DNA from: a virus
Length of the DNA stretch: 19,196 nucleotides
Virus genome (UHGV): UHGV-1692018
Reading direction: 5' to 3' (one strand)
The notes beneath the pieces were generated by a model. The model was given only the letters and a program-made list of their open reading frames with translations, was not told where the DNA came from and did not search any database. A program made the translations under genes and the position numbers. Position 1 is the first letter of the stretch. Each line of letters opens with the position of its first letter. This document shows, one piece after another, positions 1 through 19,196 of this stretch.

Positions 1-88
1 GGACTTCGGGGGAAAAACGAGTATTTTTAGTCATCCTGTTTACCTCTTTCTCAGGAAGTTTAGTCTCCAGGATTCCCGGGGCGGTTCA
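1..88 (-). mobile_element. Terminal 88 bp of an IS3-family insertion sequence (IS629/IS1203-like), left inverted repeat plus start of orfA; the rest of the element lies outside the window
   Basis: Bases 1-88 are the exact reverse complement of 19109-19196. Read on the minus strand the segment starts TGAACCGCCCCGGGAATCCTGGAGACTAAAC and contains ATGACTAAAAATACTCGTTTTTCCCCCGAAGTCC, translating to MTKNTRFSPEV, which I recognise as the orfA N-terminus of IS629-type elements. Identity ends abruptly at 88/89. Confidence 0.85.
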
Positions 89-248
89 CATCGCCCTTTG
101 CCTCAAGTTTCATCAATAACTCCATTCGATAAGCTATCTCTGCCTGAATTGACCTATGGCATCTTTTTGCTGATTCGCGGATATGTGAATCAACCTTTTC
201 TGTAAAACGAACCTGACGCGGCTTGATGGAAGATATCTTTTCAGTCAT
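60..248 (-). CDS. Arc/Mnt-family ribbon-helix-helix repressor, C-terminus altered by IS insertion (last ~9 residues IS-encoded)
   Basis: 62-aa ORF with AGGAG 7 nt upstream of the ATG. The stretch RQVRFTEKVDSHIRESAKRCHRSIQAEIAYRMELLMK aligns by eye with P22 Arc FNLRWPREVLDLVRKVAEENGRSVNSEIYQRVMESFKK. Codon 54 spans the phage/IS junction at 88/89, so residues 54-62 (VNRPGNPGD) and the stop are IS-encoded. Confidence 0.7.
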   Translation of the reverse strand: MTEKISSIKPRQVRFTEKVDSHIRESAKRCHRSIQAEIAYRMELLMKLEAKGDVNRPGNPGD

Positions 249-297
249 TATGCACTCCTGTTTTTAAAAAACTCATAATCTCACTTTTTGTAGTTTG

Positions 298-326
298 ATT
301 ATTCACTCACACTCAGCATGAGTCAA
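298..326 (-). promoter_or_regulatory. Candidate sigma70 promoter for the Arc-like gene (-35 TTGACT, 17-bp spacer, -10 AATAAT) overlapping ACTCA-type repeats
   Basis: Minus strand reads TTGACT (321-326), a 17-nt spacer, then AATAAT (298-303). The spacer and -35 overlap the imperfect palindrome ACTCAgcaTGAGT (311-323) and the tandem CACTCACACTCA. Confidence 0.4.
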
Positions 327-347
327 TGAATTTTTTATGGTGAACTA

Positions 348-989
348 ATGAATTTTGACGATCAATTCCCATCAAGAGTATCTCTGGCAAGACAGTCCAG
401 GGGTATGACGCAGGCGCAGTTGTCAAAATTAGCTGGTGTTGTTCAACGTCAAATAGCTGCATACGAGGGTGGTGAGGCTAAACCACGGCTTCGGGTATTG
501 CAGGCATTAGCCAACGCATTAGGTACTACAGCTGAGTGGTTAGCTCTAGGTGAAGGTCAGGGTCCGGGAACAAAAAACGTCATGCCTGACGTTCTGGTAA
601 AGCAAATACCAATCCTCAAACTAGATGAAGTTATGCATTACCTAAACACAGGTGAACATTCATCGTCTAGATTTCATCCGGCAATATACAATGTTGGTGA
701 CTCTGCATTTGCATTGACTATTGAAGGTGAAGCTATGACTACAAGTTCAGGTATTAGCTTTCCCAGAGGATCGGTTGTCACGTTCAGCCCTCTAGTAAAA
801 GCTAAAAGCAAAGATTATGTAATAGCATCATTGGATAAAGAGCAAATATTGAGCTTCAAACAGGTTTACATTGGTGAAATAGAGACAAACCTAGTATCCC
901 TAAACCCAATGTATCCTAATATTCTTGTTAGAAATGAAGATGTTAGTATTTTGGCAACCGCAGTTTACCTTGAAATCCCGTTGCTTTGA
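348..989 (+). CDS. Lambda-CI-like repressor: N-terminal XRE-type HTH plus C-terminal S24 (LexA/CI) peptidase-like domain with apparent Ser-to-Ala at the catalytic position
   Basis: 213 aa. N-terminus SRVSLARQSRGMTQAQLSKLAGVVQRQIAAYEGG resembles the 434/lambda repressor HTH. C-terminus DSAFALTIEGEAMTTSSGISFPRG ... SFKQVYIGE ... LNPMYPNI aligns with lambda CI [26 protein letters not shown] ... FKKLIRDSG ... LNPQYP; the GNSM motif appears as GEAM. Confidence 0.8.
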   Translation: MNFDDQFPSRVSLARQSRGMTQAQLSKLAGVVQRQIAAYEGGEAKPRLRVLQALANALGTTAEWLALGEGQGPGTKNVMPDVLVKQIPILKLDEVMHYLNTGEHSSSRFHPAIYNVGDSAFALTIEGEAMTTSSGISFPRGSVVTFSPLVKAKSKDYVIASLDKEQILSFKQVYIGEIETNLVSLNPMYPNILVRNEDVSILATAVYLEIPLL

Positions 990-1049
990 TATCCTTTAGG
1001 AAGCGACACATTATCATCTGGTATCCTGCTCAAAACTAAGGAGGTTGGT

Positions 1050-1238
1050 GTGAAGAAAAAATTTGTAAACGTTGCAAAGTGCGCAATTTTTATATTTTTT
1101 ATGACCTTTTACGGATTTAGTGCCGGAGAAGGTTTCGATCGTGATGCCAATGCATTCAGTTTCTTTTGTCTGTCTATAGTGGTCATAATTGTATGGGTGG
1201 AATTAAAGCAAACATTGTTTCATGTGCTAAGGAAATAA
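1050..1238 (+). CDS. Small hydrophobic protein (62 aa, two predicted hydrophobic segments), function unknown; candidate superinfection-exclusion or membrane-acting protein
   Basis: GTG start preceded by AAGGAGG at about 6 nt. Sequence MKKKFVNVAKCAIFIFFMTFYGFSA...FSFFCLSIVVIIVWV has two hydrophobic stretches. Sits in an AT-rich stretch directly downstream of the CI-like gene on the same strand. Confidence 0.5.
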   Translation: MKKKFVNVAKCAIFIFFMTFYGFSAGEGFDRDANAFSFFCLSIVVIIVWVELKQTLFHVLRK

Positions 1239-1255
1239 CCATCCATGGCATTTAG

Positions 1256-3085
1256 TCACTGCTGTGTTGCCTCAGTGGCAAGCAGCGGTCTGATGGCATT
1301 TGCAGCGTTACTTAATGCTCTTTCATAGGCTGGCGTTCCTGCTTTGGTGTTTGCCAAACGTAAGAGAGCATTCCTTGCTGCTTTTGACTCATACAAGCGC
1401 ATCATTGCACCGAAACCAGCCTCAAGCCCCATTGATACGCCAAGAGTCGCAGTTGCGCCAATCGTCCTTATCCTGTTGGCTTGCGATTGTCCTGTCTGTG
1501 TTACTACATTTGCGGCGTCCGACCTTGCTGTTTGCTGTAGAACTTCATGAAGAGCATCAAGCTCTTTCATGTGTCTCCCACTGAATATCGTGTTATAGAT
1601 CTGACCGTCAGATTGCGACTTCAACTTATTTAACTCGGTAAGAAATTTTGTTGGCGAGTCTCCTGCTTTTTCTGCAATCTTGCTGATATAAGCAGCACGC
1701 ATAGCGTTCTTTCCATCTTCACTAAGAGCTGGCCATATCCTCTTAATATCTGATGGTTTTCTGCTGAATACAACACTGTTTATTAGCTCTGGAGTAAACT
1801 CTTTTTTAGCTTTGTTGAGATTATTCGCAATCCTTTTATTAAGAACCTTATTGAAGACGTTAGAGTAGTCAGAGTTTGCCTTGACGTATCTGGCGGCCTC
1901 TCCAGCCCCCAAATACCGCGCTGCGTTATTCCTCAAATCTGCCCCCATTGCCCTCTCCACGGTATCAGTTGCGGCTTTCGCGCTATTAGGAAAAACCATG
2001 GCATCTCCCTGAATACTTTCCCTCAAGGCTGACCGCAACTCTCTCAATAGACCAAAATCTATATCTGGTTTAGCAAGTTCTTCTCGCAAATCGGATAACC
2101 CGCGAATCAAATCCTTATTTGCCACTTTCCCAAGCCTATTAGCTCTGGTAAGTACGTTGTCGATAACCTTAATAGATTTTGATGTGTCAACTGGTGTGTC
2201 TCCCATTTTGGCTGTAATGTCTTCAATAACGCTTCCGGCCGAATCCTTCCTTGACTTCAGAGAACCATACAGATCGTCAACAACAACTGATGGGCTATAT
2301 TCACCATATTTCTCAAGCTGTTTTTTAACTAGCTGACTTCTTTTTGCATACTGCTCAGCTCGCTTTGAGCCTGTCCCGAGCAAAGCCCCCTCGGCATCCT
2401 GAGTTAGGCCGCGAGTGAAAGCATTTTTCGGCGGGATAACATCAGATGTCATTGGTGTCACGCCCATCGATTCTGAGGTGGCAATTTTTTTCGCTACTTC
2501 TGGCGCGATATCGCCTTTTATAGCCGTTATTCCACGCCCTATTCCCTTTGCTGCTGCGGAAAGAACACCCTGAGCAGCAAGGTTAACTCCGGCGTTTATG
2601 GCTGCATTTTGCGCGAAATCGCCTTTCTGGTTTGCGGCTTCTGCCAGTGATCCAATAGCCATGCTTCCTGCAGTTCCAACTCCTGGAACTAAATACCCGC
2701 CAATTGTTTCTCCAGCTTGCGCATAAGGGTCTGTTGGTCGATCTACTGGACGATAGACATCGTCCAAAACCTTGTGACCACCAAGCCCCTGGCTGATTGC
2801 ATTAATCAGACTTGCGCCACCCTGCAATACGTCAAATGGTATGTTTACCAGACCACGACCAGCCTGTTCTGCAATTTGCCCTGCACTTTGACCACCAGTG
2901 AGCCAATCGCCAGCTTGTTGCATCAATGATGGTTCTTCCTGTGTTGGTGCATTATTGGCCTGATTAACTGTTTGTTGCTGAACAGCCTGACCAGCAAAAT
3001 ACTCATCAATGGCGGTGCCAATATCTTCGGTGCTCGTACCATCAGGAAAGGTAAATGTCTTACCGTTTGCAGTTACTTTCATCAT
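1256..3085 (-). CDS. Ejection (internal virion) protein, P22 gp16-like
   Basis: 609 aa, Ala/Gly/Gln-rich, last gene of the virion operon in the position of P22 gene 16, whose size I recall as 609 aa. Start overlaps the upstream gene's stop. Confidence 0.8.
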
Positions 3086-4461
3086 TCCACCGTAAATTGA
3101 ATGCCTGATTTTGACGTGTAGCTACCTCCTGCTGATTGCTGAGTAGCTGGCTGTTGCCTTGATGATTTCTTCCCGCCATTACCGACATTAACGTTATATT
3201 GCTGGTTGTAATTGTCGGTATATTGCTGAATGTCGCGCATTGATTGTTGTAGTGCTTCAGGGCTTGAGAAATCAACCTGTGGCATACCTTGAAAATACAT
3301 CTTTGCTTCTGCAACGGTGTTGATACCAGATGCCCCCATGTCTCTGGCTGCTGCAATGCCCTGATTCTGCATCTTTCCTTGGATTCGCTGTGCAGCGTTG
3401 TATAGTTTCCTCTGATCACCACCAGAGGCACGGCTACGAATATCTGCACCAAGAGCAGGAGAACCTGAAGAGCCTGTAATGCCAGTCATGAAGCCAAGAT
3501 CGTCAATTGATGCGCCAGAAATTGCATCAAGATCTTTCTTCATTGCGTAATTCTGCGCGCTTGCTGCCGACGTGGCCGGAGCAGCAATAGAGCCAGCAGG
3601 AACGCGAACCATGTTCCCCTCATTGTCTATTCCTTCGTAGAACGCGTTAGCACCTGCACCATGAAGCTTCCCGCCTACGGTTACAGTTCTTCCGTCTGCT
3701 AGTTGAACTGTGCGCTCATTATTACCAACAGCCCCTTTCATTGATGCTCTCTGCATCGCTAAATCCTGACCTCTCCGTGCAGTAGCAGCAGATAAATCCT
3801 GACCGCGCATCGTGATATCCTGACCACGAGCAGTTAACTGATTTCTTTCTCCTTCAAGTCGACGCCCCTCCATTCGATCTTTGATATCGAAGTACTTCTC
3901 ATGACCGAGAGAAAATAGTGCCAGATTACCTGTGAAGTGCTGGAAGCCCTGCGGGTCATTAACCTGCATTTCCGCAATAGTTTCTGGAGGGATACCTAAA
4001 CGACGCATCTCCTTTTCGTTATCCATCATGAACCTGCCAAATGCACCCGGACCAAGCGACGAAGCGACCTGAGCCTTAAGCGCCAGATTGCCAAAATCAT
4101 TCCGCTGGGCGTCATCGACATACCCCATGCCTTTACGAACTTCCTCAAACTCTTCGGGGAATGCTGTAATAAGATTACGCATCTGCTCCCTGTCGCCGGA
4201 CGCATAAGCATCCGCATAACCTTTCTGGAATGCCGCTTTACGTTCCTGCTGTTGCTGCTGCTTATAAATATCAGCAACTCCAGCCAGACCACGTAACGCG
4301 GTCAGACCAACGTTATTTGCACCTGATCGAGCCAGTTCATTGTTTTCGCGAATCAGACCAAGCGTTGCATTAATGTCGCTTGCCTTTGGCGCATTCTCGT
4401 TTTGCGCACCAATTCCAGCCAGAAAACCACCAGAATTAATACCCTGTTGCCACGTAGCCAT
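3082..4461 (-). CDS. Ejection protein, P22 gp20-like
   Basis: 459 aa in the gp20 position (P22 gp20 about 471 aa from memory); low-complexity Gly/Ala/Gln-rich composition typical of podovirus ejection proteins. Confidence 0.75.
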
Positions 4462-4471
4462 TGATTACCCC

Positions 4472-5161
4472 TTAAAACAACGAGCCAAGCAGACCAAGAC
4501 CAGCACCGATACCAGCACCCCACGGAGTTGATAGCTCGAGAGCACTGGCTATGCCACCACCCAAAAGCGCACCGGATGCAGCACCACTAACACCCTGCCG
4601 CAATGCTGACGGTCGGTTGGCGTTTGCCGCTGCAAGAGCCGCGCTTTGCTGTGAAATCTGACTCATGTTGTTGGCATATGTTTGCCCGGCGTTTGCCTGT
4701 CCCTGAAGAGCGCCAAGACCGATATTTGCCAGGTTGTTGTAATTGTTCATTTGTCCAGATAGCCATTGCTGACCAAGCGTTGGTGCGATTGTTGCTAACT
4801 GATTACTGGTTGCGGTGGAACCCAATCCACCTGTTGCTTCCGCTGCAGCCAGACTCTGATAGCGAGCCTGACCAGCAAGATCTTTGTACTGCTGAGAGTT
4901 GTAATACTGGTTAAGTGCCTGACCTTGCCCTTCCAGAGACGATAAGTTCTCAAGGCTGCCGACATACTTCCCAGCCAGAGGAGTAAACGGCTTCAGGTTG
5001 TTCATGATGGTATTGAACTGCTGATTTTGCAGGTCTGCGGCATACTTCTGAGCTTCTGCGGCATACTTTGCACTTTTATCAGAGCCACCTTTCCCGCCTT
5101 TTTCAGGGCAATAAGGTTCCTCGCCGCGCAGTTTTCTGCCCAGCTTAAATGCATATAACAT
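4472..5161 (-). CDS. Ejection protein, P22 gp7-like
   Basis: 229 aa, the size I recall for P22 gp7; begins MLYAFKLGRKLRGEEP; Gln/Asn/Ala-rich; Gly-rich hydrophobic C-terminus. Confidence 0.75.
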   Translation of the reverse strand: MLYAFKLGRKLRGEEPYCPEKGGKGGSDKSAKYAAEAQKYAADLQNQQFNTIMNNLKPFTPLAGKYVGSLENLSSLEGQGQALNQYYNSQQYKDLAGQARYQSLAAAEATGGLGSTATSNQLATIAPTLGQQWLSGQMNNYNNLANIGLGALQGQANAGQTYANNMSQISQQSAALAAANANRPSALRQGVSGAASGALLGGGIASALELSTPWGAGIGAGLGLLGSLF

Positions 5162-5163
5162 GG

Positions 5164-5619
5164 CTATCTCCCGTGATTCAGGAAGTCGATTAGTTCTTCG
5201 CGTGTGGCGCTGTAAAACGTCACGTCATCCACGCCTTTGAAGTATTTCTTGATGGTTCCTACACGCTTAAGGCCAATCATTGCGCAGTACATCTGCCCGT
5301 GGCGGAATTTGCGTGCAGCGAACGATGTGACGCACTGAACGGTGGTGTTAGTCAGAATGTATCGCCAGAACGCCAGCCCGATTTCCTTGCTGAATCCGCG
5401 AACCTCTGGCAGGTACATGGCGTGGCAATCGAATGTAAGCGGCTGAATCTCCTGATAGTAAACAATGCCGCCGAACTGCCCGTGCACGTTCACCTCAAAG
5501 TAACGGCAATCATGTTTATAGTCGTATCCATCACCGTTGTTGCTTCCGGCAATAATGTCAGGGTGATTTCCGACAGCTTCTATCAGGTCGATGTTTCGCG
5601 TTGGTTTGAATGTAATCAT
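5164..5619 (-). CDS. P22 gp14-like virion assembly/ejection accessory protein
   Basis: 151 aa between the needle and gp7-like genes, the position of P22 gene 14; stop/start overlap with the needle gene. Confidence 0.65.
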   Translation of the reverse strand: MITFKPTRNIDLIEAVGNHPDIIAGSNNGDGYDYKHDCRYFEVNVHGQFGGIVYYQEIQPLTFDCHAMYLPEVRGFSKEIGLAFWRYILTNTTVQCVTSFAARKFRHGQMYCAMIGLKRVGTIKKYFKGVDDVTFYSATREELIDFLNHGR

Positions 5620-6320
5620 CAGTCAATCAACCCATGTAATCTAAGTGCTGTTTCAAGCGCCAGAATACGCTGCCGCGCCTGCTCCAAACCTGTAGCGATA
5701 GCTGCGACTTCGGATTGTGTGTACGTAGTGCCGACCGTGTATGACTGGTTAGCGTTGAATGAGCCAAGAAGAGGTGTACCTGTGGCTGCAGTCCATCCGG
5801 TATTTCTTGCTCCAACAACCTGAATTCCATCAACTGAATATGATGTTTTTACATCCAGCGGTGACGCAAGAGACTGCAATTTGGTTACGGTTTTCGATAC
5901 GTAATCACTCTTAATGTCAGATACATCGCTTTCTACGCCATCCAGTCTTTGGTCAACAGTGACCAGATGCGCCTGAATATCGATAACCTCATCCAGCAAG
6001 TAATCAACATCGCTACGCAGTACGACTATCTTCCCTTCGGCGGTTGTTAACCTGACCTCAAGGAGATTTATCGCTTTTGTGTTTGCGGTGATTCTTGCAT
6101 CGTGGTCAGCCAGTTCGACATCCTGTTCATCGTTTTTCACCTGAGCATCGTAAGCGCCCTGACCAGCCTGATTTGCCTTCCCGGCAATTGCGCCGACATC
6201 AGCCCCCTGATTAATGACATACAGCAGGTAAGACTGGCTGAATATATTGCGTGGAAGGATTGATGTATCGAGCCGCGTCGCCTGCACAATAACAGGGGTG
6301 TTGAGATTCGAATCAGCCAT
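5619..6320 (-). CDS. Tail needle protein, P22 gp26-like (trimeric coiled-coil needle)
   Basis: The listed ORF (5619..6422) starts at a GTG; the likely true start is the ATG at 6318-6320 ([25 protein letters not shown]...), giving 233 aa, the P22 gp26 size as I recall it. It overlaps the gp10-like stop in a TAATG arrangement. Sequence closely resembles P22 gp26 as I recall it, including the C-terminal ...[18 protein letters not shown]. Confidence 0.9.
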
Positions 6321-7738
6321 TACTCGATCCTTATCTGAGCGCCAGACAGAGTGACAGGTGACTTCGTGATAACGCGCAATTTGAAGCCGACATTTTTCCT
6401 GATGCGCCCTACTCGCTTCCACAAAACGCGTTTGTCGTAAACGAACGGTTCATTCTGCTCAATCATCTGCTCACGTCCGTAATTGATGCCGTCAGTGGTT
6501 GCAGAGAGGAACAGGCGGTCAGCGTACTGAGCGACACCAGTCGATGATTCAACTTCCAGATCAAAACATCTGGCGTTCTCAGCTTTGAAGATTGGTGTAA
6601 ACAACAGGTGTTCTTGCTGTAGCCCATACTGGCTGCTGATATCGAACTGCAATTTGCCGATAACCGATTCCAGCTTATCTCCGCACGTTATCTGATTGCC
6701 TTCGTAAATGAAGTCGATAGCGCGGTACACATCGTCATACAAGCCTGTTTTCAGCACACACCATTGCGGACCATTGGCGCTTGAAGATGCGTCGTACACG
6801 AGAACATGGCGCGGAAGGTGGATAATCAGCAACTCATGAGCATCAAAGCGCAGAGACTCCATCACGCCATCAGCCAGTTCATCAGCAGTGTAGGAGCGGA
6901 GGATTTTCTCAATGCTCGCGCTGGCGATTGGTGACACCTGACCGGAGCCGATGATGTACACAGACGGCGCACCTGTTGCCGGATTGCTGATGAACGCATA
7001 CGAATCAGCAAACGGCGTTTTGCAGTAGGTTCCGGCGATTCCTTTTTGCACCATCAGCGATGGCTGTGCGACATACAAAGCAGCACCAACTGTGGTTGCA
7101 CCAGTCAGGGAGAAATATTCAATCGTCGATGAGCCAAAGCAGACGATGAAGTCTCGCCATGTTCCGATGCCGATGATGCCGTCCGGCTGAGATTCTGCGC
7201 GATATTGTGCGCTGTAACGGTCAGGATGCGATTCGTCTTCAAGGTCAGTGATAAACCATGAATCAGTGCCGTCTTTTGACCACGCATAACGCCCACGCAA
7301 GCGCGTAATGTCGCGGACTGAGCCTAACTCATACTGCGTGAATCCGCTGTCTGTAGGCCAGTTTGAGACGGTTTTAACCGTGCCATCATAGCGGTATTCG
7401 ACCAGTTGACCATTAACGCCTACCGCCTGTGATGTTCGACCATGCGCCATTGATACGCGACCACTTCCGGCGACGTCACCTACTTCGCTTTCGCCTTTGT
7501 AGAGCTTGCCACCACACACGCGATAAACAGCATTCTGCGCCATGTTGTACTCGACGCCGCGAGATACACCGTTCACATCAGAGCGTTTGGCAATGCCAGG
7601 GAATGAGCGAAGATATCCGCTGCTGTTCAGGATTTCTTTGGGTGTAGCCAACATATTCATTGGCAGATAGTCGATATAGTCGGCGTTTCTAAAGTCTTTG
7701 CCGACACCTTTCATAAGCGGAAGTTGCTGAATCGGCAT
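6320..7738 (-). CDS. Tail hub / head-completion protein, P22 gp10-like
   Basis: 472 aa, the size I recall for P22 gp10; N-terminus [26 protein letters not shown] matches my recollection of P22 gp10 closely. Confidence 0.9.
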
Positions 7739-7747
7739 TTATTCACC

Positions 7748-8209
7748 TCACGTACTCGGATCATCTTTCTCGATGTAAAACCGATTCCACGTAAACGCGC
7801 TTTTTAACCCCGCCCCGCGAGGCATGTCATTTCGTCGCTCAAGTGGTGGTATTTTGGTTAAAGCGATACAGATTGTTTGATATGCACTGTCAGCAGCGGT
7901 AAGGAGAGCGTCTGACGGCTGAATGACGTTATCCATGCACACTTGCACAGCGAGTTTCAAAGCGACGCCATCATTTGCCCATGCAGGGATACCTGAATCA
8001 TCGTCAGGTAACGGCATGATGCCGTTTTCTGTATCAGCAAACTGATATCCAAGCTCGATACCTTTAGCCTGCCATGCTGCCATCATGTCTTCGAGGTCAT
8101 TAATGGCATCTTCAATTGCCTGAGGGTCAGCATCTGTCAACGTGGCATTGGAATACAGCCCGGCTTTTCGTAAAGCCTTTAGAACGAGATCACCCTTCGT
8201 TTTCGCCAT
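7748..8209 (-). CDS. Head-to-tail adaptor protein, P22 gp4-like
   Basis: 153 aa; N-terminus MAKTKGDLVLKALRKAGLYSNATLTDADPQAIEDAINDLEDMMAAW resembles P22 gp4 as recalled; lies between the coat and gp10-like genes. Confidence 0.8.
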   Translation of the reverse strand: MAKTKGDLVLKALRKAGLYSNATLTDADPQAIEDAINDLEDMMAAWQAKGIELGYQFADTENGIMPLPDDDSGIPAWANDGVALKLAVQVCMDNVIQPSDALLTAADSAYQTICIALTKIPPLERRNDMPRGAGLKSAFTWNRFYIEKDDPST

Positions 8210-8378
8210 CTTCTTCCGCCTTAGCCACTTTTTGCTTCGTTGCGGTTTCTTCAGGAGTTTTTACCCAGCCTTTTTTCAGGTGAGATTTAACTTCTTCGTC
8301 ATCAACGATGATGTAATCCAGCGAGTGGGGGCCGCAGGTGATCATCGTTCCCGGCTTATAAAGCATGATTTGAGACAT
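8190..8378 (-). CDS. Small hypothetical protein (62 aa from the ATG at 8378)
   Basis: The listed ORF starts at a TTG at 8390 inside the terminator T-tract. GGAG followed 6 nt later by ATG at 8378 (MSQIMLYKPG...) is the more plausible start. Function unknown. Confidence 0.45.
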   Translation of the reverse strand: MSQIMLYKPGTMITCGPHSLDYIIVDDEEVKSHLKKGWVKTPEETATKQKVAKAEEDGENEG

Positions 8379-8388
8379 TTCGATCTCC

Positions 8389-8414
8389 AAAAAAAAGAGG
8401 GGCCGAAGCCCCTT
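8389..8414 (-). terminator. Intrinsic terminator / stabilising hairpin immediately after the coat gene
   Basis: Minus-strand RNA would read AGGGGC-UUCG-GCCCCU (6-bp GC stem, UUCG tetraloop) followed by eight U, starting just after the coat stop codon. Confidence 0.7.
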
Positions 8415-8417
8415 GGA

Positions 8418-9677
8418 TTACTGGTTAGCCAGTACCAGGCCGGTGAATTCCGGGACCAGTACGCTTGCGCCAGCCAGCGTGGTGAAGCGAGTCCACGTTT
8501 TGCCAGATTTAGCGTCGAATTGGTAAGCCATGATGATGGTCGCACCCTGCTCGGTCGTTGCGGTCATAACCTGCGGACCCTGGCCGGTAGGGAATGCCAA
8601 CTTGCCATACATCAGCTCAACAGAACCCTCAGCGAAGAAGATGTTGGAAGCCGCAGCCTTCTTGTTGAGGATGGTGATCGCCGCGTTTGCCACCGGATTG
8701 GCGGTAACGTTCTGGTAAGGAATAGACGCCTTATCCGCGTTGTCTGGTGGCAGAATTTTCGGGCTGATGGTAACGGTAGTGCCATTTACTGCCAGGACGC
8801 GGAATACCTGCGGCTTACCTGTATCCACCTTCTTGATCATGTGGACACTGTTAACGCCTGCGATAGTGAATGCATCGCCGACAGCCAGTACGCCAGCAGT
8901 GGATACGGTGATGTCACCCTGGCGGTTATCGGTAGGCGCGCCGTTGGAATCCATCGCGGTAACTTTGTGTTTTACTGCGCCGCCGAGAGTTACAGCGGTA
9001 GCTGAACCAGCCTTCATTGCGCCAGCATAATCAACGCGGAAACTGTCGAAGGATGCCACAGGTGGAATCTGAGCTTTCTCATAGGCTGTCAGAGTTGCAC
9101 CGACCGCATATGCGCGAGAGCCAAGCTCCTTAGCCAGGTCTTTGTAGTTGAACGGGTTGTAGAACGCCTTGCGCTGACCACCCTGAGGCACACCAATGGA
9201 CAGCATCATTGCATCAACGTCAGCCGATGCGTTCCAGAGTTCTTCGCCGAGAGTGCTACCGGTGGACGCCGATTTAATGGTGACCACGTTGGTGGAGCGA
9301 GCGACCACCTCATCGACGATCATGTTATCAACCCACGCCGCCAACTGGCGACCCGCCGCCTTGCCAGCCTGCTCTTTGTGCCACGGATCGCGCATTTCTT
9401 TTGCGTCCAGTTCGTAGATGACGTTCTCTGGCTCGCGGAAGCGAGCAGGCACCTGACGCTGAACGAGTGAGTTTGCAGTGGCCGAAGTCAGATCAAGTCC
9501 GCTCACGGTTTTCAGGTGGTAGCCCTGAGGGCGATAAACAACGTCGCCAGCGCGCTGCATTTCAATGTCGCCCGGTCGGAACTTGCTGCACTCGCGGGAA
9601 ACGACATTGGACGCCTCAAAACTATCAATGACGCTCTCAAAGAGGATTTCGAGGTCTTTTGTTAACTGGTTAGACAT
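8418..9677 (-). CDS. Major capsid (coat) protein, P22-like but divergent
   Basis: 419 aa in the coat position after the scaffold gene. A local match IEMQRAGDVVYRP resembles the P22 coat segment ASMQRSSNTIWMP. Followed by a strong terminator, as expected for the most abundant structural gene. Confidence 0.8.
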   Translation of the reverse strand: MSNQLTKDLEILFESVIDSFEASNVVSRECSKFRPGDIEMQRAGDVVYRPQGYHLKTVSGLDLTSATANSLVQRQVPARFREPENVIYELDAKEMRDPWHKEQAGKAAGRQLAAWVDNMIVDEVVARSTNVVTIKSASTGSTLGEELWNASADVDAMMLSIGVPQGGQRKAFYNPFNYKDLAKELGSRAYAVGATLTAYEKAQIPPVASFDSFRVDYAGAMKAGSATAVTLGGAVKHKVTAMDSNGAPTDNRQGDITVSTAGVLAVGDAFTIAGVNSVHMIKKVDTGKPQVFRVLAVNGTTVTISPKILPPDNADKASIPYQNVTANPVANAAITILNKKAAASNIFFAEGSVELMYGKLAFPTGQGPQVMTATTEQGATIIMAYQFDAKSGKTWTRFTTLAGASVLVPEFTGLVLANQ

Positions 9678-9697
9678 AGGTATTTAGCTCCGATGGA

Positions 9698-10594
9698 TTA
9701 TTTTTTAGCTTTGTTCTTCGCCGCCCGGTATTCGGTGTAATCACCGGTGTCGCGCGCTTTTTCGAGAAGTTTGTCGAGGTTATTGATTACTGCGCCGTTG
9801 CTCCCCTTAACTGTCGGGGTTGTGGCTGCCGTGGTTTTTGCTTTTGGCATGATTCTGGCCTTCGATTCGATACGTTCCAGCAGACGACCAATTGCTACGG
9901 GGTTGGTAGCTTCTGCCAGTTGCTTGCGCAGTTCAGCGTTGCGACCGAGTGCCAGAACAACGATTTCCGGCTTCTCTGACTCAAGAAGGATCATGTCCTG
10001 AATGTGAACAGGAACATCTTCGCGTACAGCCTGCTCTGCATCCTGGTAACCAGCCACTTTCAGTGCTTTTACTCTATGCATGTAATTGGCTGCTTTCTGC
10101 TGAAGCGTTGCGGTACGCGCCTCTTCCTCTCGTTTCCGCTCTCGTACTTGCTCCTGGTATTTGCCGTTGTCCTCCGCCCACTTAGCCATGCGTTGCTGGT
10201 AGATTTCTTCATCGAAACCGATGTCCTCATCATCCAGTTTTGGCATTCGCGGTGGTTGAGTGATTACCGGCTGCTGCTCGACGGGTTTCTGGGACTGACG
10301 CATCAGCTCTTTCAGCTCGCGGTCTTTCTCTTTAATCGTCTTGCGCAGGTGTTTTACCAGTCCATGCTCAGCGCCATCTTCGCTGGTTGGCGAATCCAGC
10401 TTTTCGTCACCAAAGTAGAATTCCTGTTCTGATTCGTCGTCATCAGTTTCAGTAGCTTCCTCTGCATCATTGCCGGAGGACTCACTGCCATCTTCTGTTT
10501 CGACTTCTTCAGCCAGTTCGACATCATCAGGAATCTGCTCTGATGTATCGGTTTCTATTTCAACTTCTGGTGTGTTTTCTGCCATCTGGTCCAT
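9698..10594 (-). CDS. Scaffolding protein
   Basis: 298 aa between the portal and coat genes; strongly acidic N-terminal third (runs of D/E), charged helical middle and basic C-terminus, typical of P22-type scaffolds. Confidence 0.75.
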   Translation of the reverse strand: MDQMAENTPEVEIETDTSEQIPDDVELAEEVETEDGSESSGNDAEEATETDDDESEQEFYFGDEKLDSPTSEDGAEHGLVKHLRKTIKEKDRELKELMRQSQKPVEQQPVITQPPRMPKLDDEDIGFDEEIYQQRMAKWAEDNGKYQEQVRERKREEEARTATLQQKAANYMHRVKALKVAGYQDAEQAVREDVPVHIQDMILLESEKPEIVVLALGRNAELRKQLAEATNPVAIGRLLERIESKARIMPKAKTTAATTPTVKGSNGAVINNLDKLLEKARDTGDYTEYRAAKNKAKK

Positions 10595-10684
10595 TTGTTA
10601 CCCCTGTTTACTCGATGTTCAGCCCATCGGAAGGCAATAGGGTGCCAGGCCTCATAAAGACAGCCATTGCACGTTATTGGTTAA

Positions 10685-12883
10685 TTACTGCTGTGATTGT
10701 TGCTGGGTTGATTTTTGCAGGATGCTGCTGATGTCCATTCGCTGCGCATGACCCTGTGCCTGACTTTTCAGGACAAGCTCTGCATCAGCACGGGCATTGT
10801 CTCCTTGCTGTTGCTGGAACTGTCCGAGCAGTTTCAGAGCCTCGCGGATATCAGATTTCTGCTGGCTATCGGCAGATGCGAGGATTTTCACAACGTTTGC
10901 CGCTGCAACCTGAGCATCAGTCTGTGCCTGGAATGCTTTAACCTGAATGGCTGCCTGTTCGTTCTGCGCTTTCTGCAATTCAGCCTGACCTGCAAGAAGC
11001 TGACCTTGCGCTGCAACCATAGCCGGATCTGGCTGACTGGCCTGTTGTTGTTTCGCCTGTTCAACCATCTGCTGTTCTTCAGGCGTTCTCGGCTTGATAA
11101 CGCCAGACAGAAGCAACTGATTGCGGTTGTATTCTTTAAGGTCGTCCATCCCTTCGCCGTCCATATTGTCGAGAATCATCGACGATACAAGGTCGTGCTT
11201 CTGCGTTCCTGGTGGGATAAGTGCCAGCATGGAAAGTAACGACTTAACCGTTGCATCACGGCGAGTAGCGAACGACTGACCGACATCGACAGTCACTTCA
11301 TAGTTGCCCTGCGAAAGGTCATTAAGCGCGATAACCTGCCCTGTCTGACGGTCAACCACTTCACCAGTCATCAGCGCCACGTCATCGCTGCCGTCCTCAT
11401 TAACGATACGCATCGGCGTATCACTGCCATAGACCTCACGCGCCATAGAAAGCCACACAACGCCAGCGCGACGCATGGATTTAGCCATGTTGTCCATGTA
11501 GATATAGGACTGCGTGTCCATCCGGTTAAAGATGCTATCAACGGTATCGGTGGCGACGTTGCTCGGCATGTTCTCAAGCTGCGACGCACCTGTAATTTGC
11601 TGAATAGCCGTTCCGGTGTACTGCAATAGCCCGGCAAGAGCAGGAGGCATTTGTGTCGGAGGTGTATAACTGCTGACCTGAGCCTGCGCAGTAATATCTC
11701 CGTTTTTGTTTTTCAGACTGACCATCGGCAGGAACGCCGGGCGCTTTTTGTTGCGCTCCGCCCAATGAGTGGCAAGAGGACCAGGAATCATGTCAACATC
11801 AACTACAGGAATGCCATCACCGCCAGCCTGAGTGGCGTTATCTGCAATCATGGAAACCATCAGGTTCTCAAGACGCTGTGCATCCATCGCTTTTGCTGCG
11901 TGGCCTTCGATTCGCTCCTGATTATCAACAAATGAACGACGCCCATATACCGGGATGAGAGGAATATGTTCGCCCGGAATACGCTTCGGTTCTTCCAGCC
12001 ATTCAGCGCCAGACAGAAGACCGCAATAAACTCGGCGTTTCTTCACCGTTCGCTCGCCAATCAGTTCGAATGCACCATCGGTCAGCTCGTCGACAATATC
12101 TTTGATTTGCTCTTCATCATAGATTGCCGTTTCTCCGCTGACAGGGTTACGCCATGCTGTGAGCTTCACCTTCTCTATGCGGACTTCGTAGTAGCGTCCA
12201 ACATAGATGGCGTCAGGCGTTGACCAGTCATACTGAGTACCAGTGTCATCACGAGAAAGGCTTGCCGCGATGGAATCAGGGTATTCAGCCTCGAACGCTT
12301 TAGGCGTCATGGAGAACATTTCCATAGCCCACATAGCATCAGAGCGGTCATATTGCTTGCTGTCCTGATCGAAGAAGACGCATGTCGCTGGGTCGTAAAC
12401 CGGGAGAAGGCTTATACGGCGTTGCTCGTTACTCGGATCCATTTCATCTTCGTAATCGGCACACATGCGGAAACAACCGAATCCGCCCGTTACAGCATCA
12501 TCAAATGCGTTATCACACGCTTCGCCACCGGATGTTTCCTGATAGTCAGCGCGGAATTTTCCGTTCATCTTTTCGGCTAACGCTTCCGATGCCTTATCGT
12601 CCTTCGGCCTGAATTTAACGCTGATGCGATTCTGTCGATACTCGCCAATGATGCGATCACATTCACGGGAAATCTTATTCAGTTCAAAGCGCGGGTAATG
12701 CTCAAACCTGCCTTCATCAAATGAGTAACCAGCGTTTGTGCTGCCTTCCCACTGTGCGCCGGATACCCGGACGAAACGTTGAGCCTCAATAATCTGCTCA
12801 CGCATATCCTGCGTTGCTGACCAGGCATTATCAAAGTTGCACAGCACCCTGCGATGCCAGTCAGTCATCTTTTTTTCAGCCAT
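10685..12883 (-). CDS. Portal protein, P22 gp1-like
   Basis: 732 aa following the large terminase; the Gln/Ala-rich C-terminal region (AQGQLLAGQAELQKAQNEQ...) resembles the C-terminal helical barrel of P22 portal as recalled. Confidence 0.85.
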   Translation of the reverse strand: MAEKKMTDWHRRVLCNFDNAWSATQDMREQIIEAQRFVRVSGAQWEGSTNAGYSFDEGRFEHYPRFELNKISRECDRIIGEYRQNRISVKFRPKDDKASEALAEKMNGKFRADYQETSGGEACDNAFDDAVTGGFGCFRMCADYEDEMDPSNEQRRISLLPVYDPATCVFFDQDSKQYDRSDAMWAMEMFSMTPKAFEAEYPDSIAASLSRDDTGTQYDWSTPDAIYVGRYYEVRIEKVKLTAWRNPVSGETAIYDEEQIKDIVDELTDGAFELIGERTVKKRRVYCGLLSGAEWLEEPKRIPGEHIPLIPVYGRRSFVDNQERIEGHAAKAMDAQRLENLMVSMIADNATQAGGDGIPVVDVDMIPGPLATHWAERNKKRPAFLPMVSLKNKNGDITAQAQVSSYTPPTQMPPALAGLLQYTGTAIQQITGASQLENMPSNVATDTVDSIFNRMDTQSYIYMDNMAKSMRRAGVVWLSMAREVYGSDTPMRIVNEDGSDDVALMTGEVVDRQTGQVIALNDLSQGNYEVTVDVGQSFATRRDATVKSLLSMLALIPPGTQKHDLVSSMILDNMDGEGMDDLKEYNRNQLLLSGVIKPRTPEEQQMVEQAKQQQASQPDPAMVAAQGQLLAGQAELQKAQNEQAAIQVKAFQAQTDAQVAAANVVKILASADSQQKSDIREALKLLGQFQQQQGDNARADAELVLKSQAQGHAQRMDISSILQKSTQQQSQQ

Positions 12884-12884
12884 A

Positions 12885-14300
12885 TCAACCTACACCACAA
12901 GGAATTGAGTAACTGGAATAGTCGGGTTGCGCAGCCGACTCCGGGCAATGCATACACATCATCAGCGCATCAGCCAGGTTAGGAGATGGAATACCGAGCT
13001 TCTGCTTCATTTCGACCTTAGTCATAAGCTCCAGCTTCCCGTTGTTATTGAATTTGCGCTGAATCTGCGTCAGTTCTGCAAATAGCTTCTCCAGCATCTT
13101 CTCGCCTATCGCTTCTTTGTCGAAACTCAGCATGTCGTCGGGGTCTGCATACTCACCGTGAACAACCGCCCGATATGTCAGATACAGCCTGTCAGCCAGC
13201 GCGTAATAGAATTGCGCTCGCTTATTGCGGAACACATCGCCAATAGTGCGAACGTTGTCACCCTGTACGACTTCATCAGCCCATGCTCCGGCTTGATACG
13301 GTGCATCTTCATCGAATGGCGATTCGCTGCCCTTGAACATCGTGGCGGTGATTTTCTTGCCGGAGAACGCTTCCGTTGTCTGTCTGCGTAGCCCGGCACC
13401 AACACCATCACCATCCCACAGGTAATGGTCAGCGCCGTCTTCAATCGCCAGCGAAGTAGCCCAGTCAGCACCTTCATTGATGTCCATCAGCAGACCTTCG
13501 GCAATGCGCTTAACTACCGAACCGTGGCGCGATGCATAACCTTTAGCATCCGGTCCTGTATCTGACGGGTCATGCGCAGAGACAACAGCGCCTTTCGCCT
13601 TCCATCCGAGTTTCTTGTGCGCATCGGTTGCGGCTTCAAGCCATTCACGTTTGATAATTGCCATATCACTTGCGCTCACTGGCTCACCAAGCCAGATGTG
13701 ACGATACAGTGTCGGATTTCTGCGTTTACACTCTTCCATCTCCAGACGGAGAACTTCAGGAAAGTGCGGGTTGTCGGTGTAGTTCACCGTCAGCAGGCAA
13801 ATATCATCGGGAGGATTTACAACGAATCGCTGATAGGTATCGTCGAGGATGTTCTTAGGGTTGAAACTCACCCATATTTCGGAAAACGGCTTGCGGATGG
13901 TTGGTATCAGGATATCCCATGATTCCTTCGTTACCGCTTCCGCTTCTTCCACCCAGCAGATATCAATGCCTTCGAGCGATTTAATCTTCGTCGGGTTGTT
14001 TTTGATGCCGTAGAACATGAACTCAGCATTCGTTCCGAGATGACGAATCATGGAACGCTGAATTTCAAACTCAGCCGAATATCCTTCACGCTCGATGGTG
14101 TCTTCAAGCAGCCGGATTACCGAATCGCTGATACTGTTTTGCAGTTCACGAGCGCAGAGAATACGCACTGGCTGACGACGCGCCGCTTCAACAAGCAGCC
14201 TCGCAATTGCCCATGATTTACCGCTACCTCGACCGCCTTTGGCGACTTTGTAGCGATGCGCCTCAATGAACGGTTCAAAGATAGGATTAATCGAGGTCAT
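12885..14300 (-). CDS. Terminase large subunit
   Basis: 471 aa; Walker A P-loop at the N-terminus (VAKGGRGSGKSWAIARLL); 4-nt overlap with the small-subunit gene upstream, portal gene immediately downstream. Confidence 0.9.
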   Translation of the reverse strand: MTSINPIFEPFIEAHRYKVAKGGRGSGKSWAIARLLVEAARRQPVRILCARELQNSISDSVIRLLEDTIEREGYSAEFEIQRSMIRHLGTNAEFMFYGIKNNPTKIKSLEGIDICWVEEAEAVTKESWDILIPTIRKPFSEIWVSFNPKNILDDTYQRFVVNPPDDICLLTVNYTDNPHFPEVLRLEMEECKRRNPTLYRHIWLGEPVSASDMAIIKREWLEAATDAHKKLGWKAKGAVVSAHDPSDTGPDAKGYASRHGSVVKRIAEGLLMDINEGADWATSLAIEDGADHYLWDGDGVGAGLRRQTTEAFSGKKITATMFKGSESPFDEDAPYQAGAWADEVVQGDNVRTIGDVFRNKRAQFYYALADRLYLTYRAVVHGEYADPDDMLSFDKEAIGEKMLEKLFAELTQIQRKFNNNGKLELMTKVEMKQKLGIPSPNLADALMMCMHCPESAAQPDYSSYSIPCGVG

Positions 14301-14737
14301 TTTCCGAACAGAGTGCTCATCGGTGATGTTTCAATCTGGATTGCGCCGCCGTCTTTGCCTGTTAGCTCGTGATCAACCTTGTCGCGCCATTTATCCTTCT
14401 GTCGGTTCTTAAGCCAGAAGATGGCAGCTGTTGTATCAGGCGGGTAATACTTCTCAAGAGGAGTTTCGACAATTCTGTTTTCAATAACACGAATATCGAT
14501 GTCTGGAGCCACGAAGCCCATAGCGCGTTGATAAAGACGATCACTAACTTCTGCATCAGCGACTGCCTTACCCTTTTTTATGGACTCTAAAAACTCCGGA
14601 TATTCCAATTTCCAATTGTTGATTGTTGCCTCGCTAACTTCAAAGAAGTCCGCGAGTTCGGCGTCTGTACAGCCCAGCAAGCACAGTTTGCGTGCCTGTT
14701 CGGCATACGCCTCTTGATACTTTGTTGGGCGCGCCAT
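14297..14737 (-). CDS. Terminase small subunit
   Basis: 146 aa immediately upstream of and overlapping the large terminase; N-terminal HTH-like region (ELADFFEVSEATINNWKLEYPEF) typical of small terminases. Confidence 0.75.
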   Translation of the reverse strand: MARPTKYQEAYAEQARKLCLLGCTDAELADFFEVSEATINNWKLEYPEFLESIKKGKAVADAEVSDRLYQRAMGFVAPDIDIRVIENRIVETPLEKYYPPDTTAAIFWLKNRQKDKWRDKVDHELTGKDGGAIQIETSPMSTLFGK

Positions 14738-14739
14738 GT

Positions 14740-14982
14740 TTATGCTCCGGTAGTGAACAGGTCTAACGCTTCCTTCGATTTACGCACCGCTTCGATAGTG
14801 CGGGTCGTGATATCTGAATTAGCGCCGCCTGACTGGAAGTGAATTTTGAATAGCTCAAGCTTCAGCTCGTCAGTGCCAATGAACTGAAATGCTTCCTCTG
14901 CGGCTGCGTTCTGGTTCATGACCAGCTTGTAAATCTCTAACTGGAATTTCTGTTCTTCAGTCATGGGAATAATCTCTGCCAT
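14740..14982 (-). CDS. Hypothetical 80-aa protein translationally coupled to the terminase genes (P22 orf80-like position)
   Basis: GGAG 6 nt upstream of the ATG at 14982; stop abuts the small terminase start; no recognisable motifs. Confidence 0.55.
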   Translation of the reverse strand: MAEIIPMTEEQKFQLEIYKLVMNQNAAAEEAFQFIGTDELKLELFKIHFQSGGANSDITTRTIEAVRKSKEALDLFTTGA

Positions 14983-15003
14983 TGTTGGCTCCGTTTATCC
15001 GTT

Positions 15004-15029
15004 AAAAGGGATATCAGTTAAGTTATCCC
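15004..15029 (-). terminator. Weak terminator-like hairpin upstream of the 80-aa ORF
   Basis: Minus-strand GGGAUA, 10-nt loop, UAUCCC, followed by UUUU; short AU-containing stem, so weak. Confidence 0.3.
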
Positions 15030-15334
15030 GTGTAGGGTATAAGCCATTGTCGAGACCACTCATTGAATGGTCTCTGCAATAACCGATGTCTTTCCATCAG
15101 TCCGCCACCACAAAGAATCTTTTTTGCCATAAGGCAGGAGGTTCATCTTTCAGTGGCTGCCAGTGTTATTTCCCCACTTACTGGCTTGGGTTGCTTCGTG
15201 GTACTGCCGCAACTGGTGGTGCACAGATTTAGTTAAATCTGTTCTCGCCTGAACTATCTTTTACATACCCGGATTGTGGGGATGTAAATCACGGTTTCAT
15301 TATCAAGCCCACCCGTAGATAGGCTTTGTAATGG

Positions 15335-15592
15335 CTACTTCGCTTTTGCTTCCGCTCGCTTACGCCGGCGCTCTTCTTTCCTCTCGGCTTTTGCCATGTC
15401 CATGAATGCCTGCATGATCGAGTTCCGCATCATGTAGCTAACAAAGTGATGATTGACACAGCCGTTGAGGCGCAGCTGCTCGCCAAACTCATCCACCGAG
15501 GCCAATGCTTCCATCATGCCCTTCTCGCCTTTCATGAACTCTGAGAAGTCGCGCCCCGCTCTGGAGGCGCATTCAATAACACGATCACTCAT
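15335..15592 (-). CDS. Hypothetical 85-aa protein with basic C-terminal tail, coupled to the KilA-N/Bro-N gene
   Basis: ATGA start/stop overlap with the upstream gene; C-terminus ERKEERRRKRAEAKAK is highly basic; no recognisable domain. Confidence 0.5.
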   Translation of the reverse strand: MSDRVIECASRAGRDFSEFMKGEKGMMEALASVDEFGEQLRLNGCVNHHFVSYMMRNSIMQAFMDMAKAERKEERRRKRAEAKAK

Positions 15593-16086
15593 CCCGGAAG
15601 CCCGGGGATCGTAATCTGCAGCTGGTTAGCCAGGGAGTTAATCTCAGCGACCAACACTGGCTTCGTATAGCGCCATGCTGCCAGCCCTTGTCCGCAGAAG
15701 CTCGCCATGTCTTTCTTCTGGTCAAACTCATGACATTTCATGTTGAGCTGCGCACTTAAGCTGTTGCGATGCTGAAGTTCTCCGGTGAAGTAGTCATCCA
15801 GGACTTTATAGGCTGCATATTTAAATCCGGGGTTTAGCCATGCTGCATAATCATAAGCAACAAACTTCCCGCCATATGTTCCACCGTGTACACCGCGCTC
15901 AGTAAAAACCACAGATTCGTGGTTTTTCTCCAGCTCGGCTAAGAACTCTTTGGTCTGCTTGTTTCGCAGGTAGTGGTACGGAGATTCAGATTCACTTTTA
16001 CCACTGGCTTTCCACATATCAGTGAGGCAGATCATTCCTGATTCATCAACACGGATCGGTGTATTAAAAAGCGTGATTGCTTTCAT
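15589..16086 (-). CDS. KilA-N/Bro-N-type (antirepressor-like) DNA-binding domain protein; moron-like insertion between lysis and terminase genes
   Basis: The listed 222-aa ORF starts at 16257 inside an upstream terminator; the likely start is the ATG at 16086 (MKAITLFNTPIRVDESGMICLTDMWKASG...), about 165 aa. The N-terminal pattern F..iR....G.....tD..ka.G fits the KilA-N/Bro-N consensus as recalled. Confidence 0.6.
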   Translation of the reverse strand: MKAITLFNTPIRVDESGMICLTDMWKASGKSESESPYHYLRNKQTKEFLAELEKNHESVVFTERGVHGGTYGGKFVAYDYAAWLNPGFKYAAYKVLDDYFTGELQHRNSLSAQLNMKCHEFDQKKDMASFCGQGLAAWRYTKPVLVAEINSLANQLQITIPGLPG

Positions 16087-16230
16087 AGCGTCTTTACCTT
16101 TTAGAAAGTGAGCCTGTCTCACAGAAAAGCCGCCCGAGAGAGGTCGCCACCTATAACGGCATTTCTCAGGCTCGCTTACTGAAAGGCTCTCGTTAATATG
16201 CGCGTGAGATGCGCTGTGAAATTCAGATAT

Positions 16231-16253
16231 AAAAAAGCCCCGCATCGCGAGGC
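16231..16253 (-). terminator. Intrinsic terminator downstream of Rz
   Basis: Minus-strand GCCUCGC-GAU-GCGGGGC (7-bp stem with one G.U pair) followed by UUUUUU, about 30 nt after the Rz stop. Confidence 0.6.
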
Positions 16254-16285
16254 TCATTAAATGGACTTTGTGATTTGCAAAAAAA

Positions 16286-16723
16286 TTATTTCAGGCATTG
16301 CGTCCTGATGTATTCCTGCAGGTAGTTAACCTGCGCGGTTATCTTGTCGATTCCACTTCGGAGACGGTAATAATTGAGTTCAGCATCTGCTGTAAGTCCT
16401 GGGCTTTCTCCATCGCCCATGCCGCTGGCTCCGGTCGTTGACTTTGCACAGGTGGCGGCGACTTGCAGGCGCTTACGCCCAGCAGAAACATCAGCACGGA
16501 GACTTTCGATAGTCGCGTTAGCATCAGCAAGCTCCTTTGTGTATCTGGCGTCGAGTTCTGCTACATCACGTTGACGCTTCTGCATATCAGCGATGATGGA
16601 TGTGGCTTTATCGCGCTGCTCTTTGTAGGTCATGGCGTTATCACGGTAATGATTAACAGCCCATGACAGGCAGACGATGATGCAGATAACCAGAGCGGAG
16701 ATAATCGCGGTTACCCTGCTCAT
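16286..16723 (-). CDS. Rz: Rz-type i-spanin (inner-membrane spanin)
   Basis: The ATG at 16723 overlaps the endolysin stop (ATGA). N-terminal transmembrane segment ([18 protein letters not shown]) followed by a charged, probably coiled-coil periplasmic region. An Rz1-like ORF is embedded in the +1 frame. Confidence 0.8.
16339..16530 (-). CDS. Rz1: Rz1-type o-spanin (outer-membrane lipoprotein) embedded within Rz
   Basis: Lies wholly inside Rz in another frame. Signal peptide with lipobox VSAC (FLLGVSAC) followed by a Pro-rich mature region ([16 protein letters not shown]), the classic Rz1 signature. Confidence 0.8.
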
Positions 16724-17223
16724 TGCTGCCCCCACAAACAGACTTCACGCTCAATATCACGACGGGTCATCAGTCCTTTCCATTGCTTACCGCCAGCGTA
16801 TGTCCAGCGACGTAGTTGATCACATGCACCTTTGATATCGCCCTGGTTGATTTTGCGAAGAAGCGTCGATGTTCTGAAATTGCCAGCGCCCACGTTGTAA
16901 ACGAACGAGTAAAGAGCGCCGCGCGTTGTTTCCGGTATATCGACTTTGATGTACGGGTTAATTTGTCTGGCGACCGTGGCAAGGTCTTTATTCAGGAGGG
17001 CTTTGCATTCTGCTTCGGTATACGTTTTACCGAGCATGATGTCTTTTCCTGTATGCCCGTAACATACAGTCCATACACCAACAATATCTTTGTATGGTAT
17101 GTAGCTGACACCTTCCAGGCCATCGTTACCACTTGGTCCAGTGATTAACACAGATGCTATAGCAATAGCCCCGCCACTTATCGCCGCTATTACGCTATTT
17201 CGTAGTGCCGGTGACATTGCCAT
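16720..17223 (-). CDS. SAR endolysin (signal-anchor-release lysozyme, T4-lysozyme/GH24-like)
   Basis: N-terminal Gly/Ala-rich weakly hydrophobic segment ([20 protein letters not shown]) followed by a catalytic region with the E-8 residues-D-5 residues-T pattern ([17 protein letters not shown]), as in P1 Lyz and phage 21 R. Confidence 0.85.
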
Positions 17224-17398
17224 TCAATCTGTCCTCGCGCTCTTTGCGCTTGTAGTACCAGTTGATGCCAAATGTGCCGACAGTACAAAGAATACCAATG
17301 ATGACAGCCCAGTCATTCAGGGAGAGAATGCCACCCATCGCAGTCAGTCCTCCGAAGCTGTAACTGAACCATTCTCTGATTTTGTCCATACGGTACAT
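17195..17398 (-). CDS. Pinholin-type (class II, S21-like) holin with dual-start motif
   Basis: 67 aa; starts MYRMDKI, compared with phage 21 S MKSMDKI as recalled. Gly-rich first hydrophobic segment ([13 protein letters not shown]), second transmembrane segment ([18 protein letters not shown]), basic C-terminus. Paired with a SAR endolysin. Confidence 0.7.
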
Positions 17399-17525
17399 GC
17401 TCTACCCCTTCATTGAGGGGATTTGCTCTATTTAATTAGGAATAAGGTCGATTACTGATAGAACAAATCCAGGCTACTGTGTTTAGTAATCAGATTTGTT
17501 CGTGACCGATATGCACGGGCAAAAC

Positions 17526-17555
17526 GGCAGGAGGTTGTTAGCGCAACCTCTTGCC
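17526..17555. promoter_or_regulatory. Strong 12-bp-stem hairpin in the leader upstream of the lysis genes; possible attenuator/terminator
   Basis: GGCAGGAGGTTG, 6-nt loop, CAACCTCTTGCC (one G.U pair in RNA). On the minus strand it is followed by GUUUUG. About 130 nt upstream of the holin start. Confidence 0.3.
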
Positions 17556-17804
17556 ACCCGCTTTCACGAAGGTCATGTGTAGAAGGCCGCAGCGTAACTA
17601 TCACTGATGAATTCAGGATAGCCAGTGGCTACGGCTCAGTTTGGGTTGTGCTGTTGCTGGGCGGCGATGACGCCTGTACGCATTTGGTGATCCGGTTCTG
17701 CTTCCGGTATTCGCTTAATTCAGCACAACGGAAAGAGCACTGGCTAACCAGGCGCGCCGACTCTTCACGATTATCGACTCAATGCTCTTACCTGTTGTGC
17801 AAAT

Positions 17805-17847
17805 AAAAAAAGCCACCGTTGCAACTTAAGAGTCACTAACGGCAGCT
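17805..17847 (-). terminator. Terminator-like hairpin plus U7 tract just downstream of the HNH endonuclease gene
   Basis: Minus-strand AGCUGCCGUU ... AACGGUGGCU (about 10 bp with two G.U pairs, large loop) followed by UUUUUUU; starts about 10 nt after the HNH stop. Confidence 0.45.
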
Positions 17848-17854
17848 TACATCT

Positions 17855-18367
17855 TTAAACGGTATGATATTTCATTCTGGCTGCCTCAAAAGCCGCAGCG
17901 GCAAGTTCGGCAGTGTCATGGTATCCAAGGTTAATACACTTTCCAGACGCATTAATTCTTGCTCTCCATTTCCCGTACTTAGCATCCCAAGACACGCCAC
18001 GGTATCCAGATTTATTATTCTTCTGAATTTTCCTGTTTTGCATATTTTCGGAATGAGTGACAAGACGAAGATTTGATATCCGGTTATCTGTTCTTACCCT
18101 GTTGATGTGATCAATAAAACCATCGGGCATGGTGCCATAAACAATCAACCATGCCAGTCTGTGAGCAGGGCATGCTTTACCATTAATCATAATCATTAAA
18201 TACCCATCAGAATTTATTGATGAGCATTTCTTGAAAGCAAAACGAGAGTTCCATGTCAAAGTGGTCCTCTCTCTCCCCTGCCTCCATCTCCAGTGAAAGT
18301 CGCCTGATGATGGATTGTAATCAACAACAGAAAGCACCATTTCTGGCGTTAATTTTATTTCTTTCAT
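17855..18367 (-). CDS. Free-standing HNH homing endonuclease with C-terminal AP2-type DNA-binding domain
   Basis: 170 aa. HNH motif region AHRLAWLIVYGTMPDGFIDHINRVRTDNRISNLRLVTHSEN; C-terminal AP2-like region GYRGVSWDAKYGKWRARI...GYHDTAELAAAAFEAARMKY. Confidence 0.85.
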   Translation of the reverse strand: MKEIKLTPEMVLSVVDYNPSSGDFHWRWRQGRERTTLTWNSRFAFKKCSSINSDGYLMIMINGKACPAHRLAWLIVYGTMPDGFIDHINRVRTDNRISNLRLVTHSENMQNRKIQKNNKSGYRGVSWDAKYGKWRARINASGKCINLGYHDTAELAAAAFEAARMKYHTV

Positions 18368-18489
18368 CGCTTTACCTTAGGGATAGAGCCTGTTCGCGTA
18401 GATATGACAGCCAAGAGCGGAGCGATGTTTCCACCACCATATCTCAGGCCCATATCACTAAGACTCTTGTTTTGATTGCACGCGAATGC

Positions 18490-18512
18490 AAAAAAGCCCA
18501 CAGGAGGTGGGC
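18490..18512 (-). terminator. Intrinsic terminator about 50 bp downstream of the Q-like gene (tR'-like)
   Basis: Minus-strand GCCCAC-CUCCU-GUGGGC (perfect 6-bp GC stem, 5-nt loop) followed by UUUUUU. Confidence 0.7.
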
Positions 18513-18554
18513 TTGTGATGGTTGCTGAATGCAAAAGCAGCAGCATATGTGAAT

Positions 18555-18584
18555 ATTATGGCTAAATGGCTAATTGCATGTCAA
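18555..18584 (-). promoter_or_regulatory. Candidate late promoter (pR'-like) overlapping the 3' end of the Q-like gene
   Basis: Minus strand has TTGACA (18579-18584), an 18-nt spacer containing the Q stop codon, then CATAAT (18555-18560). Predicted start is about 18548, giving a roughly 55-nt RNA ending at the 18490-18512 terminator. A -10-like element (TATGCT) lies in the initial transcribed region. Confidence 0.45.
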
Positions 18585-19080
18585 GACTTTTAACAGCAAC
18601 ATGCTTAACTTTCTCAACACGTTTACGCATTTTGAAAGCATTTTGCATTGGTTGGTACAAAACAAATAACGACGCTTTCAGGATGTCGTCAATTTCGTTT
18701 CTACAGGTTGCCATTGAAGGTTTTCTCCATCCCTCGCCACCACGTCCACACATCTTGCGTGGCTTTGCAGTCGCGTGATAGTAGGATGCAATTGCTCGCT
18801 TAGATGAACCATGAGCGTAGTAGCTGAGGAGGATGCCAAAGGCTTTTTTGTCAATGTACATGACGGAATCGACGACCTGAGAAATCAACATTCCATCATC
18901 ATCATTGCACATTGGCCTTGTCATAACTCTTCCCGGCTCTACGCTCTCCATGAACTTCGCTATTACGCTGCTCATGCGCTTTTCCAGACGACCTGAATAA
19001 ACCCATGCGCCCCACAGTTCAAGCCAGCCATTCAGCCACTCATGCTGTTCTTTGGTGAGGTTTAGTTCTCTTATGCCCAC
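18562..19080 (-). CDS. Q-like late-gene antitermination protein (QuuD/phage-82-type family, tentative)
   Basis: 172 aa, GTG start with GGAG upstream. Motifs WLELWGAW and RPMCNDDDGMLI resemble E. coli prophage Q-type antiterminators (QuuD: ERWGAW ... RPQICDDDAMII, recalled from memory). Located immediately upstream of the late promoter/terminator and the lysis cassette. Confidence 0.6.
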   Translation of the reverse strand: MGIRELNLTKEQHEWLNGWLELWGAWVYSGRLEKRMSSVIAKFMESVEPGRVMTRPMCNDDDGMLISQVVDSVMYIDKKAFGILLSYYAHGSSKRAIASYYHATAKPRKMCGRGGEGWRKPSMATCRNEIDDILKASLFVLYQPMQNAFKMRKRVEKVKHVAVKSLDMQLAI

Positions 19081-19108
19081 GCGCCTTCTCCCTGTACCTG
19101 AATCAATG

Positions 19109-19196
19109 TGAACCGCCCCGGGAATCCTGGAGACTAAACTTCCTGAGAAAGAGGTAAACAGGATGACTAAAAATACTCGTTTTTCCCCCGAAGTCC
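19109..19196 (+). mobile_element. Terminal 88 bp of an IS3-family insertion sequence (IS629/IS1203-like), left inverted repeat plus start of orfA; the rest of the element lies outside the window
   Basis: Starts TGAACCGCCCCGGGAATCCTGGAGACTAAACTTCCTGAGAAAGAGGTAAACAGG, then ATGACTAAAAATACTCGTTTTTCCCCCGAAGTCC (MTKNTRFSPEV); exact inverted copy of bases 1-88. Confidence 0.85.

Follow-up and report, generated by a model that had tools for sequence, protein, structure and literature searches.

IS629, with its isoforms IS1203 and IS3411, belongs to the IS3 family and, in ISfinder, to the IS51 group. Elements of the IS3 family transpose by a copy-out/paste-in mechanism, which joins IRL with IRR. In O157:H7 strains, 62% of the IS629 copies reside on prophages, and the prophage sites that they occupy differ strongly among strains; the duplications generated are 3-4 bp long, the target is not sequence-specific, and one gene can be struck repeatedly at differing sites (PMC3271280). 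Matching duplications are retained at 21 of 47 copies in O157:H7 (PMC3271280), which implies that later rearrangement is common.

The window analyzed here (the whole stretch of 19,196 nucleotides) is an entire short-read contig. It covers one half of a P22-like E. coli prophage, the one with the late genes; neither ant, the tailspike gene, nor the early region is included. The closest described phages are those of the P22-like (Lederbergvirus-type) group including CUS-3, phiv205-1, Sf101, and HK620, with which the segment shares 92-95% nucleotide identity across 48-64% of its length and the common order Q-lysis-terminase-portal-scaffold-coat-gp4-gp10-gp26-gp14-gp7-gp20-gp16. The differences are mosaic: the large terminase is of the Terminase_3 type and the small subunit, of 146 aa, has no recorded Pfam hit, Q is followed by an HNH/AP2 gene, and gp16 is followed by genes for an S24 repressor-like protein and a Bro-N antirepressor.

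The unique DNA between the two IS629 ends described below amounts to 19,020 bp, and this late region (Q, lysis, terminase, head, and ejection genes) is intact. Starting from the left, a gene for a 213-aa HTH_3/Peptidase_S24 (CI/LexA-like) regulator (positions 348-989, plus strand; Pfam on an identical protein and PGAP names) is divergent from a 57-aa phage ORF. It is followed on the minus strand by the P22-like virion module (1256-14737), that is gp16, gp20, gp7, gp14, the gp26 needle, gp10, gp4, coat, scaffold, portal, and the large and small terminase subunits, all of them full length (ORFs and the Pfam families of the contig L035 and of relatives). The ORFs and the comparison with relatives then give, on the same strand, a DUF2560 protein, an 85-aa ORF, a KilA-N/ORF11CD3 protein, an Rz-like spanin, a lysozyme, and a holin (14740-17398). 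An HNH_3/AP2 endonuclease-like gene (17855-18367, minus strand; PF13392 and PF00847 on the exact protein) lies between holin and Q, the latter being a 172-aa antiterminator Q family gene (18562-19080, minus strand; ORF and relatives) whose start is 28 nt from the right IS end. The canonical P22-type order is accompanied by PF16510, PF11651, PF09306, PF11650, PF11134, PF25688, PF16928, and PF26808; these families were read on proteins identical or 99.97% identical to those of the window. A tRNA scan of the window retrieved no tRNA.

The two ends of the contig are perfect reverse complements over 91 nt (1-91 and 19106-19196), a match far beyond chance. The preliminary description had reported perfectly complementary ends of 88 bp; the complementarity holds, and the true extent is 91 nt, made up of 88 nt of an IS629 left end plus a 3-nt flank, with the IS boundaries at positions 88 and 19109. 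The assignment to the left terminus of an IS629-type element was confirmed: the ends agree in 87 of their 88 nt with a full-length IS629 of 1,310 bp in the reference sequence L024, where the element is flanked by a 3-bp duplication, and they encode the orfA start MTKNTRFSPEV. The leftward copy (1-88, minus strand) comprises IRL and the first 11 orfA codons, with the orfA ATG at 34-32, and is the reverse complement of the rightward copy (19109-19196, plus strand; repeat identity and orfA start), in which orfA starts at 19163. Reading 88→1 and 19109→19196 gives TGAACCGCCCCGGGAATCC… in both cases, so that the terminal inverted repeat starts with 5'-TG, as expected for the IS3 family. Thus, as first described, two inverted IS629 copies have their left ends turned towards the segment, and both run out of the window. 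PGAP labels this IS family as "IS3-like element IS1203 family transposase". The full architecture, an orfA (HTH) and an orfB (DDE, rve) with a -1 frameshift, was seen in full copies other than those of the window (L024 and L039). The window copies resemble the IS629 of EHEC/Shigella lambdoid prophages in the TG… terminus, in the orfA start, and in the prophage location; they differ from known IS629 in that neither insertion site occurs in any of 5,426 complete E. coli genomes, and each copy is visible for its first 88 nt only.

As regards the flanking triplets, the one at 19106-19108 (plus strand) is ATG, as read from the sequence, and not caa as previously stated; its reverse complement, cat, stands at 89-91 (minus strand; ATG in IS orientation). 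Both copies therefore read ATG|TGAACC, and the triplets do match, contrary to the earlier statement. They are the probable target triplets of the right and of the left copy, respectively, the latter on the basis of the sequence and of its mapping to the relative L011. Two matching ATG flanks represent a 1-in-64 coincidence. A preference of IS629 for ATG was considered and discarded: the flanks collected are atg, atg, att, tac, tat, tac, cat, gaa, and aag (reference copies show the 3-bp duplications tac, att, and aag), and the literature reports no specificity (PMC3271280). Replicative or IS-dimer intramolecular transposition was likewise rejected as the source of the twin flanks, as it would place the duplication at the IRL of one copy and the IRR of the other instead of at two IRLs, and as the IS3 family moves by copy-out/paste-in.

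The right IS629 severs a nin-region Ser/Thr phosphatase gene 12 codons before its end; the remnant (…TLIQVQGEGAWA*, 19071-19108, minus strand) was recognized from the frame 0 translation and from relatives. A short way beyond the ejection-protein genes, the left copy occupies the start of a Bro-N/P22_AR_C antirepressor-like gene: cat at 89-91 is the start codon of this gene as called in intact relatives (gene 12995-13711 of L011). PGAP places the start of the Bro-N gene 87 nt further downstream in another relative, L001. At the same junction, the 57-aa phage ORF has its final codons swapped for IS-derived ones, yielding a 62-aa fusion ORF (60-248, minus strand; ORF list and relatives), a junction-specific marker whose exact sequence occurs on 24 public contigs, the longest of 22,798 nt. 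Uninterrupted forms of both sites are present at 99-100% identity in many complete genomes. Moreover, the Q-adjoining phosphatase gene that the right copy of the window interrupts is also struck in the Stx2c prophage of strain 7784, where a complete genome shows IS1203/IS629 simply inserted, with the duplication aag.

From Q to the 57-aa ORF, the genes follow one another as in intact P22-like prophages, and the collinearity extends up to both junctions; past them, the intact relatives go on to the phosphatase and nin genes at one end and to Bro-N…ant…tailspike at the other. The whole bracketed structure recurs in L035, a contig from an independent sample (MEGAHIT k141), which is 99.97% identical and 19,296 nt long (19,020 + 2x138) and carries the right junction with 138 nt of IS sequence. 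The left junction is found base for base in eight other public contigs, each of which includes between 26 and 139 nt of the IS before it ends, the maximum being that of L003. In L036, 99.86% identical, the right site of the window is empty, while a different, oppositely oriented IS629 lies 76 nt away in the same phosphatase gene and another one in gp16; the IS629 ends of L032, L033, and L034 are at further sites, and in L032 the left junction is joined to a different Q-proximal backbone and to a different IS629 end.

According to these data, we consider the most probable reading, with a probability of about 75%, to be that of two independent full-length IS629 insertions, in opposite orientation, in a P22-like prophage of an IS629-rich E. 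coli. Among the three options of the preliminary description, this one is the best fit because of the collinear gene order, the common empty sites, the empty right site of L036, and the other IS629 positions in sister prophages. Against it stand the 1-in-64 coincidence of the flanks, the frequent later rearrangement of IS629 in O157:H7, and, with little weight, the failure to find the predicted far junctions and phosphatase fusion in the collections searched. One 1,310-bp IS629 (IS3 family) would have landed 28 nt upstream of Q, within the 3' end of the phosphatase gene, and the other at the start of the Bro-N/P22_AR_C antirepressor-like gene. Each copy would then have inserted simply, leaving 3 bp (ATG) duplicated at the far end, outside the window, and the remaining prophage should lie beyond the two copies.

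The extent of the terminal repeat can be accounted for in the same way. A short-read de Bruijn assembler emits the unique DNA between repeat copies and halts where a k-mer becomes shared; as both flanks are ATG by chance, the halting point is ATG plus 88 nt of IS, that is 91. Indeed, the depth that contig ends reach into the IS tracks k: it is 88 nt here and 138 nt in the contig assembled at k141, against 54 nt at k55 (scaffolds) and 26-28 nt at k31 (Logan contigs). Like other contigs ending in a multi-copy repeat, the window stops at a k-dependent distance into the IS; it differs from them in the additional 3-nt flank identity, which gives the two ends one shared terminal k-mer and hence the tidy 91-nt inverted repeat. 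The IS length is k-3 in the window (ATG+88=91) and in L035 (ATG+138=141), versus k-2 or k-1 in L003, L004, and L006 (and, by inference, L038). Many samples may carry the left junction only, but this k-mer arithmetic is to be taken as a hint, since it depends on assembler conventions.

A second scenario, possible though clearly less likely, is that two insertions were followed by an IS-mediated rearrangement, either a RecA-dependent flip of the 19-kb late block or a deletion of the outer flank of one copy. A pair of inverted 1.3-kb repeats with 19 kb between them is a good substrate for recombination, matching duplications are lacking at more than half of the O157:H7 copies (PMC3271280), and the collections searched did not yield the predicted far junctions. 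On the other hand, an inversion keeps all four junction sequences, so that nothing in the window bears on it. The geometry, earlier described as what an inversion between oppositely oriented copies would produce, is no signature of an inversion, as homologous recombination changes neither the inward-facing ends nor the four junction sequences, and inward like ends are common to every inverted IS pair; the accompanying argument, which took the triplets as compatible with insertions or an inversion, was based on the misread triplet. Since both presumed duplications are ATG, even the far-junction sequences could not discriminate an inversion.

The far junctions predicted were IRR-ATG-TTGTCATCC and IRR-ATG-TGAGATTTCC, or, with the IS end spelled out, GGGGCGGTTCA-ATG-TTGTCATCCAAT and GGGGCGGTTCA-ATG-TGAGATTTCCGC. 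Neither was found in IMG/VR, among the GTDB representatives, or in the JGI metagenomes, a result of little weight because the proximal junctions were missing from the same DNA collections. A degenerate-pattern scan of IMG/VR, GTDB representatives, and JGI metagenomes, for the two proximal and then for all four junctions, retrieved three unrelated IS ends only. At the protein level, the complete predicted phosphatase::IS629-IRR fusion was not among the 907 read-through fusions returned, all of other genes, and the top match (P0001) proved to be a duplicated IS tail rather than a phosphatase fusion. An exact look-up of ten predicted contig-end partial fusions (k=31, seven phosphatase alleles) found none on record. 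These protein negatives are also weak, since the fusion stop lies 159 nt inside the IS and the phosphatase allele of the lineage may differ from those queried. Overall, the rearrangement is without positive evidence, and the negative searches are underpowered.

Far more doubtful is the idea, also advanced in the preliminary description, that IS629-late region-IS629 is a composite transposon moving the late module as a block. Its sole favorable point is the presence of the same IS on both sides of a discrete module; nothing else supports it. The inner junctions sit where the neighboring phage genes continue in intact relatives, which argues that the unit was formed in place, and the outer ends would both be IRR, whereas the IS3 family is known to join IRL and IRR. 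Furthermore, the empty right site of L036 and the left junction of L032 on another backbone imply that the bracketed unit is not invariant, and it was not seen in another context. A related and equally improbable speculation is that the inverted pair forms a 21.6-kb Q-lysis-packaging-head-ejection cassette that IS-dependent recombination could flip or move between lambdoid prophages, L032 being a trace of it; if this were true, the cassette would be an IS-driven route to phage mosaicism.

Lastly, it is very improbable that the structure is an assembly artefact, whether from a single IS copy, from a hairpin chimera, or from the merging of two single-insertion strains. The window is evidently a raw contig with ends set by k-mer length (88+3=91), but a single element, also in a circularly permuted contig as formerly suggested, would leave IRL at one contig end and IRR at the other, in direct orientation. 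A contig with the two ends of the window was also obtained from an independent sample with a different assembler setting (L035), and an empty-site strain at similar coverage would be expected to branch the graph at the insertion site, so that an overrun of k-3 nt into the IS would not be seen at both contig ends.

Two opposed IS629 copies stopping an assembly are an ordinary situation, and beyond such bookkeeping the significance is small: a neat terminal inverted repeat on a contig can merely mark two copies of a multi-copy IS, with a length set by the assembler k-mer. The two sites, in the nin phosphatase and in the Bro-N antirepressor gene, are new relative to complete E. coli genomes, and the repeated IS629 hits in the Q-adjoining phosphatase gene may interest those who type EHEC-like lineages by IS629 position. 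As for the prophage, independent insertions would have left it probably defective, with 2.6 kb added, Q cut from early transcription, and the immunity-region and tailspike side cut off; such a probable crippling would be the usual fate of prophages in IS629-rich strains.

The two ends of the window (1-91 and 19106-19196) are perfect reverse complements over 91 nt, that is, 88 nt of IS629 and 3 nt of flank (cat at 89-91, ATG at 19106-19108). The IS terminus reads 5'-TGAACCGCCCCGGG… from position 88 on the minus strand and from 19109 on the plus strand; thus, both copies leave the window with their left ends abutting phage DNA, as the preliminary description had stated. Its observation was largely right: the perfect inverted repeat stands, but its extent had been given as 88 bp, and the flanking triplets had been reported as mismatched (cat and caa), the "caa" being a misreading of the ATG at 19106-19108. 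Read in the orientation of the IS, both copies show ATG|TGAACC, and their flanks are therefore identical. The flanking triplets vary among the IS copies examined (atg, atg, att, tac, tat, tac, cat, gaa, and aag), so that the ATG common to both copies is most reasonably regarded as a chance match, with a probability of 1 in 64.

The 88-nt IS end is identical at 87 of 88 positions to a complete 1,310-bp element in a comparison locus (L024), with a 3-bp duplication (tac…tac) on its two sides; in L017, another copy is flanked by att…att. The orfA start MTKNTRFSPEV is present in the IS sequence of the window. PGAP names this family "IS3-like element IS1203 family transposase", and IS1203 is an isoform of IS629; in O157:H7, the latter gives duplications of 3-4 bp, has no known preference for a target sequence, and can strike one gene at different sites (PMC3271280).

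The segment between the copies (89-19108, 19,020 bp) is the late half of a P22-like prophage, lying nearly all on the minus strand, with gene lengths all as in intact relatives. The minus-strand series (19080 to 1256) starts with the antiterminator gene Q (18562-19080), followed by a gene for a 170-aa HNH_3/AP2 endonuclease-like protein (17855-18367) in the Q-to-holin interval, by the holin, lysozyme, and Rz genes, a KilA-N protein gene, the small and large terminase genes, those for portal, scaffold, and coat, and by gp4, gp10, gp26, gp14, gp7, gp20, and gp16 (1256-3085). Beyond gp16 lie a plus-strand gene for a 213-aa CI/LexA-like regulator (HTH_3 and Peptidase_S24; 348-989) and, on the minus strand within 60-248, a small ORF (57 aa in the intact form) truncated by the left IS. 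The nearest isolated phages, phiv205-1 and CUS-3, are about 94% identical to the segment where they align with it (about 60% of its length); among complete E. coli genomes, the best match spans 83% of it at 95.5% identity. A tRNA scan revealed no tRNA genes in the window; some relatives (L002) carry tRNA-Thr/Asn genes in the Q-to-holin interval, where the window has the HNH_3/AP2 gene. Several relatives (L019, L022-L025) have a second copy of a similar HNH/AP2 gene (203 aa), located in their early region, and a 99.6%-identical relative (L029, 16586-17131) has, between gp10 and gp26, a NUMOD4/HNH_3 homing-endonuclease-like gene that the window lacks.

Both insertion sites are commonly found uninterrupted, at 99-100% identity, among complete genomes. 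The right one (empty site …cctgaatca ATG tgagatttcc…) falls at codon 213 of 223 of the nin-region Ser/Thr phosphatase gene, whose last 12 codons (19071-19108) remain joined to Q; the IS lies upstream of Q, 28 nt from its start. At the left site (in IS orientation, …ggcg ATG ttgtcatcc…) the IS substitutes the last codons of the 57-aa ORF, creating a junction-specific 62-aa ORF (60-248). The ATG of this site is, according to the gene call of the comparison locus L011, the start codon of the next gene, encoding a 238-aa Bro-N/P22_AR_C protein; PGAP sets this start 87 nt further on. In intact relatives, the left site is followed by Bro-N, a ClpP-like gene, mnt/arc, ant, and tailspike, and the right one by phosphatase, ninH, ninG, and the early region. 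With native neighbours continuing past both sites, the window is collinear with ordinary prophages up to both IS ends, with no internal rearrangement. The S24 gene is divergent from the 57-aa ORF, which overlaps the start of the antirepressor-like Bro-N/P22_AR_C gene; region 60-989 looks like a self-cleaving-repressor/antirepressor module placed between gp16 and the antirepressor/tailspike side, where P22 has instead sieA and immI. The left IS cuts this putative module exactly at the antirepressor start.

Neither junction was found in 5,426 complete E. coli genomes, nor in IMG/VR, GTDB representatives, or JGI metagenomes. The 62-aa ORF is present on 24 public contigs (NCBI, IMG, ENA, and Logan), and in the eight contigs read the left junction is identical base for base, each ending 26-139 nt into the IS. 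An independent MEGAHIT k141 contig from a different sample (L035, ERZ27263676), 99.97% identical to the window, also contains the right junction and, after it, 138 nt of IS; at 19,296 nt, it measures exactly 19,020 + 2×138. Because the ATG and the IS bases sum to 141 in this contig (3 + 138) and to 91 in the window (3 + 88), contig ends are fixed by the k-mer at which both ends become one sequence; hence, the window is a complete contig from an assembly graph of k ~91, and in its terminal repeat only the tip of each of two full IS copies can be seen. These k-3 IS bases become k-2 in L003, a MEGAHIT contig, and by inference also in L038, and k-1 in two metaSPAdes scaffolds; k31 Logan contigs have 26-28 nt. 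A mixture of two strains merged into one contig is unlikely, since an empty-site allele would be expected to branch the graph at the insertion point, not k-3 nt inside the IS. A single IS in a circular or permuted contig was rejected, as its two ends, left and right, would then appear in direct orientation. Subject to assembler conventions, the IS-base counts at contig ends hint at many samples with the left junction but without the right one; the left insertion may, with the same dependence, be the older.

Independent insertion is the best-supported reading of the two copies. A 99.86%-identical prophage (L036, over 16.9 kb) has the right site uninterrupted; at its start, an IS629 right end abuts the phosphatase gene (…GGTTCA|catacgcc, flank cat), 76 nt further in and in the opposite orientation, and at its far end is an IS629 left end within gp16. 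Two other relatives terminate in IS629, near the gp16/gp20 boundary (L033) and upstream of ninH (L034). Contig L032 (ERZ825627 NODE_1528, 22,798 nt) shares the left junction and the late genes (99.6% identical); at window position 17177, within the lysozyme gene, it passes into a different lambdoid backbone (region 1-5635 of L032), which has a 127-aa Q, a porin gene placed between Q and holin, DUF968, and RusA. Its opposite end is again an IS629 right end (…GGTTCA|att). This contig is a true mosaic recombinant or, alternatively, a metagenome chimera. An Stx2c prophage in the complete genome of strain 7784 (L039, 3090-4440) has the homologous phosphatase gene, next to Q, split by IS1203/IS629; the aag duplication is clean, and the two halves of the gene are retained. 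IS629-family elements have hit the phosphatase gene beside Q on at least three separate occasions, each at a different position. These findings agree with data on O157:H7, where prophages hold 62% of IS629 copies and prophage sites are highly variable among strains (PMC3271280). In several other STEC genomes (H56-H60), an IS3-family transposase lies no more than about 1 kb away from this Q gene.

The geometry had also been described as what an inversion would produce, next to independent insertions or a composite-transposon-like unit; it does not support an inversion, as any inverted IS pair shows like ends inward. Recombination between inverted copies alters neither the inward ends nor any of the four junctions, because each IS end keeps its own flank when the segment flips, and an inversion is detectable only by linkage that spans the 1.3-kb copies. 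Neither copy's far end was recovered, so a later inversion or adjacent deletion keeps a small share of the probability. Simple insertions predict far junctions, at the right terminal inverted repeat (IRR), of the form IRR-ATG-TTGTCATCC… and IRR-ATG-TGAGATTTCC…; neither occurred in the collections scanned, where the proximal junctions were likewise missing. A predicted 265-aa phosphatase::IRR fusion was absent among 907 IS629 read-through fusions, and none of 10 predicted contig-end partial proteins (seven phosphatase alleles) was on record. Such negatives weigh little, since the lineage may have another phosphatase allele and the fusion stop lies 159 nt inside the IS, beyond short-read contigs. 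One of the 907 proteins (P0001, NCBI EAI62_26230, 82 aa) has its IS-derived tail twice in tandem, which implies that part of an IS629 right end is tandemly duplicated in the E. coli contig concerned.

That the copies and the late region form a composite transposon is unlikely: both outer ends would be IRR, and the bracketed unit arose in place and varies among close relatives (L036, L032). IS3-family elements transpose by copy-out/paste-in; a replicative or IS-dimer intramolecular origin of the identical ATG flanks was discarded, as it would duplicate the flank at the left terminal inverted repeat of one copy and the IRR of the other, not at two left ones.

Overall, the feature is real but ordinary, namely two IS629 copies in a P22-like prophage viewed through short-read contig ends. 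The right copy would cut Q off from early/nin read-through transcription, and the left one would part the late block from the side that carries the immunity region and the tailspike; with both copies, a genome that is packaged by headful would also be 2.6 kb longer. This prophage is probably defective.

What the first reader, a model, noticed from the sequence alone, without database searches (positions are those of the whole stretch)
60..248. IS inserted in the last codons of the Arc-like gene, creating a chimeric C-terminus and cutting off the expected downstream antirepressor gene
Native coding runs to residue 53 (…KLEAKGD), essentially the length of P22 Arc, then codon 54 spans the phage/IS junction and nine IS-encoded residues precede the stop. 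In P22 the gene after arc is ant (antirepressor), then the tailspike; here the IS occupies that position. The insertion therefore probably uncouples or removes the antirepressor and leaves an Arc variant with a foreign tail.
Basis: partly seen in the sequence, partly recalled or inferred. Interest (0 to 1): 0.5.

Follow-up and report, generated by a model that had tools for sequence, protein, structure and literature searches.

The report
IS629 cuts prophage Arc-like gene tail
An ordinary mobile element (IS629) has landed three codons before the end of a small Arc-type repressor gene in a P22-like prophage, giving the protein a foreign eight-residue tail and separating it from the antirepressor gene that follows it in every intact relative.

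Summary
Window 1-88 is the left end of IS629, 86/88 identical to an annotated copy. The 62-aa ORF at 60-248 (-) is 54 residues of a phage protein plus 8 IS-encoded residues (NRPGNPGD). Intact relatives (14 complete E. coli genomes, phage JEP4, E. coli HS) encode a 57-aa protein ending ...KGDVVIQ. They then have a 73-bp spacer and a Bro-N/P22AR antirepressor gene, followed by two more genes, an Mnt homologue and the tailspike gene.

The small protein fails the Pfam Arc threshold. It is still a divergent Arc-type ribbon-helix-helix protein: remote relatives found with its profile pass Pfam Arc, and the Arc R31/E36/R40 equivalents are conserved.

- The native length is 57 aa, not 53.
- The divergent repressor is an HTH plus S24-like protein with its catalytic Ser replaced by Ala, not Mnt.
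- A second, inverted IS629 end closes the window at 19109-19196, just upstream of the Q gene.

What lies beyond the IS could not be recovered, so I cannot say whether ant survives. Every public contig carrying this allele breaks inside the IS. This is a routine prophage-decay event and scores low for interest.

The parts
1..88 (-). Left end of IS629: IRL, 5' UTR and the first 11 codons of orfA (ATG at 34..32). It runs off the window. It is co-directional with the Arc-type gene.
   Evidence: Sequence read. 86/88 identical to the annotated IS629 of AP012537. 98.9% identical to IS629 copies in Stx phages.
88..89 (.). Phage/IS junction. Window 89 is the last unambiguous phage base. Window 88 (T on the - strand) could belong to either the phage or the IS.
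   Evidence: Alignment to AST19 and UTAK-8. Nucleotide comparison. All megablast hits start at query position 88.
60..248 (-). Chimeric ORF of 62 aa. Residues 1-54 come from the native 57-aa Arc-type ribbon-helix-helix (RHH) protein. Residues 55-62 (NRPGNPGD) and the stop codon are read from the IS629 IRL.
   Evidence: Family assignment.
298..326 (-). Sigma-70-like promoter (TTGACT-17-AATAAT, 10/12) for the Arc-type gene. This is the Pant-equivalent.
   Evidence: The same site is present in the intact relative.
301..327 (.). 27-bp imperfect dyad (10 of 13 pairs) overlapping the -35 and -10. It is part of a cluster of four TGAGT motifs in the 99-nt intergenic region. Candidate operator.
   Evidence: TGAGT occurs 4 times against 0.18 expected. 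A dyad this good or better arose in 89 of 2000 shuffles, so on its own it is only modestly significant.
348..989 (+). Divergent 213-aa repressor (HTH_3 + Peptidase_S24-like) in the position Mnt holds in P22. The catalytic Ser is replaced by Ala.
   Evidence: Pfam, PHROG phrog_4 transcriptional repressor, alignment with LexA and lambda cI.
1256..3085 (-). P22 gp16-type ejection protein gene. It marks the upstream border of the 'ant moron'.
   Evidence: PF26808 Phage_P22_gp16 on the identical product. Annotated as DNA transfer protein in relatives.
19109..19196 (+). Second IS629 left end, identical to the first 88 bp but inverted relative to it. It is inserted in the 3' end of the ninI phosphatase gene, 28 nt upstream of the Q start (19080).

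Best explanation
What is shown. The window is the late region and the left part of the immI / 'ant moron' of a P22-like prophage. A copy of IS629 (IS3 family, 1310 bp) has transposed into the 3' end of the first gene of the antirepressor operon. That gene encodes a 57-aa divergent Arc-type ribbon-helix-helix protein. The insertion lies after gene nt 160/161, within codon 54 of 57.

Three consequences follow from the anatomy:

1. The protein keeps residues 1-54, covering the beta-strand and both helices. It loses the conserved tail V-I-Q and gains NRPGNPGD, read from the IS inverted repeat.

2. The gene and its promoter (298-326) are cut off from what follows in all intact relatives. That is a 73-bp spacer carrying a sar-like antisense unit, then the Bro-N/P22AR antirepressor gene, a second antirepressor-like gene, an Mnt homologue and the tailspike gene. 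At least 1.3 kb of IS now lies downstream of the gene.

3. IS629 points the same way as the operon. The chimeric ORF stops 25 nt before the orfA start codon, so transcripts from the immI promoter run into the transposase genes.

What is inferred.
- The chimeric protein probably still folds and represses its own promoter, because the lost residues lie beyond helix B. About 60%.
- Antirepressor expression from this promoter is abolished or strongly reduced, which helps lock the prophage in place.
- The event is a single ancestral insertion inherited clonally.
- I slightly favour a simple insertion with ant still present beyond the IS (about 55%) over an IS-associated deletion or inversion (about 40%).
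For: - IS identity and end.
- Junction position and chimeric translation.
- Native 57-aa form with a nearly invariant GDVVIQ end in about 30 cluster representatives across six genera.
- The native form occurs on 1000 or more contigs, the chimera on 24.
- ant lies directly downstream in intact relatives. Phage JEP4 also holds the uninterrupted locus.
- The same spacer and ant follow a classical Pfam-Arc gene in other prophages, so this position is the arc position.
- Arc-type RHH: best PDB profile hit is AmrZ, E=0.028. hhalign against an Arc/Mnt alignment gives E=4e-4, in register. phrog_228 Arc-like, E=0.0045. Remote relatives P0164, P0165 and P0169 found with the family profile pass Pfam Arc. 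Equivalents of Arc R13/R31/E36/R40/G49 are conserved.
- Promoter and candidate operator.
- Clonal allele in independent assemblies.
- Precedent: 62% of IS629 copies in O157:H7 lie in prophages (PMC3271280). The ant moron is described as highly variable, with an IS3 element already drawn in one prophage (PMC2629481). E. coli HS carries an independent IS3-family insertion in the same moron.
Against: - The far side of the IS was never seen. The window starts inside the IS, and every public contig with the allele ends within 110 nt of the IS end. So 'uncoupled' cannot be separated from 'deleted'.
- A second, inverted IS629 end at the other end of the window fits a rearrangement as well as it fits two simple insertions.
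- The protein does not reach the Pfam Arc gathering score. Its only Pfam hit is ParD_like, below threshold. BLASTP against P22 Arc finds nothing.
- The AlphaFold monomer model is a single long helix and is uninformative.
- The lost tail (G-x-hydrophobic-hydrophobic) is conserved even in remote relatives. The chimera may therefore be impaired.
- No experiment supports repression, polarity or readthrough into the transposase genes.
Confidence: 0.85

Rival explanations
1. The IS629 end marks a rearrangement endpoint, not a simple insertion. An IS-mediated adjacent deletion, or an inversion between the two inverted IS629 copies, has removed or relocated ant, the sar-like unit and the tailspike gene. 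The 19-kb segment would then no longer be contiguous with the rest of the ant moron.
For: Both ends of the window are identical, inward-facing IS629 left ends. In O157:H7, matching 3-4 bp target duplications were found at only 21 of 47 IS629 sites (PMC3271280), so many copies have taken part in rearrangements. Searches for the far-side junction predicted for a simple insertion found nothing.
Against: Those negative searches carry no weight. The known left junction was also absent from the same collections, and the protein look-ups needed an exact allele guess. Simple insertion is the default outcome of IS3-family transposition. The two insertion sites are unrelated sequences, each near the 3' end of a gene, as expected for independent hits.
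Confidence: 0.4
2. The insertion inactivates the small repressor. The conserved C-terminal tail is needed for stability or for dimer-dimer cooperativity, so the chimeric protein is non-functional. The remaining promoter is then held only by the S24-like repressor.
For: V55, I56 and Q57 are nearly invariant across the family. A Gly followed by alternating hydrophobic residues persists in relatives only 32-41% identical. The new tail is Pro/Gly-rich and has pLDDT below 50 in the model.
Against: The cut lies after the predicted helix B. From established knowledge, the last residues of P22 Arc tolerate substitutions and added tails (the Arc-st variants from the Sauer laboratory). The whole family is so shallow (at least 75% identity) that tail conservation is not exceptional. 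The allele has persisted unchanged in many samples without further decay of the ORF.
Confidence: 0.35
3. The junction is an assembly chimera at a repeat, and no such molecule exists.
For: The window begins and ends inside a multicopy repeat, which is typical of short-read contig ends.
Against: The identical junction appears in contigs from different studies and assemblers, extending 26 to about 140 nt into the IS. The phage/IS boundary coincides exactly with the canonical IS629 terminus TGAACC.
Confidence: 0.02
4. The 62-aa protein is the natural form of the gene, and no antirepressor gene ever followed it.
For: None found.
Against: The 57-aa form ending GDVVIQ is universal in relatives. ant follows it in every intact locus examined. 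The last 29 nt of the ORF are IS629 sequence.
Confidence: 0.01

Closest known systems
IS629 insertions in E. coli/Shigella prophages (IS3 family; Ooka 2009; Rump 2011, PMC3271280; PA2/PA8 Stx prophages, PMC10810198)
   Same: Same element, 86/88 identical over the part visible here, with the same canonical TGAACCGCC terminus. It sits inside a lambdoid or P22-like prophage, where most IS629 copies of O157:H7 lie. It truncates a gene near its 3' end.
   Different: This particular site, the Arc-type gene of an HS-1-type ant moron, is in none of 5,426 complete E. coli genomes or 50,697 phage records. The target-site duplication and the transposase genes lie outside the window.
P22 immI region (mnt - Pant - arc - sar - ant), between gene 16 and the tailspike gene 9
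   Same: Same genomic slot, after the gp16 homologue. A small RHH gene is first in an operon with an antirepressor gene directly downstream. A divergent repressor gene shares the intergenic control region. In intact relatives the spacer carries an antisense promoter and a terminator hairpin, like sar. An Mnt homologue and the tailspike gene lie further on.
   Different: The RHH protein is not detectably similar to P22 Arc by BLASTP and is below the Pfam Arc threshold. The divergent repressor is an HTH + S24-like protein with Ala in place of the catalytic Ser, not Mnt. Rfam finds no sar. Here the operon is also interrupted by an IS.
HS-1-type 'ant moron' of P22-like prophages (Villafane et al. 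2008, PMC2629481)
   Same: E. coli HS carries the identical 57-aa protein (WP_021518013.1) and S24-like repressor (WP_001008290.1), followed by ant. It also has an IS3-family element inside the moron.
   Different: In HS the IS sits in the second antirepressor-like gene, and the 57-aa gene is intact. The 2008 paper judged that this moron type lacks arc. The profile evidence here indicates the 57-aa gene is a divergent Arc-type RHH.
'Grounded' or decaying prophages inactivated by IS elements (PMC6379469)
   Same: Two IS copies interrupt regulatory junctions of an otherwise complete-looking late region: Arc-type gene/ant and ninI/Q.
   Different: Inactivation is not demonstrated. Antiterminated transcription could still cross the IS copies, so the prophage may remain partly functional.

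Membership tests
IS629 (IS3 family) | Terminal inverted repeat beginning 5'-TG...; IS629-specific IRL TGAACCGCCCCGG(G/A)AATCCTGGAGACTAAAC | tested here: met
   Window 88..1 (-) and 19109..19196 (+) match the annotated IS629 of AP012537 at 86/88, and other IS629 copies at 98.9%.
IS629 (IS3 family) | orfA start about 55 nt from the IRL, followed by orfA/orfB with a programmed -1 frameshift and a DDE transposase | tested here: inconclusive
   The orfA ATG is at IS nt 55 and the first 11 codons (MTKNTRFSPEV) are present. The rest lies outside the window.
IS629 (IS3 family) | 3-4 bp target-site duplication flanking the element | not testable with these tools
   The right end of this copy is outside the window and outside every contig recovered. 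Pattern searches for the predicted duplication found nothing, but the positive control also failed.
Arc/Mnt ribbon-helix-helix repressors (Pfam PF03869) | Scores above the Pfam Arc gathering threshold | tested here: not met
   There is no PF03869 hit. The only hit is ParD_like (also an RHH family) at 19.8-20.3 bits, against a cut-off of 23. BLASTP against P22 Arc finds no alignment.
Arc/Mnt ribbon-helix-helix repressors (Pfam PF03869) | Homology detectable by profile methods or through intermediate sequences | tested here: met
   hhalign against an Arc/Mnt alignment gives E=4e-4 (probability 34%), residues 12-43 aligned to Arc 11-42. AmrZ (3qoq) E=0.028. phrog_228 Arc-like E=0.0045. The family profile finds P0164, P0165 and P0169, which score 29-87 bits on PF03869 against a cut-off of 20.4.
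Arc/Mnt ribbon-helix-helix repressors (Pfam PF03869) | Signature residues: N-terminal beta-strand Arg, and the buried Arg31-Glu36-Arg40 triad spacing of Arc | tested here: met
   R14, R32, E37 and R41 align with Arc R13, R31, E36 and R40. G52 aligns with Arc G49.
Arc/Mnt ribbon-helix-helix repressors (Pfam PF03869) | Intertwined dimeric RHH fold that binds an operator overlapping the promoter | not testable with these tools
   The monomer AlphaFold model gives one long helix, which is expected for an obligate dimer and is uninformative. Only a candidate dyad and a TGAGT cluster are seen.
P22-type immI / ant moron | Located between the gp16-type ejection gene and the tailspike gene | tested here: met
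   The gp16 homologue is at 1256-3085. In intact relatives the tailspike gene follows the moron.
P22-type immI / ant moron | Small repressor gene immediately upstream of an antirepressor gene in one operon | tested here: met
   Met in intact relatives, where a 73-bp spacer is followed by a Bro-N + P22AR_C gene. In the window itself the downstream partner is replaced by IS629.
P22-type immI / ant moron | Divergent Mnt (RHH) maintenance repressor | tested here: not met
   The divergent gene encodes HTH_3 + Peptidase_S24. An Mnt homologue exists in relatives, but it lies downstream of ant, next to the tailspike gene.
P22-type immI / ant moron | sar antisense RNA across the ant ribosome-binding site | tested here: inconclusive
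   No Rfam family matched at gathering threshold. In relatives, though, the antisense strand of the spacer has promoter-like sites, two hairpins and a U-run, with z=-4.55. This unit would lie beyond the IS, outside the window.

The most novel reading that the evidence does not exclude
The insertion has wired IS629 to the prophage's secondary-immunity switch. The transposase genes now sit 25 nt behind the chimeric Arc-type ORF, in the same orientation. Transcription from the immI promoter, held by the S24-like repressor and the Arc-type protein, would then set transposase levels. IS629 would burst whenever that promoter is derepressed, for example on superinfection or loss of the repressors. 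Together with the second, inverted copy next to Q, this could also make the 19-kb late region an invertible or composite unit.
Probability: 0.1. Interest if true: 0.4.

Novelty: new member of a known kind. Interest (0 to 1): 0.2.

Why it matters
The main value is for annotation. The 62-aa ORF should be called an IS-truncated Arc-type repressor gene, not a novel protein, and this prophage should be flagged as IS-disrupted at two regulatory junctions.

There are two smaller points for phage biologists:
- The HS-1-type ant moron was described in 2008 as having an antirepressor but no arc. It does appear to have a divergent Arc-type RHH gene, paired with a probably non-cleavable S24-like repressor instead of Mnt. 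That is an untested variant of the P22 immI circuit.
- The identical disrupted allele circulates in many human-gut samples, so the loss of antirepressor coupling is at least tolerated in nature.

Tried and rejected
1. Recovering the far side of the IS. All of these failed:
- The junction pattern was absent from GTDB representative genomes, IMG/VR and JGI metagenomes.
- The far-side pattern predicted for a simple insertion (IRR + 2-5 nt + TTGTCATCC...) was absent from metagenomes, genomes and viral contigs. These negatives are uninformative, because the known left junction is also missing from those collections, even though a JGI contig carrying it exists (L025).
- Exact-protein look-ups of the chimera at two flank sizes returned only contigs that end within 110 nt of the IS end.
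- Look-ups of antirepressor alleles returned only intact loci, because only the longest contigs are read.
- Nine guessed IS-Ant edge products are not in the collection.
- No in-frame start codon exists inside the IS right end, so no diagnostic far-side chimeric protein can be predicted.

2. AlphaFold on the monomer gave a single helix spanning residues 10-50, so no fold search was run.

3. Rfam at gathering threshold found nothing in the window or in the intact relative, so there is no recognised sar.

4. BLASTP against P22 Arc found no alignment.

5. No complete E. coli genome carries this prophage as a whole. The best match covers 84% at 95.5% identity. The host lineage was not identified.

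6. The intrinsic-terminator-like site at 171-192 (+), inside the gene on the antisense strand, is at chance level and was dropped.

Full report
**Observation**

The ORF at 60-248 on the minus strand encodes 62 residues: MTEKISSIKPRQVRFTEKVDSHIRESAKRCHRSIQAEIAYRMELLMKLEAKGDVNRPGNPGD.

Read on the minus strand, window 88..1 is TGAACCGCCCCGGGAATCCTGGAGACTAAACTTCCTGAGAAAGAGGTAAACAGGATGACTAAAAATACTCG... This is the left inverted repeat, leader and first 11 codons of orfA of IS629. It matches 86 of 88 positions of the annotated 1310-bp IS629 in Stx2 phage WGPS2 (AP012537). It is 98.9% identical to other IS629 copies.

Every megablast hit of window 1-1300 to uninterrupted prophages begins at query position 88.

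A base-by-base comparison with E. coli AST19 shows the following:
- Gene nt 1-160 (window 248..89) are native.
- Nt 161 (window 88) is a T shared by the phage and the IS terminus.
- Nt 162 is the first base that differs.

It still encodes Val by coincidence. The stop codon lies at IS nt 27-29 (window 62..60).

**Native form and what normally follows**

Fourteen complete E. coli genomes, phage JEP4 and E. coli HS carry the uninterrupted locus at 98.5-99.7% identity.

In these, the gene encodes 57 aa ending ...KGDVVIQ. About 30 cluster representatives from Escherichia, Salmonella, Klebsiella, Serratia, Hafnia, Atlantibacter, Enterobacter and Yersinia are nearly all 57 aa, and GDVVIQ is nearly invariant among them. 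The native sequence is seen on at least 1000 contigs, the chimera on 24.

In the intact loci, the stop codon is followed by, in order:
- a 73-bp spacer
- a 208-212-aa Bro-N + P22AR_C antirepressor gene
- a second antirepressor-like gene (phrog_1726)
- a 73-aa ORF
- a convergent 84-95-aa Pfam-Arc protein that aligns along its whole length with P22 Mnt
- the tailspike gene

**Is the gene 'Arc-like'?**

By the strict test it is not:
- Pfam gives no PF03869 (Arc) hit. The only hit is a sub-threshold ParD_like match, which is another RHH family.
- BLASTP against P22 Arc finds nothing.
- PHROGs places it in phrog_10182, of unknown function.

Several independent lines still point to a divergent Arc-type ribbon-helix-helix protein:
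- A family profile against PDB sequences hits the Arc-family regulator AmrZ best, with E=0.028.
- hhalign against an Arc/Mnt alignment gives E=4e-4. Residues 12-43 align in register with Arc 11-42.
- phrog_228 'Arc-like repressor' scores E=0.0045.
- One source names a Yersinia homologue 'Arc family DNA-binding protein'.
- A profile search of 1.84 billion representative proteins finds only ten relatives. Three of the remote ones (P0164, P0165, P0169) pass the Pfam Arc threshold themselves.
- In an alignment with those relatives and P22 Arc, the equivalents of Arc R13, R31, E36, R40 and G49 are conserved.

Position agrees with this. In other prophages the identical spacer and ant gene follow a classical 57-aa Pfam-Arc protein paired with a 127-aa Arc-family (Mnt-like) protein. 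The two module types become homologous again exactly at the stop codon of the small gene.

The AlphaFold monomer model was a single long helix, so I did not use it.

**Control region and partner repressor**

A strong promoter-like site, TTGACT-17-AATAAT, lies at 326..298 on the minus strand.

It is overlapped by a 27-bp imperfect dyad at 301-327, with 10 of 13 pairs matching. A dyad at least this good arose in 89 of 2000 shuffles. The 99-nt intergenic region also holds four TGAGT motifs against 0.18 expected. These are candidate operators and nothing more.

The divergent gene at 348-989 encodes an HTH_3 + Peptidase_S24 protein. It occupies the position Mnt holds in P22. Aligned with LexA and lambda cI, it has Ala where the nucleophilic Ser sits (IEGEAMT against SGMSMK and EGNSMT). 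The catalytic Lys is kept. It is probably a non-cleavable repressor.

Villafane et al. 2008 (PMC2629481) named this variable region the 'ant moron'. They noted that the HS-1 type seemed to have an antirepressor without arc, and they marked an IS3 element in one moron. E. coli HS carries exactly this module, with an IS3-family insertion further downstream.

**Consequences of the insertion**

Shown by the sequence:
- The protein loses V55-I56-Q57 and gains NRPGNPGD.
- The gene and its promoter are separated from the spacer, and from ant if ant is still there, by at least the IS.
- IS629 is co-directional with the operon. Its orfA start lies 25 nt after the chimeric stop codon.

In intact relatives, the antisense strand of the spacer carries two promoter-like sites inside the start of ant. 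Its RNA is predicted to form two hairpins followed by a U-run, with z=-4.55. This resembles the P22 sar arrangement, although Rfam reports no match. The whole unit would lie beyond the IS.

Inferred:
- Antirepressor expression from this promoter is lost or much reduced.
- Transcripts from the promoter now enter the transposase genes.
- The chimeric protein probably still works, because the cut is beyond helix B, and (from general knowledge) the C-terminus of Arc tolerates changes. However, a Gly followed by hydrophobic residues is conserved in the tail even in relatives that are 32-41% identical. Impairment is therefore a real possibility.

**Wider context in the window**

The window ends with the same 88 bp of IS629 left end in the opposite orientation, at 19109-19196. 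This copy is inserted in the 3' end of the ninI phosphatase gene, 28 nt upstream of the start of the Q antiterminator gene.

The 19-kb block from Q, through lysis, head and ejection genes, to the immI repressor pair is thus bracketed by two inward-facing IS629 left ends. That fits two independent insertions. It equally fits an inversion or deletions between IS copies.

Ten contigs from independent ENA, JGI and Logan assemblies, mostly human-gut metagenomes, are 99.96-100% identical to the window over up to 4 kb and share the junction. This indicates a single ancestral event in a circulating lineage.

No complete E. coli genome, GTDB representative genome, IMG/VR contig or phage record holds the junction. 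No complete E. coli genome carries this prophage as a whole.

**What remains open**

Whether ant, the Mnt homologue and the tailspike gene still lie beyond the IS. All attempts to see the far side failed. The negative pattern searches carry no weight, because the known left junction is also missing from those collections.

In O157:H7, 62% of IS629 copies lie in prophages, and only 21 of 47 sites keep a matching 3-4 bp duplication (PMC3271280). A rearrangement is therefore a serious alternative. I put it at about 40%, against about 55% for a simple insertion.

**Verdict**

Biologically this is a new instance of a well-known kind of event, an IS629 insertion in a prophage regulatory module. It is of low general interest. 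The side observations on the HS-1-type immI variant are modest and untested.

Noticed in passing
window 19109-19196 (+), with 18562-19080 (-): A second IS629 left end, identical to window 1-88 but inverted. It is inserted in the 3' end of the ninI phosphatase gene, 28 nt upstream of the start of the Q antiterminator gene. The whole 19-kb late region is therefore bracketed by inward-facing IS629 left ends. This could reflect two insertions, an invertible segment or a composite unit.
   Followed up: partly
window 348-989 (+): The repressor in the Mnt position is an HTH_3 + Peptidase_S24-like protein. The catalytic Ser is replaced by Ala (IEGEAMT against LexA SGMSMK and cI EGNSMT), while the Lys is kept. 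It is probably not self-cleaving, so this secondary-immunity repressor would be insensitive to RecA. By eye, the gene has no Shine-Dalgarno sequence, and TATGGT lies 8 nt before the ATG, so the mRNA may be leaderless.
   Followed up: partly
window 249-347: Four TGAGT motifs in 99 nt (0.18 expected), and a 27-bp imperfect dyad at 301-327 overlapping the -35 and -10 of the Arc-type gene promoter. These are candidate operators for the RHH protein, the S24-like repressor or both.
   Followed up: partly
L001 5900-5996 (+), the spacer between the small gene and ant in E. coli AST19: On the strand antisense to ant there are two promoter-like sites, and the RNA is predicted to form two hairpins followed by a U-run (z=-4.55). 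This is a sar-like antisense RNA candidate that Rfam does not recognise. The IS629 insertion site in the window lies about 10 nt beyond its predicted terminator.
   Followed up: partly
L012 2200-2560 compared with L001 5880-6273: Two unrelated regulatory modules sit upstream of the same spacer and ant gene. One is a 127-aa Arc-family (Mnt-like) protein plus a classical 57-aa Pfam-Arc protein. The other is the S24-like repressor plus the divergent 57-aa RHH protein. The mosaic boundary falls exactly at the stop codon of the small gene, and both small proteins are 57 aa and end in Q.
   Followed up: partly
L040 2398-3545 (E. coli HS, NC_009800): An independent IS3-family insertion in the same ant moron, here in the second antirepressor-like gene. 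This is probably the IS3 triangle drawn in Villafane et al. 2008. The moron seems to be hit by IS elements repeatedly.
   Followed up: partly
L003-L010, L022-L028: The exact chimeric allele recurs at 99.96-100% identity in contigs from many unrelated human-gut metagenome and SRA assemblies. It is absent from 5,426 complete E. coli genomes, and the host lineage is unidentified. One indexed contig is 22.8 kb, longer than the IS-to-IS distance, so the second IS may be absent in some carriers.
   Followed up: partly
L001 3973-4227 (+) and L002 3948-4235 (+): The 84-95-aa 'Arc family' gene just upstream of the tailspike gene aligns with P22 Mnt over its whole length, including SKPSPV(S/T)GYR and the C-terminal helix. 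These prophages therefore carry an Mnt homologue downstream of ant, convergent with it, in addition to the S24-like repressor.
   Followed up: no
window 17855-18367 (-): An HNH_3 + AP2-domain endonuclease gene lies between Q and the lysis genes. Some close relatives have tRNA-Thr and tRNA-Asn genes in this position instead. No tRNA gene is found in the window.
   Followed up: no
window 1050-1238 (+): A 62-aa hydrophobic ORF (phrog_21338, unknown function) lies between the gp16-type gene and the S24-like repressor. Other P22-like prophages carry sieA or other moron genes in this slot.
   Followed up: no

What the first reader, a model, noticed from the sequence alone, without database searches (positions are those of the whole stretch)
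249..347. Divergent switch region between the Arc-like and CI-like genes with overlapping promoter and clustered ACTCA/TGAGT repeats
The 99-bp intergenic region contains a well-formed leftward promoter (TTGACT, 17 bp, AATAAT) for the Arc-like gene. Its -35 and spacer overlap an imperfect palindrome ACTCAgcaTGAGT (311-323), the tandem CACTCACACTCA (304-315) and further CTCA copies at 272-284. This looks like operator sites overlapping a promoter, as in the Pant/Pmnt back-to-back arrangement of P22 immI, but the partner repressor here is CI-type rather than Mnt. No convincing rightward promoter for the CI-like gene was found, so it could be weakly or positively regulated.
Basis: seen in the sequence. 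Interest (0 to 1): 0.5.

Follow-up and report, generated by a model that had tools for sequence, protein, structure and literature searches.

The report
P22-like prophage antirepressor control switch
This 99-bp spacer is the control region of an antirepressor cassette in a P22-like E. coli prophage, a variant of the classic P22 immI region in which a non-cleavable CI-like protein takes the place of Mnt; in this copy an IS629 insertion has cut the operon off.

Summary
TTGACT-17-AATAAT (326..298, minus strand), ACTCAgcaTGAGT (311-323), CACTCACACTCA (304-315) and CTCA at 272-283 are all present.

The window is the late region of a P22-like prophage. The spacer lies in the immI / "ant moron" position next to gene 16. 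Intact relatives (phage JEP4, E. coli HS, O111 strains) have: CI-like(+) | 99 bp | 57-aa Arc-like gene(-) | sar-like antisense RNA | two antirepressor genes(-). In the window, IS629 (1-88) replaces the last 4 codons of the Arc-like gene and separates it from everything downstream.

- **Leftward promoter:** it is the best promoter match at the same place in 26/26 diverged lineages.
- **Palindrome:** it lies on a dyad centred at 317 that recurs across lineages. Base 321 co-varies with the first recognition-helix residue of the CI-like protein and not with the Arc-like type. It is therefore most likely the CI-like operator over the -35.
- **Other repeats:** the tandem CACTCA is lineage-specific. 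The leader CTCA boxes are conserved but unassigned.
- **Rightward promoter:** a candidate (TTGATG 223-228, CATTAT 246-251) is supported by frozen synonymous codons. It would make the two promoters face-to-face rather than back-to-back.

Verdict: a new variant of a known kind.

The parts
1..88 (-). Terminal segment of IS629 (IS3 family). The IS end is TGAACCGCCCC... reading leftward from 88, and the transposase orfA ATG is at 34..32. It is inserted in the 3' end of the Arc-like gene.
   Evidence: Positions 1-90 are 96-99% identical to IS629 copies in Stx phages. All ~23 near-identical relatives have native sequence left of 88 instead.
60..248 (-). Chimeric ORF for the small Arc-like (RHH) protein. 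Native codons 1-53 occupy 89-248, followed by 9 IS-encoded codons. The native protein is 57 aa and ends ...KGDVVIQ.
   Evidence: RHH evidence is weak but consistent. The protein belongs to phrog_10182, function unknown.
223..251 (+). Candidate rightward promoter P_R for the CI-like gene: TTGATG (223-228), 17 bp, CATTAT (246-251, which includes the CAT of the Arc-like start codon). Predicted start is about 257-260.
   Evidence: It is the top plus-strand PWM hit at the homologous place in 20/26 lineages. The scan tool finds TTGATA-17-CATTAT (9/12) there in L005 and L012. Codons 8-9 are frozen as ATC AAG in 19/19 lineages, and Lys9 is AAG in 28/28 against 90/191 elsewhere.
255..259 (-). Shine-Dalgarno AGGAG of the Arc-like gene, 6 nt before its ATG.
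   Evidence: Read from the sequence; conserved in the alignment.
269..284 (.). Conserved leader element AAACTCATAATCTCAC, with two (A/T)CTCA boxes 8 bp apart (271-275, 279-283). It lies at about +8 to +22 of the leftward transcript. The binding partner is unassigned.
   Evidence: Conserved as AAAC[T/G]CAYAWWCTCAY. There is no RNA structure signal in the window (z = -0.2).
298..326 (-). Leftward promoter P_L, the Pant analogue: -35 TTGACT (326..321), 17 bp, -10 AATAAT (303..298). Predicted start is about 291.
   Evidence: 10/12 match. It is the top minus-strand hit at the same position in 26/26 diverged lineages. GTCAA is the most conserved block of the spacer.
304..309 (.). Extra CACTCA copy, the outer unit of the tandem repeat. 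It is specific to this lineage.
   Evidence: Not conserved in L003, L005, L006 or L007.
308..326 (.). Dyad operator O1 with core ACTCA-GCA-TGAGT at 311-323 and centre at 317. It overlaps the -35 and upstream spacer of P_L and is proposed as the CI-like binding site.
   Evidence: 9/27 lineages have at least 4/5 inner matches about centre 317, against 0-3 at 25 control centres. Near-identical copies vary only at 315-317 while the arms stay intact. Base 321 co-varies with the recognition-helix residue.
327..337 (-). A-tract upstream of the -35 of P_L (TAAAAAATTCA on the minus strand; A6 at about -45 to -40). It resembles a proximal UP element.
   Evidence: The T-run is conserved across lineages. 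The UP-element function is an inference.
339..343 (+). Shine-Dalgarno GGTGA of the CI-like gene.
   Evidence: Conserved as GGTGA/AGGT in the lineages compared.
348..989 (+). CI-like repressor gene, 213 aa, HTH_3 + Peptidase_S24. The recognition helix is V32-Q33-R34-Q35-I-A-A-Y. The S24 nucleophile is Ala129 (GEAM), Lys171 is kept, and there is no Ala-Gly cleavage site.
   Evidence: Pfam HTH_3 9e-13 and S24 1.3e-12; alignment A1; phrog_4 transcriptional repressor.

Best explanation
The spacer is the promoter/operator region of an immI-type antirepressor cassette (the 'ant moron', HS-1 type) of a P22-like prophage.

A strong sigma-70 promoter P_L (TTGACT-17-AATAAT with an upstream A-tract, start near 291) fires leftward. 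In intact copies its operon is: a 57-aa Arc-like RHH protein, then a sar-like antisense-RNA locus, then two antirepressor-type proteins (Bro-N/P22_AR_C and KilA-like).

The divergently oriented CI-like protein plays the part of Mnt. A dimer binds the dyad O1 (308-326, core ACTCA-N3-TGAGT), which covers the -35 and upstream spacer of P_L, and keeps the antirepressors off in the lysogen. The first recognition-helix residue (Q33 here) pairs with base pair 321 and its dyad mate 313.

The CI-like gene is most likely transcribed from a weak promoter P_R (223-251) that overlaps the start codon of the Arc-like gene. P_R and P_L would then face each other, with their transcripts overlapping by about 30-35 nt. 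Repression of P_L would indirectly help P_R, while O1 sits in the P_R leader.

The CI-like protein has no cleavage site and no Ser nucleophile, and the spacer has no LexA box. The switch is therefore not wired directly to RecA or LexA.

By analogy with Arc, the RHH protein gives feedback repression. Its site is not resolved.

In this window IS629 has replaced the RHH C-terminus and uncoupled P_L from the genes downstream. P_L now reads into the IS.

**Shown:** anatomy, conservation, covariation and genomic context. **Inferred:** binding, promoter activity and regulatory logic.
For: **Context**
- The late genes are on the minus strand and the gp16 homologue is at 1256..3085.
- JEP4, UTAK-8 and E. 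coli HS show CI-like(+) / 57-aa(-) / P22AR-C antirepressor(-) / KilA-like(-) / Arc-family(+) / tailspike(-).
- Pfam and PHROG assign the downstream genes to antirepressors.
- The same cassette, with a 97-103 bp spacer, sits in the late regions of podo-, sipho- and myovirus-type prophages.

**P_L**
- 10/12 match.
- Top hit at the same position in 26/26 lineages.
- Most conserved columns of the spacer.

**O1**
- Dyad enrichment at centre 317.
- Polymorphism confined to 315-317 among copies that are ~99% identical.
- A recognition-helix residue of R goes with TGTGTCAA in 12/13 lineages. Any other residue goes with TGAGTCAA in 26/33. The same RHH subtypes occur on both sides, and R lineages fall in at least 3 separate groups.
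- L067 has a perfect TTGACAC-N5-GTGTCAA with a compensatory change at 313/321.
- TGAGTCAA is unique in the 39-kb JEP4 genome.

**P_R:**

**Non-cleavable repressor and no LexA box:**

**sar-like element:**

**IS629:**
Against: - No binding or transcript data exist. Every functional step is inferred.
- The left arm of O1 is recognisable in only about a third of lineages.
- The covarying base is the 6th position of the -35 hexamer. The HTH domain and the spacer are physically linked, so co-inheritance explains part of the correlation.
- A Klebsiella group with Q at the helix position has ATGTCAA and a different palindrome.
- The 4-5-4 geometry of ACTC-N5-GAGT matches the Arc/CopG type of RHH operator (PMC2724298), which favours the rival.
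- P_R is only 8/12 in the window and partly constrained by coding. Five lineages use another position.
- RHH membership rests on sub-threshold hits, and the AlphaFold monomer model is one long helix.
Confidence: 0.62

Rival explanations
1. The 13-bp palindrome ACTC-AGCAT-GAGT is the operator of the small Arc-like RHH protein, bound as a dimer of dimers like O_arc inside Pant. The CI-like protein would bind elsewhere, for example at the conserved leader boxes 269-284 near the start site, which is where O_mnt lies in P22.
For: Arc and CopG operators consist of two inverted 4-bp boxes 5 bp apart, forming a 13-bp symmetric element with a central G:C pair that lies over the promoter (PMC2724298). 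The window element has exactly this geometry, with C317 at the centre. In P22, O_arc lies between the -35 and -10 of Pant and O_mnt lies over the start site (annotated record). The leader boxes are conserved and unassigned.
Against: Base 321, which lies inside the right box, follows the CI-like recognition helix and not the RHH beta-strand type. Identical RHH subtypes occur with both GAG and GTG. In L067, L073 and L081 the symmetry extends to the outer TTGA/TCAA, giving a 19-bp site typical of an HTH dimer. The whole spacer travels with the CI-like gene when RHH types are exchanged.
Confidence: 0.2
2. The cassette is a self-contained bistable switch. The RHH protein acts as the Cro-like partner that mainly shuts off P_R (synthesis of the CI-like protein) rather than P_L. 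The repeats serve both proteins with different affinities, as the OR sites do in lambda.
For: The RHH gene is the first gene of the operon opposed to the repressor gene. P_R and P_L overlap face-to-face. The leader boxes lie just downstream of the predicted P_R start. In P22, Arc represses both Pant and Pmnt (PMC2724298).
Against: No site can be assigned to the RHH protein. The cassette carries no lytic genes of its own, only antirepressors. This reading overlaps the main explanation rather than excluding it.
Confidence: 0.1
3. The ACTCA/TGAGT cluster has no operator function. TGAGT is merely the sequence next to a conserved -35, the other copies are chance or low-complexity repeats, and the CI-like protein regulates another target.
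For: The 13-bp pattern alone is not significant, since 39 of 200 shuffles give at least one match. The tandem CACTCA is not conserved. The left arm is absent in many lineages.
Against: Only 5/5000 shuffles reach 4 copies. The TG at 319-320, outside the -35 hexamer, is almost invariant. Dyad enrichment is specific to centre 317. Base 321 co-varies with the HTH. TGAGTCAA occurs nowhere else in the JEP4 genome, so no other target is visible.
Confidence: 0.05

Closest known systems
Bacteriophage P22 immI region (mnt - Pmnt/Pant with O_arc and O_mnt - arc - sar - ant), located between genes 16 and 9
   Same: - Same genomic slot next to the gene-16 homologue.
- A strong promoter drives a small RHH-like first gene, followed by antirepressor gene(s).
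- A maintenance repressor gene lies on the opposite strand across a ~90-100 bp spacer (90 bp in P22, 99 bp here).
- An operator dyad lies over the promoter.
- In intact relatives, a candidate antisense RNA has its promoter 6 nt inside the ant gene and its terminator at the end of the arc-like gene, as for sar. It shares 67 identical columns of 130 with the P22 sar region.
- Sources.
   Different: - The repressor is HTH + S24 (CI/LexA type) rather than the RHH tetramer Mnt.
- The predicted repressor promoter lies upstream, across the arc-like start codon (face-to-face). P22 has almost fully overlapping divergent promoters (Pant 14793-14821, Pmnt 14798-14826).
- The small protein is only marginally similar to Arc (hhalign E = 1.3e-3).
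- There are two antirepressor genes with a Bro-N/P22_AR_C and a KilA-like architecture.
- An Mnt-like gene persists, but at the far end next to the tailspike gene.
'ant moron' of P22-like phages, HS-1 type (Villafane et al. 2008, PMC2629481)
   Same: The E. coli HS prophage carries this very module at 98.5% identity over window 88-1043. The paper describes the 16-9 interval as a fast-changing moron of ten types. It notes that HS-1 has putative antirepressor genes without a recognised arc gene, and so presumably a different control mechanism.
   Different: The paper gives a gene map only. It does not analyse the CI-like/57-aa pair, the promoters or the operator. The present analysis suggests that an Arc-like gene is in fact present.
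LexA-controlled antirepressor modules (Gifsy-1/Gifsy-3 GfoA/GfhA; also 186 Tum and N15 AntC, cited from general knowledge)
   Same: Antirepressor genes lie outside the primary immunity region and are held off by a repressor. Non-cleavable CI-type repressors are part of the circuitry (Lemire et al. 2011, PMC3121763).
   Different: The spacer has no LexA box, even allowing one mismatch. Control is by a phage-encoded, non-cleavable CI-like protein. The nearer precedent in that paper is Fels-1 FsoA, which is controlled by the phage repressor.
Face-to-face lysis/lysogeny promoters of coliphages 186 (pR/pL) and P2 (Pe/Pc), cited from general knowledge
   Same: Convergent promoters a few tens of bp apart give overlapping 5' transcripts, and the strong promoter can interfere with the weak repressor promoter.
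   Different: Here the arrangement controls an accessory antirepressor operon, not the primary switch. The arrangement is predicted, not mapped.

Membership tests
P22 immI-type antirepressor control region | Lies between the gene 16 and gene 9 (tailspike) homologues of a P22-like late operon | tested here: met
   The gp16 homologue is at 1256..3085, annotated as a P22-gp16 family / DNA transfer protein. The tailspike gene flanks the module in JEP4, UTAK-8 and E. coli HS. The tailspike side is not in the window because of IS629.
P22 immI-type antirepressor control region | Antirepressor gene downstream of the promoter-proximal small gene | tested here: met
   In intact relatives the next genes are Bro-N + P22_AR_C (Pfam 2e-13, 1.3e-10; PHROG anti-repressor Ant 4e-50) and a PHROG anti-repressor at 2e-102. 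In the window itself they are cut off by IS629.
P22 immI-type antirepressor control region | Maintenance repressor is Mnt (RHH, Arc family) | tested here: not met
   The divergent gene encodes HTH_3 + Peptidase_S24. An Arc-family Mnt-like gene exists in P22-like relatives but lies next to the tailspike gene.
P22 immI-type antirepressor control region | Divergent, overlapping Pant/Pmnt promoters | tested here: inconclusive
   In P22, Pant (14793-14821) and Pmnt (14798-14826) overlap. Here the best rightward candidate is at 223-251, which is face-to-face with P_L. No transcription start has been mapped.
P22 immI-type antirepressor control region | sar antisense RNA across the ant ribosome-binding site | tested here: inconclusive
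   JEP4 has plus-strand promoter-like sites 6 nt inside the ant gene. The ~100 nt that follow fold at -35.8 kcal/mol (z = -5.0) and end in a hairpin plus T-run. 67 of 130 columns are identical to the P22 sar region. There is no Rfam hit above threshold. The element lies beyond the IS, so it is not in the window.
Arc/MetJ ribbon-helix-helix superfamily (the small protein) | Sequence membership: Pfam Arc, ParD_like or RHH models at the gathering score | tested here: not met
   ParD_like scores 20.3 bits (cut-off 23) and Arc 15.7 bits (cut-off 20.4). Other subtypes also give only sub-threshold RHH_5, Arc and Antitox_RHH hits.
Arc/MetJ ribbon-helix-helix superfamily (the small protein) | Beta-strand / helix A / helix B pattern in register with solved RHH proteins | tested here: inconclusive
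   A family profile against PDB sequences puts AmrZ, CopG-family proteins, Arc, Mnt and an 'Arc family DNA-binding protein' at the top (E = 0.01-0.3), all in the same register. hhalign against Arc gives E = 1.3e-3, probability 18%. The AlphaFold monomer model is a single helix 10-50, which is not informative for an obligate dimer.
LexA / lambda CI-type self-cleaving HTH-S24 repressors | N-terminal HTH and C-terminal S24 domain | tested here: met
   HTH_3 9.3e-13; Peptidase_S24 1.3e-12.
LexA / lambda CI-type self-cleaving HTH-S24 repressors | Ser-Lys catalytic dyad | tested here: not met
   The motif is GEAM (Ala129) where relatives have GDSM/GNSM; Lys171 is kept (alignment A1). The same loss occurs in P0002, P0004 and P0005. 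The Ser is retained in P0003 and in more distant relatives.
LexA / lambda CI-type self-cleaving HTH-S24 repressors | Ala-Gly (or Cys-Gly) cleavage site about 35 residues before the Ser | tested here: not met
   The corresponding stretch is IPILKLDEVMHY. None of the 12 aligned relatives has AG or CG there.
Sigma-70 promoter (P_L) | -35 and -10 hexamers at 16-18 bp spacing, conserved in position | tested here: met
   10/12 match. Top minus-strand hit at the same position in 26/26 lineages.
Sigma-70 promoter (P_L) | Mapped transcription start | not testable with these tools
   No transcript data are available.
LexA-controlled antirepressor module | LexA box CTGT-N8-ACAG at the antirepressor promoter | tested here: not met
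   No match in 200-400 even with one mismatch.
IS629 (IS3 family) | Terminal sequence and start of orfA | tested here: met
   Window 1-90 is 96-99% identical to annotated IS629 copies. It reads TGAACCGCCCCGGGAATCC... followed by ATGACTAAAAATACTCG.

The most novel reading that the evidence does not exclude
The cassette is a portable, SOS-independent 'anti-immunity relay'. Its non-cleavable CI paralogue, with a catalytically dead S24 domain, would act as a receiver for another signal, such as a foreign antirepressor or a small molecule. De-repression of P_L would then release two antirepressors that induce or disarm co-resident prophages. The helix residue / base-pair 321 code would have diversified to insulate cassettes from one another in polylysogens.
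Probability: 0.15. Interest if true: 0.7.

Novelty: new variant of a known kind. Interest (0 to 1): 0.45.

Why it matters
Antirepressor modules decide when prophages are induced and how co-resident prophages talk to each other, including in pathogenic E. coli; copies of this cassette are in O111:H8 strains.

This variant is neither cleaved by RecA nor guarded by LexA, so its trigger is unknown and may be infection-specific or a form of cross-talk.

The cassette moves as a unit between podo-, sipho- and myovirus-type prophages of Enterobacterales.

The comparative data give a concrete, cheap experiment: Q33R against A321T/T313A. They also give a clear architectural contrast with the textbook immI region, namely face-to-face instead of overlapping divergent promoters.

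Two independent IS insertions in this operon (here and in E. coli HS) suggest that hosts or prophages benefit from silencing it.

Tried and rejected
- **LexA control:** no LexA box in the spacer.
- **Leaderless CI-like mRNA, or a rightward promoter between the -35 of P_L and the ATG:** no usable -10 there, and a conserved Shine-Dalgarno sequence argues against it.
- **RNA hairpin in the leader of the window:** z = -0.2. Other lineages have lineage-specific inverted repeats with modest z of -1 to -1.5, so this does not explain the CTCA boxes here.
- **A dyad partner to the right of the -35 half-site:** none.
- **A TTGAC in codons 3-4 of the CI-like gene as a third site:** its synonymous positions vary, so rejected (and the sequences).
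- **Other genomic targets of the operator:** TGAGTCAA is unique in JEP4, and one-mismatch ACTC-N5-GAGT hits are at the chance level.
- **DNA-level relatives among sequenced phages:** only JEP4.
- **Rfam:** nothing above threshold. The best hit is a weak SymR-like match (21 bits against a cut-off of 61) on the sar-like candidate.
- **AlphaFold monomer model of the small protein:** a single helix, uninformative.
- **Covariation of the spacer with RHH subtype:** none found. The whole spacer follows the CI-like gene.
- **Literature:** no experimental study of this cassette found in the searchable library.
Full report
**1. The observation**

The spacer between the minus-strand ORF (60..248; CAT at 246-248) and the plus-strand ORF (348..989) is 249-347, 99 bp.
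- AGTCAA 321-326 and ATTATT 298-303, which read TTGACT-17-AATAAT on the minus strand. This is 10/12 and the only minus-strand site found in 1-1300.
- ACTCAGCATGAGT at 311-323. Its arms are perfectly complementary.
- CACTCACACTCA at 304-315.
- ACTCA at 271-275 and CTCA at 280-283.

ACTCA/TGAGT occurs four times in 99 nt against 0.175 per 99 nt in the whole window, and 5 of 5000 dinucleotide shuffles reach four. The 13-bp pattern on its own is not significant.

The repeat finder also reports AATGAATTTT at 325-334 and 347-356, and an inverted repeat TAAAAAAYTCAT at 265-276 / 326-337.

**2. Where it is**

The window is the late region of a P22-like (Lederbergvirus) prophage lying on the minus strand. 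It has a 609-aa gp16 homologue at 1256..3085, followed by ejection, head, portal and terminase genes.

Window 88-1300 is 99.4% identical to phage JEP4 and 99.2-99.7% identical to prophages in 14 complete E. coli genomes. Window 1-90 matches IS629.

In JEP4, E. coli UTAK-8 and E. coli HS the uninterrupted arrangement is: gp16(-) | CI-like(+) | 99-bp spacer | 57-aa gene(-) | Bro-N/P22_AR_C antirepressor(-) | KilA-like antirepressor(-) | small ORF(-) | Arc-family Mnt-like gene(+) | tailspike(-).

This is the slot of the P22 immI region, which Villafane et al. called the "ant moron". They listed the E. coli HS version (HS-1) as a type with putative antirepressor genes but no recognised arc gene, and presumably a different control mechanism (PMC2629481).

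In the window, the end of IS629 (TGAACCGCCCC..., reading leftward from 88) replaces the last four codons of the small gene. The ORF becomes 53 native codons plus 9 IS-encoded codons. None of about 23 near-identical relatives has this insertion.

**3. A conserved, mobile cassette**

Homologues of the CI-like protein at 36-92% identity were traced to their contigs. Almost all sit next to a 56-57-aa gene on the opposite strand, across a spacer of 97-103 bp, followed by one to three antirepressor-type genes (P22_AR_N/C, Bro-N, pRha, ORF6N).

The surrounding phages differ:
- P22-like podoviruses, between gp16 and the tailspike gene.
- Lambda-like siphoviruses, among the tail genes.
- A myovirus, near the baseplate genes.
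- A site next to an integrase gene in Salmonella.

The unit is therefore a portable module.

**4. The leftward promoter**

A position-weight scan of 26 non-redundant lineages was run. In all 26, the best minus-strand promoter has TTGAC[T/A], 16-18 bp (19 in one alternative), then AATAAT/AATACT/CATATT/TATTAT and similar. The -35 lies 21-24 nt and the -10 about 50 nt before the CI-like ATG.

When the lineages are anchored on the -35, TG-GTCAA (319-326) and the following T-run are the most conserved columns of the spacer. On the transcribed strand the T-run is an A-tract at about -45 to -40, like a proximal UP element; this is an inference. A good Shine-Dalgarno sequence (AGGAG, 259..255) precedes the small gene.

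**5. The palindrome**

Three lines of evidence make 308-326 (core 311-323, centre 317) an operator rather than a chance palindrome.

- **Polymorphism.** Among copies about 99% identical, the sites that vary within and around the palindrome are 315-317 (AGC, AGT, GGA, ACT). The arms ACTC and TGAGT stay intact.
- **Dyad enrichment.** With the right arm fixed at 319-326, 9 of 27 non-redundant lineages have at least 4 of 5 complementary inner positions about centre 317. The 25 control centres give 0-3. In L067 the symmetry is TTGACAC-N5-GTGTCAA, 7 of 8 positions.
- **Covariation.** The residue at the start of the CI-like recognition helix is X in G[VI]V-X-RQIAAYE, and is Q33 here. It co-varies with base 321. 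X = R goes with TGTGTCAA in 12 of 13 lineages. X = Q/H/T/A/K/P/S goes with TGAGTCAA in 26 of 33. The same subtypes of the small protein (IKPMAYRM, IKPISYRP, GKQISYRP) occur with both variants. R lineages fall in at least three separate groups and spacer backgrounds. In L067 and L076 the dyad mate 313 changes in the compensating direction.

Base 321 is the least constrained position of the -35 hexamer (TTGACT against TTGACA), so it is free to serve operator specificity. TGAGTCAA occurs only here in the 39-kb JEP4 genome.

I conclude, with moderate confidence, that a CI-like dimer binds this dyad and occludes the -35 of P_L.

Caveats:
- The left arm is weak or absent in two thirds of lineages.
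- A Klebsiella group with Q has ATGTCAA and a different 17-bp palindrome in the spacer.
- The HTH domain and the spacer are inherited together.

**6. The rival assignment**

Arc and CopG operators are two inverted 4-bp boxes 5 bp apart, forming a 13-bp symmetric element with a central G:C pair that lies over the promoter (PMC2724298). ACTC-AGCAT-GAGT has exactly this geometry. In P22, O_arc lies inside Pant. So the small RHH-like protein could be the binder, or a second binder.

The covariation in section 5 argues against it being the only reader of base 321, but sequence alone cannot exclude overlapping sites for both proteins.

**7. The other repeats**

The tandem CACTCACACTCA is not conserved. 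Only the inner unit, which is the left arm of the dyad, recurs.

The leader element AAACTCATAATCTCAC (269-284) is conserved as AAAC[T/G]CAYAWWCTCAY. At least one (A/T)CTCA(T/C) box is present in nearly every lineage, whatever the type of either protein. It could be a second, weaker CI-like site or the site of the small protein. I could not decide between these.

The window leader shows no RNA-structure signal (z = -0.2). Some other lineages have inverted repeats with differing arms around this box, with z of -1 to -1.5.

**8. The rightward promoter**

No usable -10 lies between the -35 of P_L and the conserved Shine-Dalgarno GGTGA (339-343).

The best plus-strand candidate in 20 of 26 lineages is at a fixed place 125 to 97 nt before the CI-like ATG. 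In the window it is TTGATG (223-228), 17 bp, CATTAT (246-251), and the CAT is the start codon of the small gene. The consensus scan finds TTGATA-17-CATTAT (9/12) at that place in L005 and L012, as the only plus-strand site in 350 nt.

The TTG is encoded by codons 8-9 of the small gene, and these are frozen:
- ATC AAG in 19 of 19 Ile-Lys lineages.
- Lys9 is AAG in 28 of 28 lineages, against 90 of 191 Lys codons elsewhere in the same genes.
- Gly or Ser at position 8 always uses GGC or AGC.
- Neighbouring synonymous sites are saturated.

Lineages with a different N-terminus lack this TTG and instead have a strong plus-strand promoter inside the spacer.

So a rightward promoter probably exists, just outside the flagged interval. 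It faces P_L, with predicted starts near 257-260 and 291 and a transcript overlap of about 30-35 nt. This differs from P22, where Pant (14793-14821) and Pmnt (14798-14826) are divergent and almost superimposed. It resembles the face-to-face promoters of phages 186 and P2 (general knowledge).

**9. The proteins**

*CI-like protein.* It is HTH_3 + Peptidase_S24. It has Ala129 in place of the nucleophilic Ser (GEAM against GDSM in relatives), it keeps Lys171, and it has no Ala-Gly site. No relative has that site. It should not self-cleave. With no LexA box in the spacer, the module is not wired directly to the SOS response, unlike the Gifsy, 186 and N15 antirepressors (PMC3121763; general knowledge).

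*Small protein.* It belongs to phrog_10182, function unknown. Its Pfam hits to ParD_like and Arc are below threshold. A family profile puts AmrZ, CopG-family proteins, Arc and Mnt at the top of the PDB sequence search in a single register (E = 0.01-0.3), and hhalign against Arc gives E = 1.3e-3. The AlphaFold monomer model is one long helix and is uninformative. "Arc-like" is reasonable but not proven.

**10. A sar-like element in intact relatives**

In JEP4 the plus strand carries promoter-like sites that end 6 nt inside the antirepressor gene (TTGGAA-18-TACAAT with an upstream TG; TTAAAA-16-TATAAT).

The next ~100 nt fold at -35.8 kcal/mol (z = -5.0). They end in a GC hairpin followed by ACTATTTTTATT at the stop codon of the small gene. 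This is the layout of P22 sar: promoter 15097-15125 inside ant, terminator at the end of arc. The two regions share 67 identical columns of 130. Rfam gives nothing above threshold.

This strengthens the kinship with immI, but the element lies beyond the IS and is not in the window.

**11. Model, novelty and score**

- **Shown:** anatomy, context, conservation, covariation and frozen codons.
- **Inferred:** P_L is strong and is repressed by the CI-like protein at O1. P_R is weak, faces P_L and is relieved when P_L is off. The small protein feeds back as Arc does. The antirepressors act on primary repressors.

In this copy IS629 has uncoupled P_L from its cargo, so P_L now reads into the IS in the sense of its transposase gene.

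The system is a new variant of a known kind: an immI-type switch with a non-cleavable CI-like repressor, in a cassette shared by several phage types. It was noted at the gene-map level in 2008, but I found no experimental study of it in the searchable library.

Interest is moderate at 0.45. The biology is conventional, but the recognition-code prediction and the promoter architecture can be tested directly.

Noticed in passing
window 1-88: The end of IS629 is inserted in the last codons of the Arc-like gene, in the same orientation as P_L, so P_L can read into the transposase orfA (ATG at 34..32). It is absent from ~23 near-identical relatives.
   Followed up: yes
L105 (E. coli HS) 1898-3699: The HS copy of the same operon carries a different IS3-family element inside the KilA-like antirepressor gene. 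This is a second, independent IS hit in this operon.
   Followed up: partly
L001 (JEP4) 3865-3992, plus strand: Candidate sar-like antisense RNA. Its promoter ends 6 nt inside the antirepressor gene, it has two hairpins (z = -5.0), and its terminator lies at the stop codon of the small gene. About half of the aligned columns are identical to the P22 sar region. There is a weak SymR-like Rfam hit (21 bits).
   Followed up: partly
L001 1970-2227; L002 1948-2235; L012 1953-2198; L105 1428-1715: An Arc-family (Mnt-like) gene sits divergently from the tailspike gene and convergently with the antirepressor operon in the P22-like hosts of the cassette. It is absent from the siphovirus copies. Its target is unknown.
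   Followed up: partly
window 1050-1238 (+), with a promoter-like site at 986-1014: A 62-aa ORF with two hydrophobic segments (phrog_21338, function unknown) lies downstream of the CI-like gene. It sits where sieA and orf59a lie in P22, and TTGATA-17-CATTAT lies in front of it.
   Followed up: partly
window 732-734 (codon 129 of the CI-like gene): The S24 nucleophile Ser is Ala in the window protein and in P0002, P0004 and P0005. It is retained in P0003 and in all more distant relatives. None has an Ala-Gly site, so the loss of Ser looks like decay of an already unused catalytic centre.
   Followed up: partly
window 223-228 (codons 8-9 of the Arc-like gene): The synonymous positions of ATC AAG are invariant across lineages whose neighbouring synonymous sites are saturated. 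This is DNA-level selection inside a coding region.
   Followed up: yes
L007, L012, L018, L065, L017, L076, L014: leader regions: Inverted repeats with different arms (CGCA/TGCG, CACA/TGTG, CCGCA/TGCGG, CACACC/GGTGTG, TCTCTACA/TGTAGAGA) flank the conserved ACTCA box in other lineages. It is unclear whether they form an RNA hairpin or a second operator.
   Followed up: partly
L014, L050-L060 (Klebsiella-type copies): These copies start the CI-like gene with GTG. They have TTGACA-16-TAATAT and a perfect 17-bp palindrome ATATGAAT-T-ATTCATAT in the promoter spacer instead of the ACTCA dyad.
   Followed up: no
window 171-192 (+): A terminator-like hairpin followed by a T-rich tail lies on the plus strand inside the Arc-like gene, upstream of the candidate P_R. 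It may insulate the CI-like gene from antisense read-through, or it may be chance (0.8 expected per 1300 nt).
   Followed up: no
window 326-343 (+) and 276..241 (-): Two short upstream ORFs start at the ATGA(G/A)T motifs. One is ATG AAT TTT TTA TGG TGA (MNFLW*), ending in the Shine-Dalgarno sequence of the CI-like gene. The other is an 11-codon ORF that overlaps the start of the Arc-like gene. They are probably by-products of the motif.
   Followed up: no

What the first reader, a model, noticed from the sequence alone, without database searches (positions are those of the whole stretch)
348..989. CI-type repressor with an apparently inactive S24 autoprotease, sitting in the immI (Mnt) position of a P22-like phage
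The protein has the lambda CI architecture (XRE HTH plus S24 domain), but the conserved G-[DN]-S-M nucleophile motif reads G-E-A-M (IEGEAMTT), so Ala replaces the catalytic Ser while the downstream Lys (SFKQ) appears retained. In lambda CI and LexA, loss of this Ser abolishes RecA-stimulated self-cleavage. The gene is transcribed opposite to the late operon, between the gp16-like gene and a divergent Arc-like gene, which is where P22 carries mnt. A CI-fold repressor substituting for Mnt, and unable to respond to SOS, would be an unusual variant of the immI switch. With the small hydrophobic ORF downstream it may form a two-gene repressor/effector cassette.
Basis: partly seen in the sequence, partly recalled or inferred. 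Interest (0 to 1): 0.75.

Follow-up and report, generated by a model that had tools for sequence, protein, structure and literature searches.

The report
Protease-dead CI-type repressor guarding antirepressor operon
This gene encodes a lambda-CI-shaped repressor that has lost its self-cleaving active site; in every relative examined it sits back to back with a small Arc-like gene and phage antirepressor genes, so it is most likely an SOS-insensitive stand-in for the Mnt repressor of phage P22, which is a neat but not revolutionary variant of a classic switch.

Summary
ORF 348-989 (+) encodes a 213-aa XRE-HTH + Peptidase_S24 protein. Sequence, profile and structure alignments all place Ala129 (GCT, 732-734) where lambda CI has Ser149. 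Lys171 is kept. The Ala-Gly cleavage site is also absent.

It is not a sequencing error. The same protein is found in phage JEP4 and in 28 complete E. coli genomes.

In the 18 related loci examined, all but one (no ribbon-helix-helix (RHH) gene called) have the gene divergent from a 56-67-aa RHH gene followed by antirepressor-type genes. The backbones are P22-like, lambda-like and others. A consensus-like sigma-70 promoter faces that operon. These phages keep a separate, catalytically intact C2/CI. The protein is therefore best read as a dedicated, SOS-blind maintenance repressor of a portable immI-like module.

- Intact relatives also carry a true Mnt homologue next to the tailspike gene.
- The small hydrophobic ORF travels with gp16, not with this gene.
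- Loss of the Ser is common in this superfamily (24 of 127 representatives).
- Ser and Ala alternate within this clade.
- In this window an IS629 has cut off the antirepressor genes.

No binding or cleavage was tested. Verdict: a new variant of a known kind, of moderate interest.

The parts
1..88 (-). Left end of an IS629-type (IS3 family) insertion sequence. It comprises the terminal inverted repeat TGAACCGCCCCGGGAATCC... and the start of orfA (MTKNTRFSPEV...). It replaces the last 4 codons of the RHH gene and separates it from whatever lay downstream.
   Evidence: window 1-98 matches IS629 copies in many Stx phages at 96-99%; the matches to JEP4 and to E. coli prophages start only at base 88; the C-terminus is ...GDVNRPGNPGD instead of ...GDVVIQ.
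60..248 (-). Small ribbon-helix-helix (Arc-like) gene, the first gene of the divergent operon. The native part is 89-248; the last 9 residues are IS-encoded.
   Evidence: Pfam ParD_like E 5.7e-4 and Arc E 0.014, both below cut-off. PHROG 10182 E 5e-35. A 56-67-aa homologue holds the same position in 17 of 18 loci. A profile built without Arc hits only RHH proteins at the top, weakly (CopG 0.03, AmrZ 0.29, Arc 0.5-0.7).
249..347 (.). 99-bp divergent regulatory region between the RHH gene and the CI-like gene.
   Evidence: The length (89-101 bp) and layout are conserved in 15 loci.
298..326 (-). Sigma-70 promoter-like site facing the RHH/antirepressor operon: TTGACT (326-321), 17-nt spacer, AATAAT (303-298).
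   Evidence: 10 of 12 consensus matches. A TTGAC[TA]-17-nt-(-10-like hexamer) is present at the same place in all 15 loci aligned.
271..276 (.). ACTCAT, one of two inverted copies of the conserved hexamer ATGAGT. It lies about +20 in the leader of the leftward transcript. Candidate operator element (inference).
   Evidence: ATGAGT is found at about the same place in about 11 of 15 loci (three others have ATGAAC), 37-39 or 47 bp from the other copy.
318..323 (.). ATGAGT, the second inverted copy, overlapping the -35 hexamer of the leftward promoter. Candidate operator element (inference).
   Evidence: The recognition helix VVQRQIAAYE of the CI-like protein is almost invariant across the family.
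348..989 (+). CI-type repressor gene, 213 aa (identical in JEP4; the RefSeq protein WP_001008290.1 annotated at the matching position in E. coli prophages corresponds to it).
387..542 (+). XRE/434-type helix-turn-helix DNA-binding domain (residues 14-65).
   Evidence: Pfam HTH_3 E 9e-13. 434 repressor N-domain E 4e-6. Five helices in the model.
669..965 (+). S24 (LexA/CI C-terminal) domain, residues 108-206. It is catalytically degenerate: Ala129 (GCT, 732-734) replaces the Ser nucleophile, and Lys171 (AAA, 858-860) is retained.
603..653 (+). Linker segment (residues 86-102, QIPILKLDEVMHYLNTG) that corresponds to the cleavage-site region of lambda CI and LexA. It has no Ala-Gly, and residues 92-101 are modelled as a helix.
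986..1014 (+). Promoter-like site (TTGATA-17-CATTAT) upstream of the small ORF.
   Evidence: a consensus match only.
1050..1238 (+). 62-aa ORF with two hydrophobic segments and a GTG start after AAGGAGG. It is a separate moron, not part of the repressor module.
   Evidence: PHROG 21338 E 5e-45. It co-occurs with the gp16 3' flank in phiv205-1 and UPF_BP1, which lack the CI-like gene.
1256..3085 (-). P22 gp16-type DNA ejection protein gene, the last gene of the late-operon block before the 'ant moron'.
   Evidence: PHROG 770 E 4e-261. RefSeq annotations in relatives read 'P22-gp16 family phage DNA ejection protein'.

Best explanation
The gene encodes the maintenance repressor of a portable 'secondary immunity' (immI-like) module. 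The protein is a lambda-CI-fold repressor: a 434-type HTH domain joined to an S24 domain. The S24 domain has lost the Ser nucleophile and the Ala-Gly scissile bond, so it now serves only as an oligomerisation scaffold and cannot answer RecA/SOS.

In the lysogen the protein is proposed to bind the 99-bp divergent region and shut the strong leftward promoter (TTGACT-17-AATAAT). In intact phages that promoter drives a small Arc-like RHH gene followed by one to three antirepressor-type genes (P22_AR, Bro-N, Rha, KilA-N/ANT). The protein thus plays the part that Mnt plays for Pant in P22, and the RHH protein plays the Arc part. Prophage induction itself is left to the separate, catalytically intact C2/CI of immC.

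Shown here: the architecture, the degenerate active site, the conserved synteny, the conserved promoter, and the separate intact C2 in relatives. Inferred: DNA binding at this region, repression rather than activation, expression in the lysogen, and non-cleavage. In this particular window the target operon has been severed by IS629 just before the RHH stop codon.
For: Architecture and active site: (Ala129 falls on lambda Ser149, Lys171 on Lys192, no Ala-Gly; CTD rmsd 1.8 A to 1f39).

Internal control: JEP4's own C2 and the immC repressors of two related prophages have AG + G[DN]SM + FKK.

Synteny: the CI-like gene is divergent from a 56-67-aa RHH ORF plus antirepressor-domain genes in 17 of 18 loci, from Escherichia, Salmonella, Leclercia, Yersinia, Klebsiella, Tatumella, Providencia, Xenorhabdus and Morganella, in P22-like, lambda-like and other backbones. 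In the Salmonella locus L008 the antirepressor gene is there but no RHH gene was called.

Promoter: a near-consensus sigma-70 promoter faces the operon in 15 of 15 loci. A promoter this close to consensus needs a repressor rather than an activator.

The recognition helix is almost invariant, and two inverted ATGAGT elements are conserved, one over the -35.

The CTD is still under purifying selection (pN 0.16-0.20 against pS about 0.8). Ser and Ala nevertheless alternate within the clade: P0003 with Ser nests among Ala-bearing sequences. The domain is therefore needed, but its nucleophile is not.

Villafane et al. 2008 (PMC2629481) had already remarked that the E. coli HS 'ant moron' has putative antirepressor genes but must control them differently from P22.
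Against: No experiment was run; binding, repression, expression in lysogens and non-cleavage are all inferred. No convincing rightward promoter for the CI-like gene was found in the 99-bp region. No clean dyad-symmetric operator could be defined; the ATGAGT copies are 37-47 bp apart, and one coincides with the -35, so its conservation may be due to the promoter alone. RHH assignment of the small ORF is weak (below Pfam cut-offs; profile E 0.03), and a single-sequence AlphaFold model gave one long helix. Intact relatives also carry a Mnt homologue whose role relative to this module is unknown. In this window the antirepressor genes are not visible.
Confidence: 0.65

Rival explanations
1. The protein is a transcriptional activator, not a repressor. 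It would belong to a 'transcription factor + divergent small protein' induction module of the kind described by Silpe et al. 2023, and the dead S24 domain would sense some non-SOS signal and switch the antirepressor operon on.
For: The divergent arrangement with a small ORF resembles those modules (paper listed, PMC10432266; only the start of its abstract, as listed there, was seen). The retained, purifyingly selected CTD could be a sensor. No operator was proven.
Against: The target promoter is already near consensus (10 of 12 matches, 17-nt spacer) in all 15 loci, which is typical of repressed rather than activator-dependent promoters. The small ORF is an RHH DNA-binding-type protein followed by classical antirepressor domains, not a lone small anti-repressor peptide.
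Confidence: 0.1
2. The protein still responds to SOS. It would self-cleave using another residue, or be cleaved in trans by an active S24 protein (LexA, C2) at a non-canonical site.
For: Lys171 is retained, and Thr/Ser residues follow the motif (AMTTSSG). Intermolecular cleavage of LexA and CI is known (own knowledge: Kim and Little 1993).
Against: All alignments place Ala in the nucleophile column, with G127 and M130 as invariant anchors. Lambda also has Thr at +2, so those residues are not substitutes. There is no Ala-Gly or Cys-Gly in the linker, and that segment is modelled as a helix. The Ser/Ala flip within the clade argues that the position is unconstrained.
Confidence: 0.05
3. It is the prophage's primary immunity repressor (the C2/CI equivalent), displaced to the late region.
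For: JEP4's annotators called it 'repressor protein C2'. PHROG 4 'transcriptional repressor' matches at E 7.5e-30.
Against: JEP4 and related prophages carry a canonical immC with C2/CI, cro and cII/c1 elsewhere. The gene's neighbours are antirepressor genes, not cro or replication genes, in all 18 loci.
Confidence: 0.03
4. In this particular prophage the gene is a relic. With the antirepressor operon severed by IS629 it has nothing left to control and persists only by recent descent. This does not exclude the main explanation for the intact module.
For: IS629 end at 1-88. Independent damage to the same operon in E. coli HS (IS3-family insertion) and E272 (deletion).
Against: The ORF is intact and 100% identical in protein sequence to that of the viable phage JEP4. 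The rest of the operon may still lie beyond the IS, outside the window.
Confidence: 0.15

Closest known systems
Phage P22 immI region (mnt / arc-ant, Pant/Pmnt)
   Same: Same place in a P22-like genome, between the gene 16 and gene 9 homologues (the 'ant moron'). Same logic: a maintenance repressor gene transcribed against the late operon, divergent from a strong promoter that reads a small RHH gene and then antirepressor gene(s), some with P22_AR_N/P22_AR_C domains.
   Different: The maintenance repressor is an HTH + S24 protein, not the RHH tetramer Mnt. The operon often holds two or three antirepressor-type genes (Rha, Bro-N, KilA-N/ANT). The module also occurs outside P22-like phages. A Mnt homologue is present in addition, next to the tailspike gene. 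An antisense RNA like sar was not looked for.
Lambda CI / P22 C2 / 434 CI (XRE HTH + S24 autocleaving prophage repressors)
   Same: Same two-domain architecture and fold. Closest solved structures are lambda CI (E 3e-23 with the family profile; CTD rmsd 1.8 A) and the 434 repressor N-domain.
   Different: Ala replaces the Ser nucleophile and there is no Ala-Gly site. The gene is not in immC, is not paired with cro, and co-exists with a canonical C2/CI.
Non-cleavable prophage repressors worked by antirepressors (Gifsy GfoR/GtgR, 186 CI/Tum, N15 CB/AntC)
   Same: Repressors that cannot be inactivated by RecA-stimulated self-cleavage, in regulatory circuits that involve antirepressors (Lemire et al. 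2011, PMC3121763).
   Different: There the non-cleavable protein is the primary repressor and the target of the antirepressor, whose gene is held by LexA. Here the non-cleavable protein is proposed to hold the antirepressor genes themselves. Gifsy repressors are short (136 aa) and lack the S24 domain altogether.
Fels-1 FsoA antirepressor under control of the Fels-1 CI-like repressor
   Same: An antirepressor gene controlled by a phage CI-type repressor rather than by LexA (abstract of PMC3121763).
   Different: The Fels-1 repressor is the cleavable primary repressor. Here a second, dedicated and protease-dead repressor does the job.

Membership tests
Peptidase family S24 (LexA-type self-cleaving proteins) | S24 beta-fold C-terminal domain | tested here: met
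   PF00717 E 1.3e-12 at residues 108-206. The model superposes on lambda CI CTD 1f39 (rmsd 1.8 A, TM 0.84), LexA and UmuD'.
Peptidase family S24 (LexA-type self-cleaving proteins) | Ser nucleophile in the G-[DNE]-S-M motif | tested here: not met
   Ala129 (GCT) occupies the column in the phmmer, profile and MSA alignments.
Peptidase family S24 (LexA-type self-cleaving proteins) | General-base Lys (lambda K192 / LexA K156) | tested here: met
   Lys171 aligns with lambda K192.
Peptidase family S24 (LexA-type self-cleaving proteins) | Ala-Gly (or Cys-Gly) scissile bond in the linker | tested here: not met
   The query has KLDEVMHYL where lambda has SHVQAGMF and JEP4 C2 has SWVSAGCW. Within the close family only P0016 keeps A-G.
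Peptidase family S24 (LexA-type self-cleaving proteins) | RecA*-stimulated or alkaline self-cleavage | not testable with these tools
   Needs a biochemical assay.
Lambda CI / P22 C2-type primary prophage repressor | N-terminal HTH domain plus C-terminal oligomerisation domain | tested here: met
Lambda CI / P22 C2-type primary prophage repressor | Located in immC, divergent from cro, next to early/replication genes, and the sole maintenance repressor | tested here: not met
   The gene lies between gp16 and the antirepressor genes. A separate C2/cro/c1 is present in JEP4 and relatives.
P22-type immI (secondary immunity) region | Lies between the gene 16 and gene 9 homologues of a P22-like late operon | tested here: met
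   gp16 homologue at 1256-3085. The tailspike gene lies on the far side in intact relatives. It is not visible in the window because of IS629.
P22-type immI (secondary immunity) region | Antirepressor gene downstream of a small RHH (Arc) gene, read from a strong promoter | tested here: met
   Met in relatives: P22_AR_N/C, Bro-N, Rha and KilA-N+ANT proteins after a 56-67-aa RHH ORF. The promoter is conserved. In the window only the RHH gene and the promoter remain.
P22-type immI (secondary immunity) region | Maintenance repressor is Mnt (RHH, Arc/Mnt family) | tested here: not met
   The divergent repressor is HTH + S24. A Mnt-like gene exists elsewhere in relatives, but not as the divergent partner.
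P22-type immI (secondary immunity) region | Small first gene is an Arc-family protein | tested here: inconclusive
   Pfam Arc E 0.014 and ParD_like 5.7e-4, both below the gathering scores. A profile without Arc gives CopG 0.03 and Arc 0.5-0.7. The single-sequence model was uninformative.
P22-type immI (secondary immunity) region | Repressor binds an operator overlapping the ant promoter; antisense sar RNA | not tested
   Only conserved motifs were seen. The sar-equivalent region lies beyond the IS.

The most novel reading that the evidence does not exclude
The CI-like/RHH/antirepressor unit is a self-contained, horizontally mobile 'anti-immunity cassette' whose coupling to SOS is evolutionarily switchable. 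Members with Ser + Lys + Ala-Gly (such as P0016) would be RecA-cleavable and would turn DNA damage into antirepressor release that can induce any co-resident prophage. Members like this one are locked off in the lysogen and fire only from an incoming genome. Alternatively, the conserved dead S24 domain has been re-used to sense a different signal or partner.
Probability: 0.15. Interest if true: 0.6.

Novelty: new variant of a known kind. Interest (0 to 1): 0.4.

Why it matters
P22 immI is a textbook secondary-immunity switch. In 2008 the E. coli HS-type 'ant moron' was noted to control its antirepressor genes 'differently from P22', and no regulator was named. The present analysis names a candidate regulator and shows that it belongs to a conserved module spread across Enterobacterales prophages of different virion types. 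It also gives a natural example of an S24 domain kept for structure after its protease function was lost.

Antirepressors can induce heterologous prophages, including Stx phages in the same hosts. Knowing what holds these genes off, and that this hold is SOS-blind, therefore bears on prophage cross-talk. The finding is incremental: no new principle is involved, and Ser-less S24 repressors are common.

Tried and rejected
- Sequencing error or misalignment was rejected: the GCT codon is the same in JEP4 and E. coli HS, the gene occurs at 98.6-99.7% nucleotide identity in 28 complete E. coli genomes, and all alignments are gap-free around G-E-A-M.
- A LexA box in the intergenic region: none was seen by eye (CTGT-N8-AACT only); there was no tool test.
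- A dyad-symmetric operator: the repeat finder and manual comparison of 15 loci gave only two distant inverted ATGAGT elements and locus-specific short palindromes, with no consistent 14-20-bp operator.
- A rightward promoter for the CI-like gene: none passed the scan.
The single-sequence model gave one long helix, which is uninformative for an obligate dimer.
- dN/dS: synonymous sites are saturated (pS about 0.8), so only pN/pS could be used.
- PADLOC and NCBIfam gave generic HTH hits only. Rfam found no family in the window.
- Literature: no paper was found on WP_001008290 or on the JEP4 gene's function.
- The 'two-gene cassette' with ORF 1050-1238 was rejected.
Full report
**1. What is in the sequence**

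ORF 348-989 on the + strand starts with ATG and encodes 213 residues. Pfam finds an XRE-type helix-turn-helix at residues 14-65 (HTH_3, E 9e-13) and a Peptidase_S24 domain at residues 108-206 (E 1.3e-12).

A phmmer search of solved structures puts the lambda repressor first. It aligns the query 'LTIEGEAMTTSSG..ISFPRG' without gaps to lambda 'LEVEGNSMT[AT]PTGSK[PT]SFPDG', and 'LSFKQV' to 'FTFKKL'. Ala129 therefore sits on lambda Ser149, and Lys171 on lambda Lys192.

A profile of 23 family members hits full-length lambda repressor at E 3e-23, and UmuD' and LexA more weakly. An AlphaFold model built on that alignment has mean pLDDT 86.5. Its C-terminal domain superposes on lambda CI 1f39 at 1.8 A rmsd, TM 0.84.

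The Ala codon is GCT at 732-734. Ser-bearing relatives have TCT or TCA there, so a single first-position change separates the two states.

**2. More than the Ser is gone**

The linker segment of lambda CI, P22-type C2 and LexA carries the scissile Ala-Gly. At that position the query reads Q-I-P-I-L-K-L-D-E-V-M-H-Y-L, and residues 92-101 are modelled as a helix.

An internal control is available. Phage JEP4 encodes a protein identical to the window's. It also has a canonical immC with C2, cro and c1. That C2 reads 'ISWVSAGCW', 'KGDSMT', 'TFKK', a complete catalytic set. So do the immC repressors of two related prophages. In LexA and lambda CI, loss of the Ser abolishes self-cleavage (own knowledge of the S119A and S149A work; Lemire et al., PMC3121763, restate the Lys/Ser dyad and Ala-Gly rule). 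I therefore rate non-cleavage as very likely, though it is untested.

**3. Not an error, and not unique**

The gene is present at 98.6-99.7% nucleotide identity in 28 of 5,426 complete E. coli genomes, always once and always chromosomal. It is also present in the isolated Lederbergvirus JEP4.

Homologues from the 5.8-billion-protein set show the following:
- Ala in the window protein and in P0001, P0002 (92% identical), P0004 (76%) and P0005 (72%).
- Ser in P0003 (81%) and in all members at 41-49% identity.
- A 'DPAM' form with Arg for the Lys in P0022.

In a neighbour-joining tree of the C-terminal domain, Ser-bearing P0003 nests inside the Ala clade. P0003 shares the Ala-Gly-less linker. The nucleophile column is therefore flipping within a clade that had already lost the cleavage site.

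The domain as a whole remains under purifying selection. Non-synonymous difference is 0.16-0.20 where synonymous sites are saturated at about 0.8. The simplest reading is that the domain is kept for folding and oligomerisation while the protease function is dispensable.

Across 127 representatives of the wider XRE-S24 group the nucleophile column holds Ser 91 times, Ala 24 times and another residue 12 times. The Lys column holds Lys 91 times and Arg 30 times. Protease-dead members are thus common, which lowers the surprise.

**4. Context: a conserved module**

In intact relatives, oriented as in the window, the order is:
- gp16 (-)
- a variable small gene (+)
- the CI-like gene (+)
- a 57-aa ORF (-)
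- a Rha/P22AR_C protein (-)
- a KilA-like protein (-)
- a 73-aa ORF (-)
- an Arc-family/Mnt-like gene (+)
- the tailspike gene (-)

This order is seen in JEP4, E. coli HS and UTAK-8, and a Leclercia P22-like prophage has a close variant of it.

I examined 18 loci in all. In 17 of them the CI-like gene is divergent from a 56-67-aa ORF followed by genes with antirepressor-type domains: P22_AR_N, P22_AR_C, Bro-N, Phage_pRha, or KilA-N + ANT. In the Salmonella locus L008 the divergent antirepressor gene is present but no small ORF was called.

The backbones differ:
- P22-like podophages.
- Lambda-like siphophages, where the unit sits inside the tail gene cluster (L005, L012).
- A site next to an integrase (L008).
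- A Providencia phage, next to a tail fibre gene (L025).

One prophage shows the module together with its own Phage_CI_repr + S24 repressor, cro and N (L010). This family is therefore a dedicated regulator of an antirepressor operon, carried on a portable module, and not a primary immunity repressor.

Statistical support is weak, however: Pfam Arc E 0.014 and ParD_like 5.7e-4, and a profile without Arc gives CopG 0.03.

**5. The regulatory region**

The 99-bp spacer (249-347) contains a near-consensus sigma-70 promoter on the minus strand. It reads TTGACT (326-321), a 17-nt spacer, then AATAAT (303-298), and it faces the RHH gene. The same TTGAC[TA]-17-nt-(-10-like hexamer) is present at the same position in all 15 loci aligned, although the spacer sequence is free to vary.

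The start codon of the CI-like gene lies only 21 bp beyond the -35. Its own promoter was not found by the scan. It must overlap the leftward promoter or lie in the RHH gene, which recalls the overlapping Pant/Pmnt pair of P22 (own knowledge).

The recognition helix V-V-Q-R-Q-I-A-A-Y-E is almost invariant across the family. The only DNA elements conserved across the family, apart from ribosome-binding sites, are two inverted copies of ATGAGT. One overlaps the -35 (318-323). The other lies about 20 nt into the leader (271-276). They are 37-39 bp or 47 bp apart, a difference of about one helical turn. I offer these as candidate operator elements, but this is inference only.

**6. Mechanism proposed**

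The proposed sequence of events is as follows.
- In the lysogen, the CI-like protein binds the divergent region and holds the strong antirepressor promoter off. Its S24 domain acts as an oligomerisation module. This is the job Mnt does in P22.
- On infection of a naive cell, the promoter fires.
- The antirepressors act on resident or own repressors.
- The RHH protein then shuts the operon down, like Arc.

Because the protein cannot self-cleave, DNA damage does not release the antirepressors. Induction is left to the intact C2.

The architecture, the degenerate site, the synteny, the promoter and the separate C2 are shown. Binding, direction of regulation, expression and non-cleavage are inferred. 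Confidence is about 0.65.

**7. This window in particular**

Bases 1-88 are the left end of an IS629-type element, comprising the inverted repeat and the orfA start on the minus strand. Window 1-98 matches IS629 copies in many Stx phages, while the prophage matches begin at base 88.

The insertion replaces the last four codons of the RHH gene (...GDVVIQ becomes ...GDVNRPGNPGD). It removes the antirepressor genes from view. The same operon carries an IS3-family insertion in E. coli HS. In strain E272 the module borders a deletion reaching the replication gene. Damage to this operon in resident prophages seems recurrent.

**8.

(a) 'Substituting for Mnt'. Intact relatives keep an Arc-family/Mnt-like gene, divergent from the tailspike gene. 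The CI-like protein is therefore the regulator of an additional module rather than a replacement within the P22 module.

(b) The small hydrophobic ORF (1050-1238). It has its own AAGGAGG and a promoter-like site and matches PHROG 21338. It is found with the gp16 3' flank in phiv205-1 and UPF_BP1, which have arc/ant-type regions and no CI-like gene. Other carriers of the CI-like gene have other genes there. It is a separate moron.

(c) The Ser loss is a common fate in this superfamily.

**9. Comparison with the literature**

Villafane et al. 2008 (PMC2629481) drew the 'ant morons' of P22-like phages, including prophage HS-1. They stated that the lack of arc, despite putative antirepressor genes, implies a control mechanism different from P22. 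No regulator was proposed.

I found no paper on this protein. Non-cleavable repressors and antirepressor circuits are well known (Gifsy, 186, N15). An antirepressor under a CI-type repressor is also known (Fels-1 FsoA), all per PMC3121763.

The present case is a new variant of a known kind: an immI-type switch whose maintenance repressor is a protease-dead CI-fold protein.

**10. Verdict**

Interest is moderate at 0.4: a tidy, testable example of non-orthologous replacement and of catalytic decay in an S24 domain, but not a new principle.

Noticed in passing
window 1-88 (and the RHH gene 60-248): An IS629-type left end (inverted repeat plus orfA start, minus strand) is inserted 4 codons before the natural stop of the RHH gene. 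This gives a chimeric C-terminus and cuts off the antirepressor genes.
   Followed up: partly
L003 4398-5545 (E. coli HS); L002 7902-7927 (E. coli E272): The same antirepressor operon is independently damaged elsewhere. E. coli HS has an IS3-family insertion in the KilA-like gene. In E272 a deletion joins the 3' end of the CI-like gene to a replication gene. This suggests the operon is often lost in resident prophages.
   Followed up: no
window 1050-1238 (+), promoter-like site 986-1014: A 62-aa ORF with two hydrophobic segments and a GTG start after AAGGAGG (PHROG 21338, unknown function). It is left unannotated in JEP4, phiv205-1 and UPF_BP1, although the DNA is 99% identical there. It occupies the place of sieA in P22 and could be a membrane moron.
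   Followed up: partly
L001 3970-4227; L003 3928-4215; L004 4948-5235; L011 3953-4198: In intact relatives an Arc-family/Mnt-like gene lies divergent from the tailspike gene and convergent with the antirepressor operon. Its target is unknown.
   Followed up: no
proteins P0012-P0021 (alignment A1 columns 265-344): The more distant, Ser-bearing members of the family carry a 50-70-residue C-terminal extension with a heptad-like pattern (...RLSALENRLDEIMHLIR...). This extension is absent from the window's clade.
   Followed up: no
proteins P0023, P0024, P0050, P0114 and others: The representative search returned very long proteins (400-5,640 aa) containing 5-11 tandem copies of an XRE-type HTH closely related to this one.
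   Followed up: no
alignment A1 /, linker column block: Many Ser- and Lys-bearing family members keep the P1 Ala but replace the P1' Gly (VQAR, VQSR, QASM, QAFG, QAAN). Only P0016 has A-G. Loss of the canonical cleavage site may therefore be family-wide and older than the Ser-to-Ala change.
   Followed up: partly

Follow-up and report, generated by a model that had tools for sequence, protein, structure and literature searches.

The 62-residue open reading frame (ORF) at 1050–1238 is a genuine gene under purifying selection. It encodes an uncharacterised and under-annotated accessory membrane protein of prophages, found at the P22 sieA/immI locus. It is quite possible that this protein protects the lysogen at the inner membrane, with superinfection exclusion as the favoured mode, and we put this forward tentatively on the basis of its position and of its mutual exclusivity with sieA. 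The window, by which we mean the whole 19,196-nucleotide stretch of UHGV-1692018 that was analysed, is part of a P22-like (Lederbergvirus) prophage with its late operon on the minus strand; beyond the genes for gp7, gp20 and gp16 it holds virion, terminase, lysis and Q-like genes. The features referred to below are collected in the table.

Features of the window, with their positions, strands and the basis on which each was assigned.
Feature	Position	Strand	Basis or remarks
CI-like gene (HTH_3 + Peptidase_S24), co-oriented upstream	348..989	+	Pfam
Promoter-like element, TTGATA-17 nt-CATTAT	986..1014	+	consensus scan; P22 sieA upstream alignment
Conserved leader GGTATCCTGCTCAAAACTAAGGAGGTTGGT, including Shine-Dalgarno AAGGAGG at 1038-1044	1019..1049	+	alignment with P22 sieA leader
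62-aa ORF, PHROG 21338	1050..1238	+	GTG start 1050, TAA stop 1236-1238
Predicted transmembrane helix 1 (aa 11-25)	1080..1124	+	hydropathy, charge; AF2 helix 2-24
Short acidic loop GEGFDRDANA (net -2), predicted periplasmic	1125..1154	+	charge pattern; AF2 turn aa 25-28
Predicted transmembrane helix 2 (aa 36-50) and basic cytoplasmic tail	1155..1235	+	alignments; AF2 helix 29-60
Conserved 11-mer CCATCCATGGC (= CCATCCNTGGC)	1239..1249	+	directly 3' of ORF stop codon
Convergent gene 16 homologue (DNA ejection protein)	1256..3085	-	annotations in JEP4, UTAK-8; synteny
gp20	3082-4461	-	
gp7	4472-5161	-	
Lysis cassette, phage 21 type	16286-17398	-	
Rz with embedded Rz1-like lipoprotein ORF	16286-16735 and 16339-16530	-	
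Endolysin with N-terminal SAR-like hydrophobic segment	16720-17223	-	
67-aa pinholin-like ORF	17195-17398	-	

The length of the ORF is within what chance would produce, as the window holds many spurious ORFs of 60 residues or more, and it is its conservation that places it above chance. The PHROG 21338 profile, a family of unknown function in the database annotation, matches it end to end (positions 1–62 of 62, E = 5.3e-45). Searches of billions of proteins, both word-indexed and by exhaustive HMM comparison, gathered a family of 27 clusters at 90% identity, with members of 61–66 residues and identities down to about 32%, from P22-like prophages of E. coli, Salmonella, Serratia, Pluralibacter and Pectobacterium and also from metagenomes. 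In all DNA copies examined, from members of 32–100% identity, the frame is open without indels or stop codons; the start is exchanged between GTG and ATG and the stop between TAA and TAG or TGA, while the Shine-Dalgarno sequence is kept. The dN/dS ratio is 0.11–0.42 in the frame of the ORF (Nei-Gojobori; binomial p down to 1e-6) and about 0.6–8.8 in the other two. That this is instead a chance ORF in an AT-rich spacer, or DNA kept for some non-coding role such as that of a terminator, RNA or recombination linker, might be argued from the lack of annotation in most PGAP genomes and in all three phage records, and from the conservation of the adjoining non-coding motifs, the leader and the 11-mer. 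Such an origin is effectively refuted, however, by dN/dS values of 0.11–0.17 (p down to 1e-6) confined to this one frame, by the unbroken frame across the family and by a conserved positive-inside charge pattern in the product. No Rfam family matched positions 1–1700 on either strand at E ≤ 1, and RNA folding of 1015–1300 was unremarkable on both strands (z-scores -1.8 and -0.4), which also counts against it.

At 95% identity or more the ORF is present in 89 of 5,426 complete E. coli genomes, mostly unannotated by PGAP. Three sequenced phages carry it (JEP4, phiv205-1 and UPF_BP1), none with an annotation, and a tblastn search with distant family members against 50,697 phage records added no others; among GTDB species representatives a single locus was found, in Serratia fonticola. 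Some gene finders give N-terminally extended products of 86–103 residues, which we rejected since the extension is specific to its context and the Shine-Dalgarno sequence and start codon are conserved. The "orf62" of phage L was considered as a lead and set aside, since in ST64T it proved to be another gene, lying on the late strand and with a lipoprotein-like product. We found no paper on the 62-aa family, on the function of hkcB or on the gene 16 slot as a defence hotspot.

The original prediction, of a small membrane-protein gene in an AT-rich stretch, stands up well at this level. The near-consensus Shine-Dalgarno sequence that had been proposed ends 5 nt before the GTG. The distance to the convergent gp16 stop codon (1256–1258), given beforehand as about 18 bp, measures 17 nt. 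The GC content is 0.34 against 0.47 in gene 16, confirming the AT-richness, which is real yet partly due to the Phe/Ile/Lys-rich codons of a membrane protein. The two hydrophobic segments that had been noticed are also there, at residues 11–25 and 36–50 with 19-residue Kyte-Doolittle peaks of 1.71 and 2.16, and family conservation together with the hairpin architecture bears out the assignment as a small membrane protein.

The N-terminus ahead of helix 1 is basic (MKKKFVNVAK, +4), the loop carries a net charge of -2 and the C-terminal tail +2, and a positive-inside pattern is seen in all 12 aligned members; the predicted topology is thus that of an inner-membrane protein with both termini in the cytoplasm. 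Phe14, Met18 and Trp49 are invariant in the family alignments and Lys10, Gly22, Ser37, Phe38, Ile43, Ile46, Ile47, Glu51 and Lys53 nearly so, with a W-x-E-(L/I)-K motif closing helix 2 and opening the basic tail. AlphaFold2 models a helical hairpin (helices 2–24 and 29–60), with a mean pLDDT of 87 using 17 sequences and 71 using 7. When these models were compared by Foldseek with the PDB and BFVD, the hits were no more than helical hairpins of a generic kind (best E 3.4 and 0.6). A search of small-membrane-protein families, suggested as a check on the ORF, gave a match to PHROG 21338 alone: neither Pfam nor PADLOC-DB, a collection for anti-phage defence, yielded a family at E ≤ 1, and NCBIfam had no match.

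In size and shape the protein resembles class II holins and pinholins of the phage 21 S21 type, which have some 60–70 residues, two transmembrane helices, both termini inside and a basic C-terminus. Unlike these, it is encoded outside the lysis cassette and on the opposite strand. We rejected a holin on these grounds, as the ORF is antisense to that cassette, a pinholin-like gene, a SAR endolysin and Rz/Rz1 are already present in the window, and no holin family was matched. Between the lysis cassette and the Q-like antiterminator gene (18562–19080) lies a homing-endonuclease-like gene with HNH_3 and AP2 domains (17855–18367, minus strand).

The leader ahead of the ORF is that of sieA. Positions 1019–1052, the leader and the GTG start, are 97% identical to P22 13828–13861, the sieA leader, and several IMG/VR copies of the 62-aa gene carry the actual P22-type upstream sequence. 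The promoter-like element further upstream, whose -35 hexamer overlaps the stop codon of the CI-like gene, has 9 of 12 matches to the consensus and is positionally equivalent to the PsieA annotated in the P22 record; we take it to be a putative promoter. It is conserved in E. coli HS, whose identical CI-like gene and leader stand ahead of a gene for a type B SieA of 212 residues that includes FNRYPGEARKFNK. When the HS1 type B sieA was cloned together with the 106 bp upstream of it, P22-like phages were excluded (Leavitt et al, 2024, PMC10883804). These 106 bp, sufficient for expression of the HS1 gene, correspond to window positions 948–1043 and include the promoter-like element. The suggestion made from the window alone, that the ORF sits where P22 carries sieA, is therefore confirmed by the shared leader and start context, by the element at the PsieA position and by the arrangement in HS.

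The same leader is common to P22 sieA, HK620 hkcB, epsilon34 gene 14 and other cassettes. Its core, AAAACTAAGGAGGTTGGTGTG, occurs once in each of 50 of the 80 gp7-anchored P22-like loci, and the constant leader, Shine-Dalgarno sequence and GTG precede at least 10 unrelated types of ORF, mostly envelope proteins, including sieA type A, hkcB, a 75-aa protein with two transmembrane segments, a 129-aa signal-peptide protein and a 140-aa protein (loci compared for this slot: L021, L022, L024, L035–L037 and L121–L200). Among the 67 loci that could be resolved, which are not phylogenetically independent so that the counts are descriptive only, the occupant was hkcB-like in 16, the 129-aa protein in about 13, the 75-aa protein in 7, the 62-aa family in 6, SieA type B in 5, the 140-aa protein in about 5 and SieA type A in 3, with others making up the remainder; most are membrane or exported proteins. 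From these alignments the slot appears to be a compact variable-cassette hotspot in P22-like phages. The other cassettes share leader, slot, orientation and membrane anchoring with the 62-aa ORF, but are unrelated to it in sequence and architecture; among them are a 109-aa protein with an N-terminal anchor and a coiled coil, the 75-aa two-transmembrane protein and the 129-aa signal-peptide protein.

At the other end of the gene, the 11-mer directly after the stop codon is found in nearly all family members, including those of only 32–52% identity, while the ends of gene 16 differ, and it may be a cassette junction. It was also considered as an RNA hairpin or terminator and rejected, as the fold is not consistently formed and no intrinsic terminator is predicted. 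In one locus the 11-mer separates a 77-aa two-transmembrane ORF from the family ORF (L028, 3975–4000). In five others (L006–L010; L006 5190–5284) it is followed by a Shine-Dalgarno sequence and a 22-codon hydrophobic mini-ORF, MVTVGWIIVALLVALWAKNRYY, which overlaps the end of gene 16 in antisense.

The 62-aa protein shares with P22 SieA a predicted location in the inner membrane and a distribution among the P22-like prophages of Enterobacterales. Its gene takes the sieA slot in the 16–9 interval, where it is the final gene going leftward and lies next to gene 16, convergent on it, and it has the same leader, Shine-Dalgarno sequence, GTG context and promoter position. In itself the protein is quite different. 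SieA proteins of types A, B and C have 162–215 residues and 3–4 helices as against 62 residues and two helices, and the cytoplasmic motif FxRYPxEAxxFNK, present in P22 and HS1 SieA, is absent from the ORF and from about 60 family loci. Sequence or profile similarity is undetectable, hhalign giving the family a probability of 0.2% with P22 SieA and 0.6% with HS1 SieA and no relationship to the alternative 75-aa cassette. As judged by these comparisons, the family is not homologous to SieA. The two are mutually exclusive in the loci sampled: none of 50 sieA loci gave a match to the 62-aa family (positive control, 32 of 32), though such counts overstate independence as many loci are near-identical.

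At all the loci examined, the final plus-strand gene is the family member, which converges on the stop of the gene 16 homologue at a distance of 17–45 nt; one lineage has a 95-aa ORF in between. The gp16 alleles with which it is paired are of at least four very different kinds (609–786 aa). Upstream the neighbours vary, with at least 10 different ones, among them the 213-aa CI-like protein, a 286-aa HTH-S24 protein, Arc-like proteins, a 161-aa lipoprotein, a Rap1a-like protein, a Fic protein, the 77-aa two-transmembrane protein and a divergent Panacea-domain gene, and two metagenomic phage lineages have no gene other than the family member between the tailspike gene and gene 16. The sole constant neighbour, in E. 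coli, Salmonella, Serratia and metagenomic P22-like phages, is thus the 3' end of gene 16, and the CI-like gene beside the ORF is an incidental and not a conserved partner. The CI-like protein itself is identical in E. coli HS, UTAK-8 and E272, where it precedes type B sieA in HS and an unrelated junction in E272. The proposal that the ORF works with this repressor, along the lines of RexB, does not survive these comparisons, some phages having no such upstream neighbour at all. It had also been proposed that transcription must either terminate or collide between the ORF and gp16. No intrinsic terminator is predicted there. The P22-like late transcript must traverse the 16–9 interval to reach the tailspike gene (PMC8022706), so that collision is built into the architecture.

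Several of the regions upstream carry features of their own. The CI-like gene of the window is divergent from a gene for a 57-aa ribbon-helix-helix (RHH) protein (Arc-like, phrog_10182; ORF 60–248, minus strand), with a promoter-like TTGACT-17-AATAAT at 326–298 on the minus strand. The CI-like gene stands where an immI-like antirepressor switch has Mnt, which suggests SOS/RecA-cleavable control of the antirepressor. Positions 1–89 are the end of an IS3-family (IS629-like) element, with a terminal inverted repeat and the start of OrfA, reading outward. It is inserted in the 3' end of the RHH gene, replacing the last codons, and parts this gene from the antirepressor genes (Rha/KilA) that JEP4 and UTAK-8 have. 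In E272 (L020, 3590–3660) replication and immC genes of the opposite strand follow immediately on the CI-like gene and leader; the match to the window runs up to 1052 and is followed by a match to CE10 for about 17 nt past the GTG. This indicates that the region underwent a large deletion or rearrangement whose breakpoint falls shortly after the start of the slot ORF behind the leader. In Serratia a Rap1a-like gene (PF18602) with a signal peptide lies immediately upstream of the small ORF (L011–L014 and L038, about 4644–4991). The family annotation of PF18602 is that of a type VI secretion immunity protein, and the gene looks like a prophage-borne orphan immunity gene for that system. In Salmonella (L015–L019, 4483–4968) the place is taken by the 161-aa lipoprotein, which has an LLAGC lipobox and a Gln-rich middle and matched no family. 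The immI region of E. coli DE17 and phage phiv205-1 (L005/L002, 2208–3664) encodes a ClpP-like protease and a Panacea-domain protein; the gene of the latter has a partner, with which it looks like a toxin–antitoxin or defence pair. The 16–9 interval thus accumulates defence-type cargo.

The proposal that the 62-aa protein protects the lysogen follows from the positional analogy and the mutual exclusivity with sieA. It is in keeping with the membrane or exported nature of most other occupants of the slot; against it stands the lack of similarity to SieA, to Pfam, NCBIfam or PADLOC families and to solved or viral structures. Given the shared PsieA-type promoter position, leader and Shine-Dalgarno sequence, the gene would probably be active in the prophage and read antisense to the late operon. 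The hairpin would insert in the inner membrane with both termini in the cytoplasm, an acidic periplasmic loop and a basic cytoplasmic tail, and would shield the lysogen there. The mode we favour is interference with the delivery of DNA by incoming (P22-like) phages, which might act through the gp16/gp20 conduit or a host membrane factor. T4 Imm offers a parallel, in that the 62-aa protein is likewise a small phage-encoded inner-membrane protein with two transmembrane segments and a plausible blocker of genome entry; unlike Imm, which is an early lytic gene product of a different type of phage, the ORF sits in a prophage slot. With no Pfam match at E ≤ 1, the Imm family, which we take to be included in Pfam, is presumably unmatched as well. 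A bolder version, somewhat unlikely as a whole, would make the hairpin a minimal blocker of the gp7/gp20/gp16 conduit unrelated to SieA, and the slot an exchange site of constant leader and variable cassette, with a single fixed promoter, leader and GTG and with conserved junction 11-mers, at which P22-like phages would swap at least 10 unrelated envelope or defence genes.

Small host proteins such as MgrB and AcrZ bind and tune inner-membrane partners, and the 62-aa protein could likewise be a lysogenic-conversion factor unrelated to phage entry, acting on a sensor kinase, transporter or protease of the host inner membrane. Its size and hairpin architecture are those of many regulatory small membrane proteins, and the slot also holds cargo that does not look anti-phage, such as the Rap1a-like gene of Serratia and the lipoprotein of Salmonella. 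We consider this unlikely, since the strict association with P22-like phages and gene 16 across physiologically different genera fits a phage-directed role better, and the gene substitutes for sieA under the same leader. Alternatively, the protein might serve the phage itself through a functional link to gp16, for example by keeping newly made ejection proteins from acting too early on the membrane or by preventing reinfection of the lysing cell; this would account for the 3' end of gene 16 as the only invariant neighbour and for the retention of the ORF as the sole gene of the 16–9 interval in minimal phages; P22 sieA is also reported to be upregulated on induction (PMC10883804). Most P22-like phages lack the ORF, however (it is in 6 of 67 resolved loci and only three sequenced phages), so that it is not essential, and it pairs with at least four very different gp16 alleles; we regard such a role as improbable.

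The original prediction had also raised a toxic membrane effector. In this case a membrane-depolarising toxin, of a type I toxin–antitoxin or abortive-infection kind, would be silenced by the antisense late-operon transcript or another RNA and would kill on infection. The small, hydrophobic product, the AT-rich gene and its position convergent with and antisense to the late transcript are what such a toxin would look like, but we regard it as improbable. The strong Shine-Dalgarno sequence and short unstructured leader are common to the non-toxic sieA, for which no growth defect is reported (PMC10883804), and the ORF is intact in the 89 E. coli genomes that carry it. There is no minus-strand promoter-like site at or inside the ORF, the only one in 1–1700 being that at 326–298, and no Rfam antitoxin RNA in 1–1700 on either strand at E ≤ 1. 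The toxin families of Pfam and NCBIfam were unmatched, so that neither the toxin family nor the antitoxin RNA that would define a type I system of the Hok, Ldr, TisB, Ibs or ShoB types was found. The protein also has two helices and a conserved polar loop in place of the usual single helix.

Protection of the lysogen by exclusion remains the reading that we prefer, and the function is directly testable by the published SieA assays. SieA, a single membrane protein, blocks very divergent gp16/gp20 conduits. If the 62-aa protein excludes too, a non-homologous protein of one third the size would be a minimal tool for mapping the part of the conduit or the host factor that is targeted. The gene is in any case a concrete example of a hidden small protein, missed in most of the E. 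coli genomes that hold it and in every phage record, and the hotspot behind the shared leader could be mined for exclusion and defence genes.

Follow-up and report, generated by a model that had tools for sequence, protein, structure and literature searches.

A probable relative of the Proteo-phage-1 RNA in the lysis–packaging gap of lambdoid phages

The gap and its hairpins

The virus genome UHGV-1692018, that of a P22/HK620-like phage and analysed here as a single window of 19,196 nt, raises the question of what is held in the 352 nt that separate two small genes of a late operon (positions 14983–15334), the longest intergenic gap of the window. The genes follow in the order Q, HNH, holin, endolysin, Rz, terminator, KilA-N ORF, 85-aa ORF, gap, DUF2560 and TerS, and the real Q/pR′ region lies ∼3 kb upstream of the element (18562–19080), which places the element inside the operon and not at its start. 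The initial annotation had described a gap without an open reading frame (ORF) of 60 aa or more on either strand; its coordinates and content were found to be correct, and the longest ORF touching the gap was a plus-strand frame of 57 aa with a TTG start. The spacing of less than 30 bp that had been given for the genes elsewhere applied to the immediate neighbours but not to the window, in which gaps of ∼250 nt (17605–17854), 208 nt (8210–8417) and 90 nt were also present. No tRNA or tmRNA was detected in the window with ARAGORN and the Rfam tRNA model, and PDB sequence searches with both small flanking proteins were uninformative.

The gap is laid out as the related hairpins H1 and H8 plus three other hairpins around a core of ∼130 nt (Table 1). 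Three of the four inverted repeats listed previously (15008–15029, GAGACCA/TGGTCTC and 15260–15288) were confirmed, the second of them falling within the arms 15046–15062/15064–15080. The fourth (∼15151–15165) proved instead to be a direct CAGTG repeat around GGC-T-GCC, which belongs to two parts of the core, the pseudoknot tail and the closing helix. Three hairpins not on that list were found at 15298–15333, 15223–15242 and 15083–15100.

Table 1. Positions of the gap features and of the flanking genes in the window
Feature	Position	Strand	Description
DUF2560 gene (80-aa ORF)	14740–14982	minus	One flank of the gap (downstream in gene sense)
Start signals of the DUF2560 gene	14980–14992	minus	GGAG Shine-Dalgarno sequence, 14989–14992; ATG, 14980–14982
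H9	15008–15029	minus	GGGAUA-ACUUAACUGA-UAUCCC; deleted in phage L / ST64T
35-codon ORF (MAKKILCGGG...)	15023–15130	minus	Annotated as a CDS in some phages
H8	15046–15080	minus	AUUG-CA-GAGACCAUUC-AAU-GAGUGGUCUC-GA-CAAU; same hairpin family as H1
Core RNA	15083–15213	minus	∼130 nt, pseudoknotted; very probably a compact relative of Proteo-phage-1
3′ part of the core	15083–15106	minus	GGCGGAC, then terminal hairpin CUGAUG-GAAAGA-CAUCGG, then UUAUUGCAG
P3/H6	15104–15157	minus	Long hairpin closed by GCCAC/GUGGC
Conserved tail	15155–15167	minus	AACACUGGCAGCC; pseudoknot with the P2 loop
P2	15172–15190	minus	CCC/GGG stem (3 bp) closing the conserved loop AAGCCAGUAAGUG
P1-like hairpin	15190–15213	minus	GUUGC...GCAAC; pairs in the window, not in most enteric variants
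H3	15223–15242	minus	Perfect 9-bp hairpin ACAGAUUUA-AC-UAAAUCUGU; same optional block as H2
H2	15260–15288	minus	UUUACAUCCC...GGGUAUGUAAA (TTTACAT.../...ATGTAAA); in an optional 58-nt block
H1	15298–15333	minus	CAUUA-CA-AAGCCUAUC-UACG-GGUGGGCUU-GA-UAAUG; begins 2 nt past the TAG stop of the 85-aa ORF
85-aa ORF	15335–15592	minus	Other flank of the gap; TAG stop, 15335–15337

When the gap was folded as the minus-strand (gene-sense) RNA, a free energy of –118.8 kcal/mol was obtained (z –7.85) and none of 100 shuffles was as good; the plus-strand RNA gave z –3.92 against shuffles. Little of this excess is due to the core, whose 131 nt, folded by themselves, gave z –2.0 and are only marginally above shuffles in stability; the flanking hairpins account for most of it. 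Among twelve sequence variants of H1, 155 of 156 pair cells were kept on the minus strand versus 139 on the other strand, and for H8 the corresponding values were 166 of 168 versus 141. The variants of both hairpins remain paired on the minus strand only, through G-U pairs and compensatory changes, such as the A-U to G-C change in the H8 copy of P22. The family consensus is AUURCA-stem-GAYAAU, with a 2x2 CA/GA internal loop and a variable, covarying upper stem. At least 8 different upstream sequences have a hairpin of the H1 type 2–14 nt past their stop, and H1 also occurs alone in other lambdoid phages. HK620, Sf6 and Louie have the 58-nt block with H2 and H3, and HK022, L and P22 lack it. 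A terminator for the moron, one of the roles considered previously, was not borne out in the window: no hairpin of the gap is followed by a T run, and the terminator scan found no minus-strand terminator-like site in 14983–15334, the nearest one being located at 16255–16235.

The core and the Proteo-phage-1 family

No match was obtained in the window with Rfam at the gathering threshold. Below it, positions 15155–15219 of the minus strand aligned with RF03044 at 19.1 bits (E 0.99), the gathering score of 42 not being reached; this is the model of the orphan Proteo-phage-1 RNA motif (Weinberg et al. 2017, PMC5737381). The same model gave 45–81 bits for Pseudomonas loci, which are bona fide members, and scores below threshold for the enteric loci L136 and L142. 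A second covariance model, R1, was built only from 22 Pseudomonas sequences, all bona fide members, and was extended 3′ to 210 positions; in the pattern used to retrieve its training loci, loop and tail were fixed. R1 aligned over its full length (model positions 1–210) to 15070–15221 of the minus strand with 25.6 bits and an E value of 1.4e-8, and the window element was the sole significant match, the next having an E value of 0.16. The covariance-model scan proposed in the initial annotation failed at the Rfam threshold but detected the entire core with the Pseudomonas-built model. The window was missed by an nhmmer profile that used only the sequences of mixed Pseudomonas 3′ tails, and the link between the window and Pseudomonas emerged only with a structure-aware model and the correct hairpin spacing.

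Proteo-phage-1 RNAs and the core share a stem-closed conserved loop (AAGCCNGNNAGUG) and a 3′ tail (AACACNGGCAGCC) able to pair with it, and both are carried in prophages of Proteobacteria. The P2 stem around (AU)AAGCCGGnnAGUG has its counterpart in the CCC/GGG stem and loop of the window, although P2 has only 3 bp here and abuts the loop; at least 9 different helices serve as P2 around the same loop across the family. The tail AACACCGGCAGCC likewise corresponds to that of the window, and loop and tail change together (GCCAG/CUGGC versus GCCGG/CCGGC). In the window, ACUGGC (15159–15164) pairs with GCCAGU (15180–15185) of the P2 loop, with an A-U pair where Pseudomonas has G-C. Among distinct elements, the pseudoknot partners were GCCAG/CUGGC in 121, GCCGG/CCGGC in 72 and an A.C mismatch in 10, and pair 75/120 was GC in 57 rows and AU in 18. 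The 5′ P1 hairpin of Proteo-phage-1, which has an internal loop, can be formed by GUUGC/GCAAC of the window but is poorly kept in enteric variants: most have 3 bp or none, and the sequence upstream is replaced at several junction types. P3/H6 corresponds to the GCC/GGC closing helix and P3 of the Pseudomonas RNAs, whose P4 domain is absent from the enteric form. The location also differs, the RNA lying between the Q-position gene and holin in Pseudomonas and at the lysis–packaging junction in the window.

Among enteric phages, the block from approximately ACGGCAG to GACAUC is invariant. The Rfam model ends at GGCAGCC, and the family extends beyond it through the closing helix, P3, (P4) and the terminal hairpin, which makes it roughly double the length of that model. 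This 3′ extension follows the pattern GGC[GC]GAC, then a hairpin with a GAAAGA (or CGAAA/CGUAA) loop. This motif, which Pseudomonas members share, was found in 152 of 203 distinct elements, with the same loop on at least 8 different stems; its chance expectation is 7e-5 per window, and none of 2000 shuffles matched. Across the family, 96.7% of pair cells were paired, versus 28–44% when the partner was slid, and 32 of the 46 pairs showed changes on both sides, values that none of 500 shuffles reached. Moreover, Pseudomonas, Stutzerimonas and Acidithiobacillus, as well as two metagenome bins that carry the unconfirmed labels Crocinitomicaceae and Alphaproteobacteria, have the same architecture at ∼50% sequence identity, and most helices show compensatory changes. 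The gap very probably holds a conserved RNA-level element homologous to Proteo-phage-1.

Distribution and coding potential

A nucleotide-level search, as suggested in the initial annotation, recovered the same non-coding DNA in more than 200 phage records (207 matches to the gap at 80–99% identity, mostly above 90%). The element is carried by P22, Sf6, HK97, HK022 and HK620, and of 5426 complete E. coli genomes, 1120 (about a fifth) have the core, in no case with an annotation. Sub-modules of the gap occur in varying combinations and beside different genes, and in 74 of 98 enteric loci a DUF2560 gene follows the core at a distance of 139–832 nt. The element is found in headful (P22-like) as well as in cos (HK97/HK022) phages, and it lies ∼0.8–1.1 kb from the right genome end (cos end) of HK022 and HK97. 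A pac/cos or other DNA site was rejected, given its occurrence in both kinds of phage and the variation that keeps G-U pairs on one strand only.

Alignment with related phages, a check proposed for the case of gene decay, revealed no intact homologous ORF at this site. The genes that relatives have at this site, namely gene 66 of Sf6 and an opposite-strand ORF of P22, are insertions between parts of the gap module; since the non-coding DNA itself is retained in related phages, gene decay does not account for the gap, and the suggested gene remnant was not supported. A decayed or unrecognised protein gene could otherwise be sought in the minus-strand 35-codon ORF or the N-terminus of orf118, or in plus-strand ORFs of 48 and 57 codons, and a CDS is indeed annotated here in some records (Louie CDS0065, ST64T/L orf118 and a note in epsilon34). 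However, orf118 is a product of the H9 deletion, which joined the 35-codon ORF in frame with the DUF2560 gene, and its DUF2560 part retains its own ribosome-binding site and ATG. Indels of 1 base and 2 bases (G run, A run) lie inside every candidate ORF, the substitutions in H8 are non-synonymous yet keep the pairing, and neither a Shine-Dalgarno sequence nor an ORF of at least 60 aa was found. A coding function of this kind is most improbable. As for the 35-codon ORF itself, it starts inside H6 without a Shine-Dalgarno sequence and is frameshifted by A-run length variants in five distinct sequences; it is probably not a gene.

Enteric copies are 90–99% identical, so that recent horizontal spread, and not selection, could be part of the reason for their conservation. 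This near-identity would suit a functionless relic, that is, a spacer hitch-hiking at a recombination hotspot between modules, with hairpins left over from old terminators; insertions and alternative junctions cluster at the site, and H1, H2/H3 and H9 are dispensable in some phages. Such a relic is very unlikely, given that the architecture recurs in distant taxa at about half sequence identity with most helices compensated, and that the core block is the sole part of the module never interrupted. The small structured RNA envisaged in the initial annotation gained support from both parts of the module: the core belongs to a covariation-supported family, and the substitutions in the flanking hairpins keep pairing only as sense-strand RNA. 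It is rather likely that the gap is a mobile non-coding module that acts through its sense-strand RNA, within the Q-dependent late transcript.

Possible roles in the late transcript

In Pseudomonas prophages, the order is NinG, gene in the Q (antiterminator) position, promoter-like site, hairpin with a T run, RNA and holin, and the RNA would be part of the late transcript both there and in the window phage. The late leader of lambda is the pR′ leader (6S RNA, qut, tR′). The Pseudomonas RNA resembles it in lying right after the Q-position gene and before holin, behind a promoter-like site and a T-run hairpin, but the element has no sequence or structure similarity to lambda 6S RNA.

As an RNA of the late transcript, the module would be made only while late antitermination is on. 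H1 may shield the upstream lysis/moron message at its 3′ end, and H8 and H9 the packaging message at its 5′ end, while the AU-rich linkers AAUUUAUUCU and GGUUAUUG could allow host RNases to cut in between. The core would be an autonomous domain that binds a factor (a protein, possibly a small ligand) via its invariant loops, and not by long antisense pairing. The net result would be that the lysis and packaging segments are uncoupled in fate and that the core is released or exposed. Segmentation with factor binding, worded in this way, is a tentative model, to which we give less than even weight. A processing region and a protein-binding site, both among the roles listed in the initial annotation, are possible. 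H1 and H8 are reminiscent of T7 RNase III sites and E. coli REP elements, as repeated hairpins right past stops in a polycistronic message; however, their stems of 13–14 bp are shorter than classical RNase III substrates, and they have no sequence similarity to either. The module can do without bracketing hairpins, since H1 and H8 are short and H1 is missing from left junctions of the P22 type and from some others.

Alternatively, the core might be a stand-alone trans-acting RNA, cut from the late transcript or with its own ends as in Pseudomonas chromosomes, which would act elsewhere in the infected cell and whose position in the operon is incidental. Its sharp boundaries are independent of context in at least 4 unrelated settings, namely the late leader, the lysis–packaging junction, a conjugative-element-like locus and, with a terminator of its own, the 3′ end of a chromosomal Cys-rich gene. 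The core and the downstream DUF2560 gene can be separated by whole inserted genes, and the family is classed as sRNA in Rfam. Against these points, a pseudoknot and a multi-helix junction are unusual in base-pairing sRNAs, no promoter-like site precedes the core in the window, and the RNA is always co-oriented with the flanking genes. Furthermore, judged from six of its eight sRNAs, the BTP1 lysogen transcriptome study has no sRNA annotated, or with its own start site, in the equivalent gap, a result that is compatible with an operon-embedded RNA but does not favour it. A trans-acting RNA is possible, if somewhat doubtful, and the same degree of doubt attaches to the roles it might play, such as the sequestration of a protein of the host or base pairing with mRNAs of host or phage.

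The prophage sRNAs of E. coli and Salmonella (AsxR/AgvB, PasA-D and the STnc6000 series) are also non-coding and located in lambdoid late regions. The published position of AsxR and AgvB is the pR′ moron site, 3′ of pR′; these RNAs (RF02702/RF02703) gave no Rfam match even at E values up to 10, and the element has a different position. The published probe sequences of the Pas sRNAs were absent from the window, and PasB, with a similar genome count and described as “embedded in structural operons”, did not fit the window by its published probe and coordinates. Six of the eight BTP1 sRNAs were compared (those with coordinates retrieved), and none was located in the equivalent lysis–terminase gap. 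A nut-like boxA/boxB was rejected as well: YCUUUGG lies in the consensus-structure junction between helix arms, and no boxA match was found. A mimic of the type I-F CRISPR repeat had only 8 nt in common. Literature searches on Proteo-phage-1/RF03044, DUF2560 and HK620 boundary sequences yielded nothing useful.

A cis-acting role in transcription control was also considered, in which a riboswitch-like conditional terminator or a put-like antitermination signal would gate the passage from lysis to packaging and head genes; in the former version, the pseudoknot domain would be the sensor, and the terminal hairpin with its U-rich tail the output. In the chromosomal copies of the P. brassicacearum group of Pseudomonas (L131 qualifies), the homologue of the terminal hairpin is a genuine intrinsic terminator, and UAUU-rich sequence follows the hairpin in enteric and Pseudomonas-phage copies. 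The position of the RNA just past the Q-position gene in Pseudomonas phages fits a late leader, in three other lineages a ribosome-binding site and a gene follow within 20–35 nt downstream, and an effect on elongation would tolerate the gene insertions of Sf6 and P22. In the window, however, the terminal hairpin (6 bp including G-U and A-U, with three G-C pairs) was not flagged by the terminator scan, because it is weak and the 8 nt after it include only 4 U. Sf6-type variants have another sequence in place of the U-rich tail, the conserved terminator loop and 5′ flank are atypical for riboswitch expression platforms, terminators are already ignored by Q-modified polymerase, and no conserved alternative (anti-terminator) pairing was found. 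Such cis control is quite unlikely. The put RNAs of HK022 and other cis-acting RNAs of processive antitermination are compact, cis-encoded structured RNAs of lambdoid phages and mobile elements, which serve long operons independently of distance; put sites lie just past early promoters, and HK022 itself carries the element in its late region as well. An antitermination activity of the element is pure conjecture.

The phages P22, Sf6, HK620, HK97 and HK022 are among the best studied, and in their annotations, as in those of more than 1100 complete E. coli genomes, the stretch with the element is blank. The orphan Proteo-phage-1 motif gains a tractable home here, with the genetics of P22 and HK97, a known late promoter and a known Q protein, and the extended model improves the annotation of the motif in enteric prophages. 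For the lysis–packaging junction, usually seen as a simple site of moron insertion, the bracketing hairpins and the embedded domain are a pointer to organisation at the RNA level. Should late transcription or mRNA fate prove to be under the control of the RNA, textbook Q antitermination would gain an extra layer. It is conceivable, if unlikely, that the core is a sensor or recruitment RNA gating late expression, as a conditional terminator or a polymerase-modifying element, and common to enteric and pseudomonad lambdoid phages. Such gating, an equally unlikely step, would set the amount of transcription, or the mRNA segment, that passes from lysis into the packaging and head genes. Were this true, it would be the first function for a widespread orphan RNA motif, in phages that include P22, HK97, HK022 and Sf6.

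Gene order of the late region and folding of the gap

The window is the late region of a P22/HK620/Sf6-like phage. Its late genes lie on the minus strand throughout, so that this strand gives the sense RNA of the gap. The terminase and portal genes were named from ORF size, ORF order and the annotated HK620 locus. The HNH ORF resembles a homing-endonuclease insertion in the late-leader region, and a second non-coding stretch of ∼250 nt (17605-17854) adjoins it downstream. The late operon also contains an intrinsic-terminator-like site in the stretch from Rz to the KilA-N/Rha-like ORF, where TTTTAT comes after a 9-bp G+C-rich hairpin. The site lies at the start of the KilA-N and 85-aa moron, and a Q-modified polymerase would need to read through it.

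Features of the late region and of the gap module, in order of transcription
Feature	Coordinates	Strand	Remark
Q-like antiterminator	18562-19080	minus	first in transcription order
HNH endonuclease	17855-18367	minus	between Q-like antiterminator and holin
Holin	17195-17398	minus	
Endolysin	16720-17223	minus	
Rz	16286-16735	minus	
Terminator-like hairpin with T run	16255-16235	minus	
KilA-N/Rha-like ORF	15589-16257	minus	
85-aa ORF	15335-15592	minus	
Gap	14983-15334		non-coding
H1	15333-15298	minus	module part 1 (5' to 3')
H2	15288-15260	minus	module part 2
H3	15242-15223	minus	module part 3
Core	15213-15083	minus	module part 4
H8	15080-15046	minus	module part 5
H9	15029-15008	minus	module part 6
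GGAG and ATG of DUF2560		minus	module part 7
80-aa DUF2560 ORF	14740-14982	minus	
Small terminase	14297-14737	minus	label from ORF size/order and HK620 locus
Large terminase	12885-14300	minus	label from ORF size/order and HK620 locus
Portal	10685-12883	minus	label from ORF size/order and HK620 locus

As the initial annotation had stated, the gap holds no ORF of 60 aa or more, the longest one touching it being of 57 aa (TTG start, plus strand). It is the longest gap in the window but less singular than had been claimed, with others measuring about 250, 208 and 90 nt; three of the four inverted repeats originally quoted were exact, but three more hairpins had been overlooked. The minus-strand RNA of the gap folded at -118.8 kcal/mol with a z of -7.85 (shuffles as good, 0 of 100), and the plus strand gave a z of -3.92. 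Five separate hairpins flanking the core account for most of this excess; taken alone, the central 131 nt reached a z of -2.0. A tRNA was rejected, the scan of the window having found none.

Conservation of the module as non-coding DNA

By blastn, the gap region was matched in 207 phage records at 80-99% identity (mostly >90%), and the records of HK620, JEP4, HK106, HK022 and HK97 carry no annotation under the matching DNA. Of 5426 complete E. coli genomes, 1120 contain the central ∼130 nt, and none of these has it annotated. Where relatives do have genes at this site, these have been inserted between parts of the element that are themselves intact: in Sf6, gene 66 comes directly after ...GGAAAGACAUC, and P22 has, past hairpin H8, an opposite-strand ORF that brings its own terminator. 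The P22 ORF (locus L006, AF217253, about 860-1500), which carries no annotation in that record, lies between H8 and ORF80 and is equipped with a ribosome-binding site of its own and with a bidirectional terminator. The ‘orf118’ of ST64T/L is a 35-codon gap ORF fused in frame to the DUF2560 gene through loss of H9, and its DUF2560 part retains its own ribosome-binding site and ATG. This 35-codon ORF (window 15023-15130, minus strand; 319-426 and 801-1157 in compared loci L004 and L005) makes up the N-terminus of ‘orf118’, and the phage Louie record lists it as a hypothetical protein. Every candidate small ORF of the gap is hit by indels of one or two bases in the G-run and A-runs, and substitutions in H8 alter the putative amino acids while preserving the base pairs. 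The frameshifts among A-run variants, together with non-synonymous changes that leave the structure intact, suggest that the CDS annotations of the 35-codon ORF are artefacts. The decayed gene considered at first was thus rejected on the shared non-coding DNA, the indels in all small ORFs and the pair-keeping substitutions of H8, and a functionless relic is very unlikely.

H1 and H8 are members of a single hairpin family, in which the lower stem is AUUR/YAAU, the internal loop is 2x2 CA/GA, and the upper stem and loop vary; two copies were present in the window against 0.24 expected by chance, a third version sits after Sf6 gene 66, and a fourth was found elsewhere. Among 12 variants of each, paired cells on the minus and plus strands were 155 and 139 (of 156) for H1, and 166 and 141 (of 168) for H8, because the changes proceed via G-U pairs and one A-U to G-C double change (P22). 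This variation points to sense-strand RNA rather than a DNA cruciform. At least eight different upstream sequences have an H1-type hairpin starting 2-14 nt past their stop codon.

The make-up of the module varies: P22 and epsilon34 have the core and H8 without H1; phage L has H1, core and H8 without H2/H3 and H9; HK022 and HK97 lack H2/H3; Stx phages have the outer hairpins only, and several siphoviruses H1 alone. Modules that are otherwise identical differ cleanly in whether they carry the H2-H3 block (about 58 nt; window 15243-15297 compared with loci L003/L005): HK620, Sf6 and Louie have it, and HK022, HK97 and L do not. Only one block, from about ACGGCAG to GACAUC, is never interrupted.

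Relation of the core to Proteo-phage-1

A permissive Rfam scan gave a single suggestive match, to RF03044 (Proteo-phage-1), at 19.1 bits (E 0.99) against a gathering score of 42. When loci were fetched from viral and genome collections with a pattern of the shared loop and tail, enteric copies were retrieved together with high-GC copies, mostly from Pseudomonas and Stutzerimonas prophages; the high-GC loci sampled were bona fide Proteo-phage-1 members (45-81 bits). The likeness extends past the 82-nt Rfam model. On the 3' side of GGCAGCC, a GCC/GGC closing helix with the P3 hairpin was found (in Pseudomonas with a P4 domain too), then GGC[GC]GAC and a terminal hairpin with a GAAAGA loop (CGAAA or CGUAA in two other lineages), whose stem varies by lineage in at least eight versions, followed by a UAUU-rich stretch. 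The family was thereby lengthened by about 130 nt at its 3' end. The window carries the exact terminal motif at 15083-15106 (chance expectation 7e-5; 0 of 2000 shuffles match).

The covariance-model scan proposed initially was performed with model R1, built from 22 non-redundant Pseudomonas sequences only (210 positions, 46 pairs), with filters off and a rough E-value calibration. It matched the window at 15070-15221 (minus strand; 25.6 bits, E 1.4e-8; model positions 1-210) as the single significant match, the next best having an E of 0.16; a caveat is that the training loci had been fetched with a pattern fixing loop and tail, on which the model's 3' half does not depend. Although not a member by Rfam's own criterion, the window element is, by architecture and by the independent model, a relative of Proteo-phage-1. 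This closest known family is an orphan motif (Weinberg et al., 2017; PMC5737381), and a literature search found no paper naming it in searchable text. None of the AsxR, AgvB and Pas sRNAs equals the window element.

Across the family (99 matches, 78 distinct rows), standard pairs occupied 96.7% of pair cells, compared with 28-44% when the partner was slid by 1-3 columns; two-sided changes were observed in 32 of the 46 pairs, and 0 of 500 shuffles reached any observed measure. P2, which a nested model cannot hold together with the pseudoknot, was supported separately by at least nine different helices enclosing one and the same loop. The pseudoknot alternates between GCCAG/CUGGC (121 distinct elements) and GCCGG/CCGGC (72), with 10 A.C intermediates. 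The enteric form is a compact variant, having a 3-bp P2, no P4 and a P1 that is unmaintained in most copies. One Pseudomonas prophage (L129) carries two copies 1.2 kb apart (5994-6131 and 7246-7460), the first with a variant pseudoknot, GUCGG/CUGGC, containing two G-U pairs.

Genomic neighbourhoods and putative role

The RNA is co-oriented with its neighbours in every case. Pseudomonas prophages show the order NinG, Q-position gene (phrog_3412, or phrog_3373, which is weakly similar to Q-like proteins), RNA, sometimes tRNAs, and holin; in prophage locus L019 a promoter-like site overlaps the end of the Q-position gene, and the RNA of L019, L026 and L038 is preceded by a GC hairpin and its T run. 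In Stutzerimonas-type phages a copy is found among early genes. In Acidithiobacillus the RNA follows a relaxase-like gene, ahead of a 31-aa hydrophobic ORF; in A. ferrianus (L152 5573-5668) this ORF, MNSEKGLTKLEWVLIIALVVVLVAVALPQIH, begins 20 nt past the terminal hairpin and is similar to Flp-type prepilins or small membrane toxins. At enteric loci the upstream gene is variable (hkbL-like in only 16 of 107), and 74 of 98 have a DUF2560 gene on the downstream side, at a distance of 139-832 nt. Six enteric-form contigs (L136, L139, L140, L147, L149 and L151) were assigned to metagenome bins named Cellvibrionaceae, Nanosynbacter, Bacillota and Collinsella; they probably come from enterobacterial phages and were mis-binned.

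On chromosomes of the P. brassicacearum group, the RNA directly follows an 82-aa Cys-rich gene, and its own terminal hairpin is an intrinsic terminator at the end; these copies (L131 3779-3979, L150 4130-4330 and similar loci) lie in a non-phage stress-type locus. The terminator suggested initially for the gap was not recovered, a scan of its minus strand in this window having flagged neither a sigma-70-like promoter nor a terminator-like site. A cis-acting element controlling transcription, either as a conditional terminator or as a put-like signal, seems improbable.

On the simplest reading, the RNA is made within the Q-dependent late transcript. In the transcriptome of a BTP1 lysogen, none of the six sRNAs with retrieved coordinates (eight reported) maps to the equivalent gap, which is consistent with an RNA that forms part of the late transcript; these six were rejected as identities of the element. 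The fold is pseudoknotted and multi-helical, and its invariant nucleotides are located in loops and junctions, which probably marks an RNA that binds a protein or ligand or works via its tertiary structure, and not a simple antisense sRNA. A purely trans-acting RNA is less likely than not, and only slightly less probable than the model preferred below.

From its layout, the module looks as if it may be built for segmenting the late message: a hairpin lies right past the upstream stop codon, AU-rich single-stranded linkers flank the core (AAUUUAUUCU in the short form, and GGUUAUUG past the terminal hairpin), and two hairpins precede the DUF2560 ribosome-binding site. We tentatively prefer, at less than even odds, a model combining a factor-binding core with end-protecting hairpins. 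The core would be an autonomous factor-binding domain; after endonucleolytic cuts, the hairpins that bracket it would shield the adjoining mRNA segments at their ends, so that the lysis and packaging segments may be uncoupled and the core exposed or released.

What the first reader, a model, noticed from the sequence alone, without database searches (positions are those of the whole stretch)
15335..16253. Moron-like two-gene module (KilA-N/Bro-N protein plus basic-tailed 85-aa partner) between the lysis and packaging genes
This block interrupts the otherwise canonical Rz-to-terminase transition. It is preceded by an intrinsic terminator (16231-16253) and a possible, weak promoter (TTCACA, 16 bp, TATTAA at 16193-16220, lacking the conserved -7 T), has a roughly 100-nt leader with a 5-bp inverted repeat just before the RBS, and its two genes are translationally coupled (ATGA). 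KilA-N/Bro-N domains occur in antirepressors and in conflict-system effectors; the partner has a Lys/Arg-rich tail suggestive of nucleic-acid binding. P22 carries rha in the equivalent slot (from memory), so this slot appears to be a cargo site.
Basis: partly seen in the sequence, partly recalled or inferred. Interest (0 to 1): 0.55.

Follow-up and report, generated by a model that had tools for sequence, protein, structure and literature searches.

The report
Late-operon KilA-N cassette with RNA switch leader
The two genes are a common, already annotated phage accessory pair (HK620 hkbK/hkbL) with no sign of its own promoter, and they sit behind a terminator and a conserved, apparently undescribed folded RNA leader that can hide or expose the ribosome-binding site.

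Summary
On the minus strand, between Rz and the packaging genes, lie a 165-aa KilA-N + ORF11CD3 protein (15589-16086) and an ATGA-coupled 85-aa basic-tailed partner (15335-15592). A terminator precedes them. No Bro-N domain is present. The pair equals HK620 hkbK/hkbL (97% nt) and matches 1232 of 5426 complete E. coli genomes.

The "moron with its own promoter" reading is not supported. The proposed hexamers fail a consensus scan and are not conserved, composition is unremarkable, and no downstream terminator exists.

The stretch from terminator to ATG is instead a conserved structured leader RNA. It was found in front of six Bro-network or HNH gene types (KilA-N+ORF11CD3, KilA-N+P63C, pRha+ORF11CD3, P22_AR_N+ORF11CD3, HNH_3+AP2, HNH_3 alone). 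It includes P22 rha and a second copy in this window (18365-18478, after pR'/tR'). Covariation supports two incompatible folds. One is a long hairpin pairing an anti-SD with the Shine-Dalgarno sequence. The other is a 5' domain closed by helix P1 (about 20 sequence variants).

Best reading: a swappable late-operon cargo allele that needs Q-antiterminated read-through for transcription and is gated at translation by the leader. The proteins' function remains inferred (Rha-like or antirepressor-like DNA-binding regulator). No Rfam family matches the leader.

The parts
16226..16255 (-). Intrinsic terminator after Rz (stem-loop 16255-16235 plus U run)
   Evidence: Found by the terminator scan, with 9 pairs of which 6 are G-C. 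A terminator-like hairpin precedes the leader in 107 of 122 distinct upstream contexts, with many different stem sequences. The HK620 homology block starts at 16254, so the terminator travels with the cassette.
16200..16214 (-). H1 hairpin (GCGC-AUCUCAC-GCGC), between the terminator and the leader core
Evidence: It is almost invariant across leader types. The PhiR49_1 type has a compensated GCGU/ACGC stem, and copy 2 has UGCA/UGCA.
16193..16220 (-). This is not supported as a promoter.
   Evidence: The site fails the sigma-70 scan because it lacks T at position 6 of the -10 hexamer. Homologous positions in other leader types read TTCACC, GTAAAC or are deleted at -35, and CAACAA, TATCAA or TGTTTT at -10.
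16084..16201 (-). Structured 5' leader RNA, copy 1 (covariance-model match, through the ATG)
   Evidence: The model R1 match scores 116.9 bits, E 7e-29, against 16.9 bits for the antisense strand. Fifteen representative leaders fold with z-scores of -1.9 to -5.3. No Rfam family matches. The leader is non-coding.
16096..16187 (-). Long imperfect hairpin (OFF fold). Its base pairs the anti-SD GCCUUU (16187-16182) with the SD region AAAGGU (16101-16096).
   Evidence: It is the minimum-free-energy and centroid structure, -38.9 kcal/mol. The same architecture appears in 13 of 15 diverged representatives. On alignment A8, 79.1% of cells are paired against 35-50% with slid partners, and 27 of 33 pairs show double-sided changes. 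G-U pairs number 228 against 64 A-C. The SD GG has an unpaired probability of 0.003 here and a median of 0.005 over 50 leaders.
16187..16192 (-). P1 5' strand (CGAGAG)
   Evidence: It pairs with 16135-16140. P1 is present as 5-8 contiguous base pairs in 50 of 50 distinct leaders, with about 20 different sequences. Cross-pairing controls average 4.6 bp.
16135..16140 (-). P1 3' strand (CUCUCG), inside the apical region of the long hairpin
   Evidence: P1 shares G16187 with the long hairpin and would have to cross its lower half. P1 and the SD-sequestering lower stem therefore cannot form together (an inference from topology).
16097..16100 (-). Shine-Dalgarno core (AAGG) of the KilA-N gene
   Evidence: Read from the sequence. 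It is paired in the OFF fold.
15589..16086 (-). KilA-N + ORF11CD3 protein gene (165 aa), equal to HK620 hkbK
   Evidence: Pfam matches are, and PHROG phrog_129/phrog_10441. Nucleotide identity to HK620 is 97%. The AlphaFold2 model has pLDDT 86, with an N-terminal alpha/beta domain and a long helical hairpin at residues 86-156.
15335..15592 (-). 85-aa partner (p85), equal to HK620 hkbL. It is ATGA-coupled and has a basic C-terminal helix.
   Evidence: It matches phrog_875 and no Pfam family. The family is small: 21 representatives at E<=1e-3 among 1.84 billion proteins. C8 and C45 are invariant, and H48 and H49 nearly so. The model has pLDDT 93 with three helices, and no PDB match was found.
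15298..15333 (-). Strong hairpin directly after the p85 stop codon, without a U run. It marks the 3' edge of the mobile block.
   Evidence: It is folded. The block 15334-15298 is shared by about 120 held loci, and mosaic boundaries fall at 15298 and 15285. The terminator scan did not call it.
18365..18478 (-). Second copy of the leader RNA, upstream of the HNH_3+AP2 gene (17855-18367)
   Evidence: The R1 match scores 48.2 bits, E about 1e-10 to 2e-9. P1 is CAAGAG(U)/(G)CUCUUG. Pfam assigns HNH_3 and AP2 to the gene.
18494..18514 (-). Terminator upstream of leader copy 2 (probable tR')
   Evidence: Found by the terminator scan with 8 pairs. It lies about 40 nt downstream of the promoter at 18584-18555.
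18555..18584 (-). Strong sigma-70 promoter TTGACA-18-CATAAT overlapping the end of Q (probable late promoter pR')
   Evidence: It matches 11 of 12 consensus positions. Its position relative to Q (18562-19080; Pfam Phage_antitermQ) matches the pR' annotations in HK620, P22 and Sf6.

Best explanation
The block is one allele of a swappable set of Bro-network accessory genes that occupy the slot between Rz and the packaging genes in lambdoid phages. Here it is a KilA-N DNA-binding protein with an ORF11CD3 helical-hairpin tail, plus a translationally coupled 85-aa three-helix partner (HK620 hkbK/hkbL).

It is not an autonomous moron. It sits behind an intrinsic terminator, so it is transcribed when Q-modified late RNA polymerase reads through. 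This step is inferred from lambda Q biology.

Its translation is gated by a conserved leader of about 115 nt. The thermodynamically favoured fold of that leader is a long hairpin of about 30 bp that pairs an anti-SD with the Shine-Dalgarno sequence (OFF). An alternative 5' domain, closed by helix P1, cannot coexist with the lower half of that hairpin and would leave the SD free (ON). Both structures are shown by covariation. That they switch translation is inferred.

The most likely logic is tight limitation of a product that is harmful in excess. The ON fold would form first during transcription and give a short translation window. Alternatively, the hairpin would be opened or cut by a host factor such as RNase III.

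The proteins most likely act as a late-expressed, Rha-like or antirepressor-like DNA-binding regulator in phage-phage, phage-satellite or phage-host conflicts. That biochemical role is inferred only from domain content and from the shared slot, leader and C-terminal domain with P22 Rha.
For: Identity and spread:
- Pfam KilA-N and ORF11CD3 matches.
- 97% nucleotide identity to HK620 hkbK/hkbL.
- The same pair follows Rz in Stx phages, PhiR49_1 and Salmonella phages, and lies among tail genes in Klebsiella phage RAH1.
- 1232 of 5426 complete E. coli genomes have a match.

Slot alleles and mosaic joints:
- P22 rha replaces window 16198-15210 between conserved flanks.
- HK97, HK022 and mEp235 replace only the first gene, with KilA-N+P63C (25% identity), while keeping the 85-aa gene at 88-98% nucleotide identity.

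No own promoter.

Leader:
- It is homologous across gene types.
- z-scores are -1.9 to -5.3, and 13 of 15 representatives share the SD-pairing hairpin.
- On the structure-blind MAFFT alignment A7, the OFF fold has 75.2% of cells paired against 36-58% with slid partners. 22 of 33 pairs show double-sided changes, and 0 of 500 shuffles reach the observed covariation score.
- On A7, the ON fold has 78.6% paired against 41-62%, 10 of 16 pairs with double-sided changes, and 0 of 500 shuffles.
- On the model-fitted alignment A8, 79.1% are paired against 35-50%, with 27 of 33 pairs showing double-sided changes.
- P1 is present in 50 of 50 leaders with about 20 variants.
- G-U pairs number 228 against 64 A-C, and the sense strand scores 116.9 bits against 16.9 for the antisense strand.
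- The SD GG has a median unpaired probability of 0.005, against 0.089 for other genes of the window.
- The MFE is -41 to -55 kcal/mol, against -23 to -35 for the ON-constrained fold.
- The leader is non-coding.

The leader is independent of the product:
- It precedes KilA-N+ORF11CD3, KilA-N+P63C, pRha+ORF11CD3, P22_AR_N+ORF11CD3, HNH_3+AP2 and HNH_3 alone.
- Leader types and gene types are shuffled relative to each other.

Terminator link:
- 107 of 122 contexts have an upstream terminator-like hairpin.
- Copy 2 lies directly after a strong promoter and terminator at the end of Q.

Precedent for toxicity and RNA control of Bro-network genes:
- P4 Eta/Kil and the CI-seqA RNAs (PMC10111431).
- Rha is described as inhibitory for phage growth in IHF mutants. 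This rests on the title of Henthorn and Friedman 1995 as cited in PMC8951638. The paper itself could not be read.
Against: - No transcript or translation data were available. A non-consensus or activator-dependent promoter between the terminator and H1 cannot be excluded.
- The two folds are supported by covariation, but switching between them is not demonstrated. P1 could instead form a pseudoknot with the upper stem only.
- In 2 of 15 representatives (HK97 and L105) the MFE is a different register that leaves the SD unpaired.
- For copy 2 in the window, the SD unpaired probability is 0.43.
- A first, cruder SD-accessibility measure did not separate leaders from controls.
- A few leaders lack an obvious upstream terminator (L088, L106, L240).
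- Alignment A8 was fitted to the OFF structure, which inflates its counts.
- The proteins' function has no direct evidence. There are no significant structural neighbours and no solved homologue.
Confidence: 0.6

Rival explanations
1. Autonomous moron. The module has its own sigma-70 promoter (TTCACA-16-TATTAA), is expressed from the prophage, and gives the lysogen a phenotype such as exclusion or altered induction.
For: - It is an insertion-like block in a variable slot.
- The upstream terminator would insulate it from read-through.
- The hexamer strings exist.
- In P22 and BTP1 the same slot carries pid, which is expressed in lysogens (PMC7067206).
Against: - The hexamers fail the scan, and the count of promoter-like sites in the region is at chance level.
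- They are not conserved in homologous leaders, while flanking RNA helices covary.
- The supposed spacer is the H1 hairpin.
- GC content equals that of the flanks.
- There is no downstream terminator.
- An identical arrangement sits directly behind pR'/tR'.
Confidence: 0.12
2. The 5' domain of the leader (P1-P2-P3) is cut out as a stable small RNA. That RNA acts in cis and in trans on the SD region of leaders of the same specificity type. This would be an immunity-like antisense system analogous to P1 c4/icd-ant, P4 CI/seqA or Gifsy-1 IsrK.
For: - A closing helix P1 with two internal hairpins resembles a processed small RNA.
- The 5' half is complementary to the SD-containing 3' half, and the two halves co-vary as distinct types.
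- The two copies in this window are of different types.
- RNA repressors are known next to Bro-network genes (PMC10111431).
Against: - There is no match to Rfam C4, isrK or any other family, even at E<=10.
- There is no evidence of processing, or of transcription in lysogens.
- Intramolecular pairing alone explains the covariation.
Confidence: 0.15
3. The long hairpin is mainly an RNase III (or other) processing and stability site that separates the lysis mRNA from the downstream message, as in T7 intergenic sites or the lambda N leader. It would not be a two-state switch, and P1 would matter only for folding or for protecting the 5' end.
For: - It is an imperfect duplex of about 30 bp with a conserved asymmetric 6-nt internal bulge.
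- It lies at a junction between gene modules, just after a terminator hairpin.
- A second strong hairpin closes the cassette at 15298-15333.
- The comparison with RNase III sites rests on my own knowledge, not on a test.
Against: - P1 covaries as strongly as the hairpin. Covariation on that scale would not be expected if P1 had no regulatory role.
- The SD is always placed in the base of the stem, and the anti-SD/SD pair itself covaries (CCUUU/AAAGG, CUUA/UAAGG, CCUA/UGGG, ACCUGC/GUAGGU).
- This rival also overlaps with the best explanation, because cleavage could be the ON trigger.
Confidence: 0.2
4. The pair is a toxin-antitoxin-like or abortive-infection/defence module. KilA-N would be the toxic effector and the 85-aa protein its neutraliser.
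For: - The genes are tightly coupled as a pair.
- 'Kil' toxicity of Bro-network proteins is known (PMC10111431).
- There is a weak PADLOC match of the KilA-N part to the candidate PDC-S22 (E 6.8e-9).
Against: - The order is large gene first, with the partner made only by coupling, and with no promoter or autoregulatory operator.
- The location is the late operon behind a terminator, not a prophage-expressed position.
- Rha-type alleles of the slot lack the partner (0 of 76).
- The 85-aa protein has no PADLOC match.
Confidence: 0.05

Closest known systems
Coliphage HK620 genes hkbK and hkbL (and the same pair annotated in Stx phages 1717 and 2851, PhiR49_1 and ECP1)
   Same: They are the same two genes in the same place, at 97% nucleotide identity over window 15200-16254. 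The terminator and leader are included.
   Different: Nothing essential differs. The flanking Rz and terminase alleles are different. The public annotation says only 'KilA-N domain-containing protein' and 'hypothetical protein', and no leader RNA is annotated.
P22 (and phi80) rha
   Same: - It occupies the same slot between Rz (gene 15) and orf80/gene 3.
- It has the same upstream terminator and a homologous type B leader.
- It has the same C-terminal ORF11CD3 domain.
- It is reported to be harmful to phage growth when IHF is missing. This is known only from the title cited in PMC8951638.
   Different: - The N-terminal domain is Phage_pRha, not KilA-N.
- There is no 85-aa partner (0 of 76).
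- The annotated P22 start (a GTG 69 nt upstream) lies inside the leader. The ATG at L007:2145 is the likely start.
Bro-N/KilA-N 'Bro network' of domain-swapping phage DNA-binding proteins (P1 KilA, P22 Ant, P4 Eta/Kil, HK022 Roi)
   Same: - The protein has a KilA-N N-terminal module joined to an exchangeable C-terminal module.
- The alleles seen here swap KilA-N, pRha and P22_AR_N at the N terminus and ORF11CD3 and P63C at the C terminus (PMC10111431).
   Different: - No Bro-N or ANT domain is present.
- The protein is much shorter than P1 KilA or P22 Ant.
- Antirepressor activity is not shown.
RNA control of Bro-network genes: P1 c4/icd-ant, P4 CI/seqA, Gifsy-1 IsrK, P22 sar/ant
   Same: An RNA element placed just upstream of a Bro-network gene is complementary to its translation-initiation region. 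It comes in sequence-specific types (PMC10111431).
   Different: - No Rfam C4 or isrK match was found.
- The complementarity here is intramolecular, within one leader.
- The location is the late operon, not an immunity region.
- No processing or trans action is known.
mRNA leaders with alternative structures that gate translation (lambda cIII structures A/B, MS2 maturation-gene kinetic folding, hok mRNA)
   Same: Two mutually exclusive folds exist, and one of them occludes the SD. The stable fold is OFF, and the 5'-local fold forms first. The comparison itself is from my own knowledge.
   Different: The sequence and architecture are unrelated. Here the element is a portable cassette shared by several unrelated genes, and it is always placed behind an intrinsic terminator.
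Morons (Juhala/Hendrix definition; for example the P22-like 'ant moron' described in PMC2629481)
   Same: It is an extra, non-essential-looking gene block that interrupts an otherwise syntenic late operon. Its content varies between relatives.
   Different: - No own promoter was found.
- The terminator lies upstream rather than downstream.
- Base composition does not deviate from the flanks.

Membership tests
KilA-N domain proteins (PF04383) | Significant match to the KilA-N profile above Pfam's gathering score | tested here: met
   The match scores 58.5 bits against a cut-off of 23.8, E 6.6e-16, over residues 7-101. The model shows an N-terminal alpha/beta domain.
Bro-N domain proteins (PF02498) | Match to the Bro-N profile | tested here: not met
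   No Bro-N hit appears even with max E-value 10.
ORF11CD3 C-terminal domain (PF10549), shared with Rha | Match above the gathering score at the C terminus | tested here: met
   The match scores 50.5 bits against a cut-off of 25 over residues 109-161. BLASTP to the P22 Rha C terminus gives 35% identity, E 2e-8.
Moron | The block is absent or replaced between the same neighbours in related phages | tested here: met
   P22 has rha, Sf6 has genes 65 and 66, CUS-3 has a 203-aa ORF, and HK97 has a different first gene. Sharp homology breaks define the block.
Moron | Own promoter | tested here: not met
   No site passes the scan on the minus strand between 16235 and 16087. The proposed hexamers are not conserved. 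Only consensus and conservation were tested. Transcript mapping was not possible.
Moron | Own downstream terminator | tested here: not met
   There is no terminator-like site on the minus strand between 15334 and 14983. The hairpin at 15298-15333 lacks a U run.
Moron | Base composition different from the flanks | tested here: not met
   GC is 45-55% in the module against 44-53% in the flanks.
Moron / lysogenic conversion gene | Expression from the repressed prophage | not testable with these tools
   This needs RNA-seq or reporters in lysogens.
C4 / IsrK / P4 CI antisense RNA families (Rfam RF01695, RF01394) | Match to the covariance model | tested here: not met
   No hit to these or any related family in the window or in four other leader types, at E<=10 or E<=1.
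Antirepressor (functional class) | Binds and inactivates a phage repressor | not testable with these tools
   Only annotation by analogy is available. One record (RAH1) names the homologue 'antirepressor', and PHROG names it 'transcriptional regulator'.
Known anti-phage defence systems (PADLOC) | Match of the component proteins to a system model | tested here: inconclusive
   The KilA-N part matches the candidate PDC-S22 weakly (33 bits). The 85-aa protein has no match.
SD-sequestering bistable mRNA leader (functional class) | Two conserved, mutually exclusive helices, one of which pairs the SD | tested here: met
   Covariation supports both folds. The SD is paired in the stable fold. Exclusivity follows from the shared base G16187 and from topology.
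SD-sequestering bistable mRNA leader (functional class) | Effect on translation shown | not testable with these tools
   This needs reporter fusions, toeprinting and structure probing.

The most novel reading that the evidence does not exclude
The terminator-H1-leader unit is a previously undescribed, portable phage riboregulator. It would be a bistable RNA switch that lambdoid phages attach to toxic Bro-network and HNH accessory genes. Those genes would then be made only from antiterminated late transcripts, and only in a controlled burst. The ON/OFF choice would be set by a cellular cue such as RNase III, an IHF-dependent factor or elongation speed. That could explain the old observation that Rha blocks phage growth in IHF mutants. 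The sequence-specific leader types might additionally work in trans as an immunity-like code between co-resident phages.
Probability: 0.3. Interest if true: 0.7.

Novelty: new member of a known kind. Interest (0 to 1): 0.45.

Why it matters

What is new is the regulatory context. A conserved structured leader lies behind an intrinsic terminator, is shared by at least six kinds of accessory genes, and occurs in phages whose cassette matches about a quarter of complete E. coli genomes. It matches no Rfam family, and I found nothing on it in the literature library I could search.

If the switch is real, three things follow:
- It gives a concrete, testable mechanism for how lambdoid phages keep harmful Bro-network genes (rha, kilA-like genes, homing-endonuclease-like genes) silent in lysogens and limited during lytic growth.
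- It corrects some gene starts, for example P22 rha.
- It offers a handle on the long-unexplained rha/IHF phenotype.

It also shows that blocks that look like morons can be late-operon alleles rather than prophage-expressed cargo.

Tried and rejected
- Bro-N domain: searched down to E<=10 and absent.
- Sigma-70 promoter: rejected on the consensus scan and on conservation.
- Compositional island: none.
- Rfam: no match at gathering threshold for the whole window. Only chance-level hits at E<=10 around the module, and none at E<=1 in four other leader types. The rimP-leader and GlsR20 hits are chance matches to the terminator and to a small hairpin.
- Fold search of the 85-aa model and the KilA-N model against the PDB: nothing below E 0.1.
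- PDB sequence profile search: nothing.
- PADLOC: only a weak match to a candidate system.
- Profile search of 1.84 billion proteins with the 85-aa family: the family is tiny and gave no functional clue. The exception is rare fusions to T5orf172.
- GTDB genome scan with the KilA-N alignment: only 8 loci, of little use.
- Henthorn and Friedman 1995 and Iyer et al. 2002 could not be read. Literature searches for hkbK, PhiR49 or a described rha leader found nothing relevant.
- A first SD-accessibility measure over a 5-nt window did not separate leaders from controls. It was replaced by the GG-core measure.
- Alignment A6 contained two rows with wrong coordinates and was discarded.
- An N-terminal extension of the protein through the leader (the 222-aa ORF) was rejected.
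- A DNA-level inverted repeat as the explanation of the hairpin was rejected on G-U asymmetry and on the strand-specific model score.
- Autoregulation of the leader by its own product was rejected, because the leader precedes unrelated proteins.
Full report
WHAT THE WINDOW IS. The window is part of a P22-like (Lederbergvirus-type) E. coli phage or prophage. Its closest relatives are phiv205-1, CUS-3 and HK620. The late operon runs on the minus strand in this order:
- Q, 18562-19080.
- An HNH_3+AP2 gene, 17855-18367.
- Holin, 17195-17398.
- Lysozyme, 16720-17223.
- Rz, 16286-16735.
- The finding, 15335-16253.
- A 352-nt non-coding stretch.
- A DUF2560 gene, 14740-14982.
- Small terminase, 14297-14737.
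- Large terminase, 12885-14300.

CHECK OF THE OBSERVATION. The 165-aa ORF (ATG 16086, stop 15589) matches Pfam KilA-N (E 6.6e-16) and ORF11CD3 (E 2.4e-13), both well above the curated cut-offs. Bro-N is absent even at E<=10.

The 85-aa ORF (15335-15592) starts inside the first gene's stop codon (ATGA) and ends in a Lys/Arg-rich helix. The terminator is real, with a 9-bp stem at 16255-16235 followed by a T run.

The proposed promoter strings exist but fail a standard sigma-70 scan. The region holds no more promoter-like sites than shuffled sequence does. The long 222-aa version of the ORF is an artefact. In 42 of 50 distinct homologous leaders the frame is closed upstream of the ATG, and leader lengths differ by non-multiples of three. 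P22 does carry rha in the same slot.

THE GENES ARE KNOWN AND COMMON.
- The block is 97% identical in DNA to HK620 hkbK/hkbL.
- It recurs after Rz in Stx-converting phages, in PhiR49_1 (a cos phage with Nu1/A terminase) and in Salmonella phages.
- In Klebsiella phage RAH1 the same pair, with the same upstream region, sits among the tail genes.
- 1232 of 5426 complete E. coli genomes contain a match, and 383 of them cover at least 80% of the block.

Mosaic joints define the unit:
- HK620 homology begins at 16254, so it includes the terminator.
- Stx-phage homology ends at 15298, and Salmonella-phage homology ends at 15285.
- In P22 the segment 16198-15210 is replaced by rha between conserved flanks.
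- In HK97, HK022 and mEp235 only the first gene is replaced, by a KilA-N+P63C protein with 25% identity. The 85-aa gene is kept at 88-98% nucleotide identity.
- Sf6 carries two unrelated small genes in the slot, and CUS-3 carries a 203-aa ORF.

It mostly holds alternative alleles of one protein class, the Bro network of domain-swapping DNA-binding proteins (PMC10111431).

THE 85-AA PARTNER.
- It belongs to phrog_875 and has no Pfam family.
- The family is very small. A profile search of 1.84 billion representatives found 21 proteins at E<=1e-3.
- The alignment shows invariant E7-C8-A9-S10-R11, G13-R14-D15-F16-S17 and G44-C45, with H48 and H49 nearly invariant. I read this as a possible metal site. 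That is inference only.
- AlphaFold2 gives a confident three-helix model (pLDDT 93) with no meaningful PDB neighbour.
- In the loci held, it follows KilA-N+ORF11CD3 genes in 154 of 168 cases, with the ATGA overlap in 152. It follows KilA-N+P63C genes in 3 of 3 cases and P22-type Rha genes in 0 of 76. The sampling is biased, because many loci were fetched through the partner itself.
- A more distant homologue (P0177) follows a 234-aa pRha protein with the same 4-nt overlap, inside an Arc/Mnt-Ant (immI-like) cluster.
- Two remote relatives are fused to a T5orf172/MUG113 domain.

The partner is therefore itself a module of the Bro network. It is made by coupling to the upstream gene.

THE KILA-N PROTEIN. 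The model (pLDDT 86) has an N-terminal alpha/beta domain at residues 1-84. A long helical hairpin at residues 86-156 corresponds to ORF11CD3. No significant structural or sequence match to a solved structure was found. The C-terminal domain is shared with P22 Rha (35% identity; Pfam).

WHY IT IS NOT AN AUTONOMOUS MORON.
- The hexamers fail the scan. At homologous positions in other leader types, the -35 reads TTCACC, GTAAAC or is deleted, and the -10 reads CAACAA, TATCAA or TGTTTT.
- The 16-nt 'spacer' is a conserved hairpin (H1).
- GC content does not differ from the flanks.
- No terminator follows the genes.

THE LEADER RNA (MAIN NEW RESULT). Aligning the Rz-to-ATG regions of seven phages showed that the stretch of about 150 nt is homologous whatever gene follows. 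From 255 fetched loci I obtained 69 distinct H1-to-ATG elements, which reduce to 19 representatives below about 90% identity.

The common architecture, from 5' to 3', is:
- An intrinsic terminator, with many different stems.
- A U run.
- About 15 nt.
- Hairpin H1.
- About 8 nt.
- The P1 5' strand.
- The anti-SD.
- A long imperfect hairpin with a conserved 6-nt bulge in its 3' strand.
- The SD.
- The ATG.

Fold 1 (OFF). The long hairpin is the minimum-free-energy structure in 13 of 15 representatives. Their z-scores range from -1.9 to -5.3. Its base pairs the anti-SD with the SD, and this pair itself covaries: CCUUU/AAAGG, CUUA/UAAGG, CCUA/UGGG and ACCUGC/GUAGGU.

Fold 2 (ON). A 5' domain is closed by helix P1. 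The 3' strand of P1 lies in the apical region of the long hairpin, just before a conserved GG. P1 is present as 5-8 contiguous pairs in all 50 distinct leaders, with about 20 different sequences. Examples are CGAGAG/CUCUCG, CCCGAG/CUCGGG, CACCGA/UCGGUG, CCAAGAGC/GCUCUUGG, CACAGAA/UUCUGUG, CUCAGAA/UUCUGAG, CGCAGAA/UUCUGCG, GCAUAGAG/CUCUAUGC and CAUCGA/UCGAUG. Cross-pairing between leaders gives a mean of 4.6 pairs.

Covariation counts:

| Alignment and fold | Cells paired | With slid partners | Pairs with double-sided change | Shuffles reaching the covariation score |
|---|---|---|---|---|
| A7 (structure-blind MAFFT), OFF | 75.2% | 36-58% | 22 of 33 | 0 of 500 |
| A7, ON | 78.6% | 41-62% | 10 of 16 | 0 of 500 |
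| A8 (fitted to the OFF structure, so it favours it), OFF | 79.1% | 35-50% | 27 of 33 | 0 of 500 |

The structure belongs to the sense-strand RNA. There are 228 G-U pairs against 64 A-C pairs in the stems. The model scores 116.9 bits on the sense strand against 16.9 bits on the antisense strand.

P1 shares G16187 with the hairpin, and its strands would have to cross the lower stem. P1 and SD sequestration therefore exclude each other. A pseudoknot of P1 with only the upper stem is sterically conceivable. Both points are my inference.

The OFF fold is the more stable by 7-27 kcal/mol. The SD GG has a median unpaired probability of 0.005 in 50 leaders, against 0.089 for other genes of this window.

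No Rfam family matches any leader type. I found no description of the element in the searchable literature.

THE LEADER IS A PORTABLE MODULE. It precedes KilA-N+ORF11CD3, KilA-N+P63C, pRha+ORF11CD3, P22_AR_N+ORF11CD3, HNH_3+AP2 and HNH_3-only genes. Leader types and gene types are combined freely:
- Type A occurs with KilA-N or with Rha.
- Type B occurs with Rha in P22 and with KilA-N in PhiR49_1.
- Type C occurs with all three.
This argues against autoregulation by the product.

A SECOND COPY IN THE WINDOW. A second copy lies at 18365-18478 (48.2 bits, E about 1e-9), immediately upstream of the HNH_3+AP2 gene. It is preceded by a terminator at 18514-18494. About 40 nt further upstream is an 11/12 consensus promoter at 18584-18555 that overlaps the end of Q. 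These are very probably pR' and tR'.

A terminator-like hairpin precedes the leader in 107 of 122 distinct contexts. Some of the remainder are false positives of my detector.

MECHANISM PROPOSED.
- Shown: the anatomy, the two conserved folds, the position of the SD in the stable fold, the constant terminator, and the absence of a conserved promoter.
- Inferred from lambda Q biology: only terminator-resistant late transcription complexes reach the genes, so they are silent in lysogens.
- Inferred: the leader limits translation. This would happen either kinetically, with the 5' domain forming first and the OFF hairpin then taking over, or through a factor that opens or cuts the hairpin. RNase III is an obvious candidate for such a duplex.
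- Such tight control fits a product that is harmful in excess. Bro-network proteins such as P4 Kil/Eta are toxic (PMC10111431). P22 and phi80 Rha were named for inhibiting phage growth in IHF mutants. That reference is cited in PMC8951638, and I could not read the paper.
- What the KilA-N protein and its partner do remains unknown. I favour a late-acting DNA-binding regulator of the antirepressor or Rha kind, at low confidence.

COMPARISON AND NOVELTY. The gene pair is already known as annotation and is a member of the KilA-N and ORF11CD3 families. It is not a Bro-N protein. It fails three of four testable moron criteria. The leader works like other SD-sequestering bistable leaders, and like the RNA controls that accompany other Bro-network genes, but it matches none of their families. 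I therefore rate the whole as a new member of a known kind. The genes are ordinary, and the regulatory RNA is the part worth following up.

LIMITS.
- No expression data were available.
- The covariance-model E-values are rough.
- The loci were sampled through the proteins themselves.
- The alignments contain related sequences, so the shuffle counts are not probabilities.
- Switching between the folds is not demonstrated.

Noticed in passing
window 17855-18584 (minus strand): Between Q and the holin lies an HNH_3+AP2 (homing-endonuclease-like) gene. It is preceded by a strong promoter overlapping the end of Q (TTGACA-18-CATAAT), then a terminator about 40 nt downstream (probable pR'/tR'), and then a second copy of the same leader RNA. 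CUS-3 has no gene at this position.
   Followed up: partly
window 14983-15334 (minus strand): The 352-nt non-coding stretch between the 85-aa gene and the DUF2560 gene folds far better than shuffles on the sense strand (z -7.85, against -3.9 on the other strand). It consists of sub-blocks (15334-15298, about 15219-15085, about 15080-14994) that occur in different combinations in other phages. It is 91-99% identical to sequences in P22, HK97 and HK022. A weak, sub-threshold Rfam hit to Proteo-phage-1 lies at 15155-15219. Its function is unknown.
   Followed up: partly
L007 (P22, NC_002371) 2076-2147: The annotated GTG start of P22 rha lies inside the conserved non-coding leader. The homologous leader ends at the ATG at L007:2145, which is the more likely start and gives a 178-aa protein.
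   Followed up: partly
P0187 and P0190 (remote relatives of the 85-aa protein): In two proteins of 164 and 179 aa, a domain like the N-terminal part of the 85-aa protein is fused to a T5orf172/MUG113 (GIY-YIG-like) domain, which is another module of the Bro network.
   Followed up: partly
L257 154-2738 (Logan contig SRR26623998_60898): A distant homologue of the 85-aa protein follows a 234-aa pRha protein with a 4-nt overlap. It lies in a cluster of Arc-like repressors and a P22_AR_N antirepressor, which is an immI-like region.
   Followed up: no
L037 1554-3043 and L119 120-2451: Some phage contigs carry two leader-gene cassettes close together. L037 has P22_AR_N+ORF11CD3 and then KilA-N. L119 has an HNH_3 gene and then KilA-N. 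The two leaders are of different sequence types.
   Followed up: no
L005 (Klebsiella phage vB_Kpn_RAH1) 1888-2755: The whole unit (terminator, leader, KilA-N+ORF11CD3 and the 85-aa gene) lies between the major tail subunit gene and the tape-measure region instead of after Rz. The unit therefore moves as a block.
   Followed up: partly
L089 (contig JARKOR010000234.1, labelled Candidatus Nanosynbacter MAG): A 4-kb contig binned as a Saccharibacteria MAG carries a 94% identical KilA-N gene with a type B leader. This is most likely a mis-binned enterobacterial phage fragment.
   Followed up: no
window 15597-15610 (minus strand): A GC-rich hairpin, CCCGG-GCUU-CCGGG, ends directly before the ATGA junction. 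There is no usable SD for the 85-aa gene, which is consistent with strict termination-reinitiation coupling. The hairpin is not conserved in diverged homologues.
   Followed up: partly
L007 (P22) about 2870-3500 against window 15024-14996: P22 has about 630 extra bases here (the orf25 region) that this window lacks. From memory, this is where the pid locus of P22 lies. PMC7067206 reports pid as highly expressed in BTP1 lysogens, so the same slot can also carry prophage-expressed cargo.
   Followed up: no

What the first reader, a model, noticed from the sequence alone, without database searches (positions are those of the whole stretch)
18490..18584. Compact Q-dependent late control region: strong promoter embedded in the end of the Q-like gene feeding a terminator about 55 nt downstream
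A near-consensus promoter (TTGACA, 18 bp, CATAAT) overlaps the Q-like stop codon on the minus strand, with a clean GC-stem/U6 terminator roughly 55 nt after the predicted start. This resembles the pR'-qut-tR' arrangement of lambdoid phages, where RNA polymerase makes a short terminated RNA unless Q modifies it, but more compact than in lambda and closer to what I recall for phages 82 and 21. The first transcribed bases contain a -10-like element (TATGCT) that could act as the sigma-dependent pause needed for Q loading.
Basis: partly seen in the sequence, partly recalled or inferred. Interest (0 to 1): 0.5.

Follow-up and report, generated by a model that had tools for sequence, protein, structure and literature searches.

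The report
Phage-21-type late gene switch, invaded
This is the ordinary late-gene on/off switch of a P22-like prophage (a promoter that makes a short terminated RNA unless the phage Q protein rides along with RNA polymerase), of the well-studied phage 21 type, with the twist that a selfish endonuclease gene has inserted into it and brought its own replacement pause signal and terminator.

Summary
On the minus strand there is TTGACA, an 18-bp spacer and CATAAT (18584-18555). This is the best promoter match in the window and it overlaps the Q stop codon. A hairpin plus T6 terminator follows at 18514-18490. The pair never arose in 300 shuffles.

The upstream protein is a close relative of phage 21 Q, whose structures are solved (E 3e-92; residues 1-102 almost identical). 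The promoter spacer holds two direct repeats (TTAGCC twice, 8 bp apart) in the register of the phage 21 Q-binding element, with C at -21 and -13. TATGCT lies at +2 to +7, where phage 21 has TAAGCT. The predicted terminated RNA is about 57-60 nt.

In 35 family loci the repeat word co-varies with Q residues 128 and 95.

This leader and terminator are an alternative allele, also found in Hafnia phage yong1. They also form the 5' part of a 698-bp unit carrying an HNH homing-endonuclease gene. That unit sits inside the pause element of a phage-21-type leader, whose remnant and terminator survive at 17850-17805.

This is a known kind of switch with a modest new variant. No experiment was done.

The parts
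18562..19080 (-). Q antiterminator gene, 172 aa, phage 21 family. Residues 1-102 are almost identical to Q21. The DNA-reading part differs (H95R, R128N, loop 103-120), and a 10-aa C-terminal extension reads through the -35 and QBE subsite 1.
   Evidence: Pfam PF06530, E 1.1e-25. PDB 6jnx and 6p18 (Q21), E 3e-92, with alignment. Alignment with Q21 and yong1 Q.
18579..18584 (-). -35 hexamer TTGACA of the late promoter pR' (positions -36 to -31).
   Evidence: TTGAC[AT] is present at this place in all 35 family loci examined.
18568..18573 (-). Predicted Q-binding element, upstream subsite TTAGCC (-25 to -20; C at -21).
   Evidence: Same register as the phage 21 QBE subsite 1, where the C:G at -21 is essential (PMC6606751). 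Co-variation with Q residues 95 and 128.
18560..18565 (-). Predicted Q-binding element, downstream subsite TTAGCC (-17 to -12; C at -13). It contains the Q stop codon TAG and overlaps the first base of the -10.
18555..18560 (-). -10 hexamer CATAAT (-12 to -7).
   Evidence: In 33 distinct family sequences, -11A and -7T are each 97% conserved.
18548..18548 (-). Predicted transcription start (A, +1).
   Evidence: It lies 7 nt after the -10. It is homologous to the start of the RNA annotated in the phage 21 record AJ237660. It places the QBE C's at -21 and -13 as published. It was not measured here.
18542..18547 (-). -10-like sigma-dependent pause element TATGCT (+2 to +7).
   Evidence: Family consensus TA(A/T)G(C/G)T at +2 to +7, with +2T 100%, +3A 100%, +5G 94% and +7T 97%. 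TATGCT also occurs in yong1, L060 and Pantoea L094.
18532..18533 (-). T+16/G+17, a near-invariant dinucleotide in family leaders. It is a candidate pause-site Y-1/G+1.
   Evidence: 94% conserved at both positions in 33 distinct sequences, while the neighbouring positions are 45-61%. The role is inferred.
18490..18514 (-). Intrinsic terminator t1: stem 18514-18494 with a 5-nt loop, T6 at 18495-18490. It acts as the first tR'.
   Evidence: A homologous terminator sits at the same distance in yong1. HK629 annotates it as a rho-independent terminator.
17855..18367 (-). HNH homing-endonuclease gene (HNH_3 + AP2 domains, 170 aa), lying between the two terminators.
   Evidence: Pfam PF13392 E 3.8e-18 and PF00847 E 1.6e-8. 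It belongs to the large family of free-standing phage HNH endonucleases; apart from HK629, the nearest phage relatives listed are at or below 42% identity.
17848..18545 (-). The 698-bp inserted unit: leader 1 from +4, t1, a 122-nt spacer, and the HNH gene to ...GATGTA. The ends are ambiguous by up to 3 nt because xTA flanks both sides. In this promoter class the discriminator (18554-18549, ATTCAC) is also non-native.
   Evidence: Empty sites are 162-163 bp against 861 bp filled. Junctions were compared with Sf6, Nil2 and L155-157.
17805..17850 (-). Remnant of the original phage-21-type leader (G TAAGCT GCCG...) with the intact phage-21-type terminator (hairpin 17848-17810, U-run 17811-17805). 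It has no promoter of its own and acts as a second terminator.
   Evidence: Identical to the phage 21 and Nil2 leader from +2. The fold is -20.2 kcal/mol, z = -5.3, the same structure as in Nil2.

Best explanation
This is the late-gene control region of a P22-like prophage and belongs to the phage 21 family of Q antitermination systems.

Proposed mechanism:
1. Host sigma-70 RNA polymerase starts at about 18548 from a strong promoter that overlaps the end of the Q gene.
2. Sigma region 2 re-binds the -10-like TATGCT at +2 to +7, and the polymerase pauses at about +14 to +17.
3. Without Q, transcription ends at the hairpin/T6 terminator (18514-18490), giving an RNA of about 57-60 nt.
4. When Q has accumulated, two Q protomers bind the two TTAGCC repeats in the promoter spacer (-25 to -20 and -17 to -12). 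The upstream protomer inserts its ring into the RNA exit channel of the paused polymerase, and sigma leaves.
5. The modified polymerase then ignores this terminator. It also ignores the second, phage-21-type terminator at 17848-17805 and any later ones. It transcribes the HNH gene, then the holin, endolysin and spanin genes, and then the head genes.

Shown here: the sequence elements, their register, their conservation and co-variation across the family, and the homology of Q to the structurally solved Q21.

Inferred: the start site, the pause, termination efficiency and Q dependence.

The leader and terminator used here ('leader 1') are an allele different from phage 21's. They arrived as the 5' part of a 698-bp unit carrying an HNH homing-endonuclease gene. 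That unit lies inside the pause element of a 21-type leader and rebuilds it (TA|AGCT becomes TA|TGCT).
For: **Q identity**
- Pfam PF06530.
- PDB Q21 entries at E 3e-92; residues 1-102 are identical except H95R, which includes the segment that forms the exit-channel ring (10.1101/651190).

**QBE**
- Published Q21 QBE: two direct repeats of TGAGCA between -35 and -10, with essential C:G at -21 and -13, contacted by H95, A124, R127, R128 and R113 (PMC6606751).
- A template with only -40 to -1 of PR'21 plus an SDPE is enough to load Q21.
- Nil2, with a true Q21, shows TGAGCAAATGAGCA in that register.
- The window has TTAGCC twice, 8 bp apart, with C at -21 and -13.

**Co-variation in 35 loci**
- QBE position 2 is T with N128 in 14 of 14 loci and G with R128 in 20 of 20.
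- Position 6 is C with R95 in 17 of 17, and A with H, Y or L95 in 17 of 18.
- All four combinations occur, and class switches occur on at least four N-terminal backgrounds.

**Pause element and leader**
- The window matches every near-invariant family position: -11A, -7T, +2T, +3A, +5G, +7T, +8G, +9C, +16T, +17G.
- The phage 21 record annotates a 50-nt RNA starting at the homologous A.
- Leader 1 plus its terminator is the only leader between Q and the holin in Hafnia phage yong1.
- It is also the only late leader in the PhiR12 phages, whose records list K-12 and E. coli C as hosts.
- HK629, an isolated phage, has the whole arrangement at 98-99.7% identity.

**Chance and other promoters**
- The promoter-terminator pair occurred in 0 of 300 shuffles.
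- No other minus-strand promoter-like site lies between 18555 and the holin gene.
Against: - No transcript mapping, pause assay or Q-dependence test exists for this sequence. The start site is inferred from spacing and homology.
- The 18-bp spacer is one base longer than optimal.
- Leader 1 lacks the GCCGT..GTG..CTTAAG stretch that most family leaders carry at +8 to +30. If that stretch matters for Q21-type loading, leader 1 might work differently.
- The QBE-residue co-variation could partly reflect physical linkage, because the DNA-reading part of Q is encoded within about 250 bp of the QBE.
- HK629's depositors annotated pR' elsewhere, between t1 and the HNH gene.
Confidence: 0.85

Rival explanations
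1. The hairpin at 18514-18490 is simply the terminator that ends the early (Q) transcript. The promoter-like hexamers are chance, and the real late promoter lies further downstream just before the HNH gene, as annotated for HK629.
For: The HK629 GenBank record annotates the hairpin as a terminator and places a 'putative late promoter pR'' hexamer between it and the HNH gene. An 11/12 promoter match alone occurs by chance in 19% of shuffled windows.
Against: The scans find no promoter-like site at the HK629-annotated position, either in the window or in PhiR12_1. The -35, repeats, -10 and TA(A/T)GxT architecture is conserved in register next to Q in 35 loci from more than 15 genera. Sf6 annotates the same promoter as pR' by homology to phage 21. 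Transcripts arriving from the early operon would be N- or gp24-modified and terminator-resistant in any case (established lambdoid biology; not tested here).
Confidence: 0.04
2. The promoter and Q-binding repeats are real, but the HNH insertion broke the pause element. Q can then no longer load, the prophage is late-defective, and leader 1 and t1 are only cargo that insulates the endonuclease gene.
For: In the Q21 context the insertion point lies inside the -10-like element. Beyond +12, leader 1 shares no sequence with the 21-type leader.
Against: The junction recreates a -10-like hexamer (TATGCT) with the critical A and T, and keeps G+8, C+9, T+16 and G+17. HK629 has the same arrangement and is an isolated phage. 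The PhiR12 phages and yong1 have leader 1 as their only late leader. The arrangement is present in 39 complete E. coli genomes and 39 IMG/VR contigs, in several downstream contexts.
Confidence: 0.05
3. Besides being a by-product of the switch, the ~58-nt terminated RNA made in lysogens is a trans-acting small RNA, as shown for StxS from the pR' leader of Shiga-toxin phages.
For: pR'-type promoters are constitutive, and their terminated leader can become an Hfq-bound regulatory sRNA (PMC7547250). The predicted RNA has a 5' hairpin, a single-stranded linker and a terminator hairpin with a U-tail. Positions +1 to +25 are identical between the window and Hafnia phage yong1, although overall identity is 83.5%.
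Against: No Rfam family matches. The conservation of +1 to +25 is already explained by the pause element. No target, Hfq-binding or expression data exist. This is not exclusive of the main explanation.
Confidence: 0.1

Closest known systems
Phage 21 late regulatory cassette (Q21, PR'21 with embedded QBE, sigma-dependent pause element, tR'); structures 6P18, 6P19, 6P1A and 6JNX
   Same: Homologous Q protein, with the N-terminal 102 residues almost identical. The promoter abuts the Q gene. Two direct 6-bp repeats lie 8 bp apart in the spacer, with C at -21 and -13. A -10-like hexamer sits at +2 to +7. The terminated RNA is short (50 nt annotated for phage 21, about 57-60 nt predicted here).
   Different: The repeat word is TTAGCC instead of TGAGCA, with Q residues R95 and N128 instead of H95 and R128. 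The spacer is 18 bp instead of 17. The Q ORF runs into the promoter. The pause hexamer is TATGCT instead of TAAGCT. The leader beyond +12 and the terminator are unrelated in sequence. The original 21-type leader and terminator survive about 700 nt downstream, behind an HNH gene.
Sf6, HK75 and CUS-3 late region (Sf6 gene 59 Q-like protein; pR', qut and tR' annotated by homology to phage 21)
   Same: Same Q allele (about 98-99% nucleotide identity) and the same promoter and TTAGCC repeats up to the last base of the -10.
   Different: Sf6 continues with discriminator TAGAAG and the uninterrupted 21-type leader and terminator. The window has ATTCAC, leader 1, t1 and the HNH gene inserted before that leader.
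Lambda pR'-qut-tR' (Q-lambda, 6S RNA)
   Same: [quoted passage not shown] The DNA downstream of the second terminator (17805-17416) is 97.7% identical to lambda 44781-45170.
   Different: Q here has no detectable sequence similarity to Q-lambda: only Q21 entries were found in the PDB at E up to 1. Lambda's terminated RNA is 194 nt (textbook value, not tested here), against about 58 nt. According to PMC6606751, lambda Q also needs a -35-like element that is absent from other lambdoid late promoters.
Free-standing HNH homing endonuclease genes of phages (HNH_3 + AP2 type)
   Same: Same domain architecture. A small intergenic gene with fixed junctions is present or absent between otherwise near-identical genomes and occurs in several flanking contexts.
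   Different: No cleavage site or homing was demonstrated. The insertion site is a transcription-regulatory element (the pause element of a late leader), and the unit carries a replacement for it. I did not find this described in the papers searched.

Membership tests
Phage-21-type Q antitermination cassette | Q protein homologous to Q21 | tested here: met
   PF06530 at E 1.1e-25. phmmer against the PDB hits 6jnx and 6p18 at E 3e-92 and 1e-91 over residues 1-162.
Phage-21-type Q antitermination cassette | Sigma-70 promoter immediately after or overlapping the 3' end of Q | tested here: met
   TTGACA, 18 bp, CATAAT at 18584-18555, with the Q stop at 18564-18562. The same placement is seen in 35 family loci. 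This is sequence-level evidence only.
Phage-21-type Q antitermination cassette | QBE: two direct-repeat subsites 8 bp apart between -35 and -10, with C:G at -21 and -13 | tested here: met
   TTAGCC at 18573-18568 and 18565-18560, with C's at 18569 and 18561 (-21 and -13). This matches the register in PMC6606751 and Nil2. The word differs from TGAGCA and co-varies with residues 128 and 95.
Phage-21-type Q antitermination cassette | -10-like sigma-dependent pause element in the initial transcribed region | tested here: met
   TATGCT at +2 to +7, in the same register as TAAGCT of phage 21. Family conservation is +2T and +3A at 100% and +7T at 97%.
Phage-21-type Q antitermination cassette | Intrinsic terminator between the pause site and the late genes | tested here: met
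   t1 at 18514-18490, plus the 21-type terminator at 17848-17805.
Phage-21-type Q antitermination cassette | Promoter-proximal pausing and Q-dependent read-through | not testable with these tools
   This needs in vitro transcription or in vivo reporters. The only indirect support is the viability of HK629, the PhiR12 phages and yong1, which carry this leader.
Lambda Q family | Q protein homologous to Q-lambda | tested here: not met
   No Pfam family other than PF06530 and DUF1133 was found at E up to 0.01. No lambda Q chain appeared among PDB hits at E up to 1.
Free-standing HNH homing endonuclease element | HNH nuclease domain with a DNA-binding domain, encoded by a small stand-alone gene | tested here: met
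   HNH_3 (E 3.8e-18) plus AP2 (E 1.6e-8), 170 aa. Thousands of phage homologues are annotated as HNH or homing endonucleases.
Free-standing HNH homing endonuclease element | Presence/absence polymorphism with constant junctions at one target site in otherwise homologous genomes | tested here: met
   Empty sites are 162-163 bp against 861 bp filled in E. coli genomes. The right junction GATGTA|AGCTGCC is identical in 39 IMG/VR loci, across at least 5 downstream contexts and two Q/QBE classes.
Free-standing HNH homing endonuclease element | Endonuclease cleaves the empty allele and is copied into it by repair | not testable with these tools
   This requires a cleavage assay and mixed-infection crosses.

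The most novel reading that the evidence does not exclude
The 698-bp unit (leader 1 from +4, terminator t1, HNH gene) is a homing-endonuclease element whose target is the sigma-dependent pause element of phage-21-type late leaders. It enters between TA and AGCT of the -10-like hexamer and rebuilds a working pause element (TATGCT). It also supplies its own terminator, so Q control of the late operon is preserved and the endonuclease itself becomes a Q-dependent late gene. It has spread into phages with two different Q/QBE specificities. Separately, the family data suggest a simple recognition code for Q21-type proteins: residue 128 reads QBE position 2 (Arg with G, Asn with T), and residue 95 reads position 6 (Arg with C; His, Tyr or Leu with A).
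Probability: 0.45. Interest if true: 0.55.

Novelty: new member of a known kind. Interest (0 to 1): 0.33.

Why it matters
As a late-gene switch this is textbook biology. Its value is in correct annotation: the closest GenBank record, HK629, places pR' elsewhere.

Two by-products could be useful to specialists.

First, the family-wide table links Q residues 95 and 128 to bases 6 and 2 of the Q-binding repeats. That is a directly testable specificity code for a structurally solved antiterminator. It bears on which Q alleles can cross-activate which late promoters, including stx-bearing phages that carry Q21.

Second, a selfish endonuclease gene sits inside a regulatory pause element and carries a functional replacement. 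This shows how mobile genes can invade essential control regions without killing the host phage.

Tried and rejected
- **Rfam.** A scan of the whole window at gathering thresholds gave no family.
- **tRNA scan.** None were found. Sf6 and phage 21 have tRNA genes after tR', so this showed the window has a different downstream module, which turned out to be lambda-like.
- **Original phage 21 paper.** Guo et al. 1991 (PMC207295) is not held. The phage 21 start site is therefore taken from the AJ237660 annotation and from the numbering in PMC6606751.
- **60-aa ORF at 18364-18546.** It starts at +3 of the transcript and ends in ATGA with the HNH start. It has no Pfam hit and is interrupted in yong1 and L060, so I rejected it as a gene.
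- **Leader 1 as mere cargo of the HNH unit.** I first thought this. yong1 and L060 have the leader without the HNH gene, which revised that view. L060 could, however, be a deletion derivative between the two T-runs.
- **SNPs upstream in Q travelling with the cassette** (co-conversion tracts). No consistent association was found.
- **My simple terminator finder** missed the bulged 21-type hairpin. RNAfold was used for it instead.
- **Literature searches** for a prior description of an endonuclease gene in a Q leader, or of HK629's late region, found nothing specific.

Full report
**1. The observation**

All coordinates below are on the minus strand.
- TTGACA (18584-18579), an 18-nt spacer and CATAAT (18560-18555) form an 11/12 promoter match, the best of 13 in the window.
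- The 172-aa ORF at 18562-19080 ends with TAG at 18564-18562, inside the spacer.
- A hairpin AAGCCCAC-CTCCT-GTGGGCTT (18514-18494) with a T6 run (18495-18490) follows.
- With the start placed 7 nt after the -10 (A at 18548), the GC stem is +37 to +53 and the T-run is +54 to +59. The terminated RNA would be about 57-60 nt.
- TATGCT lies at +2 to +7.
- The 61-nt leader folds at -21.5 kcal/mol, z = -3.4.
- In 300 dinucleotide shuffles of the window, an 11/12-or-better promoter appeared in 19%. A promoter followed within 110 nt by a strong terminator never appeared.

**2. What the neighbours are**

- The ORF is a phage antiterminator Q (PF06530, E 1.1e-25).
- It is a close relative of phage 21 Q, the protein in structures 6JNX and 6P18 (E 3e-92). 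Residues 1-102 are identical except H95R, residues 103-162 are diverged, and there are ten extra C-terminal residues.
- Downstream on the same strand lie, in order: an HNH_3 + AP2 endonuclease gene (17855-18367), an HP1-family holin, a phage lysozyme, Rz with an embedded short ORF (16339-16530), a KilA-N protein, and further ORFs that the near-identical VR50 prophage annotates as P22-type packaging and head genes.
- Over the 861-bp query (17780-18640) the window is 99.9% identical to a P22-like prophage in E. coli VR50.
- There is no Rfam family and no tRNA in the window.

**3. Comparison with the phage 21 system**

Shi et al. (PMC6606751) report the following for phage 21:
- The Q-binding element consists of two direct repeats of TGAGCA between -35 and -10.
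- The C:G pairs at -21 and -13 are essential.
- H95, A124, R127 and R128 contact bases, and R113 lies in the minor groove.
- The -10-like pause element is in the initial transcribed region.

Yin et al. (10.1101/651190) loaded Q21 on a template containing only -40 to -1 of PR'21 plus a pause element.

Phage Nil2, which has a true Q21, reads TTGACA TCGT TGAGCA AA TGAGCA ACACTATTCGC A TAAGCT GCCG.... The phage 21 record annotates a 50-nt RNA starting at that A.

The window reads TTGACA TGCAA TTAGCC AT TTAGCC ATAATATTCAC A TATGCT GCTG.... The register is the same, the C's fall at -21 and -13, and a -10-like hexamer lies at +2 to +7. The repeat word is different, and Q has R95 and N128 in place of H95 and R128. 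Sf6 carries the same Q allele and promoter, and annotates pR', qut and tR' by homology to phage 21.

**4. Family-wide test**

I collected 32 more loci from GTDB genomes, 60-98% identical in Q, from Escherichia, Atlantibacter, Shimwellia, Pantoea, Cedecea, Enterobacter, Yersinia, Rahnella, Xenorhabdus, Serratia, Morganella, Providencia, Edwardsiella and others.

All usable loci show TTGAC[AT], two repeats 8 bp apart, a -10, and TA(A/T)G(C/G/T)T at +2 to +7. Conservation in 33 distinct sequences is as follows:

| Positions | Conservation |
|---|---|
| -11A, -7T | 97% each |
| +2T, +3A | 100% each |
| +5G | 94% |
| +7T | 97% |
| +8G | 94% |
| +9C | 91% |
| +16T, +17G | 94% each |
| interspersed positions -6..-1 and +13..+15 | 33-64% |

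The window matches every one of the conserved positions.

The repeat word co-varies with Q:
- Position 2 is T with N128 in 14 of 14 loci and G with R128 in 20 of 20. One locus with TTACCC has K128.
- Position 6 is C with R95 in 17 of 17, and A with H, Y or L95 in 17 of 18.
- All four combinations occur (TTAGCC, TTAGCA, TGAGCC, TGAGCA).
- Switches of class occur between proteins whose N-terminal 94 residues are 88-100% identical, in at least four backgrounds.

Part of this could be linkage, because the DNA-reading part of Q is encoded next to the promoter. The combinatorial pattern, and the Arg-with-G pairing, argue for real recognition. This supports the spacer repeats as the Q-binding element and the promoter as the Q-loading site.

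**5. The leader is a different allele and part of an inserted unit**

- Similarity to Sf6 and phage 21 stops at the last base of the -10, at 18555.
- The 21-type leader reappears from its +1 directly after the HNH stop codon: G TAAGCT GCCGTTAGTGACTCTTAAGTTGCAACGGTGGC T7 at 17850-17805. It folds exactly as in Nil2, at -20.2 kcal/mol.
- Many E. coli genomes have the empty site, with the Q end and the 21-type terminator within 162-163 bp. 39 of 5426 genomes have the filled 861-bp form.
- Among the 85 fetched loci that carry this promoter (the window included), 69 have the 21-type leader only, 14 contain the HNH gene start (13 complete cassettes plus the truncated PhiR12 copy), and 2 have leader 1 without HNH.
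- Leader 1 is a genuine late leader in its own right. Hafnia phage yong1 has it (83.5% identity over 88 nt, with +1 to +25 identical) as the only sequence between its Q21-family Q and the holin.
- The PhiR12 phages, whose records list K-12 and E. coli C as hosts, have it as their only late leader. Their HNH gene is truncated and no 21-type leader is present.
- In 39 IMG/VR loci with the HNH gene, the right junction GATGTA|AGCTGCC is invariant, while at least five downstream contexts occur.
- Three loci (L155-157) have the unit behind a true Q21 gene and TGAGCA promoter with the native discriminator ATTCGC. There ATA|AGCTGCC has become ATA|TGCTGCTGC...HNH...GATGTA|AGCTGCC.

So the unit is 698 bp, lies inside the pause hexamer, and recreates one (TATGCT). 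In the window's promoter class the six discriminator bases are also replaced (ATTCAC or GTTCAC instead of TAGAAG).

The endonuclease belongs to the very large family of free-standing phage HNH endonucleases. Only HK629 is a close match among phage records. Homing is the likeliest explanation for fixed junctions in varied contexts, but cleavage was not and cannot be tested here.

**6. Mechanism proposed**

The promoter fires constitutively. Sigma re-binds TATGCT and the polymerase pauses. Without Q, transcription stops at t1. With Q bound at the TTAGCC repeats, the polymerase is modified. It then reads through t1, the HNH gene and the second terminator, and continues into the lysis and morphogenesis genes.

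The HNH gene is therefore bracketed by two terminators and expressed only late. The elements, their register and their conservation are shown. The start, pause, termination and Q dependence are inferred.

**7. Rivals**

- The HK629 depositors' placement of pR' between t1 and the HNH gene has no support from the scans or from conservation.
- The idea that the insertion inactivated Q loading is contradicted by isolated phages carrying this leader.
- An extra role of the terminated RNA as an sRNA, as for StxS (PMC7547250), is possible but unsupported.

**8. Verdict**

The region is a member of the phage 21 family of Q-dependent late switches, a known and structurally understood kind. A near-identical sequence is already in GenBank (HK629, and Sf6 for the promoter).

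The new points are modest:
- the correct placement of pR' in this allele;
- the QBE and Q-residue correspondence;
- the endonuclease unit that occupies and rebuilds the pause element.

Interest is about 0.33.

Noticed in passing
window 17416-17805 (-): This stretch is 97.7% identical to lambda J02459 44781-45170. From memory, lambda's tR' ends just before that point, so homology to lambda would begin right after the T-run of the second terminator. The Q-promoter-leader-terminator block behaves as a swap module bounded by the terminator. L060 likewise joins leader 1 to this kind of DNA inside the T-run.
   Followed up: partly
window 18364-18546 (-): A 60-aa ORF begins at the ATG at +3 of the predicted transcript, runs through terminator t1 and ends in ATGA overlapping the HNH start codon. 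It has no Pfam hit and is interrupted in yong1 and L060, so it is probably chance.
   Followed up: partly
window 18562-18594 (-): This Q allele is 10 aa longer than Q21 because the ORF reads through the -35 hexamer and QBE subsite 1. Its TAG stop codon is part of QBE subsite 2.
   Followed up: yes
L002, L006, L089-L117, about +8 to +30 of each leader: Most Q21-family leaders share GCCGT..GTG..(T)CTTAAG after the pause hexamer, even where the terminator lies much further downstream (Yersinia, Morganella). Leader 1 (window, yong1) lacks it. Its function is unknown.
   Followed up: no
L003 (AJ237660, phage 21) 1176-1189: The deposited phage 21 sequence reads TGAGCAAGTAGCAA, with 7-bp spacing and a second subsite GTAGCA. 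Nil2 and several other loci, as well as the structural paper, have TGAGCA twice, 8 bp apart. This is probably a 1-nt error or variant in the old record.
   Followed up: partly
L001 (HK629) 3190-3195, about window 18402-18397: The GenBank annotation of HK629 places 'putative late promoter pR'' between terminator t1 and the HNH gene. No promoter-like site is found there, and the conserved pR' lies upstream of t1. This is a likely misannotation.
   Followed up: yes
L004 (PhiR12_1) 2690-2765: In the PhiR12 phages the HNH gene is cut off after about 24 codons and replaced by unrelated DNA that leads to a CP-933V-type large ORF. The cassette has decayed there while leader 1 and t1 were kept.
   Followed up: partly
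window 16235-16255 (-): A strong terminator-like hairpin (9 pairs, 6 GC, T-run) lies between the Rz/Rz1 genes and the KilA-N gene, inside the late operon. Q-modified polymerase would have to read through it.
   Followed up: no
window 15589-16257 (-): The KilA-N/ORF11CD3 ORF is 222 aa from the first ATG, but the matching VR50 gene is annotated as 165 aa. The start codon is uncertain, and the longer form would overlap the terminator above.
   Followed up: no
L119 (E. coli VR50 prophage), outside the window: The same prophage carries two further HNH endonuclease genes, one among the recombination genes and one next to an IS3 element, so it is rich in selfish nuclease genes.
   Followed up: no

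What the first reader, a model, noticed from the sequence alone, without database searches (positions are those of the whole stretch)
18562..19120. IS boundary lies only 28 bp upstream of the Q-like start, probably separating Q from its early promoter
In lambdoid phages Q is expressed from the early rightward transcript through the nin region. Here the IS end (19109) is 28 bp from the GTG start at 19080 and the IS orfA is transcribed away from Q. Unless the IS supplies an outward promoter, Q and therefore the whole late operon may be silent, which would make this a defective prophage remnant despite an apparently intact virion module. The GTG start and the roughly 19 extra N-terminal residues relative to QuuD-type proteins also leave open that the native 5' end of Q was removed.
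Basis: inference. Interest (0 to 1): 0.45.

Follow-up and report, generated by a model that had tools for sequence, protein, structure and literature searches.

The report
IS629 inserted just upstream of Q
A common jumping gene (IS629) has landed in the tail end of a dispensable phage phosphatase gene, 28 bases before a complete late-gene activator (Q) of an Sf6/P22-like prophage; this is an ordinary event, and similar insertions in related viable phages do not stop late genes from working.

Summary
The coordinates are right. An IS629 left end starts at 19109, orfA starts at 19163 and reads away from Q, and the Q ORF (18562..19080, minus strand) starts with GTG at 19080, 28 nt from the IS.

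The protein matches phage 21 Q (PDB 6JNX/6P18) from residue 1 and differs from Shigella phage Sf6 gene 59 at 1 of 172 residues. Sf6 and 8 of 10 IS-free loci have the same GTG and the same 28 nt upstream.

Those 28 nt are not a spacer. They are the last codons of a ninI-type Ser/Thr phosphatase gene, whose stop overlaps the Q start. IS629 cut that gene after codon 212.

The reciprocal junction, with a 3-bp duplication (CAT), exists in a metagenome contig carrying N, cI, cro, cII, replication and nin genes. This indicates a simple insertion into the pR operon.

No outward promoter was found, so Q must depend on N-antiterminated read-through. That read-through is tolerated in viable Sf6 (IS911, same orientation).

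The window is a short-read contig ending in the same 88 nt of IS629 at both ends. Silencing by IS-mediated rearrangement therefore cannot be excluded. The finding is ordinary and of low interest.

The parts
18562..19080 (-). Q late-gene antiterminator gene, phage 21 / Sf6 gene 59 type, 172 aa, GTG start, complete
   Evidence: PDB 6JNX/6P18 match at E=3e-92, aligned from residue 1. PF06530 scores 90 bits against a cutoff of 26. 171/172 residues identical to Sf6 gene 59, with the same GTG.
19088..19092 (-). Shine-Dalgarno GGGAG, 7 nt before the GTG of Q
   Evidence: Read directly from the sequence. Identical in Sf6 and in most of the IS-free loci.
19071..19108 (-). 3' remnant of the ninI-type Ser/Thr phosphatase gene: last 11 codons plus a TAA that overlaps the Q start in GTGGGCATAA
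   Evidence: IS-free loci have a 223-aa PF00149 gene ending 10 nt inside Q. The window is identical to them up to the junction.
19106..19108 (.). Target-site duplication copy (ATG on +, CAT on the Q-sense strand)
   Evidence: The reciprocal junction ...CTCACAT|TGAACCGCCCCGGGTTTCC is present in L036.
19109..19196 (+). IS629 left end: IRL and the first 11 codons of orfA from 19163. The window ends here.
   Evidence: Identical to the first 88 nt of the 1310-bp element in L020, which is annotated as IS629 in phage records at 99.7% identity.
18555..18584 (-). Late promoter pR' (TTGACA-18-CATAAT), overlapping the 3' end of Q
   Evidence: Scan match of 11/12. Corresponds to the promoter annotated in Sf6 as nearly identical to the phage 21 late promoter.
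18484..18514 (-). Leader terminator tR', the target of Q antitermination
   Evidence: 8-bp GC-rich hairpin followed by a T run. Identical to the annotated rho-independent terminator of viable phage HK629.
17855..18367 (-). HNH-AP2 endonuclease gene, first gene after tR'
   Evidence: PF13392 and PF00847 hits. Same gene at the same place in HK629.
1..88 (-). Second IS629 left end, the exact reverse complement of 19109..19196. The contig starts here.
   Evidence: 88/88 identical.
60..248 (-). Chimeric 62-aa ORF: a 57-aa immI-region gene that has lost its last 3 codons and reads into the left IS629
   Evidence: The same chimeric ORF occurs in 45 blocks of short metagenome contigs, all ending in the IS.

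Best explanation
IS629 made a simple copy-out/paste-in insertion, with a 3-bp target duplication (CAT), into the last 11 codons of the dispensable ninI-type phosphatase gene of an Sf6/P22-like lambdoid prophage. The insertion lies 28 nt upstream of a complete Q gene. Q keeps its native GTG start, its Shine-Dalgarno sequence, and its downstream pR'-tR' target.

The insertion does three things. It truncates the phosphatase. It abolishes the overlap-based translational coupling between the phosphatase gene and Q. It adds 1.3 kb of untranslated antisense IS sequence to the pR transcript.

Q has no promoter of its own and the IS end supplies none. Q is therefore expressed only when N-modified RNA polymerase starting at pR reads through the nin region and the IS. 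Such polymerase ignores intrinsic and Rho-dependent terminators, so Q expression after induction is expected to be reduced or delayed rather than abolished.

The window stops 88 nt into IS629 at both ends because the element is multi-copy and short-read assembly breaks there. Shown here: the anatomy, the identity of all parts, the duplication, and the existence of the early-region side of the junction. Inferred: read-through, and collinearity in this particular genome.
For: - **Q is complete.** It matches phage 21 Q from residue 1 and is essentially identical to Sf6 gene 59.
- **Start and upstream sequence are native.** The same GTG and the same 28 nt occur in viable Sf6 and in 8 of 10 IS-free loci.
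- **The 28 nt are phosphatase coding sequence.** The phosphatase stop overlaps the Q start in all IS-free loci.
- **The predicted reciprocal junction exists.** It was found with a 3-bp duplication on contig L036, which carries phosphatase codons 1-212, NinH, NinG, a helicase, a replication gene, CII, Cro, a cI-like repressor and N. L036 also has a lambda-like pR and a strong terminator upstream of the nin region.
- **Joining L036 to the window minus the IS and one duplication copy restores the IS-free sequence exactly**.
- **No outward promoter and no strong antisense terminator in IS629**.
- **pR' and tR' are intact** and match viable HK629.
- **Precedents.** Sf6 carries IS911 antisense between pR and Q, is viable, and shows unchanged onset of late transcription when the IS is deleted (PMC5630979). 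Stx2a phages with IS629 in roi are induced and packaged (PMC4587872).
- **Established knowledge (my own, not tool-derived).** Lambda N antitermination is processive and suppresses the polarity of IS insertions (Adhya, Gottesman and de Crombrugghe 1974).
Against: - The far side of the IS is not in the window, and L036 comes from another sample.
- The Q-side junction is absent from 5426 complete E. coli genomes and from the genome, metagenome and viral collections. No single assembly links both sides.
- The 19-kb segment is flanked by two inverted IS629 copies. Recombination between them would invert it without changing either junction.
- An independent IS629 insertion in the same phosphatase gene is followed by another transposase rather than Q. 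This shows that such sites do become rearrangement boundaries.
- The IS here is 28 nt from Q, against about 1.36 kb in Sf6. Loss of translational coupling at a GTG start could lower Q more than in Sf6.
- The prophage lineage carries at least three IS insertions, which suggests decay.
Confidence: 0.6

Rival explanations
1. Q and the late operon are silent and the prophage is a defective remnant. This could happen in two ways. The IS may be polar on the pR transcript, or recombination between IS629 copies (inversion of the 19-kb segment, or a deletion) may have detached the late region from the early region in this genome.
For: - There is no outward promoter at the IS end.
- The contig is bounded by inverted IS629 copies at both ends.
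- The tailspike, antirepressor and early region are all outside the window.
- No assembly links the two sides.
- L037/L038 show IS629 in the same gene acting as a boundary to unrelated mobile DNA.
- The lineage carries several IS insertions, including an IS2-like end next to the N region in L036.
Against: - The reciprocal junction with a perfect 3-bp duplication exists next to a full early region that includes N.
- IS3-family insertions between pR and Q in the same orientation are tolerated in viable Sf6, and IS629 in roi is tolerated in inducible Stx2a phages.
- All head, ejection-protein and lysis ORFs in the window are full-length and collinear with relatives.
Confidence: 0.32
2. The IS end, or the IS-target junction, creates an outward promoter. 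Q would then be expressed independently of pR and N.
For: Some IS3-family elements are known to activate neighbouring genes through outward -35 elements (my own knowledge). Nothing in the tool results supports it here.
Against: - The consensus scan finds no promoter-like site on the Q-sense strand in 19081..19196 or anywhere on the antisense strand of the full IS.
- In IS3-family elements the outward -35 sits in the right end. The end facing Q here is the left end (my own knowledge).
- Constitutive Q would probably be lethal through lysis gene expression.
Confidence: 0.04
3. The IS removed the true 5' end of Q, so the ORF is an N-terminally truncated or re-started gene.
For: The Q reading frame stays open upstream into the IS, and the start codon is GTG.
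Against: - The protein aligns with phage 21 Q from residue 1.
- Sf6 and 8 of 10 IS-free loci have the same GTG preceded by the same 28 nt, and 2 loci have ATG at the same position.
- There is no in-frame ATG, GTG or TTG upstream within the window.
Confidence: 0.01

Closest known systems
Shigella phage Sf6 (AF547987): gene 58 (ninI phosphatase), gene 59 (Q), pR', with IS911 in ninG
   Same: The Q protein is 171/172 identical, with the same GTG start, the same upstream sequence and the same phosphatase-Q overlap. The pR' hexamers are the same. Sf6 also has an IS3-family element in the nin region between pR and Q, with orfA reading away from Q.
   Different: The Sf6 element is IS911, sits in ninG and lies about 1.36 kb from Q. 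Here the element is IS629, sits in ninI and lies 28 nt from Q, which breaks the phosphatase-Q coupling. The Sf6 leader and tR' are followed by tRNA genes, whereas the window has the HK629-type leader and an HNH gene.
Phage 21 Q (Q21; PDB 6JNX, 6P18)
   Same: Residues 1-102 are identical except one. The full 162 aa of the solved protein align at E=3e-92.
   Different: The C-terminal third is more diverged, and the window protein is 10 aa longer (172 against 162).
IS629 (IS3 family, 1310 bp) insertions in lambdoid prophages of E. coli O157 and relatives
   Same: The terminal sequence and the orfA start are identical, and the target duplication is 3 bp. IS629 is the main source of variation among Stx2a phages, including insertions in the nin-region gene roi of inducible phages.
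   Different: This particular site (ninI codon 212) was not found in any complete E. coli genome or phage record.
Escherichia phage HK629
   Same: Same Q (168/173 positions including the stop codon, about 97% identical), identical pR'-leader-tR', and the same HNH gene downstream.
   Different: HK629 Q starts with ATG and is preceded by NinH rather than a phosphatase gene. HK629 has no IS at this locus.

Membership tests
Q21-type late antiterminator (Pfam PF06530; PDB 6JNX/6P18) | Full-length sequence similarity to phage 21 Q, including the N-terminus | tested here: met
   phmmer E=3e-92, query residues 1-162 aligned to chain residues 1-162. PF06530 scores 90.3 bits against a cutoff of 26.
Q21-type late antiterminator (Pfam PF06530; PDB 6JNX/6P18) | Gene lies immediately upstream of a late promoter and a leader terminator | tested here: met
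   TTGACA-18-CATAAT at 18584..18555 and a hairpin with a T run at 18514..18484. These match the annotated pR' of Sf6 and the terminator of HK629.
Q21-type late antiterminator (Pfam PF06530; PDB 6JNX/6P18) | Antitermination activity at pR' | not testable with these tools
   Needs a reporter or an in vitro transcription assay.
IS629 (IS3 family) | Terminal inverted repeat and near-identity to the reference element | tested here: met
   The 88 nt are identical to the start of the 1310-bp element in L020, which is 99.6-99.7% identical to elements annotated IS629.
IS629 (IS3 family) | orfA/orfB transposase with a frameshift, in a complete 1310-bp element | tested here: inconclusive
   The window holds only the first 11 codons of orfA at each end. 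The complete structure is seen only in L020.
IS629 (IS3 family) | 3-4 bp target-site duplication | tested here: met
   CAT on the Q side (window) and CAT on the IRR side in L036. The caveat is that the two junctions come from different assemblies.
NinI-type Ser/Thr phosphatase gene (PF00149) | The 38-nt remnant is identical to the 3' end of full-length homologues whose stop overlaps Q | tested here: met
   The 5' part (codons 1-212) in L036 hits PF00149.
Defective prophage remnant | Loss or detachment of the early region, tailspike or integration module | not testable with these tools
   All of these lie beyond the IS629 ends of the contig, and no linking assembly was found.

The most novel reading that the evidence does not exclude
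The 19-kb late region (Q to the immI region) is bracketed by two inverted IS629 copies with their left ends facing inward. Recombination between the copies could flip the whole late operon relative to pR. This would act as a reversible on/off switch for prophage lytic competence, or the pair could move a virion-and-lysis module as a composite element.
Probability: 0.04. Interest if true: 0.45.

Novelty: already known. Interest (0 to 1): 0.1.

Why it matters
It matters little beyond annotation. The Q gene should be called complete, with its GTG start. The upstream phosphatase gene should be called disrupted by IS629. The contig ends should be read as assembly breaks at a repeat, not as prophage ends. 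The case is a useful caution: an IS between pR and Q in a lambdoid prophage is not in itself evidence that late genes are silent, because N-dependent antitermination reads through such insertions and viable phages carry them.

Tried and rejected
- **Q-side junction searches.** The 30-mer gave no hits in genome contigs, metagenome contigs or viral contigs. No complete E. coli genome covers either junction.
- **Other junction searches.** The left junction and the predicted IRR-side junction gave no hits in viral contigs. The IRR-side junction gave no hit in genome contigs.
- **Whole-window search.** The best complete E. coli genome covers 84% at 95.5% identity, so the source lineage is not among them.
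- **Predicted chimeric phosphatase / IS read-through protein.** The search did not find this insertion. The top hit was only an internal duplication. It did reveal an independent IS629 insertion at residue 142.
- **Look-ups by exact protein.** Q, the repressor, the 62-aa chimera and the 222-aa KilA-N protein returned either IS-free long contigs or short contigs ending in the IS.
- **RNA folding of the Q translation-initiation region.** Folded with and without the IS, neither gave structure beyond shuffled controls, so there is no evidence that the Shine-Dalgarno sequence is occluded.
- **Scan for an outward promoter.** None was found.
- **tRNA and Rfam scans of the window.** Nothing was found.
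- **Literature search for an open-access source on N suppression of IS polarity.** It gave only general antitermination papers, so that point rests on my own knowledge.

Full report
**Observation**

On the + strand the sequence TGAACCGCCCCGGGAATCCTGGAGACTAAAC begins at 19109, and an ATG at 19163 opens MTKNTRFSPEV. These 88 nt are identical to the start of a complete 1310-bp element found in a fetched locus (L020:13491-14800). That element has matching inverted ends, an orfA/orfB frameshift arrangement and a 4-bp duplication there. It is 99.6-99.7% identical to elements annotated 'insertion sequence: IS3 family IS629' in Stx phage records. The Q-like ORF is 18562..19080 on the minus strand with GTG at 19080. 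Exactly 28 nt separate it from the IS, and orfA reads away from it.

**What Q is**

The 172-aa protein matches phage 21 Q (PDB 6JNX and 6P18) at E=3e-92. The alignment starts at residue 1, and only one of the first 102 residues differs. It passes Pfam PF06530. It differs from gene 59 of the viable Shigella phage Sf6 at 1 of 172 residues.

The residues that are 'extra' relative to QuuD-type proteins are therefore native to this Q family. Sf6 and 8 of 10 IS-free loci encoding the identical protein have the same GTG start, preceded by the identical 28 nt. Two loci have ATG at the same position. The 5' end of Q was not removed.

Downstream, a TTGACA-18-CATAAT promoter (18584..18555) overlaps the end of Q, and a GC-rich hairpin with a T run follows (18514..18484). 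These match the annotated pR' of Sf6 and the leader and terminator of viable phage HK629. The target of Q is therefore intact as well.

**What the 28 nt are**

In every IS-free relative, a 223-aa ninI-type Ser/Thr phosphatase gene (PF00149) precedes Q, and its TAA lies inside the Q start (GTGGGCATAA). The 28 nt are the last codons of that gene and contain the Shine-Dalgarno sequence of Q (GGGAG, 7 nt from the GTG). IS629 interrupted the phosphatase gene after codon 212.

Homology to IS-free DNA runs 3 nt into the IS tip by coincidence, because TGA occurs in both. From the window junction I predicted the reciprocal junction and searched for it. One metagenome contig (L036, 10,874 nt) ends in ...CTGCGGAAACCTCACAT|TGAACCGCCCCGGGTTTCC. 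This gives a 3-bp duplication, CAT. Removing the IS and one duplication copy restores the IS-free sequence exactly.

L036 carries phosphatase codons 1-212, NinH, NinG, a DnaB-type helicase, a replication gene, CII, Cro, a cI-like repressor and an N antiterminator gene. It also has a lambda-like pR and a strong terminator ahead of the nin region. The event was therefore a simple insertion into the pR operon of a prophage with a full early region.

**Why the window ends where it does**

Bases 1-88 are the exact reverse complement of 19109-19196. The window is a contig that stops in the same 88 nt of IS629 at both ends, which is the signature of a short-read assembly breaking at a multi-copy repeat.

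The left copy cuts a 57-aa immI-region gene three codons before its stop. That chimeric ORF is found in 45 blocks of short metagenome contigs, all ending in the IS. In IS-free relatives the antirepressor, arc/mnt and tailspike genes lie beyond this point. The virion module in the window therefore lacks the tailspike gene.

Neither junction occurs in 5426 complete E. coli genomes, and no assembly links the two sides of either IS.

**Likely consequences**

- **Transcription.** Consensus scans find no promoter on the Q-sense strand in the IS end, or anywhere on the antisense strand of the full element. The only terminator-like site there is a weak 5-bp hairpin at the right tip. Q must therefore be transcribed from pR across the nin region and the IS. 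Because a strong terminator already precedes the nin region and N is encoded, Q expression in this phage type is N-dependent in any case. N-modified polymerase is processive and ignores intrinsic and Rho-dependent terminators, including the polarity of IS insertions; this last point is established knowledge, cited from memory.
- **Translation.** In the phosphatase frame the IS brings a stop 8 codons before the junction and no start. The overlap-based coupling is lost, and Q depends on its own Shine-Dalgarno sequence and GTG. Folding of the initiation region shows nothing beyond shuffled controls.
- **Expected effect.** I expect lower or delayed Q expression, not silence.

**Precedents**

Sf6 carries IS911, also IS3 family, in ninG. 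It lies between pR and Q, with orfA reading away from Q. Sf6 is viable. Deleting the element does not change the onset of late transcripts, although lysis becomes faster (PMC5630979). Stx2a phages with IS629 in the nin-region gene roi were recovered as phage DNA after induction (PMC4587872).

**What remains open**

The two IS629 copies flanking the 19-kb segment are inverted. Recombination inside them would flip the segment, or delete sequence, without altering either junction, so the window cannot show collinearity. An independent IS629 insertion in the same phosphatase gene (after residue 142, same orientation) is followed by another transposase rather than Q. Such sites do therefore become rearrangement boundaries. 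The lineage also has an IS2-like end near the N region (the IS2 name is from memory). I put about 0.6 on the simple, read-through-competent arrangement and about 0.3 on a silent or detached late region.

**Verdict**

All parts are known elements at 97-100% identity, in a known kind of arrangement. The truncation hypothesis is refuted. The silencing hypothesis is not supported by precedent, but it cannot be excluded without long reads or expression data. The finding is ordinary and of low interest.

Noticed in passing
window 1-88 and 19109-19196: The two ends of the window are exact reverse complements of each other (88/88). Both are the IS629 left end. The window is therefore a whole short-read contig bounded by inverted IS629 copies.
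   Followed up: yes
window 89-91 and 19106-19108: The three bases just outside the IS629 left end are the same at both copies (CAT reading away from the IS). This may be a 1-in-64 coincidence or a hint of target preference. The other IS629 copies seen (L020, L005) do not share it.
   Followed up: partly
window 60-248 (-): The left IS629 truncates a 57-aa immI-region gene by only 3 codons, giving a 62-aa chimeric ORF. That exact ORF occurs in 45 blocks of ENA/Logan contigs, so this left insertion is fairly widespread.
   Followed up: partly
window, left of 89: In IS-free relatives the antirepressor, arc/mnt and tailspike genes lie beyond the left IS. The tailspike gene is not in the window, so the virion module is not demonstrably complete.
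   Followed up: partly
window 19078-19080: The Q start codon is polymorphic among loci encoding the identical protein: GTG in 8 and ATG in 2 of 10. HK629 also has ATG, and Sf6 has GTG.
   Followed up: yes
window 15589-16257 (-): A 222-aa KilA-N / ORF11CD3 protein downstream of the lysis genes is very rare as an exact sequence. Only 4 contigs in the 153-billion-gene index carry it, and relatives have 165-180 aa versions.
   Followed up: partly
window 17855-18367 (-): An HNH-AP2 endonuclease gene sits between tR' and the holin gene, as in HK629. Sf6 has two tRNA genes at the equivalent place.
   Followed up: partly
window 17400-17855: About 450 nt between the HNH gene and the holin gene have no long ORF, and no tRNA or Rfam match.
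   Followed up: no
L036 5098-7578: The DnaB-type replicative helicase is 826 aa, against 458 aa in relatives, and has a weak LAGLIDADG hit in the middle. This is probably an intein.
   Followed up: no
L036 1-53: The other end of the contig carrying the reciprocal junction stops in a terminus that I recognise from memory as IS2, next to the sieB/N region. This would be a third IS in this prophage lineage.
   Followed up: no
L037 8139-10969; L038 2127-4957: An independent IS629 insertion in the same phosphatase gene (after residue 142, same antisense orientation) is followed directly by a 380-aa rve / Mu-transposase-C protein gene instead of Q.
   Followed up: partly
AF017626.1 (hit H83): A 2.6-kb 'phage 21 int' record from E. 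coli EC38 contains a full IS629 at 99.7% identity.
   Followed up: no
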